Shown here: piece after piece, positions 1 to 64,000 of the stretch | Layout: each line of letters starts with the position of its first letter | How positions within the stretch are numbered: position 1 is the stretch's first letter | Origin: Euglena gracilis | Lineage: Eukaryota | Length of the DNA stretch: 64,000 nucleotides | Assembly: GCA_039621445.1 (NCBI GenBank) | Contig: CP154954.1 | Coordinates: 34,693,737-34,757,736 of the forward strand | Direction of reading: 5' to 3' | Translations under genes and position numbers: made by a program | Notes under the pieces: model-generated | Databases searched by the model: none | What the model was told of the DNA's origin: nothing | Seen by the model: the letters and a program-made list of their open reading frames with translations, nothing else

Positions 1-189
1 TCGTTGGACACGGGGGATACCCTTTGAATAAAAATACATATATAATTTAAATATATATAACTTGTCATGTCTATATTGGTTAAAATACCTTCTTTACATC
101 GAAGAATTCACCCCATTTGCAAACGCCCTCGCTATCCTTTGATACCTTTTCTCATATTTATCAAATTTCTGGAAAATGTTGTGTCCCCT

Positions 190-2546
190 GAACAATGCAT
201 CTGCAGAGAACGTTGGATGGGGGATGTTCATCTTTGGTATTTCAATCAACAAATATTGTGTGTGGTGTTTGGCCCACCGAGAAGTGAGTTTTTTTTGTTT
301 GGCCCGCCACGAGTTTTTTGTGAGGGATTCAATGTAATATTCGTTTAAATCCGGTTTTTTTTGGGCTTTTGTAGATCATTATGCGAAATGACTTCTAGGG
401 TCAAAAAAATATTTGGCGAATTCGGTGCAGTTGAAATGTTTCTTTGGCAATATGCCACAGGGTGGGGGTGTGACCCACCTTCACCAAAAGGGTCAACCCC
501 CCATTTTTCTCCCACCCTCCTCGTGGGGGGGGGGGGAGGAATAACCAACCACCCCAGCCCAAGCGGGGGTTAACAAGAGGTGTTTGGATTGTAAATGGGG
601 GGTTTAATCAGTGGCAGCAAAGCTATGCCTGATACAGAGGGGTGGAGCAGACTCAGAGACTGAAAATATCGGGGTGACTTCCCCATTGGGGTCCGGGCCA
701 CCTGGCTGGAACTTGGTCTGAAAGTTAAAATGGGGTCCAGTGCTCAAATTGCAACCAAACACACAATTGGCCACACCCACCATGGTGATGCAGTTCCCAT
801 ACAGCAGAAGCTCTGCCAGGGTGTTGTTGTGCCGCAGAGCGTAATGCCGGAGCAATGACAAAGATCTGTGTGGTTTCATGGAACCCCCAGAATAAGAACA
901 CCCAATAAAAAACCAAAAGAATCAAACCTCAAAATGTCAGCCCCCCCCCAAATAAGACCCCCTGGCGGGTAGAAATCATTGTGCAGTGTCAAATACACTG
1001 CACACTGACCTATGCACAGTGCAACTGAATCGCATCAACTGAATGTCAGGCCTCTGAGGGCTGGAAATTTCACCCCCCCCAAAAAATATCTAGCACCCGT
1101 CCACTCAAATGGAGAGGCAGCGGGAATGGAATGTGAAAGACAAAGAGGGTGAGGGCCGTTGGTGTCTCGTGCCCCGCATGTGACAGCGCCAAGGCCCCAT
1201 CGTCGGCGATGCGGTTCACGTTCAAATCAAATTCAGGGCCGCATGAACGCGGGCGATTCGGACTCGACAATGGACCTCAATCTGCCAGCGCCTGTCCGTC
1301 TCAACCAGGGGTTTTTGTTAAGACCGGTCAGGGTGGGGGGAGGGGGTCCCCCCACCCACTCACCCCCTGGCCCCCCCGGGGGGGGGGGGGGCGGGGGACG
1401 CACAAAAAAATGGCCGAAAATCGCGAAGTGCTAAAAAAGCACCTTTTCAAAAATTTTCGGCGCCTTCGAAAAGCATCCCACCCCCCTCCAGGAGGACCCC
1501 CAGGGGGTGGGTGGGTCCCCCCTGACCCACTCACCCTCCCCCCCCTCTGGGGGTCCACGACTGAAAAAAATCCTGGTCCCAACCCCACCTGTGGCTTCCT
1601 CGTCCATTGTTGGGCCACCTCTGTGTGCACAGGCTCTCGGCAAGCATCCCCCACAACCACTCAACTCCAAACCATCTCAGGGGTGGGGCGGAACATTCTC
1701 CCTTCCAAAAGTGCTTTCTTTTGGGCCACTCAATCAATCCCATGGGTATCAACTGAGCCCACATACTCCGTCCACTTAACTGCCCAACAAACTCCCATAA
1801 GCCACGTCACTCACCCACAGACCGCTATGAGGCACTGCCAAGCACCTGTGGTCATCCAGAATCCCAGGCACGCCCAGCCATTCCATAGGTACTGGGAATA
1901 CCACCCCAGCGCTGGGACCACCCCGAAGCATTGGACCACTTTCCGCTTGACCATTGAACACCAGGGACAGGGGGGCATTGAATGTACTGAAAATCTGACG
2001 GGCAAGCCCTGGGGGAGGGTCTGCAGGTATCGGTTGCTCTTCAGCATCTCCGCAATGTGCTTTGCCCCTTCGGGGCCAATGTTGTTGCCGCTCAGCCCCA
2101 GCGACGCCACCCGGGTGGGGAGAGGGCCCCGCCGGGATGCCCACCCGGGCTGCGGCGGTGCAGCGACAGGTGGGGGTGGCGTGCAAAGTGGAGTGCTGCG
2201 CAACGTGTGCGTTGTGTTATTATTCCAAATACATTTTTTTGCTTTGTTCAAAAAAAATTCTGTGGAGCGCCAGTCGTATTCACACACACAAACATACATT
2301 TGCACATATAAATATATTACATACATAAAACGTCCACACATGTATTGGATCACATGGCAACGCTGTCAAAAAGTGGACAGAGTTGGGGGAGGGTGAATGG
2401 AGGGCGGGGCCCTCGGCGTCATCCTGCAGCGCGGTGCACAAATGCTCCAGATCGGCGTCGGAGAGCTCGGCGTTGCTCAGGTCGACATGGTCGGTCCGGC
2501 CGTCGGCGATGTCGCGCAGGGCGTCCTCGATGGAGTGGCAGGCCAT
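190..2546 (-). CDS. RNI-like leucine-rich-repeat protein, 3'-partial; exons 2418-2546, 2015-2116, 1180-1228, 773-842, 383-396, about 190-211
   Basis: Manual splicing gives MACHSIEDALRDIADGRTDHVDLSNAELSDADLEHLCTA-LQDDTRVASLGLSGNNIGPEGAKHIAEM-LKSNRYLQTLDLNVNRIADDGALALSHA-LRHNNTLAELLLYGNCITMVGVEVISRS-LQMHCS, i.e. three consecutive 28-aa RNI-type LRR units in register. All five introns are non-GT-AG. The last two exons are less certain. Confidence 0.88.
843..1179 (-). other. Nonconventional intron 3 of the LRR gene
   Basis: TCAC|atg CGGGGCA...TGCTCCG gcatt|AC. 7-bp stem with one G-U pair; splicing restores SHALRHN. Confidence 0.75.
1229..2014 (-). other. Nonconventional intron 2 of the LRR gene
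   Basis: CTC|ccc CAGGGC...GCCCTG aattt|GAT. CAG at +4..+6 and CTG at -8..-6; splicing restores LQTL-DLNVN. Confidence 0.88.
1306..1575. mobile_element. hAT-like MITE nested in LRR intron 2
   Basis: Ends CAGGGGTTTTT / AAAAATCCTG; flanks GTCTCAAC / GTCCCAAC (7/8 TSD match); related to the copy at 23243-23493. Confidence 0.7.
2117..2417 (-). other. Nonconventional stem-ended intron 1 of the LRR gene
   Basis: Sense strand GAC|gcc GAGGGCCCCGCC...GGCGGGGCCCTC tcccc|ACC. Perfect 12-bp inverted repeat (2122-2133 / 2403-2414), 3-nt and 5-nt overhangs; splicing restores QDD-TRV. Confidence 0.85.
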
Positions 2547-2570
2547 CGCCACGCCTACATCCACCGTCGT

Positions 2571-2595
2571 CTGTGGGCGGCACCAAAGAAAACAG
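2571..2595 (-). promoter_or_regulatory. Candidate spliced-leader trans-splice acceptor of the LRR gene
   Basis: Pyrimidine-rich tract followed by CAG (TTTTCTTTGGTGCCGCCCACAG) about 25 nt upstream of the ATG. Inference from euglenozoan SL trans-splicing. Confidence 0.4.
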
Positions 2596-4283
2596 ACTGC
2601 AGCGGGGCGTATATCGCTCTCACACAGTGAGATGGGACTACAGGCGACTGAAAAAAAATACTGTCTTTTTCGACAAAAAAAAACACCCTGGAACGAAATT
2701 TTGTCAGTTTGTTTTTGTCGCTTTTACCCGAAATCTGTTTTGCTTCTGTCCAATTTTTTTGGCCAGAACGAGACGAATATGCATTTCTTTGTGGATTTTC
2801 TGTGTTTTTAGGCATTTTCGAGAGTCCCACCGCCAGGTGCCCCTGTGGTCTGAAACCATTTCCGTTGAAGAAGTTGAAGAATTGCTTGAGAAACACACAT
2901 CGCAAAACAAAAAAAAGTCAAAGTGGGGGAAAATTGGGGAAAGTGAGCAAAAAAACAACCTTTTAAACATTCTTTGAAAAACCGAAAATGAACCTTTAAA
3001 AAATCTTCAGAAATTGTGGCCTTAAAATACCATAAAATGCTCCCAAAAAACCTAAAAAAAATCATCATTCGAGCAACAATTTCTCCAACCGAGCAAAAAA
3101 ATGGATTTTCAAAACCTTGACAAAAGCAAGCAAACTCCAGGAAGAAAAGATTTTTGGCATCTTTTGGAACATTGCCTATCCCCCCAAAACTCAATAAAAG
3201 ATAGAGAGTTTTTTGCCAGTTTGCAAGGGTTCAAGAGCGATCTGGGCGTCAAACATGTCGAAAATCAAAAAGCTCGAAGAAACCGTCAAAACACCTTAAA
3301 ATGCTCCTTAAAATCTTTATCTTTGGGAAATCATCTTAAATCCTTACAACCTGAGGCCTGACTGGGGGTGGATGGGCAGGTCACCCCCCCCCAACCACCC
3401 ACCCCCCCCAAAAAATTCCTTCAACGTTGAAGGTGCTGACCTAAAAGGGGGGTGGTGGTGGAACCTCCCACCCACCACAGGGTCACCCCCCCTCCCACCA
3501 CCAATATGGTGTCCATGATTCCTGTGCACCGTAGCCACCACCACCCTCTTTTCTGACGATTGGAGGGTGAGGCCAACCGCAATTTTGTTGCAATAGAACC
3601 GGATCCAGCTCCATCCATTTGAAAAAAAAATCCTTAAAACCTTTCCTTAAAAAAAGGATGGAAGAGAAAGATGTTTGAGTAAAGAACAAATATATTTCCA
3701 GATAATCAAATGGTTTGATTCTCTGGTACCGGTCATTAATGCATATTGCCACATTTTTTCTTTCAGCCAACGCCCTGTGTTGACATTTCAAATACAACTT
3801 GGGAAAACAGGTTTTTGGAAGCTTTTGACATACTACCGGGGGGGGGGGGGGAATTGAAGCTAGACAAAATTAGACCCGACAAAATTGGAAGCCGAAAAAA
3901 TTGGTGCCAAACCTGAAAACTGCCCGGAAAAAATTGGCCGGTTTTGTTTGCAAGATGACTTGAAAAAAGGTGATTTGAAAATTTTGAGGCAGGATTTTCA
4001 AAAAAAGGTCCGGAAAAATTTGGCAGGATTTCTGTACGCCAATTTTTCCCAATCAATTTTTCGGCCTCCAATCCCCCCCCCCCCGGTACTTTGAAGAATT
4101 GTTTGAAATATTTGGCAGAGTGCTTGAAATAATTTACAGATTTTACGAAATGAGATGGTGTTTGGTCCAATTGCGTACAGGACTTGAGATGAGTGCTGAT
4201 ATGGCAAATTCACACCTCGTCTTTGGTCCAAAACATTCTAATCACAATTCAAAAGAAAATGAAGCACACACCCACCTCTTGGT

Positions 4284-4680
4284 CAGGGTTCGATATAAGG
4301 ACAGGTGGGGGGGGTGGTCCGGACCCCCCCCCTGCGGGCCAGGAGGGGGGGGGGTGGGGGGGACACCCCCCCCCCACCTAAACAGGTGCGCGGTCAGGGT
4401 GGCCGAAAATTTTTGACCCCCCAAAACGACCAAAAGTGCCATTTTGGGCACTTTTTGGGCAAAAATGTGCCAAAAATGCAAAAAATTTTCGGCGCGAAGC
4501 GCCGGAGGAAAAAATTGGCCCTTTTTGGGGGGGGGTCAATTTTTGCCCCCGAGGGTCGGTCCGGACCCCCCTTGCAGGTGGGGGGGGGTGGTCCGGACCC
4601 CCCCTGCGGGCCACGCGGGGGGGGGGGGGGGGGGACACCCCCCACCTAAACCATGTACGCTCTCCTTAAATCGAACCCTG
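4284..4680. mobile_element. hAT-like MITE (family A)
   Basis: TIR CAGGGTTCGATATAAGGA / TCCTTAAATCGAACCCTG; perfect 8-bp TSD CTCTTGGT (4276-4283, 4681-4688); internally duplicated G-rich GGTCCGGACCCCC blocks. Confidence 0.92.
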
Positions 4681-5262
4681 CTCTTGGTACAAATGAAGGG
4701 GAAATAGCATGTCCCAAGTATAAATCTCCACTCCGGTCTCAGCCAACGGTCTGAATAGAAACCACTTTTCCATTTGGGGGGGGTAGATTTCTGCAAAAAA
4801 AAATCACAAAAATTGCGCTGTTTTGTGAAGTGTGTCAAGAAGCTTCAAATAAAATGTCCTTTCGTTCCAAAAAAACATAAAACATAAAAACCTTGTCAAA
4901 AACCTTCAAATAAGCCCAAGAAACGTTTTGGGAATTTCAGTCAAAAACCTTTCAGAACTTCTGTCAGTCTTTGTGTCATTTATTCCAACAATAGCGGGCG
5001 CTGGCTGGAAGAAGAAAGAAGATCATTGTCAGTCTTCGCTCTGAAGCTTGCCACCATATCACCATTGGGAGCTGTGGTTTGTCATGTGACCAATTGACAT
5101 TTGAGTCTAAAACGATGCCAACAGAATTCGGAAGGAAAAAGGAAGGTTGTGCTTCTTGAGACAATGAAAAATACTACCTGCTGCATAAATCCTGCCATTG
5201 CGAGTTTCGGAAGTGGTGCATTCACAGCATTCACAAAGCATGGCAATCCTCGAACAAGTGAA

Positions 5263-8200
5263 TCAGAGGACAGGATCTACATGTGAAGCAGGGGCTGTAG
5301 GGGGAGGAGACGCGCCGTCGGAGTCAACATCAAAATGCGGGTCAGTGTCTGAAGGGTCGACGTGGGGAGTCAAATCCACCCTGGGGTCCCCATCGTGTCC
5401 GGTGGTTCGTCGCAGTTCATCAATAATGCGGGCAGACTGTGTTGTTCTTTCTGACATTGAAAGACGGGCTTGGGAAGGCTTTCAAAAATCAGTCTTTAGA
5501 AAATATAATCGGTCCCCTCGAAGGGGGAAATAACTTCCAGGGCGGGTGGAAATCTAGTCCCACTTGGATTCTTCGGCGCTTTGTCCACTGGCACTTTGAG
5601 CTGTTGCTTCCACATGAATATACTGGGAGGAGCAGCAACATCCCCTCCCTGTGGAAAAGGAATGCTTCCCAGGGAGGAGAGACTGACCGCACGGTGCCAA
5701 GAGACAAGGGGGCTGTGGCAAATCTGTTCCTCTGGTCCAAGAAATTCAATGCGGGGGAAAACAACGGTCCGGGTGCGGCACCAGTTGGACTGCATGGTGC
5801 ACACCAGCGCCGCCGCCTCCAAATGGAGGGCAAGGTTGCCCACCGGCCTCGCACGGCCGCTTCTGAGGGGCCCTGGCACAGCGAACGCAATCAGGAGTGA
5901 TTGGTGGCAGGGGCCAGGCTTTTGCTCAAGGACCCGGGGGGGGGGTCCACTGGTCAGTCATTTTGCTAGACACGGGGAAAAACCACTAGCTAGACCCCCT
6001 CCTGGGGGGGTCCCCAACTGGAAATTTCTCCGGCGCAACACGCCGATGTGAAATGAGGGTTTCAAGTGTTTTTTTTTTTACCGATTTTGTTTCACAAAAA
6101 AACCCCATAATTGTCAAAATTGGCATTTTGGGGAGGGGGTCTAAAAAATCTGTGACCCCAGCACCGGTCACTGGAAAAGAATTTTCCTCAAGCTGGCCCT
6201 GCTAGCGGACCCACCCCAGGGGTCCACAAGGTTTTCCGCAGATCAATTTTGGACTAGCTGCAGTCGATCCCCCCACCAGAGGAGGTACTGCGAACCCTCA
6301 AGCAGAAGCCTGGGCAAGAAGGACAAGAAGACGCCTCCTTGGGTGGTCGCTAAATTGATGCACAAAAGCCCCCGGGGATAGTTTTCTTGGGACGTTGAAA
6401 CATAGAATGCTAAGCATTTTCTCAAATCCCAAACCACCTTTCAACATGGGACGACGCGCCTTCGGTCCCTTTGGGGACACATCCAGCGCCGAAGTGGACG
6501 CGCGGGCGACAGGCGGACGAGGGGCAAAGGCCCCCTCTCATCCATGGCGCGGTGGTGGTTCCAGTTGTGGCGCTCCTCGGCGGGGATGACGAACCGCCAC
6601 GCGGAGTAGGCGGGCAGTCGCGTCTCATTCACCACCTGTGGTCCAGGAAGGGGGAAAGGGCTCGCTGTCACGGCAGGGGGGGGGGCACTTCCACAGCGGG
6701 GATCCAGTTCCGCTGTAGAAGTCCACCTCCCCCCTGTAGCGAGTCCGCCCAAATTTCCAGCCCAGCCCCCCTTTCAAGAGATACATGGTCTTGAACTTGT
6801 TCATTGGGGTGGGTCCCCAGTGGGCTCCCTCCACTCTCATTCAGCAAACTGAATCGCCCAGGGCGAAGAGGTACTCAGACTGAGCCTCACAGCAGGAGCT
6901 GAAAATCATGATGAGTTTCACCTTTCGTCCCCCTCCCTGGGGCGGTGCCACCAGCCAAGCTGGCCAGCCCATTTTTTTGCTGGACACCTTTCTGCTTCCT
7001 TTGCCTCAGCACCAGGCTGGACTTTAAGCCAATCCGACCCCAGGGGGTGCCTGCTGTGGCACTCCAAGGTGCCCAGGTCTGACTTTTCAGGGGGTTGGGT
7101 AGGGATTGATATAAGGAGGGTGCACAGGTTAGAGGAGCCCCCCCCCCTCGACCAGAGGCCTCCCACCTGCCACCTGCCTGGGGGTGTGGACCAACCCAGG
7201 GGGGGGGGGTACCCAGGGCCACCTCAAAAAAAATGAAGATTTTCCTTCGGGCACTTTGCACCGAAACTGCTTTTGGCATTTTTGGAAGTTTTTTTTTAAC
7301 CCAAGAAGTGCCCAAAATGGCACTTCTTGCCAACTTCTTTGGGGGCGGGGGTCAAGTCTTCAGCACAAATTTCGGTCACCCGGACCGCGCCACTAGTACA
7401 GGAGGGGACTTCCCCACCCCCTGCCGGTCCGACCCACCCCCCACCTGCCCTTATATCGAAAGCTGGGGTTGGGTGTGTGGGTCCACTAAACCCCACCCCC
7501 CAGTGAGTGGCGTCGGGGCCAGGGCTGGACACGATTCCCTGACACCCCAGTGTACCCCCTCCTATCCTGTTGGGTGGGGGTCCAAAATTGGCCCCAAAAA
7601 GTGGGGGGTCAAATGGGATTTCCCCCAAACCCCCCAGGAGGGTTCCTCCTGGGTGGATGGGGGGCCCCTCAGTCAGAAGGAAAATTCCCTGGGGGGGGAA
7701 GACATGTGACCAAAAAAACTTGGGCCCTCGGTCAAGGCACTCATGCGCCGAAGGTGACGAAGGCCCGAACAGGGCCACACTTGACCCCATTTCGGGCCCA
7801 TGGCCAGGCAGGCACGATTCCCTCCCTCCAGGGGAGTGCCCGCCCAGGCACTCCAGGGCTCTTCAAGATCCCCTCGGTCAAATTTTTCCCATCCAGACAG
7901 CCTGCACGTAATTTGCCGTTTTGATCCTATTTCTTCTTTCTCAAACCCAAACATGAGACACCCCTGGTGGGGCCAATTCTCAGAAGCCATTACAAAAGAC
8001 TCCGGTTTCAAAATATTAGGGTGGGATTACTTCAAACGCTAAGTCTGCTGGGCAGGGCAGAGATGAGGTCCCGCCAGCCAAACTATGCCCCACCAGTTGC
8101 TGTGGCTGGGGGGGCCACAGCAGCCCCCCAGGGAACATTAAAGAACTAAACAGAAGCCAAAATCGGGAAATTGCACAAAAAAATTCTGCCGGTCTGCCGA

Positions 8201-8776
8201 TTTTCGACCTATTTTGCCAACTTTTTTTTTGGTCAAGAATCAGCCATCGTCCAGCTGCTCAAAGAGCAGCTGAATTAGAATTGAAGTGCAAGCCCCCCCT
8301 GTGGGCACTGTGACTGTTTTTTTTGGTGCCTTTTATCCCTTCTTCTGGCCTGGCGCTGTTGTTCGTCTCTGGCCCTTTTTGTCTGTGTACGTGGAGGTGG
8401 CTGAATGAAGTGCAAGCCCCCCCCCCCGGGGGGGCGTGAACTTCCTTAAAAAGAAGCTTGAACGCGACTTTGCCTTCATTTCCGAAACTTTGCTTTTCTG
8501 ATAAAACACCGCCAATTACCAATCCAGCTTCTCTCCCATCCACAGAGGGGCGCATGTGCAACATGCACACCTGGTCGTCCTCGGTCGTCAGGAAAATGGT
8601 GTGCAGCGCCGCATTGGCTCGCCGCAACTCTTCGGCACTACGCATATACGCCTCGAACGGGAGGAACCCCATCTCCGTCTTGCGGCACTGCTCCCGGTGG
8701 TAGCACGCCACCTTGCCGGCGGGCTGCTGTATGTATGGCGACTGCGCGCGCGTGTGTGTGTGTATGTGTGGGTGTT

Positions 8777-8836
<60 letters not shown>

Positions 8837-11800
8837 GGGCGACTGTGGGGGTGGGGGGGTAGGCGGGCAGGTTTGAGAAATGCTGGCTGTCAATGAGAGG
8901 CTGGCATCCCAACCAGAAAGGGAGAGAATTGAAACTACTTTGTGGGGGCAGCTGGATCTGACGTTGGCCAACTTGCCCAGGATAACAACTACCCCATTAA
9001 AATCACAGGCATTCTGCCAGAAACAGGTTGCCCAAACCTGCCTTCCAATATTGGATTATTCCCTGTCAAAAAAAACACCAGAAGGAGGGGGTGCAGGTTT
9101 GCATTCTCCGGGAGGACCCTTCGCAGAAAGGGCTTCACCTGGAGTGCCAAACAGCAGAGGTGGAGCCAGGGCCCGGCTGTCACTGCGACGGACGTGCATG
9201 CCTATCACGCCGGCGGCGGGGAGGCGGCCACCAAGGACCACTTCCTGCGAGAGGGGCCAGCAGATGCACCGCCAGAAGAAAGCAAAGGCGGGCTGCAAAA
9301 AAAAACAGAAACAATGACACGGGCGCAGGCGCTGTTTCGGGTTATATTAATGCACTGCATCCGACAGCTCTGCCGGTGTGCATGGCTCGAAGCAAGCAAC
9401 AGGCTCAGCACAATGCGGTAAGGGGCAATTCAGCAGCAGACAGACAGACAGACAGACAGGCAGGCAGGCAGGTAGACAGGCAGACAGGCAGGCAGGCAGG
9501 CAGACAGACAGACAGATAGATAGCAGTCCAGGTCATCTGCAGTATCTCTTGTTGGCATCTCTCCCTGGACAAAACCTTAAATAGCAGACCTTATCTGCAA
9601 CTCTGAGAAATCAGCAATCTCAACTGAGTGGTGTGAGGAAGGGAGGAGTAAGAACCCGGAAAATTGGTTTGAGTTGTAATTTTTCAGCACTGGTTTTTGA
9701 TGGTGGTGGCATTTGGCGGGTATTTTTGAGAACTGGCAAAAAACGCAACAACAGAACACAAAGCAAAGCCATTTCACCTGTTTGTACTTCTCAATGTCAG
9801 CACCAAACCATGGCTGCAGCCCCCGCCAGAAATATCTCGCACACTGCGCGTACCACCACCCCAGGGGGTGGGCAGACCATCGTGTGGGTATGGGAAGGGG
9901 CCGCCCGTTTAAATGGAATCAAAGGTGCAGAGAACTGACGCAATGTGCAAATATGCGTTTGATTTTGGGAGAAGCCTTCCGGTGTGAAACAAATCACCAG
10001 GGGGGAATTGCAACAGCCTCAACATAAGCAGTGCAAAAACACAAAAGAATGCAAATTGCATGTAAATTTCAATTTCTTTAGGACGTCTTCTGAACGTTTT
10101 TGAAAACGTTCAACTCTTCCAGGATGGTTGGTTGTTTATATTTTGCGTCATAATTTCCTGTGCAAATACGGTTCATATTTTGAACAATCATTCGCATTTT
10201 TTTGAGATCAGAAAACATAAAGATGATCAGAACAGTGCTTTGCACAAATTCTCAAAGAAAAATCCAAAAAAGGTCAAAAAATTACACAAGAGAAAAAAGA
10301 GGCGCAGACTTTTGCATTGACAGGGTCAATTGCCTATAACGCACACTTCCATTCCATGATACAATAATCTTTCGTTGCATACGTGTATGTTTTGTATGGG
10401 GATTCTTGCAGAAGAACAATTGCCTTATAAAAAAAAATTCAAAAAAGTCAAAAAAAGGGCATACAAAATTCCAAAAAGTAAACTTTCCCATATTCTCAAA
10501 GATGCGAATTTTGTGAAAATGCAAATTTTCAATATTTTGGACAATTCCAAAATTGCAAATAATGCAACAATTTGCTCCTCCCACCCCCACCCACCTGTTG
10601 GGCCATGCCAAAAAAACCATACTGGAAAAAGCAGCAAGGTCATATTTTTTGTTCATCATTCCATCATCCGCACATGATGCAACTTTGCTTTTCAACTGGC
10701 AGTGCACCTACCAATAGCCTACTAATACCCAATGCTGTTCTTCTGGTAGGTTCAAATTGAGAAGATGCCAGAAGAACTCTAAGCACCAAATGAATAATCA
10801 CACAGCTCACTTTTTGGTGAACAAATTGCAAAATGCAAAAAAAGATGAACACTCAGTGTGCTCACTGACAAAGCCAAAAAGGGAGACCAGTTGGGCTCAG
10901 ATACAATGGCAAATTCCGCACCTTATGCGCCTGGCACAATCTCCACCAGAGACGGATGGCACGACTTTGCTGTGTGTCGTTTTCAACACATTTTTTGTCA
11001 AGAGGGAATTCAGTAGGGGGATCCAAATTTTGTAGGTGGTAGCTGACCCCAGGCTCATAGCTCACCCAGCCTGTGGGGTATGGTGATGGCGGCAAATGTC
11101 CCCAAACGTTCTCAGACACACTCAAACGTACTCAGACGTACTCAAGCGTATTCAAACATACTCAAACACACTCAAAAGTGCTCAAACGTAGCCAAAGGTA
11201 AACAAACGTTCTGGCATACCCCTGCCCCACACAGCAGCCAGCTCTGCCATAGCGCGCCACAGAAAATTGAAAATTGGGCCTGGGAGGGCAAAATTTTGCA
11301 ATTCCTGGCCACTCCTATATGCCAAGCCAAACCAAGTCCAGGCAAAAGGGGCTGGGTTGGGGTAATCTGGGACACCACGTTGGAAATACACAATGGCAAC
11401 CCCTGTCAACACAGGCAAAATGGGCAGTGAGCCAAAACGGTGACCCAAAATTGCCAAAGACGTTCACTTTGTTCAAGTCACTGCCCTCTTGGCCTGCTGG
11501 TGCCTGGGCTGGGTGTGGCTTAGTATACAGGAGGGCCAAGAATCACCAATTTTGGCCTTCCCAAGCCCGGTTTCAATTTTCCAGAGCGCGCTGCAACAGA
11601 TCTGGCTGGGGCACTGCTGCGCGGGTCCATCACACCATCGCACACCCCACAGGTTGGGGTGATGTCCCGAGGTGGCAACTCAGAGCATTCCTTGCTGGCA
11701 AGGCCAGCGTCGCTCCTCTAGCCTTATCCGTGCCTGATCGGTGGCCTCGGGTGGTTGGGCAGCAGACCCTGCTGAGAGGGTCACTGGGCACAGGGCTGGG

Positions 11801-14800
11801 CAGACCAGCTTGCCGTCGTGCCAATGGCTACAGCTGGTGGACTGGAATACCACGAACGTCTCAGCAGACAAGGGTCACATGCCAAAGATCAGGTTGCTTT
11901 CACTCATGTCTCAAAAAAAAATCCGCCGTGCATTCCCCTGGGATTAAAGGCAGTTCATCAAATTTGATTTGCTTCACTGCGTCTCTGAAATGCATCACTG
12001 GCAAACCCATATTGATTGGGACCGCAGGTCTTCTGAACCAAGAGTGTTTTGGCCCCACCAGGCTGAAATTGACCAACCCCGGGGGAGGGGCTCTCAAAGT
12101 GCCCCGGAGTGCCTGGGCACTGGGGGGGGGGGTCGGTGCCTGCCTGATTGTGGGCCAAAAAATTGCCCAAAATGGCCTTTTCTGGGCTTCCGGCGCCTTT
12201 GGCGCTGGAAATGTGTCGGAGTGCCAGGCACCTTTGGCCATATGCCCTACCTCCCGGGGGGGGATCTAGGTGCCTTGGAGTGCCTGCCCAGGCAGGCAAC
12301 CCCCACGGTGGGGTCGACACCGCCTTAAAATTCACCGCAAACAAACTTTCAACGGCACCACAGATGTCAAAATCATTTTTTTTCGCCCTTGGAATATGTG
12401 GAGTACGACTATACCCATTCCCTAAGGACCACAAAACCCCAAAGCTAAATTGAAGCATCCTGTGGCCAAACGTCATGAAAATTGTCGTTTCTGACAAAAT
12501 TGTACAACAGAGTGTTGTTGAATCTCCATTCCACGAGGACTCCCTCCCCTAAAAATCCCACGAGGCTGCTCTTTGAAACAGTCCATTTTAAAATTCACCA
12601 AGAGTTGCAAAACGGTCTGCTACAGCAGAACAGTGGTCCCCTTTGTTATTGCCCCCCACAGTGATGTCCGACTTCCTTTCGAGATCTTGGGCAATGCAAA
12701 GCTGGATCAATTCTCAAGACTGACTGGTTGGCGACCTTTCCTTTGCACTCTGGTTTGGGGACGCCTTGGGAAAACAACAAGTGTGCGCGGGGAGTGAAAA
12801 TCGGAGAGGTAAACTATGACCCTTTCTGTGCCCTGCATAGACGGAGCTATTAAAAAGAAAGATTCCTCCGTTGGTTCCATTGGTCCTGGAGCTGGCAAAG
12901 CCCTGGTGGTGTGCGTGCGTGGTGCAGGTCCCGGCAAAGCGGAAGCAACTGCAGTTTGTCACCGGGAGAAAATACCGCTCCCATGTGTGGGGGGTCTGGC
13001 CTTCCGCATAGCGCTGAAGAGCAGACAGAGAAGATACAGAAGAGGCAAATAATTTCTAACCTACTGAACTTAGCACCTCTGAAAGAGTTAAGATGACACG
13101 CAAATATTGAACCATGAAGGTCAACATCGGGGAAGATTGCTGACTGAACCTCTAACCAGAACGGGTGCCTTCTGCTGTGGGGTGCCTGACTATAACGTGT
13201 ACCGACTGTGACATCCTTTCAAAGACAGAGTGGATTTTTGGGCTTGGTTGGGTTCGAACCAGGCAGAGCTCCTTTAAAAATGGCCATTTTTGCCTGCTGC
13301 ACCAAACTGAGTGCTATCGCATTACTCACCTCAAACTATGGGGGTTCGTTCGAAAATGCCTCCCTCCCCTTCCTGCCAATAGAACCACAAAAATTGGTTC
13401 TCAAAACAACCTGTTTCGAAACATGCATGGTGATTGTCGAACGTTTTTTGACATGACGACTGTTTCAAAAAAAAGGATCCAAGGCTTCAATTGTTTCAGG
13501 CTATATTCCCCCCCCCAAAACACTAGATGGGCAGTTAAACACCCCAAATAACAGCCTCCCAAATAACGCCCCCTCCCCCCCCAAATAACACAACCCCCTC
13601 GGGAGCCGATTTCGAACGCCCAAATGACCCCTCCCCGTGTTTTCCTTTGGTTTTCTATGTAAAAATAACCCCCCAAATAACCCCCCCCCCCCCCCGGGGC
13701 CCCAGCTCGAGCGCCAAAATAACACACCAGGGGGGGGGGGAGGGGGGTCCGGGGGTCCCCCGAACTTGAAAGAATTTTCCTCCGGCGCTGCGCGCCGAGG
13801 TGGTAATGAAGTTTTTAATAGGGTTTTGGCTGATTTTGTTCCAAAAATTCCCAAAAATGGCCAAAAACGGGCATTTTTAGCCATTTTGGGGGGTCCAAAA
13901 TTTTTTTGGTCACTGGAAAAAAATCCACTAGCTAGCCCTGCTAGCAGACCCCCCCCAGGGGGGGTCTGCTAGAAATCCCACTAGCCAAATTTGGACTAGC
14001 TGCAGTCCAGCCCCTCCCCCCCCCCGGGGGGGGGTACTGCAATCCCTTAAGCAAAAGCCTGGTCAGCATGCAGTCAGTAAAAAAAAAAACTCAATAATAA
14101 GAAATGAAGAGAGGGGCACCAAATCCGTGGTCGGCACAAACCCTTCCGATGCACACCCATTCCGAATGGCTGAGCTGCAAAATGAGGCCCTCCTGCATGG
14201 CCATCCCCAACGCCCAAGAGATCAGGTGCACCTCGGCCCCGAGGCCCTGGTTCAGCAGTCAGCGAAATTCCCATGCCGAGAACTGACCCGCATTGCCCCC
14301 CCCTCCCCCGGAAGAATTCTTCTCCTGACCAACACATCAGCAAGAGGGTGTGATGTTGAAAAATGCAATACAGTTAGCATTGCTCACCTGGTAGGGGGAG
14401 AAGAAAAAAACGACGACTGATGAACACACTGGACTGCATAGCACAGAAATCATTGGAACACAAAAAACCTCTGCCGGCGACAATTGCATATGCGAGGGTT
14501 CTGGTGAAGGAATATGGATGCCTGAGCCTCCACTGTGCCAGGTAACGTTTGCCCAGTTCTGGTCAACCATGGCGCAAGACCTGAGATGATGTGGCACATG
14601 TAAACCCCACCCCAAGCAACCCGGCGGGGCGCCAAATCACTGGAGCCATCTTTTCACCTTCCCCTTCTTTCAGTGCTGTAAGACTTTTGCCTGAAAGAGG
14701 GGTGCCAGGTTACTGGAACCATTTTTTTTTTGGCTTGCCCCCCCGCCAAATTATTTGGGCACTGCCAGGCATGCAGGAAGACACACACAAAAGCCACCAG

Positions 14801-15894
14801 CAGGGCTTCAGGGTTTCTCTAAGAACCCCCGAGAGGTAATGCTTGAAGCTGAAAAATGTGGGCTGGCTGCAAAATAAAAATGCTGGCTGCCCCTCCTCAA
14901 AGCCCAAATGGGGGGGGGCAGCCTATACCCAAAAAAAATCCTGGCCCCAGGATAAGTTTGCAATTCCGAAGTTCACTTCAGAAGTCGGCATCAGCAACAC
15001 CCTTGCTACCCACACATCATTCTAGCCCAAGGGCAGTGCTGTGCGGGAGGGCTTCGTCGACACCCGCCCGGGAGGTGGGAAGGAGGGTGGATCACTCCCT
15101 CACCAACTATGACATGTCGCAAGAAAACATCACCGGCGCCGAAAGCGTCGAAGGAAAAAGGGGGTTGTCGGGGAAGCCGAACTCCCCATCTGGACGGGTG
15201 GAGGCGGAATACCAACGCCGTCCCACGACACATTGCCCAGCACAAACGGCGGCCAGCGATGTGCCAAGGACTCCTGGGCAGGCTCGCCCGGCGGGTGAGA
15301 GGTTCTTTGGTCTCCAGCCCGCACCAGCCAGGGAACACACAACACATGCTGGGGAGGGGAGTTGGTATTGGGGTGCCTGGGTGGGGGGGGGCACTGGCTT
15401 TGGGCGGGCCTGGTTTGGGGAACCGTTGGGGGCCGCCCTCCCTGTGGAGGCATTGCTGGGCGTCTCCGGACGGAGCTTGAGGCCAACAGCAGGCTCGGCA
15501 ACAGGGCGGTGGGCTGCACTGCCAAATCCTGGAGGGGGGGGGTCTTTTTGGAGAGGGTGGACCCTTTTACGCGGGGCTTTCAAATCAAAGGACGCCAATG
15601 GGGACCAGTGAGGGCCGGCAAAGCACACACCGTCATCCGAGGAGGGGAGGGACGCGAGGAAGAACGCCAGGCAGCAGAGGGCAGCGGGCAGGGACGCGGG
15701 GACACCGGCCCGTTGTCGTCAGTGGGCGGCTGAAGGCAACGCAGGCGCGGGTGAGTCGCGTGCGCGCCAACTTGAAACGGGGCACGTCGGCACTTTCACG
15801 GAAGCGTTTCCCTTTCGAGGCCAACGCAACCCCGGGGCCCTGCTCGAGGGGGAGCGCGGCAACGGCCAGCCCCCGGGGCGGCATCCCGCGTCAT
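5263..15894 (-). CDS. GT23/FUT8-like alpha-1,6-fucosyltransferase, probably type II membrane; resolved exons 15850-15894, about 15640-15679, 14455 to about 14545, 14157-14260, about 12945-13013, 9825 to about 9870, 9179 to about 9250, 8571-8714, 6508-6635, 5775-5844, 5263-5427; other exons unresolved
   Basis: Motifs occur in the expected GT23 order: N-terminal LCCLAFFLASL; QASIFLHQNPRICNC; NQGLGAEVHLISWALGMA; W-RYAEG..WERYFLPVTNC; WWYAQCARYFWRP; IGMHVRRSDK; FEAYM..IFLTTEDDQVV; NLALHLEAAALVCTMQSNWCRIIDELRR; stop codon at 5263. Confidence 0.88.
5428..5774 (-). other. Nonconventional intron (FUT8-like gene)
   Basis: CGC|acc CGGACCGTTGTT...AACAACACAGTCTG cccgc|ATT; splicing restores NWCR-IIDEL. 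Confidence 0.82.
5845..6507 (-). other. Nonconventional intron (FUT8-like gene) containing a decayed MITE at about 5915-6312
   Basis: TC|gcc CGCGCGTCCACTTC...GAAGCGGCCGTGCG aggcc|G; splicing restores RLS-VGNL. Inner element ends CAGGCTTTTGCT / AGCAGAAGCCTG. Confidence 0.8.
6636..8570 (-). other. Conventional GT-AG intron (FUT8-like gene)
   Basis: CAG|GTGTGC...CCCCTTCCTGGACCACAG|GTG; splicing restores TEDDQ-VVNE. Confidence 0.75.
7100..7465. mobile_element. hAT-like MITE (family A)
   Basis: TIR TAGGGATTGATATAAGG / CCTTATATCGAAAGCTG; perfect 8-bp TSD GGGTTGGG (7092-7099, 7466-7473). Confidence 0.85.
8715..9178 (-). other. Nonconventional intron splitting the HVRRSD-K motif
   Basis: GAC|agc CGGGC...GCCCG ccggc|AAG. 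Confidence 0.82.
8752..8835. repeat. (TG)n microsatellite
   Basis: Direct reading. Confidence 0.95.
9427..9824 (-). other. Nonconventional intron containing a (GACA/GGCA)n tetranucleotide repeat at about 9437-9520
   Basis: TGGC|ggg GGCtGCAG...CTGCtGCT gaatt|GC; splicing restores YFW-RP. Confidence 0.7.
11060..11660. repeat. Degenerate long inverted repeat (foldback) with 10-bp tandem units
   Basis: Arms at about 11064-11088 / 11627-11660 and 11237-11297 / 11548-11610 are approximate reverse complements; CTCAAACGTA-like decamers at 11111-11190. Confidence 0.65.
13014..14156 (-). other. Conventional GT-AG intron (FUT8-like gene) containing MITE fragments
   Basis: TGG|GTGTGC...CTCTTCAG|CGC; splicing restores SEW-RYAEG. 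Confidence 0.82.
14261..14454 (-). other. Nonconventional intron with a G-U-rich stem
   Basis: TTCC|aat GATTTCTGTGC...GCATGGGAATT tcgct|GA. 11 contiguous pairs, 4 of them G-U; splicing restores FVF-RLLNQG. Confidence 0.78.
15680..15849 (-). other. Nonconventional intron 1 (FUT8-like gene)
   Basis: CCC|cct CGAGCAGGGCCCCGGGG...CCCCGCGTCCCTGCCCG ctgcc|CTC; joins the ATG exon in frame to the hydrophobic anchor. Confidence 0.7.
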
Positions 15895-17116
15895 GACGGC
15901 AGCGCAGGGGGCGCTGGGATTCGGACAGGCCAACAGGTCAACCAGAAACCTGCAGGCAGAGAGCCAGGGATTGGGATCTCGGAGGCATCTCGGCGACGAC
16001 ATGGGGGAAGGTGGGTTGGTATGGCCAAGGGGGCCCCGACCCCCCCTCGTCAGGGGGTGTTGGACTCCTTGACAGGCGGTCCAATCGATCTCACGGTATT
16101 CCCCCCTAAAGGGTCAAATTCCTTCTGGTACTTTTTTCCAAAAAAAATGTGAGGTTATCCTTCTTGGTTGTTCTTGGGAGGCAATATTTGACCCCAAAAA
16201 TGCCGAGAGTAATTTGGTTACGGGGGGGGGGGGGATTGTTGTCAAATAAATTGGAGGCGAGAAAATTGGCGGGAAAAATTTGGCGGTCACGGCCAGTCCG
16301 TAATTTTCCAGCTGCCTTTCGGGTGGAAGTTAGGGCCGAAGAAAAAAACTGCTGGCTGGCTGGCCCCGGGGTGGGGTCTTTTTCATCTAAGCGAGACCCA
16401 GGACCCTGAATGACAACAGAAAATGGGAGAGACGCCTGATCCCCACCTTGGCCAGTATATGACCTCAGGGGAAAGAAATAACTTTATTATTTTTATTTTT
16501 TTGGGCAAAATGTTGCATTGGGTACCGCAGGGACTGTTGCAATGTCGCATGTTTTGAAATATCCATTGCCCTTTGGCTATTTGGGTGGTTTTGAGGCAGG
16601 GAGTTCTTGTCTCTTACAAGAGAGGGGCCAGGCCTGGCTCCAACAAGACGTCTCGGAACAAAACCTTTTTGATGTGATAATCTTTCCGCTTTTGGTGTGA
16701 AGATGATTTGTTCATGCTCTAATGGAGATGCTTTGTTTGTGCTGATTTTTTTTTGCTTTCAGCTTTGCGTAGCATGTCAGCCAGGTTTGATGTTATGATG
16801 GTGTTTGGGGTTGGATGCGGCGCCGCCCGCCCCCCCCCCCCCCGACAGCCTTTTACCCCGACAGCCGTTTACAGTGGGGGAATTGGCTGCCAAAAAAATG
16901 GTATGAAAAAAATCGACGGAACAAAATCCTGCCGAACATTGCCATTTTGGCCGATGCCACCAAATTTCTCCACGTCGTTTTTGCCCATATTATTCAAAAA
17001 ATGTGCGCTTTTTTGCGCATTTGTCCCGCATTTTTGTGCATTTTTTGAGCTTCAGATTTGGGTTTGAATTGTGTGGTGAGGCTTCCAATGAGTGGTGTCA
17101 TATATGATATTCAAAT

Positions 17117-17403
17117 GGCAGCCATACTCTAAATGGACCCCCCCTCGGGGGTCCATTTAGAGTGTCCAGGGGGGGATCCATTTTTTTTGCGTTAATGATG
17201 GAATAGGGTTAGGTGCGCGACTTAGGCTTAGGGTTAGGCCTAACTTGTACACCTAACACCCATCTATAAGTTAGGCCTAACCCTAACCCTAAGTCGCGCA
17301 CCTAACCCTATTCCATCATTAACGCAAAAAAACTATTTTGACCCCCTGGACACTCTAAATGGACCCCCCCTCGGGGGGGGGGTCCATTTAGAGTATTGCT
17401 GCC
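17117..17403. mobile_element. Foldback MITE with GG ends and an 8-bp TSD (Merlin-like ends), containing TTAGGG units
   Basis: TIR GGCAGCCATACTCTAAATGGACC / GGTCCATTTAGAGTATTGCTGCC; TSD ATTCAAAT (17109-17116, 17404-17411); nearly the whole element is palindromic. Confidence 0.88.
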
Positions 17404-17513
17404 ATTCAAATTCCTTTTTCATATGATGCCAATTTTTTTTCCAGACTTTCTTCACAAAAAATCCTGCCAAATATCATATTTTCAGCTTTGAGGCTGCCAA
17501 AATGGGGTGAGAA

Positions 17514-18517
17514 CAGACATTCATTCAGTGTGGTTCACAAAAGATGTGCGAACCACAAAATTTTTTTTGTCTCCACAGGTGAACCACAAAAAAAATTTTG
17601 GTGTCCACAAGAAATTTCGTTGCCCACAGAACTTGATTGAGGATCGAAAAAAAAATTAAGCTTTACAACTAAAAGCTGACCTCTTAGCCTTTCAAATTAC
17701 TGCAAGTAACCGTAAATTGCAGGTGTGTAATTTGTAAATCATAATTTGTGCGAAATTTGCAATGCCAGTCTTTTCGGCCACGTGAAAGTCCCATTAAGAG
17801 GTCAGCACTACTCAAACCTCGTCCCCCACCCCCCCTAGTTTCAGAAGGGGGTCCCCTCACCCCCTCCTCTGCGAGGGCAAAAAAAAAAACTTCCGGTTCT
17901 TCGCACCGGGTGTGTATTTTAGAACCCTCTTGAGGCTCAATATAAAAATTTGCACCCAAATGCATGGGTTCCGGGCATGGGGGGCCGGGGGGTCGAAAAC
18001 CGCTCATTTTTGGGTCAAAAATTGTTTTTCCGGGTCCGGGAAACATCGTTTCGGGCAAAATTTCTTTCGATTTTTTCCGATTTTTTTTCGACCTTTTAAC
18101 CCAAGAATAGCCGAAAATGGCTAAATCAAAACAGCCCAAAACTGTACAAAACGGCCCAAATTGGCCGAAAAATGGTCGTAACTCGGGCTGGGCGGGGAGT
18201 TGCAGGGAAATCAAAATACCCTCAGATAGGGCTTCAAAGGGCGTCAGTTCAGGTCGCCGGACGTTTCCTTTGGCTCCCCATCATTTTCGAGAAAATTTAG
18301 AAAAATCAATTTTTGACCAAAATTTTTGGTGTCCACATACATGTGAACCACAAATATATTTTTGGTGTCCACAGGTGAACCACAAAAATTTTTTAGTGTC
18401 CACAGGTGAACCACAAAAAAATTTTTGGTGTCCATACGTGAACCATAAAAGAGCTCTTGGTGTCCACCGTGAACCACAAAATGACAACGTTGGTGTTCCA
18501 CACTAAATGAATGTCTG
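17514..18517. mobile_element. hAT-like non-autonomous element, 1.0 kb
   Basis: TIR CAGACATTCATTCAGTGTGG / CCACACTAAATGAATGTCTG; perfect TSD GGTGAGAA; subterminal tandem repeats of about 33 bp (GTGTCCACAGGTGAACCACAAA); carries a copy of a dispersed repeat at about 17995-18320. Confidence 0.92.
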
Positions 18518-20145
18518 GGTGAGAATGGGCTGACCATTTTTCCGATACCTTTTCCAACCGATTCCCAAGCCCTTGGGGGGGGGGGTTCCATTTTCCCAGA
18601 CCTGACACCAGACCCAGTTCCCCCAAGACCAGCCCACGGAGGCCAGTGGGCATCAGTGTTCCAGCCAGCCCTCAATCCCCAAGCGAAACTGCATTCTGGT
18701 GTGTTAGAGGTGTGTCGCCACCCTCCCTTCTCTTTGAACCCAAGCCCACCTCACCACTCCGACGTCCCAGACACAAGTTTTGTGCGGCTTCCTTGCAAGA
18801 ACACACAAACGCTGGAAGATGACATTCAGTTTTGTTGTTGAGGGTGGATGTGGGCCATAAGAGCCCCTGCCAGGCTCTCACAGGGCACCTCAGGCATGGG
18901 TGTCCCGCCAAAGGCAAAGACAGAAACTGACGCGGCGGGTGGACTCCTCCATGAGTGCGAAGCCCAACAGCGGTGACAGATTGGAGTGAGCCGGTGGACG
19001 GCACTTTTATTAAAATCTTCCTACTTACTTAAAAAAAAAAAACATGACTCCTTACTCCTACTTCTTTTACTTCTCTTCTCCTATTAAAACAAAAACTCCT
19101 TCTCCCTTAGACATCGGTGTTCTGGGTACAAAAAAATTGGTATTGTTGATTAGATTTTCCAGAACAACATATCATTACAGTGAGGTATATCGGCAGAAAT
19201 TGTGCTGGGGTGGGAAGGAAGGGAAATAAAGCACATTGGAGGGAAAACAATGAGAATAGAAAATACCTCCCCCTCCCCTTGTCGTGGACACGCCAATGTT
19301 CCAGGAAAGTGGGGGGGGGTGTCAACGACGTGCTGTGTCAACAGAACGGCACCATAAAAAAAACAGACCGCACCAGCAACAATTGCTATACATATAGCAC
19401 CAGCATACAATTGCCACTGCTATACCTTTGGACCTGTCTCATATTGCACCAAATCACCAAATTCACAGGGGATAGCATTTGAAGCCATGGGTGCGAAGAA
19501 GATCCGACACATTTTGAAGTGTCTTGGCTGATTTCCTTAGAAACTGTGGCCAACGCGAAGGAGAAAACAATGTTCCAGAAAAGTGCTGTTGGGTGTCAAC
19601 GACACACTGTGTCAACGACAAGGGGGGGGATGTAGGAATGCTTCGAATTTTTGCACTCCATTTTTCAACAAAAAAAATGATTATATTGGATGGGGAGTGA
19701 ACGAGGATGGCTAAAAATGGTTTTCTGGACGGTGTTGCAAGGTTCCCTGATTTTGAACATTATCATATTCTATGATGACCAAAATGACGCTTGGTTTGGT
19801 TTGGTTCATCCAAATTCATGTCAAAAGGAGTAAATACCAAACGCAAGTGGCGACTGCTCTGAAATCTCGAATCAAAAATGAAACCCGGGACAAAACAGCT
19901 GGATGGCTGTGAGCATTTCACCTATGGCTTGAAGAAAAAATTTAGCTGAAAAGGTTTCAAAAATAAGTGAAAATCATTACCCACATTTTTTCCCTTAATA
20001 CCTTTAAATTACCATAAAACGAAAAAGCCGCTTATGCATCTGCATTTGGTAGACAAAATAATGGCTCACTGGAATCAATGCAGAAATGGAGCGTGGGTTG
20101 TGATGAATGTGTCCAGGAGGGCATGGTCAGAAGGACAGCAAAGGG

Positions 20146-22789
20146 TTACTTCTTCTTCTTTGGCAGCGAACTGACCTTATCCTCCCTCGCCACAGCGGCC
20201 CAATACCAGCCCTCCTGTTCCTGTTTCAGCCGCTCCATCTTGGCTTCCGCATCCTGGATGGCTGCAGCACTGCTGAGAAAACCTTCAGAACCGTCCCCTC
20301 TAAAAAAAAATGAAAACATCACTTTGTTGCTATTGTGCAAAAAAAAAACGACAGCAAGAGCACGCTTCGAAAGAGATATGGAAAGAATCTCTAACCATGA
20401 AAAAAGAATAACAAAAAGGCGAGAGACAAGCATATTCAAGACTCATCCCCCTAAACTGTTCTGTTGTCCAGTCAAGGAGGTTGGCCCCATAAGATCCGCC
20501 AGGCTTCAAAAGCTGCCGGATATGCTCTGGAGAACCGAGCAGCGACCGCAGCAGCGCTGGGCGGCGTTGAGGGGGGTCAGCTGCTCCCGCATGCGCTCAA
20601 TCTTTTCTTTCAGTTCGACAATCTCCTGCGGAGCAAGACGGGCTATCGACGAAGATATTGTGGCAGGACGCCAGGGTGGGGGGACCCACAACAGCTCACT
20701 GGAACAACAATGACAGATGGGTGTTGGATCAGGTCATTCGCAGGCACGCCAATGGAACAGGAAAGACGGTCCGGTCTGCGCCGCCCCCCCCCCCCATCCC
20801 GGGCGGGCGACCGCCAATCCCCACCTTTTCGTTCTTCTTCTTGTACGTGATCGGGGTCGCCCCCCTCAGCTTCTCCAGCTGGGCGGCGAGCGCCTCCCGC
20901 TGGGCCTCCAACTTGGTCGTCTTCTTACCCTCCGCCTCCGCATCCTTGATGGCCTTCTCTGCCTTCTTCAGCTGCGGAGGGGAAAGGCGAGGCTGGCCCC
21001 GGCGACAGGCGGGGGGGGGGGGGGCTCGGCGGCTTTGGGAGGTCGCCGCGCAGCCGGGCCGCGGGTGGAGGGGAGTGGGATGGGGAGAGCGCTGCCAAAC
21101 CACCACCCCGCGTGTGTCCTTCCGGGGATCAGGGGGAGGGCTATTTGGGGTTGGGCCGGGACGGTTTTCCGACGGGGGGGAGTTGTCGGCTTGGGGGTCG
21201 CGGAGTTGGCATCACAAAGAGAAATGCACATTTCTGCCACCTCCCCATTTGCCCTCCCACATTGGGCCAACCACCAAACTCTGGATCCTGCAACCCACTG
21301 AGGCAACCTCCATTCTTCACTAAGAGAATGTTGGGAATGTTGAAAAGCTTCAATCAGCCGCTTTTGATGGATGAAAAAGCAGACTTCCTCGGCCCCTTGC
21401 ATCCAACTCTTTGATGACACCAGGGGCAAGAGATTTTGGCTGGTCGCTGGGGGAGGAGCAGCAGCGGGGGTACAGGTGCCCCACGATGCAGCTGGGCCAA
21501 AGTTGGGGCTGACTGCAACACCCCCCCCCCCCGTGGTGGGGCTGAAAAGGATCTTTCATGAAAAAGGAAAGTCAAGGGGTGTGGTCGAAATCCAGTGCAC
21601 GCAGGTTTGCGCAATTGAAAGAGACCTTTTCCGTCAGCTCCGTCAAGAGGAGGGCCGCCTCGGCCTTGCTCACCTTCCCCGAATCCAGAAGCACTGCGGC
21701 AAAAACAGTTTGCAATGCTGCAACGCAGCAAACACACCACAAAACAAAGATTTTCTGAAGGAACCAGAGGGGACAGCCGGCCAACTGAAGAAGGTGCAGG
21801 ACCAAAAAAAAGGGTGATGGCAGCCAGGGTTGTGTAAGCTGGGGAGTCCACTAGAGCATTTGGGCTGGCTGGACGAGACGCGCATCCCCTCCCGGGGCCG
21901 GGCCACCGATCAATCCTGCCAGCCTGACCGCCGGGCGAATTCGAAAACCGGCCCGTCCGGAGTCACCCGAACAGGTCGGGAGGGCCAAACCCCTTGTGGG
22001 GGCGGCCCGTTCGGCGGCCTTTATCTTTTTCCCCCTGCCTGTCTTCCGCCTTTGGGAATCGCGCCGGTCGAGGCCCCGGGAGGGGATGCGCGTCGCACGT
22101 GCAGGCGAACCCCCGGCGGACCGGTCCTCACCCTAACCCTACCCGTGCCCAACCCGGTGGGAAGTTTAATACCCCCCTGGGGTATTAAGCTTCCCACCTG
22201 CCATATATATGTATATATACATACATACATACATATATGTATATATACATGCATACATACATACATGCATGCATGCATGCATGCATGCATGCATGCATGC
22301 ATGCATGTATGTATGTATGTGAGTGTGTGTGTGTATGTATGTATGTATGTATGTATGTAGGTATGTATGTATGTATGTATGTATGTATGTATGTATGTAT
22401 GTATGTATGTATGTATGTATGTATGTATGTATGTATGTATGTATGTATGTATGTATGTATGTATGTATGTATGTATGTATGTATGTATGTATGTATGTAT
22501 GCATGTATGTTTGTTTGTATGTATGTATGTATGTATGTATGCATGTATGTATGTATGTATGTATGTATGTATGCATGAATGTATGTATATATATGTGTGT
22601 GTGTATATGTGTATATATATGCATATATATACATATATATATATGTTTATATACATGTATATGTATGTATATATACATATATACACACACATATATATGT
22701 ATACATACATACATACATACATACATACATACATACATACATACATACATACATACATACATACATACATACATACATACATACATACA

Positions 22790-22820
<31 letters not shown>

Positions 22821-25800
22821 GCATATATAGGGGGTACGGGGGCAAAATGTAAAAAAAAGTTTTTTTTGTGGGGTTGGGGGTGGGGTCAGAAACCCTCCCA
22901 ACACGTTCTTTTCCGTTGTTTCCTTTTCTTGCGGGGGGGGGGGTGAAAAATCAAAATAAAATTCCTCCTCTTCTGGGCATTAATGTGGGGGCAGTGGGGA
23001 GGGTTGTGAGGGGTCAACCCGTAAAATATTTTATCCTGTTTTTTTTCATACGTGCCTGCACACAAAATTGGTTGCCTCTGTGGAGCCTCTGGTAAACAAA
23101 AGTCAGGATTTCACATTTGCTCGGAGCTGGGGGGGGGGTAGCATTTTGGTCCTGTTGCCACCGAGGAGGGAGATGAGACACACATTGGCAGAGGCAAAGA
23201 AAAAAAGAAGAAAACGTTGTAGCAAGGGACAAGATCATGACGCAGAGGTTTTTTTTAAGACTGGGGGGAGGGGGCCTGGGGGGGTCAGGGGGGCCCCGGG
23301 GGACCCACCAACATTTCCCCGAAAATGGCCAAAAATCGCAAAGAAAAAAGTGCCAAAGAAAGCACCTTTTTCAAAAATTTTCGGCGCCTTTGGCGCCAAA
23401 AAGTACATTCCCCCGGGGGGGGGGGGGGCTCGGCCGCACCCACCTACCCTACGCCCCCTCCCCCGGGGTCCAAGACAAAAAAAAAAGCCCTTGTTATGAT
23501 GAGAATATGGCTGCACAGCCTGGCCACTCTGTGGGCAGGACTGCAATGACGCACCTTGCACTTGCTTGGTCAGGTCGTCCACCTTCTCAGCCTTCCCCAG
23601 AGCAGACTGACGACTGCCCCCCCCCCCACTTCAGCCTGCCCTGCCCATGGCCACCTGCCCCTCATACAGCTCCTGTTCCTCGGCCGTCAACGGCTACCCC
23701 CCGGCTCCTTTGCGGCCAGGCACAGTTGGGAACAGGGGTTATCTGAAGGACCCGGGGGGGGGGGTCCTGTGGGCCGGCTGGAAAAGGGTGCTGGCTGGAA
23801 AAAAAAGTGTTGACCGGACCCCCTCCACTGGGGGTGAGGGTCCATGGGGTGGGGTGGGGGTTCCGGCCGGCTGGGAGCCGGACCCAGCGCGTACGCAAAG
23901 AAAGAAAGCCCGAATGCAGCCAGGTTGGCATTGTTCAGTCAAAATTTGGAGACCCAAAAAAAGGACACCAAAAACGCCTTTTTTTGGCGAATTTGGAAAT
24001 TTTGGGCGCTTTGGGCTTTTGGAAATTTTGGAAATTTGGGCTACGCTGGGCGGGCTTACCTGAACTTTGTTTCAGCGGAACCGGGGGGGGGGGTCTGCAT
24101 CCAAGCTGGGAGGTGCTGGCTGGAAAAAAGGTGCTGGTTGGCTGGTCCCCCCCAGGGGGTAGGGTCCCCTCCACCTGAAGAAAACCGGTTGGGAACGCGG
24201 TGGGTGGAGGTTGGGCGGGGTCCCCCAGGCCAACCTTGGGCCATCCTACCTCCCCCCCCCCCGACGACAGGGAATGGCCCCGGCCCCGTCAGTGGGGCCA
24301 CCCCTCGCAAAGCAGCCGGGCTGCAGGGCGGCCATGCGCTGCTCGAACTCTTCGAAGCGGCCCTGGACGCCCTTCATCGCCTTCAGCAGGCAGCGCTTCT
24401 GAGGACGACCCGGGGGGGGGGGGGAGGCGGCCCAAAGGGTTCGGTCGGGGCCGTCCGTCAACCCCCAGTGGTGGGGGTTCGCCCCGCCAAGGTGCATATC
24501 CCGGCGGGGTTTTAGGGGGATAACTGCTGGGGTTGTTTCCGACTGGTGACTGACTGAGAGTGGTGGGTAATCTCAATTCAGGTGTTCTTCCTTGAGACAA
24601 AACCAATTGAGATCAAATGTACGTTTGCATACATAAATAATATAAAAAATATTATTGTAATAAAATTACAATAACAATAACAATATATGATAAAAACACA
24701 TAATTTTGAATAGCAATAATAATATTTTTAATATATAATAAAGACCGAAGGAATGAGAGAAAAAAACCAAAATTTTGGGCGAGGCAGCCGAATTTTGAGC
24801 CCATCCTTGCCCAAATGTTCGCACGTCCCCCCCCCCCCCAATTGACCGATTGGTTTCCAGTTTTGGGGTCAAATCATGGTTTCCCATGGGGCCATGTAAG
24901 GGGAACAGGTTGTACTGCCATTTGGGGCCCTCTTCCACCCCTCCAAAACTGTCGATATCTGGATTGTTTTTTGACATCCGCATGTTTTTCACACCCGTAG
25001 GCACTAATCCGGCCGGCACATCAAAATAGCTATCCCTCCACCAAGCCAAAAAAAAATCTGCTACCAGCCAGTCGTCCTTCAGCGACCGGATCCAAAGGAA
25101 AGTCAGTGAGGACAAATGAAGGGTTAAAAAATACCCCCCCAATTGCACCCCCCCCCCCAATTGTCCCTGGGCCCCACCAACGGAAGGTTGTTTGCCTTGG
25201 CCGTGCCCTGACTTTTCCCTTGGTGCCCCATGACTGTCCCCCCCCCTTGATTGTGTGTTTGGGGGGACCGGGAAGCAGGTCGACCGAACAAGAACTGTGA
25301 TCTTCCTCCTGTGATGGCAATTGGCCGTTGATGTGAGGGGAAAAAACTGGCACTGGAATTCGTAAAACTTGTTAATGTGTGTGAAACCCAGAATAATTGT
25401 GTGTAGTGCAAGGATCCATACCACATAACTTCGACTGAGATTAAGCGGCAATCCCACAGACGAAATGCACAATAGAAGTGGTCACGCAATAGACCTGCGT
25501 GAAGGTGGGGCACTTCTGCTTCACAAGGTCCTTGAAGGTTTCCATTTCGCACAGCGTGCACTTGATCTCGGGGGGCATGTCATCCACTCGATACCCTGCA
25601 ACAGAAACATCAAAAAAAAATTCCACAAGGGTTTGTTGGGTAATTTTCAACCTGCGTTGTGCCCCAGGGGCGACGGCCCCCACTGAAAAAGTGGCCTGGC
25701 CGACTTATGTCCCCACCCCCCTTACCACCCCAAAATTCAATTTGGTTCATTTAAATCCATTATGAACATTTTCCAGTGCAAAAGCCTTGGAGGGCGTGGG

Positions 25801-28800
25801 TCCGTGCAGACCAGGAGGTGGACGCCCTGCACCCATCTGAAATCAAATGAGATGTATCAAATGAGCAAAAAAATAAACAGTTGGAAAAGCTGCCAGCTCA
25901 AATTTTGGGTTAAAAAAAAACATTTTTTTGCTTCATTCACAGGTAGTTTTGAGGCATTTTTCAGCTTTGGTTCTTTGGCATCCCGTTTGACCTCCGGCTG
26001 GGCCCAGTCCCAGGGGGCCAGGTTCCCCTGCGGGAAGCTGCTGGGAATACATTCCAAATGCAATTCTCAAACCAATGCAATAAGTATTTTCGGAGTTTTG
26101 GAGAAAGGTGCACCAACTCGGATGATGAGCACAAACATTGACTTTTAAATCCTTTGCGAAATGGGTTTCAAAAACAAAGAATCACATACACCTTGCGCAT
26201 CACTGCACACCAGCGATCCTCATAGTGCCGTCAGATTCTTCTTGAATTTTGACGAAGGGGAACACGTGGATGTATTTCAAATCCTTTCCTGTGTCATGCT
26301 GATACTTGAACTTGCCCTGCATGTGTGAGGAAATGGGATGCATCAGACGCAGGTTCTGTTTGGATGGACAAATAGCTCAAATCGGAAAATAAACTCTGAA
26401 ATTATTCCCGTACCATAATTGATTGGCCTTTCACAACTCAAGGGGTTCATCTGGGATGCATGTGGTCGGGACAAATCAACTGAAAGAAACGCGGCAGCCT
26501 CATACTAAGTATGACGGGGGGGGCCTGGTACCGGGACCCGTCACCCAAACCATGGCGCACCGGTCCCTGGGTTTCAGTGGTCCTGGAAACCCACCCCATT
26601 TCACTGGTTTTCAGTTGGTTTTCCGGATACCGATTCGGAAGAATGGTGTTGAAGACAAGGATTGGGGTCAGGGTTATGGATTTAGGCCCCGACTCTATTC
26701 ATTGTCCCAAACCCTAATCCTTTTTCATGGGGTATCCGGAACTCGCATCCGCACAAATAAAACTACCAAAATATCCCAACGAAATCCCCCAGGGAGGCGG
26801 GATTGAGTGGAACTAAGGGTGTTGAGTTTGGTGAATTCGGGATGGACCAAAAAAGTCGGAAGGAAATTTTTTTGGAAAAGGGGGGTTAAAAATTGCTAAA
26901 ACGGCCATTTTGGAGGAGCTTTTTTGGGGGGTTTTCACCTTCAAAATTTGGCTACAAACCAACCGAGCTGGATTTGGAAGTTTTTTTGCCTGTTATTGGG
27001 TGAAAGCCAGGTCCAGCCAAAAGCCGGCAGGACCCCTCCCCTGGACACCTCTGGGGGGTCCAGCCAGCTCTTTTATTGCCCAGCCAGCACCTTTTTTCCA
27101 GCTGGCTGGCTGACCCCCCCCCCCCGCCCCCCCCCCCCCCGCTGGAGGCCTTTAAAAAAAAACCCTGAATCCGGCAAGAAAATGCTGGAAATTTTTTCTT
27201 TCTTATTATTATTTTCATTATTCAAACTATTTTACTCATTTTCTTCACGTTTACATTTGTGGTCGTTCGTTCTTGGATCCCAGATTGGCCACCCCCCCCC
27301 CCGGGAATAGAAACTGACTGGTTTTCAAAAAAAAGTGTCTGAGTGGTTTTTGGAAGAGAGGTAATGACCCCCCCCCCCCGAGGGTCGGTTAAAAAAAATT
27401 GTGTGGCCAGGGCAGAGACCAGAGTTTGGTGTTGTCTGGGTTTCTGTCAAACTGCGAGGAACAGAAACCTCAAATGATCTGTGGACAAAGACGGGGTAAA
27501 TACAGATGCAGATGCACACAAGGCCCAGGATCTTTCTTCAAGTGTTTCATACTGGTGGGCCCCCCGGGGCCCCACTAGTATGACAGGGGTGTGTCATTCA
27601 ACCCCCACGTCATACAAGTGGGCCGACCCCATGATTTTGGCCGTTTTCTCCACCACCTTCGATGGTCCATGGCCTGGCCGGGAGCTGCTGGCTGGAAAAA
27701 CGTTGGCTGGAGGGTCGGGTGGGGCCCGGCTCAAGTAATTCCCTTTGGCCTTATTTTTACTGACCCCCCGGGTGGGGGGGGGAGGGGTCAGAAAACAGTT
27801 GGTCACTCAGAAAAACCAATTCGCCCATCCCGGGGGCGGCTAGTCGGCAAGTGGCTTGGTGATAGCACTCCACCCCGCCCAAAATGAACCCCACAATTTT
27901 GTATTTGGGGGGACTTTCAAGGCCCTCAGGGCGGTTGGGAAAATTAGGCCTTTTTCAACCAAAAGTGCATGTGTGTGTCTCCCAATGCCATTTAGAACTC
28001 AAATTCCACCTTTTTAAGCAAAATTCAACCTGGGCACCATTTTTGGGCCTGATCATTGTCGAGGACGGTTACAAAAAGGGACTGCCCCATCTTGCGCTGC
28101 TGCCGAGGCACTTGTCAGCGCTTCCCAGAGGGGGGGGGGTTACTTGGGCAGCTTGGGGGGCCACCAATGCACCCCCCCCCAAAAAAGGCGGCCCAAAAAA
28201 CACTGGATTTACTGAAGGAAGCTATTATCACAAAATTTCGAAGAAATGTTCCTGTGCTCCCCCCCTGGGTAAACCCTCAACCAAATATAAGAACCCCCTG
28301 GTTCTATATTCGGGCAGGTTTTCAAGAATATCAGATCGTTCCACGTTCAACAATGCACCATTTTCCACTGACCTGAGAGTCCAGTGAGACGGCCGCTCCC
28401 TTGTCCTCCTCATACCCGACAGCCCGCAGCGCGTCGGAGAGAAACTTTGGGAGGTCGGGTGCATGCTCCTTTCCTTTGGGGTGCATGACAAATCCAGGGT
28501 AAAGACAGACGCAAACCACTGGAATGGCTCGCTGTGAATACACTTCGTACACAACAGCGACATGTAAATGTTTCCTCCCATGGAGTACAGCAAAATGGTG
28601 AGATGGAAGCATGGCATGGGCTGTACTTCTGTCGGACCTTCTTTCCGCCACCAACAACGAAGGTGACCCTGAGAAAGAAGAGAATTGCAAAAGGCACAAG
28701 AGGCTTTGGCTCAAAAAGAAAATCGCTCCTTAAGGCAGTCGTAAATGAACAAGATGCCGATGGTTCTTGAAGAGAAATGCCACCCTCCAGGCTTCAGGTC

Positions 28801-30900
28801 GCCCAAACACTATGTGTCCCGGGCTTGCCCCCTCCACCTTCGCCTGCCAGGAGAGGAGGGTGGGGGCCAATCTGTTTCCTGACTAGTCTAAGACACTCCC
28901 ATCCCATAAAACCTGGCCATAGAAATGAAGGTGAAATCTTTTCACCTCTCGGCACAGAAATCTCTCCACACACTTTGCACATTGCATATTTTTCATGCAT
29001 TGAACCATCTTCAAAAGCAGTTATTTGCACAAGGGATTTGGGCTGTATAAGAAAGGAAGGTAGGTTTGAAGGTATGAAATAAAGCACAGCTTGGGCTAAA
29101 ACAAAAATTGTCGACTAAGAAGGCACGAAGGCGAAGGCAGTGGTGGTCCGGACCAAAACATTACTTGCTGTCGCTTTCTACTGGCAAAAAAATCGGTGTT
29201 GGTCAATTCTTTGGCAACCTGCCACGTCCGGTCCCCCCCCCCCCGGGGCGGTAACTCTGGCCACTCTGATCATCTGTTAAGATCATTGAAAATGCCGAGA
29301 AGGCGGAGGCCGGTGACTGCAAGAGCCAGGGGTCAACTCAGCGGCAGGCACCTATGGTCACTTCCCATTTTGGTGCTCTGGTCGGCCCTGGTCGGCCCTG
29401 GTCGGCCCTGGTCGGCCCTGGTCGGCCCTGGTCGGCAAATAGTCGGCCATAGGTGGGGGTATCCGTCACAGAAAAAAAGATTGGGAAAAATGACCCAAAA
29501 TTACCAAAAGGGCGTAAAATGGCCAAAATGCCATAAAATATGCTCATATTGACCCAAATTAACCCAATATTTGCCAAATCAGTGGCAAATGGCCCCCAAG
29601 TTAGCAAAAACTGATCCGTATTGGCCAAAATGGGTGTAAAACTGGAGATTTGTGGGGAAATTATCCAAAAATGGGTTGAGTTCTTCAAAATATACAATAT
29701 ACTGGCACAAAATGCTCAAAAATGGTCAAATTGGACCAAAAAGAGACCAAAAAAATGGGCAAAATAACAAAAAAAGGTCGAAAATGGCTTTAAATGGTCA
29801 AAAATGGCCCCAGAGCAGGACAAAATGGCCCAACATTACAAGAAGTGCGCAAAAAGTGGCCAAAAATGGTCAAAATAGGTCGAAATTGGTGAATTATGGT
29901 GACAAATGGGCCAAAAGGGGACAAAAGCGACCTAAAATGGCCAAAAGCGGCCAAAAGTAGCCAAAAGTGACAACACATGAGCCAGACGAGCCAGAAAAAT
30001 CTCAAAATCTGGGATAAAATTCCTCATTCTCACTGAAAAAAATGACATCAATCAGAAAAAAAGTTGCGCGGTCGGCTGCGGTCGGCTGCGGTCGGCTGCG
30101 GTCGGCAACCCACCTATGACAGTCCTGAAACCCGTGGTAACCCGCGGTCGATGCTGCCGGGCCAGCATCGTCCTGCATCGCCCAGCACCGTCCAGCATCA
30201 TCAGAGGTACTTGGTCCAGAGGGAAAGCTGCCGAATTCCTTCATCCATTCCCCTTCGGTCGGCCAATCACATGCAAGTCGGCCCTGGTCGGCCCTGGTCG
30301 GCCCTGGTCGGCCCTGGTCGGCCCTGGTCGGCCCTGGTCGGAACCCCCACCTACGGGGGTCCTGAAAATCATAGTCGGCCCTGGTCGGCCCTGGTCGGCC
30401 CTGTCGGCCCTGGTCGGCCATAGGTGCCTGCTCAGCGGGACCAAAAAAAATTCCGAAAAAAACAACAAAAAAGGAAAAAGAAGAAAAACTCCTCCAGCTG
30501 CCTTCGGGCAGACACGCAGGAGGTTCAAGGAGACCGTGTGAAACCCTCCAAATATCGCATTGAGAACCCTTCAAGTGATGAGGCTCGTCGCCGGGGTTAA
30601 GGCAGGGGAGGGGGCCAGTCGTACACACACACACAAAAAATGCCCATTCTGTGCACCTGGTGTATTGATGCCTGCCTTGGCAGTGTGCCCCCACGCCCCC
30701 ACGTGTCAGATTTTGGTGCATGGCCCCAAGAAATCCGCCTGGGAGTGATGCCCCGTCACACACCGGAACATCTTCGGGCAGGGGATGGGGTTCTTGAACG
30801 CCTCCGCCGCCAGCTCGTCGCAGTCATCAGGGCCGAAGCCGTCCAGGTCGTACTCCTCTGTGTCCGCCGCCAGCAGGATCTGCTTCGCCAAGGCGGCCAT
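20146..30900 (-). CDS. Hypothetical protein with C-terminal coiled coil; exons 30764-30900, 28617-28668, 28373-28456, 26211-26316, 25495-25595, 24323-24398, 23655-23695, 23555-23606, 21626-21693, 20825-20971, 20563-20625, 20146-20259
   Basis: Exons splice in frame: MAALAKQILLAADTEEYDLDGF...KMFRVTFVVGGGKKVRQKYSPDLPKFLSDALRAVGYEEDKGAAVSLDSQGKFKYQHDTGKDLKYIHVFP...EKLKKAEKAIKDAEAEGKK...EQEGWYW...KKKK*. Eight GT-AG and three nonconventional introns. Confidence 0.85.
20260..20562 (-). other. Nonconventional intron
   Basis: GCC|gcc CAGCGCTGCTG...CAGCAGTGCTG cagcc|ATC; 11-bp stem with CAG/CTG at the consensus positions. Confidence 0.82.
22200..22830. repeat. Compound microsatellite (CATG)n / (TATG)n / (CATA)n
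   Basis: Direct reading; source of the spurious MYVC/IHTY ORFs. Confidence 0.97.
23243..23493. mobile_element. hAT-like MITE related to 1306-1575
   Basis: CAGAGGTTTTTTTTAAGAC...AAAAGCCCTTG; flanks TCATGACG / TTATGATG (6/8, both differences are transitions). Confidence 0.7.
23696..24322 (-). other. Nonconventional intron
   Basis: CTGC|agc CCGGCTGCTTTGCG...CGCAAAGGAGCCGG ggggt|AG; splicing restores AL-QPLTAEEQ. Confidence 0.8.
23733..24187. mobile_element. hAT-like MITE (GCTGG-repeat family B)
   Basis: Perfect 8-bp TSD GTTGGGAA (23725-23732, 24188-24195); begins CAGGGG; repeated GCTGGCTGGAAAAA motifs. Confidence 0.85.
28457..28616 (-). other. Nonconventional intron
   Basis: CCA|tgc CATGCTTCC...GGAGCATG caccc|GAC; splicing restores YSP-DLPK. 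Confidence 0.78.
29345..30430. mobile_element. hAT-like non-autonomous element, 1.09 kb, with (GGTCGGCCCT)n subterminal arrays
   Basis: TIR CAGGCACCTATGG / CCATAGGTGCCTG; perfect TSD CTCAGCGG (29337-29344, 30431-30438); decamer arrays at about 29380-29435, 30277-30340 and 30373-30420. Confidence 0.92.
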
Positions 30901-30926
30901 TCAAAACGGATGATGGCACCCGAGGG

Positions 30927-30950
30927 CTGGGCGGAGGGGGGGGGGGGCGG
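30927..30950 (-). promoter_or_regulatory. Candidate trans-splice acceptor of the 20146-30900 gene
   Basis: C-rich tract followed by CAG 26 nt upstream of the ATG. Confidence 0.4.
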
Positions 30951-31740
30951 GACAGGGTGCCATTTCAAAAAAAAACATGATTGGGAAAAAGCTTCACCGC
31001 GTCCAACTTTCGAAGACATTGAAATAGAAATCCTTCGGGGCTTCCAGGTGAATGGTGAGTCAGGAAGATGAATACCACTTGAAACTTCACATTTGGCTAA
31101 ACTGTTTCTCATTTTTCTCTCGGTCTTCAAAAAGTTCAAAGCGAACATGGGAATAAGAGACTGTATTAATTCTGCTGGGGGTTCTCCCCATCTGCGAAAA
31201 AAAATTCTCCACCAGCTTCACGCCAATATGAAAATGGTTTTCGATAAGGAAAATGACAGAGGGTTTCTTCAGCCGGAGGGGAGCCCACCTCCTGGGGGCC
31301 AGCCAGCATCTTTGTTCCAGCACCTCCCAGAAAGGCTGGGGACACCCCCCTGCGACCGCTGCAATAAAGTTGGGTTCAGCCCGGTGAAGAAGAAGAGTTT
31401 CGGCGCACAGGGCAGAATTCTTTTGAAAAAAGGGTCAAAAAATGGCCAACAATGGCATCTTTGAGTGGTCTGGTTATTTCACCTCCAAAGTTTGGCTGAA
31501 AAAAATGCCAACCCAGCTGGGTTTTGGCCTTTTTGCCTGCTCTGGGGTCACAGCTGGGTTCAGATGCCAATCGGCCGGACACTCACCAACCTCCCGGGGG
31601 GGGGTCCATTATTCTCCAGTCAGCACGTTTGTCCAGCCGGCCCGCAGGACCCTCAGGACCCGCAGGACTACTGCAGGGTTTTGGGGTCAAAAAAAAAAAC
31701 TCGGTGCTTCGCACAGGTCACTAAATAAATAGCTGGGGTG

Positions 31741-32180
31741 CATGCATCTCTTTAAGGACCTCGGGGGGGGTTGCTGGGCTAGGGCTAGAAATTTGGGCAG
31801 GCCAGCCCCCCCCCCCCCTGGGGGATGGGGGCTGGGCACCAGGTGGACTTGATCTAGGATGGGCTAGGCCGAAACTGGATACTGCCCCCAAAAAATAACC
31901 TGCAAAACACAGTTTTGAAAAAAAGAGCATCTGACAACCCCCAAAACACCCCCAAAACACCCCAAAAGCACATTTTGGTGTTATTTTTTGAAACTTTTTT
32001 CCAAATATTTTTGGCGCGTTGCACGGAAGATTTTTCGGCTGGTCCCTCCAAAAGGGGGCTGACTAGCAGGCTAAGAGCACCCCTCCCCCAGGGGGAGTGC
32101 TGCTGCGGGCTGGGTCAAAACAAGGCTGGCTGCAGCAGCCCCCCCACCCCAGGGTCTACAAAACCTTAAAGAGATGTATG
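31741..32180. mobile_element. hAT-like MITE
   Basis: 17-bp TIR CATGCATCTCTTTAAGG / CCTTAAAGAGATGTATG; flanks CTGGGGTG / CTGGGGCT (6/8). Confidence 0.78.
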
Positions 32181-34454
32181 CTGGGGCTCTGGCAAAATCC
32201 ACTGACCGATTTTTAGGCGCTCCAGTCCAGCCCCCCCCCCAGGGCCCAAAACACACCCATAAGACAATTTTGTTGGGGGAACCATAAATGCCAAATAAGT
32301 GGTAAAATGTGGAGAGAACAACAAAAATTGATATGTACACTTTGTCATGATGCCAAAGTTGAATCATTGAAAGCCCAAAGCAATGAAAAAGACCCTGGCC
32401 AAACGAACAAAAACAGGTACCACGACTTTTGGTTCCTACTGGCAGCAAAATCTGACCAAGCTTCAACAAAGAAAAATTGAGCTACAAAAGTGCCTCCCTG
32501 ATACCAAACCCCCTTATTGGACAAAAAAAGAAAATAATAAAGACCCTGCATGTGTAAACCCCCCCTGACGATGCGATGCATGGTGAAAAAAAAATACTGA
32601 ATTTTTTTTAAAAAAAAGAAACCAACTCCGAGGCACAAAAATTCCAATTTTTGGATTTTCGAAATCTCAATTTGCACTAATTTACAGATTGCACAAATTT
32701 GAGGATGACATTGAAGAAAAAAAAACTTAATGTTTTTAGGAACCCTAATATTTATTCTTATTGTGGTGTGTGTCGGTCAAGGAAAACTTCCGAAATAATA
32801 TCGAAAGAATTGATTGGTGGGTGGGTGGGTGGGTGGGTGATCTCTCAAAATAATCTTGCCAAAGCCCCTGCTGCAGCGTTGGTTTGTAATACCCCTTTTG
32901 CAGACCCATTTACGGACTCATTCACTGCTTTCCCCCGATACTCCTTTTGAACCATATCCTTTTTTGTTTGTCTTTTTGGTGAATACTGGTGTGGTGACAT
33001 AAATTGTTGCCATTGCAACCTGACAAAATGAGAGGAAAAAATAAAAGCAATAATTAACAAAAGACAAATGACCCAACAAATTCAACTAAAAAAGCCACAA
33101 GCAAATAGATGAAAAATTTCCGGATTGTTCGTTGAAATTAGGTCAACACCGGGAAAAAATTTGATTTCTGGCATCCTTGGACCATCGCCGATCCACTTAG
33201 GACAAAATTGTGTTGTTTGCAGCTTTATGTTATTCTTGAGTTTGTTCGAGCTCCAGAGCTGCACTTTGGCCATTAGCCTAAAGGTCCTTAAGAGGCAGGA
33301 CGGTCCTACTCATCCTCCATGAACTGCCCTGAAAGAAATCAAACCAACACTTAAGCTCTTAAACTCATAGCGAGGGGGGAATTCTGACCGGGAACAATTG
33401 CTGACGGGAAAATTTCTGTCAGGAAGAATATTGGATGCACCCTTAAAACGTCGGGGGGAAGTCTGGACGAAAGACTCTCTTGAGCCCATTTTTCAAAAAA
33501 AATCCATCTGAATTCACATCAAAATCTTGAGGTTTTCCCAAATCCAACGTTCAAAAATTGGTGAAATTTGGCAAAAAATTTGTGAATTGAAGCATATCCT
33601 TCATGTTGGATGTCACTGCACAACAAAAACACATTCAAAGAATCAGCACAAATTGTCAAAGAAAATCTTTGGGCGTTCACTGGAGGAAACTGGATTTCTC
33701 TGAAATTTGACAGGAAAAATCCTGGACGAAATTTCGTCCGGAATTTTTCCCACAACTATTTTTTTTCCTTTCAAGCCCCCCCCTGATCTTTGACTTAAAC
33801 CTGCAAATGAAGACATTATCCCACCCATTCAAGCGTTCTTCCTGGAAATCCACTGAATTCAGCATTTTGTCACTGAGCAGGGCGGTCCTTCGTGGGGGAA
33901 AACCAGCACATTCAATGAAAATCCATAAAAAAAAATGGCTGAAAATGGCTATATTTTGGCACAAAAAAAACAGGTCGACTTCAGGGGGGGGGGGATGATT
34001 TCTGGCATCCTTGGACAATTGTCCATCCACCTAAAGACATCGAAAAAAATGTGCTTTTTGACTTTTAATTTTTTGACCACGTTCAAATCTCAGTTTGGCC
34101 CTTGGCCATCCCTCAGAAGGGCGGTCCCCAAGGGGCAGTCCTCCCAAAAAAATTCCCATCCCTTATGGACCGCCTTGCACCTGACAGATGTCAAAATATA
34201 TTTCACAGAAATACAACTGCGGGGTTCCCAAAGCTCGCAGACAAAACCAACTATCTCTTTTGCGCATTCAACGTGGAGCCGCACCTTCCCAAAGAAATCC
34301 ATTGCTATTATGGGTAAACCCAATTTCAAATACATCACATGCACATGATGAGATTTAATAACCGCTGTGGATGAGGTGCGCAATGCAGAAAAAAATCAAA
34401 GCAATCGCTTCAGTGAAACAGAATGGAATGCAAAAGACAGATAGAGTGATGCAG

Positions 34455-37400
34455 TCACGCTGGCTTCGGTTGTTTCTTCTTGCGTAATTTCGGCATGGAG
34501 GTGTCCACTGCCGTTGGGCGGCCCTCTTCATTGAGCTTGTTTTCTTCACCTGGGCCTTCCCTTTCGCGTGCTCTCTTGAGCTTGCTGGGCTTGCCCTCCG
34601 GATTTCGCTTGCCCTGCCAAACAGCGACATACAATTTGCACAATTTTGAAAAAGGCGAATGTATTTTTTGCTTTTTTTTTATGTTTCCCACCTCCCTGTC
34701 CCATTCTCAGTCTTCAAGAGACTGGGTTTGTTCAGAGATGGGGCAGGATGAGGTGTGTCAGAGCAGAAATTTTTAAATGACCCATAAGGAGAAAAAATGG
34801 CCAAAAATGGCCATATTTTGGCAATCCCGGACTTTGCCGCGATTTGTGAACAATTGGAAGGAACAGTGGAACTAATTGTTTATTATTCAAGGCCAAAGAG
34901 AACTTTGCTCGAAGAAAATTGACCATATAAAGGAGTCTCCTCCACAACCTGCCCATGCATCGAACTTGATGCAGGACCCGCCCCTCAGGGGAGGAAATCC
35001 CCCCAGGGGAGGACATGCCACCAGGCACCCAGGCACTAAAGCACATAATCGCCTCAATTTTGAGCGTGGAGTTGTGCCTGGAGGGATCCCAAGCATCCCA
35101 GGGAATTGTACAAGCAAGAACCCCAGGCTGTAAAATTCAATTTGAAAAAAAATCATCAAAATCATCAATCAAATGATCAAACATCAAAAAATCAACAATC
35201 ATTTTCATCGGGAATTCTTCATCGCCATTGGTGGTATTCTGAGTTGTTTGCTCCGAGGCGCAGACATTTGCTTTTGGCTAAATTCCTCTTCGGGTTCCAT
35301 CTGCACCCAGACATGCCACTCCTCAGTTGCTAGGGTTGAACTGAGAAAATTACATCAAACCATTTGAAGAGGGATGCCTTGGAAGAGAAAACGAGAGTTT
35401 GACTCTGGTAGGTTTCATGGACTCTTGCCAAAAAAACAAACGGAACTTGAATCGCTCAAAACTTCATTCGGATGGCAAATGTTTTCTGTCCATTCTTTTC
35501 ATCCTGTCTTCAAAGCTCTTTTCCCCCAACGGTTATCTCGTTGAGACATGGGAGGTGCAGACAAATCGACGCACACCGCCTACAATGCCCAAAATCAAAT
35601 TGTCAAAGGGAGGGATTGGGAGGCAACCCGAAATCAAACAGATGGGGAACACACACCAGCTGTTACGACACTTGGAACTGGTGCTGACATGCTGACTGAA
35701 ATGGCTTTGGCTCTGCAGCCGCCCTTAAAGACATGCGGAGCCTTATTAAATCACATACTACAGACTACGCCAGCCAGCCATCACGGAACTGATGTGTGTT
35801 GGTAAGCGCATTTGCGCAAATAAAAACAATTTTGTTTATTGGCGCATTTGCGCAAATAAACACACAACATTGAAAGAAAAAATACACGTTTGTGGGCACA
35901 AATGCGCGCACAATTTGTTGGTGCGTGCAAAGGCACAAACCAACATCTTGGGGAAACTGGTATGTGGATGGTTTGTACAATGGGAGGCAATGAACAACAT
36001 GTCTGTGTTAAAACACACTGATGAGGACCATGACTCTACGAGGTTTTTGAACGTGATGGACGTGCGCGCATTTGTGCAAATAAGCACAATAACATTTGTT
36101 TGCACATTTGCACATTTGCACATCAACATTTAATAATTCACTTCAGAATAATGTGTTTGTAGGTGCCTTAGTGCACACAAACACATTGTGTTGGTGCGCG
36201 CAAATGCGAGCACCAACACACATCAGTTGTGCGATACCATCTCCTCGTCCATGACGGCTGGCAAACACAATTCCTCACGCCAACCATTGATTCGCACAAC
36301 GAATACGTGGTGATAAAATTTGTGGTGAGAGATGTTTAATGTTCACTGGAACGCGACATCTGACTGGCTAAAAATTGCCTGCCTTACGTGTGTACATTTG
36401 CACTGCTGTTCCCCGGCCCATAAAGTCGGTTGTTTTGGCCTCATCCGTTTGGCAGATAAATGTAATGAATTGATGGTGTGGAAGGACCTACGACTGTTGG
36501 AACGCTTTTTTGCAATGGGTTTTTACCGGACTGCGTTGTTTGCGGCGCCTTGGTGTGGTGTTTTTGGGTTGTTTGTTTAAGCGCCGGGAGGAAGTGCCGG
36601 GGTGTGTGGGTGTGGTGTGACCAAGCCGGCGGGAATGACATAAGGTGAGGAAGGTAAGTGTGGGGTGTTTGGCAAGGGAAGCGCAGAGGGTAAGAAATGG
36701 GGTCCACAGGGAATGAAGGGGATGGACGTTTCACACCCCACTTGTCCCCGGGATCCGCACAACCAGTTTTGTGGCTGAGAACTCGGCAGAAGAAAACCTA
36801 CCTTTGAAGAATTAAATTGTGTTTATTTGTGCAAATGCGCACACCAACATAATTATGTTGGTGCGTGCATTTGCCCAAATAAACACAATATTGTCCTTCA
36901 AGGGTTGGGTTTTGATACCCATGATCTGGCGCCGTCAATAAACGGCGTGACAAAGGTAGACCAGCGGGCCATCCAATTGGTGGGTTTGTCACACTGTATG
37001 TCAACGGCGCAAGCTTATGGGAATGCGCGCACAAACAGAAATATGGTTATGTGCGCATTTGCACAAATGCGCGCATAAACATAATTCTGTTTGTGAGTGC
37101 AAATGCGCGCATAAACGCAAAGAAGAATGGTATGGCGGAAGCACAACTGTCACACACCAGCAGTACGATGTGGTTCATTTGCGCATTTGCGCGCAAATGC
37201 GCAAATGAACCACCAATGGAGGAGTAAAACAGCGGCTTCATTTGGCCCTCTGACAGCTACCCTTAGTGGCTTCTGGATGGGTTCAACCCAAATGACCACA
37301 CCGTATCCTCCGGCACATGGTGTTATGGTGCCGTTTCTCGTCCATTGACAGGTCCCACAAAAGATGGAGGCAGAGGATCTCCTGAAGGTGGGTGCGCAGC

Positions 37401-40400
37401 TACCCGATAACAGTACACGTCCACCGGCACCAATTTTAGGATCCCAATGGCCCTGCCACTGGCCTGCGGCCTGGGCTCCGTTGTTGCAGCCACATCAGCT
37501 GCTGATGCTTCAGCACCCACCAGACCGGCATCCACCTCCCCAGTGCATCAAGACCCAGCTTTTGCAGCCACGTTATACCCCGCAACTGGGGCGTGAGACT
37601 CGGGGGACAACGTGGTGCCAGTGCATAACAAACGGCAGCCGGAGAAAGGTAGCCCTGAAGCACCCGTTACTTTGAATGCAAGGAATTGTTGAACCTTTAC
37701 AGTCGTTTGGTTGCATGAAAGCTGTGGGATTCACTCCCCTCAAAGTATGCACAAAAACTGGTGTGTTTTGGTGAAGAATAACCAGAAAACGGACTCCGGT
37801 CCGACATGTGCCGGGTATTTAAAGTGCCAATTTTTGTCTTCTTGCAACATATTACTGTTCAGGACGCACACCGCTGGCAGCTCGGGCACACCTGGGGAAA
37901 CAGCCGAAACGAGCAACAAGGGCAGCAAAAGTCCCGTTCCTGTGCCGCTTTTTTTGCGTTTTTTTTTTACTCCCGGGGGGGAAGGTCCCGGGGGTTTCGA
38001 CGTGCAGAGCCCATTTTCGGACACCCCAAAAACACCATTTTTGGCCAAAGTCCCAGGGGTCATACCGCCAAAAACAGGATTTTGCTCATTTTTTGCACTC
38101 TCTTGTCACCTTGTTTTCAAACCCCCCTGACCTTCACAGCCGAAATCAAAAAGTTGGAAATTTGCGCAAATGCGCAAATAAACATAAAAAAGCTCTATAG
38201 TGTGAATCCGGCCGCCTGGCTCGATGAGGTCCACGAAGCCACAACGAGACGTAGGGGCGTCCGAACCCCTGCACCAAAAAAGTGCCCCCCCCTCCCCGAA
38301 TGGCCAAAATGAATCATTTTCGGTCTGGCAATTCGTACCAGGCCATAAATTTTTACCCCAAACATGCAATCCTTGGCAAATTTTGAGCAAAGCTTTTTTA
38401 AGATTGTTAAGGGAAAAAGGAGGACAACTGTGTCCATTTTCCGGGGTCCCAATTACAATTCCCCCACCATACAATTGCTTACCGACCCCGGGGGGGGGAG
38501 GGGGGGTCACTCCACTTTTTTAAAAACCAATCAGTCACTCATTTTCAAAAAACCAGCCAGTCACTACCCCCCCCCCCCGGGGGGGGGTCGGCCACTCAGA
38601 AAAACGGTTACTTTCCAGTCACTTTAGGCAAAAAAAATTTCCGGTGCCTTCGGCGCCGGGGTCACTCAAGCCACTTTTGCCCACTCCTGGCCGACCCCCC
38701 GGGGGGGGGGGAGGGGGTCCGGGCCAAAAACCAGTCAGTCACTCTGAAAAAAACCAGTCACCCCCCCCGGGGGGTGGGGTAGGTCAGTGCTTAAGCAATT
38801 GCCTGTCCCCCACTCCCAACCCTTTGCACCACAGGTTTTCTTAAGGACCCAGAAAGGTGCTGGCTGGAAAAAAGGTGCTGGCTGGGTCCAGGGGGATCCA
38901 GGGGGGTCCCCCTGGGGGGTGGGGGTCCAGGGAGGTGGTTCCACCCGGCTGGCAGCTGGACCCGGCGGGTACCAAAAAAAAAAAGACCCGAAAAAGCTCA
39001 AACCCAGCTGGGTTTGAATTTTTCAGAAAAATTTTGGTGGAAAAATCCCAAAAATAATCCCCAAAAGACCATTTTTTGGCCATTTTTAACCCCTTTTCCA
39101 AAACTTTCGGCTCTTTGCACCAAAATTTCGGTCCAGCCCGGCAAAAGTTTTGTCGGACTGGCCCAATCTTTATTTCAGCGGACCCCCGGGGAGGGGAGGG
39201 TCCACAGCCCGGCAGGAGGTGCTGGCTGGAAAAAGGTGCTGGCTGGCTGGACCCCCGGGGCAGGGTCCCCCGGCATAAGAAAACCGCTGCTTTTGTCTCT
39301 GCCAAGGTTGGCCTCCCTTAACATTTAATCTGTTGCGAGGGGGAAAATGATTCTGTTTTTGAATACAGAAAAGCAAAAGAAATCAGCTCCTCACTTGCTT
39401 TGAGAAAAGCACAAAATGCTGGAAAATCAAAAAAATCAGTGTTAAAAGAACCTCCATGACGTTCAGAGAAAAGAGTGCTTTGGAAACATGGACCACAGAG
39501 ATGAAACAAAAAGAATTGCCCCAGATGACGCAGCAATGAGTGTCTATGAAACCTTTGCGAGCAGCACCTGCAGATCAGCCTTTGTCGCTTTCAGCTTGGT
39601 GAAGGGTCGCCCGTCGGGGGCAAACCCATTTGGGAAAGACAGCTGCGCAGCCTGCTGGCACACGTGCGGGGTGGCGAATGTGATCTCCCTGTGCCGAGGC
39701 CAGGGTTGGACGGCCAGTTGGTTGGAAAAAATAAAGAAGATTGGCCGAGAACCCACATTTACGCAGCTGTGGCTTAAATTTTGTTGGGGGGGAGGGTCAG
39801 CACAATGTTGGGAAAGGGGGGAATAATTTCAACGAATTTCATTTCCAAATTTCATCAGGATTTCGCCTTCTTTTGCGGTTGAATACTGTGACCACAATCC
39901 AGAAACCCTCTGGCACAAATACCTTATCACAGAGGTTATCACCACAATAGAGACCATCCCCTCCCAGCATGGGCAGAGGCCAGGCAGAAATGTTACTTCA
40001 AAAAAACCCTCAACTTCACATCATTCTTAGCCTCAGAGCAGCGCAAGGGGGGAGGGGATGAACCAAGGCAAAGAAGACAGGAAATGATTCTGAGGAGAAG
40101 GAGCCGACATCCGCTTCAGACCAACGCCCTACCAGGAACACACACATATATCAAGATCGATTTGGGTTTCCGTTTGAACGGCGAAAACAAGCTCAGGATC
40201 AGCGATGGCCAGTGTCATTCGGCTTGAATTTGTTTCGCGTCTGTGTCCTCTGCCTACCAGGGGAACCCCCTGGGGGAAATACAATCAGTCACCACCAGAG
40301 CGTTGTTTAAAGACCCCTGGGCCTGGGGGGTCAAGCTCAGAGGCTGGAAAATTTGGGCTGGCTGGAAAAAGGCTGCTGGCTGACCCCACCCCTCCCCCAT

Positions 40401-42981
40401 GGGGGTTCCGGCTGGAGTTGCCCGATCTGGGGTCGAACCGGGCACCAAAAAAATCGAAATCACAAAAATATCTCAAAAAAACTGACAATTATGCAAAACA
40501 ATCAATTCTTGACTCCCAAAACGTGCTGGACAGCTTTTTTCCGACCCATTGTCGCCCATTGTTGACCCATTTTTGGTACATTTTGTTCCCCCAAAACGAA
40601 AAATCCATTACCGTCCAGTCACCCTTCGGGCAGCTGGAAATAAAATAAATCTAGTTGATGGGGGGGAGAGGGTCCGGGTGGAAAGAGGCTGCTGGCTGGA
40701 AAAAGGCTGCTTGGCTGGCTGGATCCCCCCCCCGGGGGGTCAAATTTCTTAAGAACGCAGTGGTCACCCCTGGGCTTGGAGCGTCACTGAGGTGTGGTCC
40801 CCCCTCCAGTGTACAAAAGTGGAAAATCCATGTCAAAGTCAAAGGGTCTTTCATATGGTATGATGAGGTCCGAATGAAATGCTAACAATGGGGGCGAACA
40901 ACGGACTGGGGTGGAGTCCACAGAGGAGACATTGTGCGCAGCCATTAAAAATACAACACTGGCAACAAACACCACAATTATTTTCTTTGGAACGGAGGGG
41001 AAGAGCAGTGTTTAGCAAAAGAAACCTCTCCAAATTGGTATCCTTCTTCAAAAGATAGCCTTCATGAGGCAACTTCTGATGGCAAAGAACGGAACGTACG
41101 CGTCTGGCTGGCCATCTGTCTTGGGCGAAATCCATTTGATGTCGACAATGGCGTTCACTCCTGCAGGAGGCAATCCGTGGATTGGTTAATGGCAATGGTG
41201 TCTGGTGGCTTGCCCCTCTCCTTCTTGCCAGCTCTGTGTCACAGCACCAACAACCCAAAACAGGACCCAAAACAGCACCCAAAATCCCCTTTGGGGTCGT
41301 TTTTGTCTTTTCTCATGAAATTAAGCATTTTTGGAGGCCAGATCATCCAGAAAAATCGATTTTTTTTCGAAATTTGTTGTCAGAGATTGTGATTTTTGCC
41401 TACAATTTCAGGTCAAAATCCGGGTCGTCGGCCCGAGATGGGGGGCGGGTATTAACTCGGTGGCCGAAGTCGGACCCCGAGGGGGGGGATTATTTGGGGG
41501 GAGGGTTTATTTTGCACTTTTCAGTTTTTGCTTTTATTCAACCTGTACTTCTGATTTATGAGTTGCAAATGACACCTGGCTTTGACAATGCACCGTAATG
41601 CTTGATGATCTCCCCCTCCAAAGCTGCTGGACAACTGTACAAGAGAAGCTGATTGCCGCCAACGTGGAAGCCAAATTGACGGGGCATGCCAACGGAATGT
41701 TGATGATGAAGCAAACCGTTCCAATCCGCACAAAAGTCTCAACCAGGAAAAGTGAAATAGCTCCAAAGTATGAAATTATTTTTGATATGCACCCTTCTTT
41801 CTCAAACCTCAATTTGGAAACAGGGTTGTTTTTGAAACTACGCAAAATGGACTGGCTCCTTCCACCTCCTTTCAGTATTGGCTTTCATTGCTTCAATATT
41901 GGCTTTCATTGATGTGAGTTTTGACAAAACAAAGAATAACTGCATTCTAAAGGCATTTAAAGGCAGTTCCTTGAAGGAATCTCTGGTGAAGCGCCAAGCC
42001 GTCGCACAATCGACATTCAAAAAATCACCTTCCAAAATTTTTTCCTGCAGTGTGCAGAGAAGTTTGAAGTGTAAGGAGCAGGATTTGATATAAGGGGAGG
42101 TGGGGGGTCGCCCCCCCCCTCGTCTGGGGGGGGGGGGGGGGCTGGACCGAGCTACTGTTTTGGTGGGAGGACACCCCCTTTACCTAAACAGTAGCTTGAT
42201 CCAGGTGACTAATTTTTGGCCCTCCTCGTATCGAACCCTGGGGACTCCTGCCACTTTTCTCAAAAAAAATTCGGGTGCCTTCGGTGCCGGGTGTACCACT
42301 TTCGGCCTCTTCTTGCCAACCCCACCCTGCGGGGGGTGTTGGGGGGGATCAGAGACACCTTAAGCAATGATACACCTGGAGCATTGATGTTATGGCCCAG
42401 ACATGCGACAATTACTGTCACTTTCACTTTCAATCTGTTTTGAAAAACAACTCACCCAACCTCCTCTCCGGGGGCAGGGTAATAAATGAGAAGGGGTAAT
42501 AAAGGGAAGGAGGGAGAGGGGTGGTCCCAGACTCTTTGTGGCAAACCACCGAAAGAACTTCCAGACATCCTTGGGGAAACTAAAAAAAGCTTTCTCCACT
42601 CTGCCTCCTTGAAAGAAATGTCATACATGCCCCCCCCCACCCCCAAGTGGACAAGGCTGGCCCACTCCAACCAGAGGTGGGGAGAGAAAATTCCTCAGCA
42701 CACAATGCAGGGTTGCCAGGTTCCCACTGAGACCGGTGGAAGCAAGCCATAGCTGGCTGGCTGCCGAGATGGGTCCATTTTGGGCTTCATCGGATCAAAA
42801 AAGCAACAGCCCCCTCCATTTTAGCTGGGCCAATGGGGGCAGTGAAGACCCTCCACCACGAACAGCCCAGTGTGAAACCTCGGTTCCTGAATGACACCAA
42901 CCACTTCATAGCTTCAGCGACCTGAACAAATAACAAAACCCCGGCTACGGCAATTGTGGCACTTCGCCATCTGAGAGTCAT
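34455..42981 (-). CDS. Tentative multi-exon gene (possibly more than one) of unknown product with a signal-peptide-like N-terminus
   Basis: MTLRWRSATIAVAGVLLFVQVAEA at 42981. Candidate exons HNINAP|GVNAIVDIKWISPKTDGQPDAYVPFF (about 42376 / 41160), AVQPWPRHREITF...KATKADLQ|GT (39568-39720), ERDFCCPCCSFRLFPQ (about 37892-37939, AG/GT-bounded), and a basic C-terminus KLRKKKQPKPA* (34455). Not fully linked. Confidence 0.4.
35773..37220. repeat. Degenerate elements rich in GCGCATTTGCGCAAAT palindromic motifs
   Basis: Inverted arms AACTGATGTGTGTTGGT / ACCAACACACATCAGTT (about 35787 / 36212); a second motif cluster at 36820-37210. Confidence 0.6.
38468..38805. mobile_element. hAT-like MITE (CAGTCA-repeat family C)
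   Basis: TIR CATACAATTGCTTA / TAAGCAATTGCCTG; perfect TSD TCCCCCAC; related copy at about 59320-59615. Confidence 0.88.
40296..40762. mobile_element. hAT-like MITE (family B)
   Basis: CAGAGCGTTGTTTAA / TTAAGAACGCAGTG; flanks GTCACCAC / GTCACCCC (7/8). Confidence 0.78.
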
Positions 42982-43056
42982 TGGATTCGCCACAGGCACA
43001 ACACTCTCCAGCAGGCACCAACAGCTAGAGGAACCTCGGTGCTTCATGTCTGTGCA

Positions 43057-43065
43057 TGTGCGTGC

Positions 43066-43134
<69 letters not shown>
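43057..43134. repeat. (TG)n microsatellite
   Basis: Direct reading. Confidence 0.95.
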
Positions 43135-43136
<2 letters not shown>

Positions 43137-44512
43137 TGCATGAAAAATAATGGCAGGATCCTGACAAGCAGTTTTGGTGAGATGATGCCATATAAAAAAC
43201 TTCCATAATTCAAAACTTGAAACTGGTCACACATCATCAAATCAGGGAATTTCTTCAGGCCCGGGGGGAGGGGACAGAAGAAAGAGGACACACCCCCTGG
43301 ACCGGGTAAGGTCCACATTCACAAAAAAACAACATTTTTGAACATTTTTTTGCCACTTTTCCATTTGTGCCAAAAAAAACTGGATCAGTGGGCTGTGCCG
43401 CCTTGCTGGGCTTAACATTTGGGGGTGCTATATTTGCGCAAAAAGGGTTTGTGCTGCGCTCTGTGAACTTTCACCGCATTGGTCTGTGGCAGGTGGAATT
43501 TGACCAACCCTGTGAGGGGGGTCTCAGGGTGCCCTAGAAAGCTGGGCAGTCAGGCACGCCCCCGGATGTCTGCCTGGTTGTGGGCCCAAAAATGTCCAAA
43601 CGAAGGGCTTTCTGGGCATACAGCATTTCGGCTCTGGAAATGCCTTGGCTGAGTGCCCAGGCACCTTGTGCCCTACCCCTCCCCCAGGGCGTACGGGAAG
43701 GCCTGGTGGGGGGTTGTTAGACCCCCCCACCTGGGAGGTGGGGGGTCGACCCCCACCCGGTACCCGCTCAGAGAAAATTTCTTCGGCGCCGAAGACGCTA
43801 AGGTAAATTTGACCCCGGAAATACGGGAAGGCCTGGTGGGGGGGGGTCGACCCCCCCCCCCACCACCTATCGACTTGCAGGGATTCCCATTCGGCCCTGC
43901 CCCCTGCTGTTTTGTGACAATTTTTGCAAGTTTTGTAACTGTCCTTATCAAAAAAAAATTGGTTGCTGAAAAATGCGCACCCGAGCACTTATTGGGGGGG
44001 GGTCATGAATAGCTAAATCAGACCCTGGGGGAGGCTTTGTATTTGGAAAGCTCTGCATTTAGGGGGGCTTCATATTTGGATGGGTTTTACCACCCACAGA
44101 TTGGCATCTCTTTGTTGCGTGTTGGCAAATCCATCAGCAAATGGCAGCATACACCATGCAAAACCCAAAAATATCCATTTGCAAACCACAGAAAAACCAT
44201 GTGAAGCAGCACATGAAATAGCACTTGATCAGTTACAGCAAAGAGAAGCGTCGGTGTCTGCACCCAAATCTCCCCACGTGCTACAGCAGCAGGAACATTT
44301 CCGACCGCAGTTTCCTGGCAGCAAGCAATACGCAGAGAACAGAATGCGGCAAATGCAGTTTTGTGAGGCGTAGCTTCAAAAAAAATTACTGAGTCAAAAA
44401 TAACGCAAATCTGAAACCTCAATTTTTTTGTATTTCCAAATTTGTTGCTCACAGTGGGACCATAGCTTCCTAATATCAAAGAGTGAGAGGGCGGATAAGA
44501 AGACTGTTCCAC

Positions 44513-47500
44513 CTGTGCATCCGCCGCTGTACCAGCTGCCTTTCCCGCAAAGCAGGAGATGCATGTGAAGCGTGCCGAGAAATTCAGCCGGTGGCACTGT
44601 GGACAAATCCAGTCTCCTGAGAACAGGACAAAGAGGTGGGAAACATCACAAGGACCCTCAAAAAAATGAAAAAAATTGCTCAATTTTGTGCATTTTTTGA
44701 AGTCCATTTAACCAATTAATAAGATTCGAAAAATATGATCACTCACTGAGAGTTAGGGTCACAGGTGGGGTGCTTGAGTTCTTTTCTGTTTATAATATGA
44801 TCGAAGCTAAGCACCAGGGAAAGGGGGTGCCCAACCCCCCACCTCGGGGTACGTTGGAAGAACGGGGTACGTTGGGATCACCACCAGGACCCCAGCCAGA
44901 CATTATCAAGGTCTTTAAAACACATTATTAAAAACCTTAAAATGCCTTAAAATATCTTAAAATGCCTCAAAAATTCGGCCTGGGGAAAAATGAAGTCACA
45001 AACAGGTCATTGCTCAAGCACCCCGGGGGGTCCACTGGCTAGCCATTTTGCCAGGCACACTGGAAAAATGGACCAACTAGACCCCCCCCCTCCCACTGGG
45101 GACGGGAGGATCAGGGGTCCCCCGACTGGAAAAAAAAATCCTCCAGTGCTGCGCGCCGAGATGGAAATGAGGCTTTTTTAACGGGCTTTTTGGCTGATTT
45201 TGTCAAAAAAAACCGAAAAAATGGCCAAAAAAATGGGGACTTTGGGTCATTTTTTGGGGGGGTACCAGAAAAAAATTCTCGCTTCACGCCGGTCACTGGG
45301 AAAAATTTCCCACTCACTAGCCCGGCTAGCGGACCCCCCCCCCACTGGCTAACCCTGACCCAAAAATCAAAGCATGTGTCTTTCAACATTTTTGATTCCT
45401 GACCTGCACCGACATTAGTTTAATACCCGGACTCCCCTTGGACCGCTCCGGAAAAACGGTGCGTGAAAATGCCTGAAAATTTGAAAGGAAAAAAATTGCA
45501 AAAAAATATGACCCCTGACCCCTGACCCCAGACCGTTTTCCAACCCCCCCAAACAAGCAACGGGACCCCGGCTCTCAGAAACATCTGTGTTTGACCCCCA
45601 ACTCCCTGCCAGGCCGGAGTTGTTCAGCCGACAAGGGGTCCAAACTGGGCAGCACCAAACGCCCCATTTTCGATGCTATTTTTGCCGAGCTGAGCTTTGG
45701 GTCAACAAAGTTCCAAAACATCTGGAGAAAACAGATTTTTTTAAAATAAATTTAAAAAATAAATTCTTTTTAAAAAAGCCTGTAAAGGCGAAATATACCC
45801 TCTATCTCCCCCAAATGCAATACGCCATATGCCTGCACCCTCACCTGTGTTGCAGCTCGTTTTTGAAGTCCAAAATGACCATTTTGGACCTTTTTTCAGG
45901 TTACTCAATGGAGGTCAAAAAAGCTTTCAAAATATCTGGCAAGTTCACAAATCAAAATCAAAGCATCTTAGGTACGGGACGATAGAATCCTGGTGCTGGC
46001 CGTTCCCCAATCAAACCCTGGTTCGATTTGGTTTTGTTGGTGTTGGTCATTTTGAGGGGAGGTATTCCATTTTGCCAAATTTTCTTCAAAGGTTTTATTT
46101 TAAAATTTTCCGATTTATTCCAGAATATGTTGAATGGACTTGGTATTTTTGAAGTATGTTTGGAAAACTGTGAGCATGCAAATGCATTCTTGGGTTTCCC
46201 AGCCCCACCAGTCACCTTGCTCACCTTGCTCACAACTCCATTGGAATATACAATATCGTTCATTATCTGATTCGTCCTCTTCAACCTACATCCGCATCTG
46301 ACACAGGTTTGACTGAGAAAAGAGGTGAAAGAAATGCCAATGGTCCACAAAAGGCTGCAACTCACCTTGCTTTGTTTTATTCTGGCTTTCCTATTGTGGT
46401 TACTCCGGTTTATTCACAACCAGAATATTTGCTGTCGAAAAATTGAAATCGAAAAATCAAATATATTTTTAAAGAAAATGTCCTGGGAGCAGAATACATC
46501 CAATATAAAGGCAGGTGGACCCCCTCTATTTGGGGGGGGGGGGGCACAACCTGCATAAACAGTGGCGTGGTCTGGGTGACCAATTTCAGCTTGGCGCAAA
46601 GAGTCGGGATGAAAATTTTGCCTCCCAAAAATGGCCGAAAATGCCATTTTGGGCACTTTTTGGGCAAGAATTTATGAAACATGTATAAAAAAGCAAAGCA
46701 TCAGAAAGAAAATTCTGACCTTTGGGGGGTCCCGGGTACCCCCCCTGGGTTGGCCCAGACAGGCCTTGGCAGGTGGGGGGGAGTCCTCTACCAGACCCCT
46801 CCGGCAGAGGAGGGGGGGGAACACCACCCCACCGAACACCTGGAAGCGACTTCTGTTGTGGAGATAAATCTGCTGGTCGAAACTGTTTACACTCGACGCA
46901 CTGGAATTTGGTGGCAAAGTTGATAACTGAGGGGAAAATGGGAAAATACGCCACACCCACGCCAGCAGGAAAAAACTGCAACCATTTTTTCTGCTTTGAA
47001 GGAAGGTTCGCCGCCAGAAGAACAAAACATAAGAGCTGGACATTTGAAGAAAAAAATGCACATTCAATGAATCAAAAAAAAACAAGCAAGAACATTACTT
47101 ACTTACACACAAAAACTATCACATGTGGTTAGTGGTCCTTGATCCATATCCCCTGATTGCGTTTGTTATGGCCCACAAATCTGTTGCTTGAAAATGCATT
47201 TGAAATAAGTGGTGTGTACTCTCATAAAAAAAAAACACACCGGAACAAGAAGGGCAGACCCAATCCCCCGATTCCAAAGCGTCATCCAGCTGCGGGTTCA
47301 TTTCCTTGCAGCGCCGACAGCTGGCCCTGCAGGTTTGGAGTGGGCATCACAGCAATCAAAGCACGACAATCAAAAGAAGGCAAAAGCAAAGCAGGCCTGG
47401 AGGAGGAGCACCTTTTGCGGAAGTTGCGCTCACCACATTTGCATGCCCAGTCTCCTTTTGGTAGTTCCACGTCGGGCCTGTAAATGCACACAATAGAATA

Positions 47501-50500
47501 TTTAGAACGCTGCGTTCAGAAACTGTTTTGCAGGCATTTCAAAATATTTCTCGCTGACATCATCGACTCTATTGTGCCATGATACAAGTCTCTACATGAT
47601 ACACGAGTGATGATACAAGACTTTATTGTACACCTTGCACACCTGCACATGTGTCACAGTGATATTTCTGAAAGATAAGCTTGATTTCCACGTGTGTACA
47701 AATCCATCCATGGGTGCAATGGGTGAACAATTGGAAAGACAAACAACACTTTACTGAATATCCTTTGATGACACCAGCTGTGACTGATTGTTCAAAACAC
47801 GAACTGTGCTTGCATATTGATGGTACATACTGAAAGCAAAATACAAGGAGATTTTTTTGTTCTTTTTCACCAAAACTTGAACGCCCAGAGGTTTCCTGAA
47901 AGAATTTACGAAACTTATAATGCAAGATAAGTTCAAAATGCGGAAAATGCAACGTTGGGTTCTCAGTCTAGAGATTCTGGTGGAAGAGGCTGCCCTTCCA
48001 TTCTAAAAAAAGTAGATTGAAAATTAAGCCAAATATTAGCTCAAGGTTTTAGCCTAAATGAAACGCTATTACTAACAATCCACGATCCATATTACGACAT
48101 ATTATGACTAATTACGATTATTATGCAACTTGCAGAAACCCTTGCACAAACGAGCAATTAAAAAAAATGATACTTTTACCTCAATTTCACCAACTGAGGT
48201 TTTTCCCTCACAAATCAAGAGCATACTTTGCTGTGGCATTGGGCACCTGAAGACAATGTGCAAAGTAAGCAAAACGTTGTGCAAACAAAACAGACATGCT
48301 GTGGAATGCACAACGATCTAGACAAGCAAAATAATTTGTTTGATGTGATCCCTTTTGATTTTTTTTCTGCAATGATACTTCTGGGGTTCTCGTTGCCTTC
48401 GTGAATTGCATACGCATAATAAAATGGAATGGGATGAGTGCCCCTCAGCAGTGAGTTCGGTCCTCTGGCTTCCAGAACTCGCTCAAACCCGGGAACCCGC
48501 CCTCCCCCCTGCCCTGCCACCCCCTCGCAGATCTCATTGCTAACCCCAATCTTTCTCCTAATTCAAACCCTAATTCTAGCCCTGTACCAAACATAAAAAC
48601 CCAAACCTTTGCTTCTCTTTAGGAATGTCCCCATTTCTATCTCCCTCCCCACCCTAATACCCTGTCTTCACCCAGGTTCGTGCCATATGTGTTGTATCAA
48701 CCCCCCCCCGTCAGGGCTGGACAGGAAGGCCTGGATGGGGGAGCTGACCCCCCACCCAGGAGGTAGGAGGTGGGGTCGACCCCCACCAGGCTTTGATATA
48801 AAGGCAGGTGGGGGGACCAGACCCCCCCTCCGGTCTAGCGCCATTGGGGGGGGGGCACCTCTCCCACCTTAACAGTGGTGCGGTTTGGGTGACTGATTTA
48901 CGGCCGGAGGCGAAGAGCCAAGCCGAAAAAAATTTTGGGCACTTTTTTGGCAAAAAAATATTTGGTGCAAAACGCCGGAAGGAAAAATTTGACCTTCTTG
49001 GGGGGGGTCCCAGTTACCCCCAGGGTCGGTCTGCACCCCCTTGACAGGTGGGGGGAGGGGGACCCCCCCCACCTAACCCTGAAACCCCCTCAAATAGAAG
49101 CGCGGGGCCGCTGCAAGTGCAGGGTCCAAATAAAAAGGCACCTCCCGCCGCCGAAGGTGGCGGTCCACTGCAATCGCACCCCCCATTTTGATGGGATTTC
49201 TGAAGAAAAAAAAATCAAAAAAATCGCGCAGGTAGGGTCCAAATTGCAGCGCAACCCCCACCGCTGGAGGCGGTGGTCCGCTATAAGCGCACCCGTGCTT
49301 CTATTGGGGGGTTACATCCTCCTTATGTCGACCCTGCCCAGGGTTTGTATGGGAATCTCGGAGGGGGGACCCTCCCTTCCGAAACTGGGGGGGTGGAGGC
49401 GTGTTCAGGGTCCGGTGTGGATTTTTGACTGGGGCGACCGAGGGTCCGCCCCTAACTTCGCCTCCGCAGAGCCCCCCAAAGCGTCGCGCTGGCGTCACTG
49501 ACAGGATCGGCCCAAAGCACACGGCCACCAAATCTGCATCCCTCAAACCCCTGTTTCCCCAACGTTTCCCATATGTCATTTAGTACCCCGAGGGATCTCC
49601 CCCAGTGGGTAAAAGCAATCAGAACGCTTAGAATTTTCGTGACCAACCCTGCCGTCGGTGGGATTGGGCTGACCTGTCCCAACCCCCACACACACCACAA
49701 CCCCCCCACAGCACAACCAACCTGTCCCACACCACACACCACAACCCCCCCCCGGACATTTACCCACCCACTCACAACCCCCCCTGGGGGGTGAGGGCCA
49801 CACAGGGGTTAAATGAATGTATCCTCTGGAACCACCCCGCCAGGCATAATTATTATTTTGAGGCAAAAAAAATTGCCTTGAAAAATCGGACTGGCAGAAT
49901 TCTCTCCAACCGAGCAAAAACGAAGTCGTAAACTCTCGACAAAAACAAGCTGACACCTCAGGAAATGATTTTTGGTATTGCTGGAACGTTGTTTATCCAC
50001 CCAAAACTCAAAAGAATTTCAATGCCCGGACCGCCCTTGGTAGTGCTTTAAAATGCCTTAAAGTGCTTTAAAAAGCCTTTAAAAAATGCTAATAATGCCT
50101 TAAACATAAAAAAAAACTGCCTTAAAAAATGGAGCACCCCTGTTGGTGGGGATTTCTCAACTGATAAAAAATTGGCGCAAAATGTGTTCAATGAGACACT
50201 CCATTTGCAAACTTTAGCCCTAACTCTCATGCATTTCAGAAAACCCGCACTCGGGGCACTTCCTGGGCTCAAACCCACCCATGACCCTCCCCTGGGGGTC
50301 CGACCTTGTGGGACCATACATGGACTCACTCACACCAAACACTCACAATTTTGGGACCTCCTGCCAAAATTGTTGACCACTTTTCCATAATTATTTTTTT
50401 ACAATAATAATAAATATAAATTATAAATTGTTATATTATTAAATTAAATTATTATAAATTATAAATTATATTTTTGGGCTCTTTTGTAAAAACGCCTGAG

Positions 50501-53500
50501 ACCTTTCACCAAAATCTTTGAGACTGGTGGGCAATTTTTTGAGATTCCATTGCAAAGATTTTCACACTGGCGGCCAAAATTTTTGGGACGTCTTGCAAAA
50601 GCTCTCTAAATCAGGGAATTTCTTAAGGACCCCGGGGGGGGGGGTCCAGCCTCCGGCTGGCAAAAAGGCTGCTGGCTGGATTTGAGCTGCTGGCTGGACC
50701 CCCTTTGGCCAAATTTGGGGGATTTCTGAAATAGAATACCATGCAGCATGGCTGAAATCTAAGCCCTTGAGAAGAGCTTTCAATCAAGGGGCAACATGGC
50801 AGGTGAAACATTGGAATTTCGAATTTGCAAATACGGTCGGAACATGCGATCGCCGATTTTCAGAGCGTCGTGCAGTGTGGCTGTGTTCTGAGGGTACCAA
50901 GCTAAAGGTCTTGGGGAGAACTTTCAATTGATATGCTGTCTGGAACCTGAACTTTGGGATTTGACAAATTAAGTTGTCAAATTTTTGGATACATGATCGC
51001 TGAAAATAAGCGCTGTGTGCAATATGGCTGAATTCTGTTGCCATCTGTCAAAAGCATTTGAGGAGAGCTTCGATTGATGGGTAACATGGCGTCAGAATTG
51101 TAAAATCTACCCATTTTGATTGGCGACCAATTCTGACCAAAATCACCCAAAAGTGTCCTAAACAAGGGTATTTGGGGCGAAATTGGTCGCGATTCCTTGG
51201 ATGCTGGTTCGGAAGTCAATCTGACCTGGCCTTTTGGCCAAGTCTAAAAAATCTTTTCAAAACCTTTCTTTTGGGCTTTGGGGTGGGTTTCGGGTGGGAG
51301 GATGGGTGGGTGCCTGCTTTGTCCGCAAAAGATTTTTTGCCAGATTATTGATTATTGCGATGGCACCTTATTCCACATATTTTTTATAAGGGGTGAAACG
51401 GAAACAAACTGCCAAAAATATGCCTCCTTGCTGTGGGGGGGGGACTGACCTCTCCTCCTATTGGTCATCTCTCCTGCATGACTGTGACAGATGGGTGGGT
51501 CTCTGAATTTAGAGAAAGAGCGAAGTCCCTTCGGTGCGTCACGCCAAAAATTCAGATTTTTGCATCCCACTTGGGCAAGATGTGGAGAAACTGTGCAAAG
51601 CAATTATGACTAGGCACCCAAAGTCAAGCCTCGAAAGTGCCCATTCTAGGCCATTTGTGGAGATGTTATGCAATTTTGAAAGAAATGGGGTCCACATGGC
51701 CACAATTAATTTTTTTTCCTGAACTGAGACTGCATGAGGGGCATAAACCTCAAAAAAGTTCATAAATAAGAAATGAACCTCAAAAGAATGAAAATATTGC
51801 AAACAGTGATAAGAATCCAGGGGGATTTTGAAAAATTCTAAATGGCGGGAATGTTAATAAGCAGGGAACTTTAGATAAGGTAGGGATTCACATGATTTTA
51901 ACCATATGCCAAATAGCCAATAGGTTTATCAGTTGGGACCTTTTCTGTGGCTCCAAACGTAAAAAAAAAATGCAAAATATGTGAAAATGCGACTTTTCCT
52001 AATTCTTCATTGCGCAAAAAAGTGAGAATTATGCAAAAAATGCAAATTTTCAAATCTTTGCATATTCTCCCCCGTTAAGCGACCTAAATTTGTGCAAAAA
52101 GACCTTAACTTTCCGAAAAGTGCACAAAATAGGAAATATGCTTGGTAGTTCAACGTCCGATTACACAATTAGGCCAACCATTGATCCAGTCTGAAACAAT
52201 CTGAATTAAGAAACTTATAATTTCACAGCAGATGCTAAGATTCAAATGGAATTGGTGGGAATATCTTTTTGAGAGTCTGCATATTGATCGTACAAAACGA
52301 CTTTGCATCTTCCACCCAAAAGGTGGGGCAAAGCTGGCTCTCAAAGTCTCACAAAGTGTGGGAGGCGAAGGAATCATCCAACAACTGCTCCAAAGATGTT
52401 CCTCGGGGTCTTGCACTGCAATGTCATACATTCACACAGATGGCCACACGTTACCCCCCCCCTATGTCCAATGACCGGTAACCTCTGTCCTCTGACCGGG
52501 GGGGGGGGTCGTTGGACATAGAGTAGTGACCAAAAAGGTGTCCTCTGACCGGGGGGGTGGTCGTTGGACATGGGGTCAAAAGAAAGTTGGTGTGTACCCG
52601 GGTCCCTACCCGCCCAAAAATGCCCAAATTTTCCCTTCCGGCGCTTTGCGCCGAAAATTTTGGGCAATTTTGACAAATTTTTGTCCAAAAAGTGTCAAAA
52701 ATGGCATTTTGGCCAAATTTTGGCAAAATTTTGGGCAAAATTTTTCGCCCCGGCGCTTCACGCCGGGACCAAAAATTTGGTCAAACCTCCGAAAAGGTGT
52801 CCTCTGACCGGGGGGGTGGTCATTGGACATAGGGGGGTCGTTGGACATAGGGGGGGGTCATTAGCTTCCAAAATTTTTTCTCTGACAGCAACTCTAGGGT
52901 GCAGGCAACCTTTCTCTCTTGAGAAGTTTTCTTTAGGAAAACTTCTCAAAATTTTCCTAAAGGATCATTTTGTGTTCACATTGAACCAAAAAAAACAGCT
53001 ATGTGATCACTGCGCATCATGCAAAACAACGAATGTGGGGACGCACAGAACAACGAAACACAGCGAATGTGGGGACGCAATGCTTTTCAAAACCCTTTGG
53101 GGCTCTGCAGTCGCCTTCAAAAAATTCAATAAAAAAACAAAAAAAGTTGGAGGTTCTTTTGTGATTTTTTTAAAAAAAGCCAGCTGTGGAACCAGACAGA
53201 GAGGTGTTCCTGGACATCCCCTCCGATGTACCAAACCAAACTTGTCCACCTAAAAATTCACGAAAAAAATGCTTTTTCCGGAAGAAATTGCTGCCTTTCA
53301 AGAAACCTCAACGACATGTCACAAATGATTTCCCAAAATTCAGGAAAAAAAGCTGCCTGGTTCATCACCAGGTGATCTGGGACACAAAATAGATAATATC
53401 ATCTGGTTTTGACAAATCATGAATCATTCTGGTTGACGAACATGCAATATCGTTCACTCAAAAGGTTGTTTCACACCTTTCTGTTTTGTGAAACTCGACA

Positions 53501-56500
53501 AAAGAAAATCGCTTTTTTTCTGGGGTTTGTTATTCTAAGGTGTGGCCGGGGCATTTCCCCCTCCCCCTCAGGCTAAAAAGGGGGTGCAGCCCGCCAAGAG
53601 ACAGTGTAAATACAACCAATTTACCCTTAAAATTTTTGTGCGTCTGCAACACAACTAAACCCCCCCCCAAAAATAAGACCCCCCCTGGGCCGATCGAGCA
53701 AAAATCCAAAAATAAGACCCCCCCCATAAATAAGACCCCCCCGACGGCGCGAAGCGCCGGGGACGGTGAAAATTTTCCCTGAGAAATTGCCAAAAACCCA
53801 AATTTCACACACAAAAATGATGAAATTTCAAAAAATTTCAGATTCTTGAAGTGCAAAAAACATGCTAAATGTCAACTTACGCAAATTTACACATGGCGCG
53901 AAGCGCCGAAGGAAAATTTTTAGTGTTTTTGGGAACCTGAAAAATGATGTTTTTTTCGGGCCCGGGTCGGTCAAGAAAAAATCCAAAAATAAGACCCCCC
54001 CCCAAAAATAAGACCCCCCCTGGAGGTTTCCAGCAATGGACCCAAAAATAAGACCCGGGTCTTATTTTTGGGGGGGGGGTTTAATAGGGAAGAAGGAGTT
54101 CGTAGAGGTCTGGTTTGCTCCTTGCAGTCTTTTCCATCCACCCAGAAAAACGTCACCAGTCTCACACAGAAGTGTCCACGGAGGCTCAAAGAAAATGTCT
54201 ATGGGGGTTTAAATTTCTCGTCCATTTTTGGATTAATAATTGTGTCCGGGGGGGGGGGTTCTCCGGAAGGTGTTTGCGAGGGACAACAAAACTTGGCTGG
54301 GAGGGGTCTTCATTTTGTCCGAAAGTGCCTACTCGGGTGTCCGCTAACTGTAAGAATTTTGTTGGCCAAAAAAAAAATCAAAAAAAGCCCTAAAAATTTG
54401 GCAAAAAGTTCAGTCTGCAGGAAAAAAAACTGGCAAAAATGCGAAACTTTTCCAGCAAGAAAACGCAAAATCACTGGGGAAAAGAACACAACAAATGCAA
54501 AAAAATACACAAACAACACAAATTTTGCCAAATTTGAAAAAGGCAAAAAGAAAAAGTGTTTGTGACCCCCCTGGCCTTCACCTTCGCGTTCCCCCCAATT
54601 CACCTTCCTTCATCAAAACCTAATTGTAAATCTTCCTGAGGCACTGAAAATCCTTGAACAAAAAGGCATCCACCAGCATTAATCAGCAACAAGGTTATAC
54701 CGAGCACATGCGGCAAGCACTTCTGCTCTTGAAATTCATCACTCCACAATTACAAATCCAATCACCATTCTCTGTGGGGAATGACATTGTAGCAAAATTC
54801 TTTAATATTGAAAATAAAATGCCATTTGCCAAGCTTGAGATAATTATTCCTTTGCCCCTGACAAAGAAGCCTGGTGAGGAATTGTGCCTTGATTGTCTGA
54901 TTTTGCTCTGGTATTGTTTGTTCCCCCCAATTGCGATTGCAGATCATCCAATTTGCCTCGCATTCAAAAAAAACAACAACAGGGAACAGAACCAACAAAC
55001 AATAAATACTCAGTTGTGGCAATGATTGCAAATTTGCCAAATCACACTTTGAAAGTTTTTGATGTCCTCTCGCTCTTCTTTGCAAGCATGACACAGCGCC
55101 CTGTTGAGTATTGAGCGAGAAGGAACTGCATTTTGCACATTCAGTCACAAAAAACATGGTTCACAACCAACACACAAAAAAACGTAAGTAACTTACCAAC
55201 TCCGACGGTCTGATGGCGAAATTTCACGCCTTGGGTGGAATTGGCATGGTTAAATTTGTGGCCATCAGTGCCAAGTGAATGGATATGTAAAAACATTGTG
55301 TGAGAATGCAAGATAAAGAGGCCTTATTAAACAACCTGTTTTGAAACTCTTATTTTTGGCAAAGAAAATTGTTGACTAAAACCATGCTGCCAATGAATGT
55401 TTCTTCGATGTTTCTTCTGGTTCTGTTTGGAGCAATTAAACAACAAAAACTGAAAGTATAAAACATATATTCCAGGTTGATACCTTAAAATAACTGCGAG
55501 ATGAGAAATGTTACAACAAAATGTTGCTGCAGAATTGCAAATGAAACTGGAATCAACGACAAAAAAAAGACCATTTGAGGGCATTTTCTCCACCCCCCCC
55601 CCTGACCGGATTTAACCCCCACTTATAAACCCCCCCACCAATAAAACCCCTAGAAAATAAGGACATAGAGCTTTCATCAATGCATCAAAATGGTGCCCCT
55701 GGCCAGAGGGGAGCCAGCCAAAACAGCCTTTTTCCAGCCTTGGCCCCCCATCAACAAATTTTAATTCCTGTCCATCTGCCCTCTGGAGGGCCTGGAAGCC
55801 AACAGTTTTTTTGAAATGCAAAAATGGGCCAAAAATGGACAACATGGGTCCCTCAAATTCCGGGTAAAGAAAATAATTCTTCATTTTTTGCTGTTTTTGG
55901 AATGCTTTTTTGCAGTTTGTTCCTGGGTCAAACCTCGGGCCGACCAACTAAACTGGAACTTATAACCCCCCCCTCCCAGGAAGAAAAATGAAAAGCTGCC
56001 GGGGACGATTTTTTCAGCCGCAAACCACCCAAAAAATGATTTTTCGGCAATTTTTTGAGACCAAACATCATCAAAAAATGCCATTTTCGTCCATTCAGTG
56101 ATGTTACAGCAAATTCTGAAATGCAAATGAAATGTTAACCCCACCATACACCCCATACCCGTTTTGTTGGATTTTTTCAGCTTTTTTGACCTGTTTGACC
56201 TAAACTCCACCCCGTTTTAGGCCGCCAACTTCTGGTCAAAAACGGGTCAAAAAAGTCGAAAAAAAATCGAAAATTTTTTTGTATGAAACAATGTTTTTTT
56301 GGTCTCCTGACCCGGAAAACCTGTTTCTGAGCTGAAAATGAGCGTTTTTCGCCCCGCTGGTGCCTCGTTTTGGGCCCGAAACCCGTGTTGGCGGGTGAAA
56401 AAAAAACCGCTCATTTAGGGTTCAAAAACAGGTTTTCCGGGACCGGGAGGCCAAAAAAACATCGTTTTGGGCAAAAAAATTTCGATTATTTTGACTTTTT

Positions 56501-59500
56501 TGACCAAAAAAATGCCCGAAAATGGCTAAGTCAAAACAACAAAGTGGCCAAAACTGGCCGAAAAATGACCGTAAAACTCAGGCCAGGCGGGGAGTTGCGG
56601 GGAAATCAAAATGCTGTACAGGGCATTTTAAGGGCTTCAGTTGGGTCTCCTGACGTTTCTTTTGATTCCCCACCATTTTTCAGCATTTTTAGGAAAATTG
56701 ATTTTTTGACCCCAAAAAGCGGCCGAAAACGGCTAAGGCGCAAGCCTGCCGTGCTGTTTTGGGCCGTAAATTGGCCATATTTCAGGCCAGGCGGGGAGTT
56801 AGGGGACAATGGCGGCCTCCCTGCGTCATGTTTGTTGGCAGAGGCTTCGAAATGGGAGTCCAATACAAAAAAAAGTTTGGGTGTCTGACGCACGCACATG
56901 CAAGCATCATGTCTCTGCCTGGGTTTTCTAGGCCACAGGGTCCCTCATCCAGCTCGCAAACGCGTGCAAATGGAGTGTGCATGTCCACAGGCGCAGGTGC
57001 GCGCGGTTCGGTGCTGAGTGTTGTTCCCTCTGGCTCGCGGTCTCCAACACGGGCTTGCATTCTTGCCACCTGCTGTGTGTGGCTGCAGTTTTTCGGCGGC
57101 GGACTTGTTGCCCCCAACCACTGGGGGGGTGAGTAGTGATGACTGCGTGACATTGTTGGTCTTCTCAGTGCTGCCGTTCATTCTGGTGCCCAGGCAACGA
57201 GGCACACGCCACACTGGAGGCGCCCAAACCTCACATCAAACAAGCGCTTTTGCGCGCAATTGGGGGCCAAAATTGTGTGCCAGTTTCGCGGCATGTAAGC
57301 ATGCCATTCCGGGTTGGTTTTTTCAAGCACCGCCAGTCCCCAGACCGCGGACTGTTTGGGGTTTCTTTGGCAAAATGCACATTTGCTTCACGGCCGTCAA
57401 GGTTTGCACCCAGCCAAATTGCCCGCTGTGGCTGCGCCACTGCTTTGGTGGGGTAGTGAATCCCCTTTCTTTCACCAGAGGGGCCCAACCTCCCACCTGC
57501 CTGTATGTCCAACCGGGGGAGGAGGGGCGTCCAAAGGACCAAATGTCCAATCTCCATTACAAATGCGAGTCAAATTTTGCTGCAAACAGGGGATTTTTTA
57601 AGCCCCTCCCCCCCGCGGGGGTCCAGCCTCCGGCTGGCAAAAAGGCTGCTGGCTGGATTTGAGCTGGCTAGCTGGACCCCCGGGGGAGGGGGGGGTCCGG
57701 GGCTGGAGGGGGCTGGGCTGGCCGGGCCGGTGAAAAACAAAATTTTCTAAATTTTTTTTGCCATTTTCGACATTTTGGTGAATGGAGCTAGATCAAGGCT
57801 GGGGGGCTGTGATGGAGGAAGCTGTGATGAGGGGAAAATGCAGGGATAGGTGACCTGGGCAGCCCAGTTGGCTGGCCAGCCTGCGGCCGGCTGGCCCGGC
57901 CTCCGGCCGGCTGGACCCGACTTTATTTCACTCGACCCTCCCCCCCAGGGGGCTCCCAGTCCGAATTTGGGCTGCTGGCTGGATTTGAGCTGCTGGCTGG
58001 CTGGACCCCCCCCCTGGGGGGTAGGGTACCCTCCAGCTTAAGAAATCCCATGGCTGCAAATATGAGGTTTGAAAAAACAATGTTCCTGGGTTTTCAAGAC
58101 ATATGACCCCATATCTGTGTTTCTTTGGGTTGCCACAGATGTCAAGGGGAAGGGACTGTCGGGTTTGGCCAATCTCAGTTTAAGCAATCAGAACCTTTTT
58201 CAAGTTTTGTCTGCAGGTATGAGTTTGTTTGAGGTTTATTTTTGAGCATTTTTTTTTGGAGGTTGGAATTAACCCCCCCACTTATAAACCCCTCGGGGTT
58301 TATAGGATCCTGTTTGGTTGGTCAGCCGAAGGGGGGGGTATATGTGGGGGGTCGCTGAGCTCTTAGCGAAGCTTACCTCCAGGGAAGCGGGGGGGGGGGG
58401 GGCGTCCAACCCCCCCCTGCCTGGGTCGGGGCCACCAGGAGAACCGGCGGATTATCATGATGATCCCGGCCCGCTTCTCGTAATCATTTTTTTTTCAGTC
58501 GTGAGCGACTGGATTTCTAGTTTCCGAATCACCTCTGTTTGACCCCTAACTCACCGCCAGGCCTGAGTTCTTCACCCGCAAAGGGGTTCAAACTGGGAAG
58601 GATTGGCCCGCCCCCCCCCTTCCGACTCTGCCATTTCGCTGGGTCCAAAAAATTGATAAAAAAAATCGATTTTTCAAAAATATCTTGAGAAAATGCACAT
58701 TTTCTCCGGAAACATCGGTCTGATGAAATGCACCCCCGGAGGCCCTCTATCACCCCCCGTTCGCCGTTTTGGCCGCCCACACGCCTGGTCCGTGTTCCAG
58801 TGCGCTTTTGCGGCCATTTGGGGGTGTTTTTTGGGCCGTTTTTGGGCCAAAAAAAAGGAATTTTCAAAATATCTCCACAAAGAAGCAAAATCAAAAGAAA
58901 AGTCAGGAGAGCAAAATAAAGCCCTTGGAACGCCCTATCCAACCATGGTTTACTTTCCCCCCAACCCTTTATGCAACCCGAGTTAGGCCATTTTCGGCCA
59001 ATTTTGGCCCTTTTCTGGGCCATTTTGGACTGTTTTTGGGGGGGGGGGGTCAAAAATTCGATGTTTCCAAAATATCTCGGAAATGAAGCAAAATCAAAGG
59101 AAATGTCCGGAGACCTAAATTGAAGCCCTTAAAATGCCCTATTTAACGGTATTTTGATTTCCCCGCACCTGGCACAGCACCGGGCGGCTGAGGCCTTGGC
59201 ATTGGCCACGAAGAGGGTCTTTGGTGGCCGGGGTCGGGCCCGGTGCGCCGGATTGGGGGATTGGGGGTCCACTAATGTTCTAAGACCGGAGGCCTTCTCC
59301 TTTGTTTCCCAGCAACACCAAAACCACTTTCACTTTCAAAAACCAGTCAATCCGGTCAATTTCCACTTTCAACCAGTCACCCCCCCCCCCAGGTGACTGA
59401 CTGGTTTTTGGCCCAGACCCCCGGGGAGGTGGGTCAGCCAGGAATGGAAGAAAGTGGGCACCCGGCGCAAAAGGCGCCAGAAAAAAAATTGCGGGTTTTT

Positions 59501-61053
59501 GGGGGGGCCAAAATCCATGGATTTTAGGCCATTCTGGCCCAAATGGCCGAAATGACCGACCCCCACCTCCCGGGTGGGGGTAGGTGGGGGTCGGACACAC
59601 TTTAAGCAATGGCATGGCCCAGACCCTTCTCAAACCCCTGAATGCGATGATTTCACCCCATTGCGAAGCGATGGGCTGGGTTTTCAAACCATCGACTCAA
59701 ACTGTCAAACTGTCTAGGAACTTTTGGTGCCCCCCCAGGGGTTTTGACCCGGGTTGGGTCCAACAGAGGAGGGGGTCACCTTCAAGGGAGTTCAAGTTGT
59801 GCCCATTAGCCCAGGGAGGTCACTTTCCCTATACTTGAACTCATGTGCCACATAACTGGATGAATTTCCGAGACATCCTATCAACGTTGGACAACATTTT
59901 GGGAAATGTGTGTTTTCGATGTCTCCCAACCAATTCGTCAGGCATCTCTACATGGAAATCATTCCCCGTGTACATTCTTGAACCCAGGAAGTTTTTTCCC
60001 AGGGGCCAGGTTTGGCCCAATGGAGGAGGGGGGGGTTCAAATTTCAGGGGTTCAAGTTGGGCCCAACAACCCAGGGGGTCGATAGCCGGGGGGGGGGGCT
60101 GTGACACATGGCGGAGGTGGCAAAAAAATGTGAAAATGATACAGCAAACGCCCCTGCTGTTGGAACGGATCGACATTTTGAATGAAACTCCAGAGAACAG
60201 TTGTTGGAACTTTTTGACAGAGTTTCTGACCTTTTCAAAAATCATTTGGATTTTTGACAGAATTCGCAAAATATTTTGACAGACTTTTGTGGAAAAAAAT
60301 GACACAGAATTTGAGACATTTATATGGAGTTTCGTGCAATAAGGCTGTTTCATGAAAGGTGTCAAAAAGCTTAAAATGAAATGCAATTTTGTTCTAAAAA
60401 CCCTGTCCAAAAGATTAATAAAACCCGGTGAAAACGTTCAGGAAATTCTGTCAAACTGGCACACACCCCCAGACTCCTCTTGCCAGTCTCCATTGAATCC
60501 AATTCACGTCCGGACAAAAATGACAGGAAACAAAAATGATGGGGAAAAATTTGACGGAAAATATTCGATTTGGATAAAAAAAATTGGCTAAATTAATGAT
60601 AGGAAAATTCAACTTTTCACAGAAAATGGTGGAATTTTTCCCACTTGTGATGAAAAACTCAAAAAAAAAAACCTCGGCATTCCCAAAAAATGGTCAAATT
60701 GGTCTTCTGGGCGTCTTTTCTGTGGTTTCCAAAAAAAACCCAAAAATGAACATATGTCAAAATGCAATGCATTTGTGTCTGAAAGTTGACTACCCGTGAG
60801 CATGGGTTCTCAAAAAGGGTGTAGAAAGAGTACACGGGGAAAAAATAACGGAAAACATGCTGGGAAAAACCGGGTGGCTTCCCATCCTTGTTTCTTGTCG
60901 TTTTTTTGTCCGGACTGCAGGTGCTTAAGGGCACTTAAGGGCGAATAATAAGAATGGTGAATGGCATGTGTGCTTGGAAGTCAGGTACCTGTGCTGGAAA
61001 TTGAGAGCTTGACATTTCGGGCAGTTCCATTCACCTCGTTTCAGTTGACGTTT
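44513..61053 (-). CDS. Multi RanBP2-type (NZF) zinc-finger protein, partial; exons include 60989-61053, about 55050-55100, 54701-54771, 47412-47477, 47241-47326, about 46860-46926, 44513-44616
   Basis: At least five W-x-C-x1/2-C-x3-N-x6-C-x2-C fingers: GEWNCPKCQALNFQHR|ALCHACK; GDWICNCGVMNFKSRSACRMC; GDWACKCGERNFRKR|ASCRRCK; GDWVCPSCS|VINFATKFQCVECK; GDWICPQCHRLNFSARFTCISC. Half-fingers at about 50790-50825 and 52400. Resolved junctions are GT-AG; gene ends are not resolved. Confidence 0.82.
52454..52857. mobile_element. MITE with poly-C/poly-G ends (Tc1/mariner-like class inferred)
   Basis: CCCCCCCCCTATGTCCAATGACC / GGTCGTTGGACATAGGGGGGGG; TA on the left flank only. Confidence 0.7.
53656..54083. 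mobile_element. MITE with AAAATAAGACCC repeats
   Basis: TAAACCCCCCCCCAAAAATAAGACCC / GGGTCTTATTTTTGGGGGGGGGGTTTA; the motif is repeated internally. Confidence 0.75.
55101..60988 (-). other. 5.9-kb GT-AG intron splitting a zinc finger
   Basis: CACAG|GTACCT...CTCAACAG|GGCG; the join restores the exact N-x6-C spacing. Confidence 0.7.
57587..58052. mobile_element. hAT-like MITE (family B)
   Basis: CAGGGGATTTTTTAAG / CTTAAGAAATCCCATG; perfect TSD GCTGCAAA (57579-57586, 58053-58060). Confidence 0.9.
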
Positions 61054-61542
61054 CTGTAAAGAGAAGCAACTGGAGATATCATAGGCAACAAACAATTTCA
61101 AAAAAAATACAGCTCTTTTTGGGAATGTATTGAAACACGTCAAATGCAAACAATCGTGATTTAATGTCAACAACTGCTGTTTTGTTGCCGCCGTTATAAT
61201 GAGAGGCAGCTGCAGTACCAGTTGCAAAAGTTAGCACTGCCAGTGCTGTTGCAACACAACCAGGTCCATTTTTTAAGGCAACTTTTAAACCTTAAGATGT
61301 TTAAACCACCGTTTGGGCCTCCAGGTTCACAACAGAACCAGCAGAAACAACCAGAATCGGGATCCAAGGGGCAAAAAATATTCTGCAAACAGGACTCCTC
61401 TGGGACAGGAGACAATAATTCTGTTTAATGTGGCTACATTTGCTGGCATCGCTGGTGGTCTGATGAAAAGAGCTTTGAACAGAGATACGCTCGTGATCGT
61501 CGGAAGCTGGCGAGTTGCAAAGTGGTGCAAAATTGAAGATTA

Positions 61543-61721
61543 CCACCCCCCCCCCCCTATTGTCCCACCGACCTCCCCCCGGGAGGCCCGACCGGACAAT
61601 ATGGGGGGGGGGGGACAATATGGGGGTACCAAAGGAATTTCATTGGCCGAGCCAAAAAAAACCCCCCGTCGGCCGGGGCCGAGGGACAATATGGGGGGGG
61701 GAATATGGGGGGGGGGAGTGG
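61543..61721. mobile_element. TA-flanked MITE (Tc1/mariner-like)
   Basis: TA|CCACCCCCC..TATT ... AATATGGGG..GAGTGG|TA; internal GGACAATATGGGG repeats. Confidence 0.72.
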
Positions 61722-62157
61722 TAGAAGTCGGAAATTCTGTCTGGGGGGGTCCTTTGACCAATGGTTGGCCACGCCGGTTTTGAACCCGACGGCCCTGAAA
61801 CGCCGCTTTACAGCTAACCGCCATTATTTTGGCCCACAGTGGCCAAAACCGTGGCCCTTGGCGGCCAGTAATTTGGCCCAGAGATGCCAAAACCCAGGCA
61901 CCGCGTGCCACTATTTTGTCCCTTGGTGGCCAAAACTTTGGCTTCAAGTGCCCTGTTGCAGAACTTTCACCATTTTGGTGCCAATGTTTTGGTAACTCTG
62001 GGCCAAATAATAGCTGGCGCGAGGGGCCAACGTTCTGACAACTGTAGGCAGCTGGCATGCCCGGACGCCGGGTTTACGACAAAACTGGCTTCCACACCCC
62101 TTTTTTGAATATAAAAATTCTTCTTTTCTGTTTTTTTTGGGGGGGTCTTCTTAAGTA

Positions 62158-62471
62158 CCAATACCCCCCCCTAAATGACCCCCCTCTTGTCCCGGCCCAG
62201 ACCCCGGAGGGTCACTTAGGGGGGGGGTCACTTAGGGGGGGGGGTCGGGAAAAAAGGGTCTCGGACACCCCCCCACCCCTTTTTTCGGAATTTTTTTTGT
62301 GAAATTTGTGCTCTCTGGCATCATTTCTACTAGAAGGAAAACTCACGATTCTGAAAATCTCAAAAAAATCGGTCAATTTTGAAGACTTTTTCTTGAAAAA
62401 TTTTCCATTGTCTGGGCCGGGACCCCGGAGGGCCATTTAGGGGGGGGTCGTTTAGGGGGGGGGGGTGATGG
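62158..62471. mobile_element. TA-flanked MITE (Tc1/mariner-like)
   Basis: TA|CCAATACCCCCCCCTAAATGACC ... GGTCGTTTAGGGG..TGATGG|TA. Confidence 0.72.
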
Positions 62472-64000
62472 TAAGTTAAAATGCTGAACAGAAGGGGAAT
62501 GCAACAAGACATCTCATAAGAAATCCAAAAAGAAAAAATGCAAAAAAATGCAAATTTTTGAAGAACCATTTTCTGCTAGAATGCACTTCTTCTTCTTCTC
62601 GTCTCTGAGAAAAATGATTCATCACTTTAAACCCCTTGAAAAAAAAACTTAAAAAAAAGTTTGAAAAATCTATAATTCCTGAAAAAATCCCACTTCGAAT
62701 GCACCTGACACTCACAATTTTGGGACTTCCTGCCAAAATTGTTGACATATTTTGCCATATTTTTGGGCTCTTTTGCCAAAACGCCTGGGACCTTTCGCCA
62801 AAATCTTTGAGACTGTTGTCAAATTTTTGAGATTTCGTTTGCAGGGACTTTCTTGCTTGGTGGACTTTTTTGCAAACACTCTAAATCCAACAAATCACTC
62901 TCTGAACAAAATACTGCAACCCCACGGCTCTTTAGAGCAACACAGCAGATGTAAATCAGATCATACTCGGTGGAAATGCTTCACCCCCCCTCCCAGTGTC
63001 CCCACCAAAATGACCAAAACGTTTTGCCAAATTTGCCCCCTCAAAGAAAGTGGTCATTTGTCTTCGACGCCGAAGGTGCTGAAAACAAATTTGACCCCCC
63101 CCCAAAGTGTCCGTTTCTCTGGGCTGGCAATTTTTTTTGTGCCTGAAGGTTGGAGGGGGGTGAGACATTAGGGGGTTGGGGAACAATTGGGGGGCTCGAG
63201 GACCCCCCACCCCTAATTTTTTTGCCTGTGCAAAATTAGTTGATTTTTGTGCATAGTGGGATTCGTGATGACTTTTCTAATTTGACAAATATGAAAAATG
63301 TCGAAACAGACGTTTTTGGAGGCTTTCTCAGCCCTTTTGCAGCCTTGCCAAAATTGGTCTGTCTTGTCCCGGAGACCAATTAGCCAATTGGGGGGCGAGG
63401 AAAATGTATTTTTAGGGTACTTTTGTGCCAAAAATGGGCATTTTAGGCAAATGAGTACAAAAAATTTTCGACTGGCTAGCTCTGCCAGTGGACCCTCCAT
63501 CCTGAGTCCTGTGTTTAAAAATGCAAGGCTCAGGACAGACAGTATGCGTCTGACAAACAGACAGAAAGAGACAGTATGCGTCAAAATAGCAGTTTTTGGT
63601 GCAGAAGATGTCCTCCAAATTATCCTCAGTCAGACGGCAATAACACCCTCTTGGTCCACGGGCTGTATGTGTCGCATTCAACCCGGCACAGCTGGAATGT
63701 TTTGCTTTAAGAAAAAAACATGTTTTTTGAAAAATCTTTTAAAAAAGCATCTGTTTTGGCTTCGTTTTGAACGAGCTGCCAGCTTCGCTGGGGTTTGGAT
63801 GGACAAGGATTCCAAAAAACACACTGCAGGCAAAGGGGAACAAAAAAAATTGGAAGTCCCCAAAAAAATGCAAAAAAGCTCCAAAACTGCCAGAACAGGG
63901 AATCCCAAATCTCTGTCAAAACAACTCTCTTCATTTTCAAAAAAGTTCCAAAATTTTTGGCAAAATGTCCAAATTATGGCAAAAAGTACAAAAATGTTTT

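Follow-up and report, generated by a model that had tools for sequence, protein, structure and literature searches.

The probable 5′ portion of a nuclear gene encoding a small RNI-like LRR protein, apparently split by three Euglena-type nonconventional introns

How are the exons of a gene to be delimited when the sequences between them lack GT-AG ends, and how far can a splicing rule be trusted to do it? The question is raised by the minus strand at the beginning of the window (the whole stretch of 64,000 nucleotides that was analysed), where a sequence-only reading had proposed a leucine-rich repeat (LRR) gene containing five consecutive introns, all of them non-GT-AG, had removed these by a rule that leaves overhangs of 3 and 5 nucleotides (nt), and had taken the resulting 28-residue register of the protein as independent support for the rule. 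The intron coordinates and ends that it gave are accurate, and none of the five intervals is bounded by GT and AG (terminal bases of the first three in Table 1; GG..CT for the fourth and AT..AC for the fifth). With a probability that we put at about 0.75, the locus holds the 5′ portion of a nuclear gene that encodes a small RNI-like LRR protein and is split by three introns of the nonconventional Euglena type. To judge by the spacing, motifs, and lengths of these introns, the genome would be of a euglenid type. The window itself, with a GC content of 42-59% in 2-kb windows and no match to Rfam over its whole length, looks like a eukaryotic nuclear region.

Table 1. Features of the LRR gene and of the region following exon D (positions in the window; exons and introns listed in the direction of transcription)
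Feature	Positions	Strand	Description
Exon A	2418-2546	-	ATG (2546-2544) and first LRR unit, 43 codons; inside open frame 2283-2723
Intron 1	2117-2417	-	301 nt, GC..CC; 12-bp perfect end stem, GAG/CTC; downstream exon begins with A
Exon B	2015-2116	-	102 nt, second LRR unit
Intron 2	1229-2014	-	786 nt, CC..TT; N3-CAG (2011-2009) ... CTG (1236-1234)-N5, then G
Exon C	1180-1228	-	49 nt, first part of third LRR unit
Intron 3	843-1179	-	337 nt, AT..TT; N3-CGG (1176-1174) ... CCG (850-848)-N5, then A
Exon D	775-842	-	last part of unit 3, then 15 residues that open unit 4; 3′ boundary uncertain, 773-780
Candidate conventional 5′ splice sites of a fourth intron	772-780	-	GT at 780, 776 (GTGTG, 776-772) and 774
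Region after exon D	1-771	-	proposed intron 4 (772-397), 14-nt micro-exon (396-383), intron 5 (382-212) and tail (211 to about 134); all unsupported

Between positions 775 and 2546 the minus strand holds four GC3-rich exons (A-D) of an RNI-like LRR protein, with a GC3 of 99/116 (85%). Joined at junctions 1-3, these exons give an open frame of 348 nt, the product of which is divided into units of exactly 28 residues (residues 18-45, 46-73, and 74-101), with 15 residues of a fourth after them; these are the three exact units that had been reported for the gene, and they appear once introns 1-3 are removed. The product shares the 28-residue period and the LxxLxLxxNxI...G...L pattern with RNI-like or RanGAP-type LRR proteins (Pfam LRR_6, PF13516), and tandem units of 28-29 residues with conserved L, N, I, and G positions are present in it as three of exactly 28 residues and a partial fourth. 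LRR_6 matches exon B alone with 19.7 bits (E 8e-4) against a cut-off of 23.4, which two of the homologues introduced below exceed (P0010 with 33.0 bits and P0019 with 28.5 bits). Upstream of the ATG by 24 nt, an AG at 2571-2572 on the minus strand follows a pyrimidine-rich tract and is a possible spliced-leader acceptor; outrons with C-rich tracts have been described (Gao et al., 2024; PMC11170887).

The periodicity of the joined product can be compared with proteins whose frames run across the same positions. Exact-word protein searches with exon A, at near lengths and at longer lengths, gave 15 and 14 candidates and none at E<=0.001; HMMER with exon A alone retrieved 18 proteins at E<=0.001, among which P0010, P0015, and P0016 have the same N-terminus, and three more, P0019, P0025, and P0026, were among the 30 matches at E<=1e-5 of a profile word search. 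These six homologues, used for collinearity, come from ENA or JGI contigs of 858 nt to 2.38 Mb. By tblastn, the region of exon A is 56% identical to residues 1-43 of P0010, its ATG being aligned with the N-terminal Met of P0010 and P0016, exon B is 53-59% identical to P0019, P0010, P0016, P0025, and P0026, and exon D 59-70% identical to P0019, P0010, and P0026. For exon C, the tblastn matches (1228-1136) diverge past 1181, and the frame that reads through its boundary (1070-1276) terminates in a stop.

The joined exons A-D align with P0010 over 116 residues, 70 of them identical, without a gap (60% identity), and with P0019 over 116 residues, again with 70 identities and with one gap in the N-terminal region, outside the junctions. 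The remaining alignments contain 54 identities among 97 residues (P0016), 54 among 93 (P0015), and 46 among 81 (P0025), all ungapped, and 47 among 80 with one gap outside the junctions (P0026). Translated singly, exons A, B, and C fit the homologues end to end, neither lacking nor adding a residue at junctions 1 and 2; for junction 3 collinearity is read from the alignment of the joined product, in which the split codon encodes His and the homologues show His or Gln. The homologues are LRR proteins too, which makes their collinearity not fully independent of the 28-residue periodicity, yet it is the stronger evidence. The claim that periodicity backs the splice rule holds for junctions 1-3, where six homologues reinforce it, and fails for the fourth and fifth introns, which are taken up further below. 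The frames of the homologues end at differing junction positions, those of P0015 and P0016 at junction 3 and those of P0010 and P0026 at junction 4, with that of P0026 also ending at junction 1 and that of P0019 at none. This pattern suggests that relatives may differ in which introns they carry, a variation already reported for nonconventional introns.

The nonconventional (NC) introns of Euglena are described as following a code, 5′-N3-CDG...CH'G-N5-6|R with further pairing, which was derived from knock-in mutagenesis (Nomura et al., 2025; PMC12501133). In the same account, the signature of the code is found in 61.2% of E. agilis NC introns, NC introns make up 71.8% of all introns of that species, and mutagenesis of one test intron showed C(+4) and G(-6) to be critical. 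The bases CA/TG at +4,+5 and -7,-6 had been described earlier (Milanowski et al., 2014; PMC3935182). For E. gracilis, an NC consensus of CCAGG/CCTG and a conventional GT-AG consensus of GTGTG are given, together with a catalogue of 28,337 introns in which 16,151 (about 57%) are NC introns averaging about 517-539 nt (Gao et al., 2024; PMC11170887). The 3/5-overhang rule on which the sequence-only reading had built its gene model is this already published code and is not new. Introns 2 (CAG/CTG|G) and 3 (CGG/CCG|A) match it exactly and intron 1 shares the 3/5 spacing but has GAG/CTC; the proposed introns 4 and 5 do not conform to it. The first base of the downstream exon is a purine in all three cases (A, G, and A).

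The pairing of the intron ends can be ranked against every donor and acceptor around each gap. The stem arms of intron 1 (2414-2403 and 2133-2122) leave its first 3 nt and its last 5 nt unpaired and form a perfect inverted repeat (I20), the longest 3/5-spaced stem among 4,200 donor/acceptor pairs; the minimum free energy (MFE) fold of this intron contains the 12-bp end stem, with a z of -5.6. Intron 2 agrees with the E. gracilis CCAGG/CCTG consensus, and its pair, with a 7-bp stem, is the best of 8 signature-compliant pairs among 3,850 enumerated; the pair of intron 3, with a 7-bp stem including one G-U, is the best of 5 such pairs among 3,750. The boundaries are closely fixed, since intron 2 cannot slide at all and introns 1 and 3 can slide by a single nucleotide, in intron 1 without change to the mRNA. 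Folded whole, each of the three introns shows its end stem in the MFE structure, and in introns 1 and 2 exactly 3 and 5 terminal bases are left unpaired. In intron 3 the spacers AUG and GCAUU can pair with each other, and the predicted stem would reach the first intron base, unlike those of introns 1 and 2. If raw stem length is made the measure and G-U is allowed, the pair of intron 2 falls behind two stems of 9 and 8 bp that are rich in A/U and G-U, and that of intron 3 behind two 8-bp stems; these higher-ranking stems count against a purely structural reading of the code. All three chosen pairs have a nucleotide offset of 0, as only about 1 in 70 of the grid pairs does, and the junctions of introns 1-3 are more than chance.

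If the conventional spliceosome removed the three introns, at GC-AG or GT-AG sites close by such as 2417-2150, 2024-1263, and 1184-866, it would have candidates to draw on, as the three gaps contain eight open in-frame GT/GC-AG alternatives. None of the GT/GC-AG pairs in the gaps lies at the collinear offset: each of the eight adds 5-15 codons absent from all six homologues and breaks the 28-residue register, and in place of the GTGTG consensus their donors show GC or a poor GTCACA. We consider this explanation very improbable. Because all eight alternatives add codons that the homologues lack, the assignment of introns 1-3 as non-GT-AG is robust at the sequence level.

In the mechanism that would best describe these junctions, the two ends of each intron pair in the pre-mRNA, which would be cut and religated 3 nt ahead of the 5′ arm and 5 nt past the 3′ arm, with a purine following. 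Introns 2 and 3 follow the published code, and intron 1 shares their geometry, with a stem that is long and perfect and a GAG/CTC motif. Although it lacks the C(+4)/G(-6) bases, intron 1 may be spliced exactly at 2417/2117; in that case a 12-bp perfect stem at the 3/5 geometry can substitute for CDG/CH'G, and the code would be read as structure, not as sequence, a reading that we hold to be rather doubtful. The perfect inverted ends of intron 1 could mark a recently inserted element that turned into an intron, a reading drawn because the homologues have uninterrupted frames at positions 1 and 2. As a repeat family, introns 1-3 have no copies elsewhere in the window save for G/C-rich pieces of intron 2. 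These pieces (e.g., 4324-4378 and 23322-23390) are short recurrences of a palindromic element rich in G/C homopolymers that lies within intron 2 (about 1329-1557), contains several overlapping inverted repeats (I1, I4, I5, and I14), and looks like a MITE-like or low-complexity insertion.

The same inverted ends bear on another explanation, in which this is an unexpressed copy of the gene, in decay or truncated, and what look like introns are insertions bearing inverted ends. A perfect 12-bp inverted terminus of transposon-like form, as in intron 1, and the lack of a downstream exon in the last 772 nt are what such a copy would leave. Against it, the open frame is kept with 85% GC3 and 60% identity to P0010 without indels, the boundaries of the inserts fall exactly where the splicing code restores both frame and register, and no further copies of the introns occur in the window; decay is an unlikely account of the locus, to which we grant somewhat more weight than to conventional splicing.

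How the gene continues after exon D is the point at which the original model loses its support. That model, with five NC introns and a 14-nt micro-exon, had led to a stop near position 134 and a protein of 146 residues. Its path is in frame, the fourth 28-residue unit that it completes has I, S, and L at LRR positions 19, 20, and 23, and introns 4 and 5 each show 3 bp of pairing at +4..+6 and -8..-6. The pairing is limited to those 3 bp, the motifs CAA/TTG and ATG/CAT are outside the published signature, and the MFE folds of the two introns contain no end-joining stem. From donors at 785-765, signature-compliant paths number zero with a single intron and zero with two. Under the relaxed rule, 379 paths with one intron and 133,029 with two lead away from the end of exon D; 15 of the former and 5,324 of the latter pass the LRR test, which asks for an open unit of 28 residues that is hydrophobic at positions 19 and 23.

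The proposed coding tail is likewise unlike the rest of the gene. Its GC3 is 11/31 against the 99/116 of exons A-D, and exon-like GC3 is found in no frame of 1-772. After a conserved VVG, P0019 and P0025 share a conserved continuation of 53 residues (mutual score 163), to which nothing alike was found by tblastn or alignment in any frame of 1-772; aligned with the continuation of P0019, the tail scores 16, a value equalled or exceeded by 385 of 500 shuffles. We take introns 4 and 5, like the micro-exon, to be artefacts of a rule so loose that chance can satisfy it, and the complete five-intron model has hardly any probability left. What stands of the five consecutive non-GT-AG introns is the first three.

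The description of the gene as having only non-GT-AG introns lacks support at this same place, where GT donors, including GTGTG, the E. gracilis consensus, sit exactly where the homologue frames of P0010 and P0026 break off. These two frames diverge right after the conserved VVG, a break that fits an intron at the same position in the relatives. A fourth intron, probably of the conventional GT kind, would start right after exon D, and the rest of the exons would lie beyond the window start. Several AG acceptors follow exon D, for example at 201, and none of them opens into a homologue-like exon. Two further joins were tried and rejected, a signature-compliant intron at 743-183 (CTG/CAG, 6-bp stem) and a conventional intron at 776-201; the tail of each is not homologue-like and has a low GC3 by eye. 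It is most likely that the gene runs off the window edge and that 1-771 is intron sequence.

Elsewhere in the window, open segments that are rich in GC3 and exon-like occur at 8547-8756, 20765-21127, 24276-24509, 25480-25581, and 30724-30900, all on the minus strand like the LRR gene. An ORF at 44090-44707, also on the minus strand, has a CxxC...CxxC segment that matches the RanBP-type zinc ribbon (PF00641) with 18.9 bits (E 9e-4), below the cut-off of 27; this was the one match, sub-threshold, in a Pfam search of six other candidate exons or ORFs, and none was significant. The simple repeats include a (GT)42 microsatellite at 8752-8835 and a tandem array of CAGA/GCAGGCAG type at 9433-9520.

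The kind of gene and the kind of intron described here are already known, and the locus is an ordinary example of known biology that matters little past annotation. Three NC introns in a row are to be expected, because NC introns account for 71.8% of E. agilis introns and for about 57% of those catalogued in E. gracilis. What the locus does illustrate is that exon junctions of such genomes can be recovered without RNA when the published N3/N5 code is combined with homologue collinearity, and that a relaxed rule of 3-bp pairing over-predicts badly. Moreover, intron 1 is a clean candidate for the question whether stem length compensates for a missing CDG/CH'G.

Introns that lack GT-AG ends and whose own ends pair are known outside the euglenids as well, both in Amoebophrya and in hemistasiid diplonemids (PMC7789003; PMC12621601), and an origin of introns 1-3 in one of these types could be considered on that ground. 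The introner elements of Amoebophrya are described as non-GT-AG, with terminal inverted repeats of 8-20 nt, a range that includes the 12 bp of intron 1, and with direct repeats of 3-5 nt across their borders and average lengths of 120-240 nt (PMC7789003). Here the introns are 301-786 nt long, are not repeated in the window, and can slide by only 1, 0, and 1 nt, an overlap that leaves no border direct repeats and speaks against these elements; the gene density is also much lower. The introns of hemistasiids share with those described here the variable terminal dinucleotides and the strong pairing between intron ends, but their medians of 37 and 91 nt are far shorter, and the account of them that we cite describes no CAG/CTG code with 3/5 spacing (PMC12621601). 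Given that CAG/CTG and CGG/CCG at fixed 3/5 spacers before a purine are the Euglena code, an assignment to either of these types and not to euglenids is very improbable. From the NC introns of Euglena, the present ones differ in the GAG/CTC of intron 1, which stands in place of CDG/CH'G, and in that their splicing is deduced from sequence. In all else that was compared they agree: introns 1-3 have no GT-AG ends, they have pairing ends with a 3-nt spacer on the 5′ side and a 5-nt spacer on the 3′ side and a purine downstream, their lengths are within the range of Euglena NC introns, and intron positions vary between homologues.

Follow-up and report, generated by a model that had tools for sequence, protein, structure and literature searches.

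Cytosine-purine and pyrimidine-purine borders of nonconventional introns in a Euglena gracilis nuclear locus match the rule published for this class

Three minus-strand genes (an LRR gene, a fucosyltransferase-like gene and a third gene) hold 28 introns between positions 843 and 28616 of the 64,000-nucleotide window, the whole stretch of DNA analysed here, and in 17 of these introns no GT/GC-AG border is found in any register compatible with the mRNA or protein. This raises the question of whether such introns share a border rule, what sets it and whether it is already known; an earlier note had proposed, from 12 hand-reconstructed cases, that they read C^purine ... pyrimidine^purine, where ^ marks a cut. 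The window is nuclear DNA to which two transcript-derived EukProt proteins align at 100% identity. P0001 (EG_transcript_17168, 344 aa) and P0002 (EG_transcript_14032, 418 aa; the fucosyltransferase-like product) match the minus-strand translation exactly, in 12 blocks and in 18 blocks that give 15 exons, respectively. EG_transcript naming is that of the E. gracilis transcriptome paper (PMC6366073, available in part) and, given this identity, the organism is therefore E. gracilis and the hosts are euglenid nuclear genes. The stop codon of the P0001 gene lies at 20149. A Pfam search of eight raw open reading frames returned a sub-threshold match to LRR_6 and nothing else, and a rough scan of codon usage across 29-64 kb gave no usable further genes except exon 1 of the P0001 gene. 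The remaining 11 introns are conventional, with GT-AG registers and pyrimidine tracts (6636-28372, in the P0001 and P0002 genes), and the window serves as a clean, annotated instance of genes in which both classes occur together.

The introns were rebuilt independently of the earlier 12-site list, from RNA joints and exact protein-to-genome matches. RNA evidence came from two contig runs presumed to be RNA (X1 and X2) and two raw-read RNA runs (X21 and X22), compared over 843-20842. The joints 1228>2015, 2116>2418, 18969>20080 and 20259>20563 were present in all four runs, loose contig ends at 1176 and 20627 added two more introns, and none of the 15 joints listed, out of 156, falls in the weakly expressed fucosyltransferase-like gene or links intron ends back to each other as a circle would. 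On the protein side, every donor/acceptor pair that reproduces P0001 or P0002 was enumerated, and for 12 of the 17 nonconventional introns the register comes from this protein-level evidence and helix geometry rather than from RNA joints. Equivalent registers, two to six per intron, exist in 13 of the 17, and for M1, M3, M8 and B2 not all permitted registers yield the same mRNA. Within the registers that the evidence permits, the choice was made by helix geometry alone (helix start at +4). Unconstrained duplex folding of 48-nt flanks was tried and rejected, as the duplexes ran into the exons and left the helix end undefined; a fixed-offset helix count was used instead.

Table 1. Introns of the three genes, on the minus strand. 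Cuts are marked ^; hyphens in the border column separate spacers from stem triplets.
Intron	Gene	Position	Strand	Borders	Remarks
L_a	LRR	839-1179	-	C^ATG-CGG...CCG-GCATT^A (helix-predicted, 843-1179)	337 nt; contig loose end 1176 in X1 and X2; RNA-compatible registers 839-1175 to 841-1177
L_b	LRR	1229-2014	-	C^CCC-CAG...CTG-AATTT^G	not slidable; joint in 4/4 runs; 7-bp helix from +4, 5-nt 3' spacer
L_c	LRR	2117-2417	-	C^GCC-GAG...CTC-TCCCC^A	joint in 4/4 runs; 12-bp helix
M14	P0002, fucosyltransferase-like	5428-5774	-	C^ACC-CGG...CTG-CCCGC^A	6 equivalent registers; protein and helix
M13	P0002	5845-6507	-	C^GCC-CGC...GCG-AGGCC^G	protein and helix
M12	P0002	6636-8570	-	GT-AG	
M11	P0002	8715-9178	-	C^AGC-CGG...CCG-CCGGC^A	protein and helix
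M10	P0002	9245-9777	-	GT-AG	
M9	P0002	9891-10895	-		1000 nt; no GT-AG register; no helix with 3/5-6 spacing; best is 4 bp with 7-nt 3' spacer
M8	P0002	10942-11739	-	C^GAT-CAG...CTG-GTGGA^G	last intron base A; protein and helix
M7	P0002	11786-12908	-	C^CAC-CAG...CTG-TGCCC^A	protein and helix
M6	P0002	13014-14156	-	GT-AG	
M5	P0002	14261-14454	-	C^AAT-GAT...ATT-TCGCT^G	not slidable; 12-bp helix with 5 G-U
M4	P0002	14581-15212	-	GT-AG	
M3	P0002	15274-15415	-	A^AAC-CAG...CTG-CCCAG^G	last intron base G; protein also permits register 1 nt upstream
M2	P0002	15529-15630	-	GT-AG	
M1	P0002	15683-15845	-	C^GAG-CAG...CTG-CCCGCT^G	6-nt 3' spacer; protein and helix
B12	P0001, 3' UTR	18970-20079	-		no GT-AG register; joint in 4/4 runs
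B11	P0001	20260-20562	-	C^GCC-CAG...CTG-CAGCC^A	4 equivalent registers; joint in 4/4 runs; 11-bp helix
B10	P0001	20626-20824	-	GT-AG	contig loose end 20627
B9	P0001	20972-21625	-	GT-AG	
B8	P0001	21694-23554	-	GT-AG	
B7	P0001	23593-23646	-	T^GGG-CAG...CTG-GGGAA^G	54 nt; 13-bp helix; last intron base A
B6	P0001	23696-24322	-	C^AGC-CCG...CGG-GGGGT^A	protein and helix
B5	P0001	24399-25494	-	GT-AG	
B4	P0001	25596-26210	-	GT-AG	
B3	P0001	26317-28372	-	GT-AG	
B2	P0001	28457-28616	-	A^TGC-CAT...ATG-CACCC^G	protein permits 3 other registers too

A common feature of the nonconventional introns is a terminal helix at a fixed distance from the cuts, as the earlier note had supposed. Within permitted registers, +4 to +6 pair with -8 to -6 in 14 of the 17, each with one such register, forming helices of 4-13 bp that begin at +4 behind a 3-nt 5' spacer and leave a 3' spacer of 5 nt in 13 cases and 6 nt in one. 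Cognate intron ends pair at -18.7 kcal/mol as against -11.0 kcal/mol for non-cognate ends, while the corresponding values for the GT-AG introns are -6.9 and -6.5, and within the spacers 8 of 42 possible pairs can form. The stem triplet at +4 to +6 is CAG in seven of the 14 and CGG in two, the others being GAG, GAT, CGC, CAT and CCG. The view that stems vary freely is thus not borne out, since nine of the 14 carry the known CDG motif with complementary CH'G; this amounts to 9/17 overall, and the published share among nonconventional introns is 61.2% (Nomura 2025, PMC12501133, in the part available).

Three introns, L_a, M9 and B12, fall outside this geometry in their permitted registers. In B12 the spacers beside the long helix (GATT/AATC) measure 3 and 9 nt, and the 3/5 spacing allows just 3 bp. 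L_a shows the canonical geometry only at 843-1179, where the predicted mRNA is 1 nt off the RNA contigs; position 843 is 2 nt away from the closest register that the RNA allows, and the geometry fits only 2-4 nt outside the RNA-compatible ones. Both ends of the interval 843-28616 are intron borders, 28616 being the 5' end of B2 and 843 the 3' end of L_a in its helix-predicted register.

The border bases of the 14 helix-registered introns carry a clear bias. The upstream exon ends in C in 11 of them, in A in two, in T in one and never in G (a pyrimidine in 12/14), and C at this frequency is improbable given the C content of the exons (0.293; P = 1.9e-4). The first intron base is a purine in 11/14 (P = 0.049), the last a pyrimidine in 11/14 (P = 0.016), and the downstream exon begins with a purine in all 14 (P = 1.5e-4). 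All four features coincide in 8/14 introns at shift 0 and in 0-3/14 at the other shifts from -4 to +4; shifting the register abolishes the pattern, and the border observation therefore holds. The C^purine ... pyrimidine^purine pattern is thereby confirmed.

The individual counts of the earlier note can be compared in a subset of 12 introns (L_a in the 843 register, L_b, L_c, M1, M5, M7, M11, M13, M14, B2, B6 and B11), which lacks the previously listed stems GGC and CGA, so that the two sets of 12 are not identical. The upstream C, given as 11/12, recurs as 11/12 in this subset, and the downstream purine, also given as 11/12, rises to 12/12. The pyrimidine at the intron end reaches the reported 12/12 in the subset; it does not extend to all helix-registered introns, since M3 ends in G and M8 and B7 in A, which makes '12 of 12' a count of selected introns.

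Taken together, these are very probably the nonconventional introns known from E. gracilis nuclear genes, and the border bias the published consensus of that class. The fixed geometry and base bias are seen directly in this analysis, while the motif requirement, spacer lengths, acceptor purine and excision as circles come from the literature. The two intron ends pair in a helix whose first base, +4, is matched to position -6 (numbered back from the 3' end), with CAG and CTG as the commonest partners. In the mechanism that we infer, and which has already been proposed in print, putative machinery, probably not the spliceosome, would measure from the end of this helix. On the 5' strand the cut would fall 3 nt before the helix and on the 3' strand 5-6 nt beyond it, with mostly unpaired spacers in between and in a pyrimidine^purine context; the sole border base known to be required is the purine with which the downstream exon begins. 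A structure-specific endonuclease and ligase, as suggested earlier, would be consistent with the missing GT-AG borders, the helix spacing and published proposals. A role of the C on the donor side as a signal for cleavage is not supported.

An alternative source of the bias would be insertion rather than excision: pyrimidine^purine at both borders could echo the 8-bp target-site duplication (TSD) of a MITE-like element, with five exon and three intron bases upstream repeated as five intron and three exon bases downstream, and the consensus would then mark tolerated or targeted insertion sites, not what the excision machinery reads. The spacers do add up to 3 + 5 = 8, an 8-nt direct repeat is described at a recently gained gapC intron (Milanowski 2016, PMC4770533), a MITE origin has already been proposed in print and the donor-side base is dispensable for splicing (PMC12501133; these sources as far as available), yet is C in most introns here. 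However, the junction 8-mers agree at 44/112 positions against 39.1 +/- 4.3 with permuted partners (P = 0.16), only M14 reaches 5/8 matches, and the two copies of the base before each cut (N5) agree in 6/14 introns where about 6.1 are expected from base counts. We consider a duplication echo improbable, and the related prediction that a pyrimidine at N5 and a purine at N6 define tolerated insertions finds no support in these 8-mers. The C-specific bias at the exon end would not be a splicing requirement, since published mutagenesis found none there; it might instead be a footprint of intron gain, with C^R favoured as target site or during repair, and we put this forward, jointly with the L_a cut oddity, as a doubtful but conceivable reading. 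If the strain that supplied the RNA matches the window DNA at 841, L_a would be cut 2-4 nt off the perfect-helix prediction, and such a displaced cut, if true, would contradict a strict 3-nt donor spacer.

The pattern could also have been created by the reader. Short direct repeats at most junctions allow borders to be slid by hand, and a 2-nt slide turns a conventional MAG^GT...YAG^G intron into M^AG...Y^AG. Such freedom is real: most of the introns here have equivalent registers, 84.4% of introns are given as slidable in the available text of Nomura 2025 (PMC12501133), the -2 register reads C^A..C^A in 4/12 GT-AG introns (B3, B5, M10 and M12), and the earlier pyrimidine count omitted three purine-ending introns. 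The shift control, in which the register is set by the helix only, nonetheless largely refutes an artefact of register choice; furthermore, the non-slidable L_b and M5 show three and four of the four features, and the published logos derive, according to the text available, from non-slidable introns, which leaves this explanation very improbable. Codon composition alone is scarcely credible as the source of the exon-end C, for although nine of the 14 have phase 0 and Euglena codons favour C and G at the third position (35% C and 43% G here), C in 11/14 is still improbable at a frequency of 0.35 (P = 1.1e-3), and G, which exceeds C at third positions, is absent from the exon end.

The preferred reading, that of published nonconventional introns, leaves little that is new. 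A Y^R...Y^R rule is stated in Milanowski 2014 (PMC3935182) and 2016 (PMC4770533), the latter with border counts of 49/55, 49/55, 51/55 and 55/55. Nomura 2025 (PMC12501133) derived the code 5'-N3CDG-/-CH'GN5-6^R by mutagenesis, with every variant of the last upstream-exon base still spliced; excision as circles (Guminska 2021, as cited), removal after the conventional introns and spliceosome-independent removal by endonuclease plus ligase (PMC12621601) are likewise described in the parts of this literature available. Cuts measured from a helix, the requirement for an acceptor purine and circular introns are already published, as are proposals of a MITE/TSD origin and of an endonuclease with ligase, and the interpretation adds nothing to them. 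As a discovery the border pattern is of little weight; its value is as a check, in that sequence reading without tools recovered a correct rule and both end coordinates are borders, L_a being taken in its helix-predicted register.

Other systems were compared as far as the available portions of the cited papers describe them. Introner or MITE-derived introns with TSDs (PMC11282704) resemble the introns here in their terminal inverted repeats and in border direct repeats of TSD type, but no significant duplication signal is found here, and it is the spliceosome that removes introners elsewhere. The tRNA-splicing endonuclease with RNA ligase, and RNase III with ligase, both proposed for noncanonical euglenozoan introns (PMC12621601), have in common with the present case recognition of structure rather than sequence, with a circular intron according to the literature. 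A bulge-helix-bulge-like substrate as in tRNA-type introns was nevertheless rejected, with no exon-exon helix flanking the cuts (cognate -4.2 vs non-cognate -5.0 kcal/mol, P = 0.89, with P = 0.72-0.93 over exon stretches of 8-15 nt), as was an RNase III-like site, which is cut in double-stranded RNA whereas the cuts here lie in spacers with 8/42 possible pairs. The Nomura code (PMC12501133) shares the 3-nt donor and 5-6-nt acceptor spacers in 14/17 introns and the CAG-CTG, CGG-CCG and CGG-CTG stems in 9/14; it differs in that five introns here carry GAG-CTC, GAT-ATT, CGC-GCG, CAT-ATG and CCG-CGG, two have other spacings, and C dominates at the donor exon end, where the code has no base requirement. 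Closest is the Milanowski model (PMC3935182, PMC4770533), with +4 to +6 paired to -8 to -6, mostly CAG/CTG, a purine starting both intron and downstream exon, and short direct repeats at the junctions. The exon-end pyrimidine is here specifically C (11 C vs 1 T) where the published text has 'pyrimidine', a comparison of text and not of logos; otherwise nothing essential differs, and the border pattern is a correct rediscovery of the rule already published for Euglena nonconventional introns.

The border pattern that the earlier note described for nonconventional introns of this window, with an upstream exon ending in C, an intron ending in a pyrimidine and a downstream exon beginning with a purine, is real and register-specific. 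Introns were located from RNA, using Logan contigs (X1, X2) and raw RNA reads (X21, X22) over 843-20842, and from protein, by enumerating for each intron every donor/acceptor pair that reproduces the protein P0001 or P0002. Among the 15 of 156 joints listed for 843-20842, those at 1228>2015, 2116>2418, 18969>20080 and 20259>20563 occur in 4/4 RNA runs, and loose contig ends at 1176 and 20627, which match window 809-838 and 20827 onward respectively, each point to one further intron. Between 843 and 28616 there are 28 introns: three in an LRR gene (L_a to L_c), 14 in the P0002 gene (M1 to M14) and 11 in the P0001 gene (B2 to B12).

A GT-AG register with a pyrimidine tract is available to 11 of the 28 (M2, M4, M6, M10, M12, B3, B4, B5, B8, B9 and B10), while the other 17 lack a GT-AG register among all those permitted. 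The two classes also differ in end pairing, which is -18.7 kcal/mol for cognate against -11.0 kcal/mol for non-cognate ends in the non-GT-AG introns, and -6.9 against -6.5 kcal/mol in the GT-AG introns. The pyrimidine tracts of several conventional introns are C-rich, a feature on record for E. gracilis. A 2-nt slide makes 4/12 GT-AG introns (B3, B5, M10 and M12) read C|A..C|A, and these could be miscounted by a hand reader as fitting the border pattern.

Most of the 17 nonconventional introns (13) can slide between 2-6 equivalent registers. The register was therefore chosen by helix position, as the permitted one in which a helix of 4 bp or more, counting G-U pairs, begins at intron +4, and border bases were ignored. 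Exactly one register fits in 14/17 introns, with a 3' spacer of 5 nt for 13 of these and 6 nt for one (M1), which upholds the earlier proposal of a fixed distance from helix to cut. For M1, M3, M8 and B2, some of the registers allowed by the evidence would yield other mRNAs. M9 and B12 have no permitted register with such a helix. The earlier note evidently relied on the same geometry, since its limits, 843 and 28616, are both helix-register borders, the former of L_a in its 843..1179 register and the latter the 5' end of B2.

In the 14 helix-registered introns, the last base of the upstream exon is C in 11, A in two and T in one (P = 1.9e-4 for C against exon composition), and the intron begins with G in six, A in five, C in two and T in one (P = 0.049 for a purine). 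The last intron base is C in seven, T in four, A in two and G in one (P = 0.016 for a pyrimidine), and the downstream exon opens with G in eight and A in six (P = 1.5e-4 for a purine). Nine of the 14 are in phase 0; the upstream C is still enriched over the third-position C background of 0.35 (P = 1.1e-3), as is the downstream purine over the first-position purine background of 0.57 (P = 3.8e-4). All four border features coincide in 8/14 introns at shift 0, against 0-3/14 when both borders are shifted by -4 to +4.

The original tally of 11/12, 12/12 and 11/12 for the three borders is close to the 11/12, 12/12 and 12/12 of a rebuilt set of twelve (L_a at 843..1179, L_b, L_c, M1, M5, M7, M11, M13, M14, B2, B6 and B11), although the introns differ and the stems GGC and CGA are missing from it. 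The pyrimidine bias at the intron end holds without selection (11/14, or 12/15 with L_a), but not as an invariant, as M3, M8 and B7 end in purines. Stems said to vary freely do not: CAG accounts for 7/14 and CGG for 2/14, with GAG, GAT, CGC, CAT and CCG once each. Nor did the idea of target-site duplications gain support: it calls for identical octamers across the 5' and 3' borders, and these match at 44/112 positions, compared with 39.1 +/- 4.3 after permuting partners (P = 0.16).

The spacers are unpaired (8/42 possible pairs), and the exon sequences around the cut sites form no helix with each other beyond the non-cognate level (P = 0.72-0.93). This leaves as substrate the end of a helix from which two single-stranded arms extend, one of 3 nt and the other of 5-6 nt. 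The unpaired spacers rule out a double-stranded RNase III site, and exon-exon pairing no better than non-cognate rules out a bulge-helix-bulge.

Both proteins are named in the style of the transcriptome paper on Euglena gracilis (PMC6366073): P0001 is eukprot EG_transcript_17168 (344 aa), without a Pfam family in a Pfam search, and P0002 is EG_transcript_14032 (418 aa), with a FUT8_N_cat match (Pfam, E = 5.9e-19). Each was the single protein retrieved and is 100% identical to its exon translation. The third gene has an exon with a sub-threshold Pfam LRR_6 match, and all three lie on the minus strand. The window features short exons, palindromic repeats and G/C homopolymer runs. P0002 differs from the FUT8-like gene of the window at aa 43, 243 and 277, and RNA contigs depart from the window at many single bases; the public RNA data and the window must thus represent different alleles or strains.

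Features of the window and their positions
Feature	Position	Strand	Description
Mixed introns, P0001 gene	20626-28372	-	7 conventional and 5 nonconventional introns, alternating
P0001 against genome	30900 to 20149	-	12 exact blocks
Mixed introns, P0002 gene	6636-15630	-	5 conventional and 9 nonconventional introns, alternating
P0002 against genome	15884 to 5392	-	15 exons, 3 mismatched residues
L_a	839-1179	-	LRR gene intron
B12	18970-20079	-	non-GT-AG intron
B7	23593-23646	-	54-nt nonconventional intron; 13-bp terminal helix, about half its length
Stop codon, P0001 gene	20149	-	
Accumulated molecule ends	18812		probably the poly(A) site
Palindromic repeats	~1320-1560, 4300-4640, 13680-14040, 16340-16850		flanked by G/C homopolymers; intronic and intergenic
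Microsatellites	8738-8843, 9431-9529, 22200-22830		long, intronic; (GT)n, (CAGA/CAGG)n, ~600 bp (ATGT/ATAC)n

L_a has perfect geometry at 843..1179 (3-nt spacer, 7-bp CGG.../...CCG helix, 5-nt spacer, purine), but its RNA contigs are compatible only with registers 839..1175 to 841..1177, none of which has the required helix. The mRNAs predicted from the two alternatives differ by a single base, which leaves a His codon synonymous. Either position 841 is different in the strain that supplied the RNA, or L_a is cut 2-4 nt away from where its helix would place the cuts. B12, which lies entirely in the P0001 3' UTR, is backed by 64 and 73 raw reads as well as contigs from two runs; its helix leaves 3 nt and 9 nt as spacers, and so falls outside the published code. 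Contig depth is very high at the palindromic repeats (up to 5286, bin 4178-4844), and many reads jump between copies (1397>4615, 4634>1378, 4634>16843); they look like a dispersed MITE-like family.

The observation in the earlier note is correct and its interpretation reasonable, and both are already known. Milanowski 2016 (PMC4770533) gives a border rule at 49/55, 49/55, 51/55 and 55/55 and a new gapC intron with an 8-nt direct repeat, Gao 2024 (PMC11170887) gives CCTG at -9..-6 and CCAGG at +3..+7, and Nomura 2025 (PMC12501133) gives the code N3-CDG...CH'G-N5-6|R. The last also describes a strict donor spacer, a required acceptor purine and a dispensable last base of the donor exon, counts 84.4% of introns as slidable and suggests a MITE origin. 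Published knock-in experiments varied exon -1, exon +1, the motif and the lengths of the spacers. Papers citing Guminska 2021 credit it with circular excised introns, and the diplonemid paper (RNA 2025, PMC12621601) proposes RNase III with a ligase or a tRNA-splicing-like route. The remainder is small: a donor-side preference for C in particular, and the disagreement over a single base at L_a.
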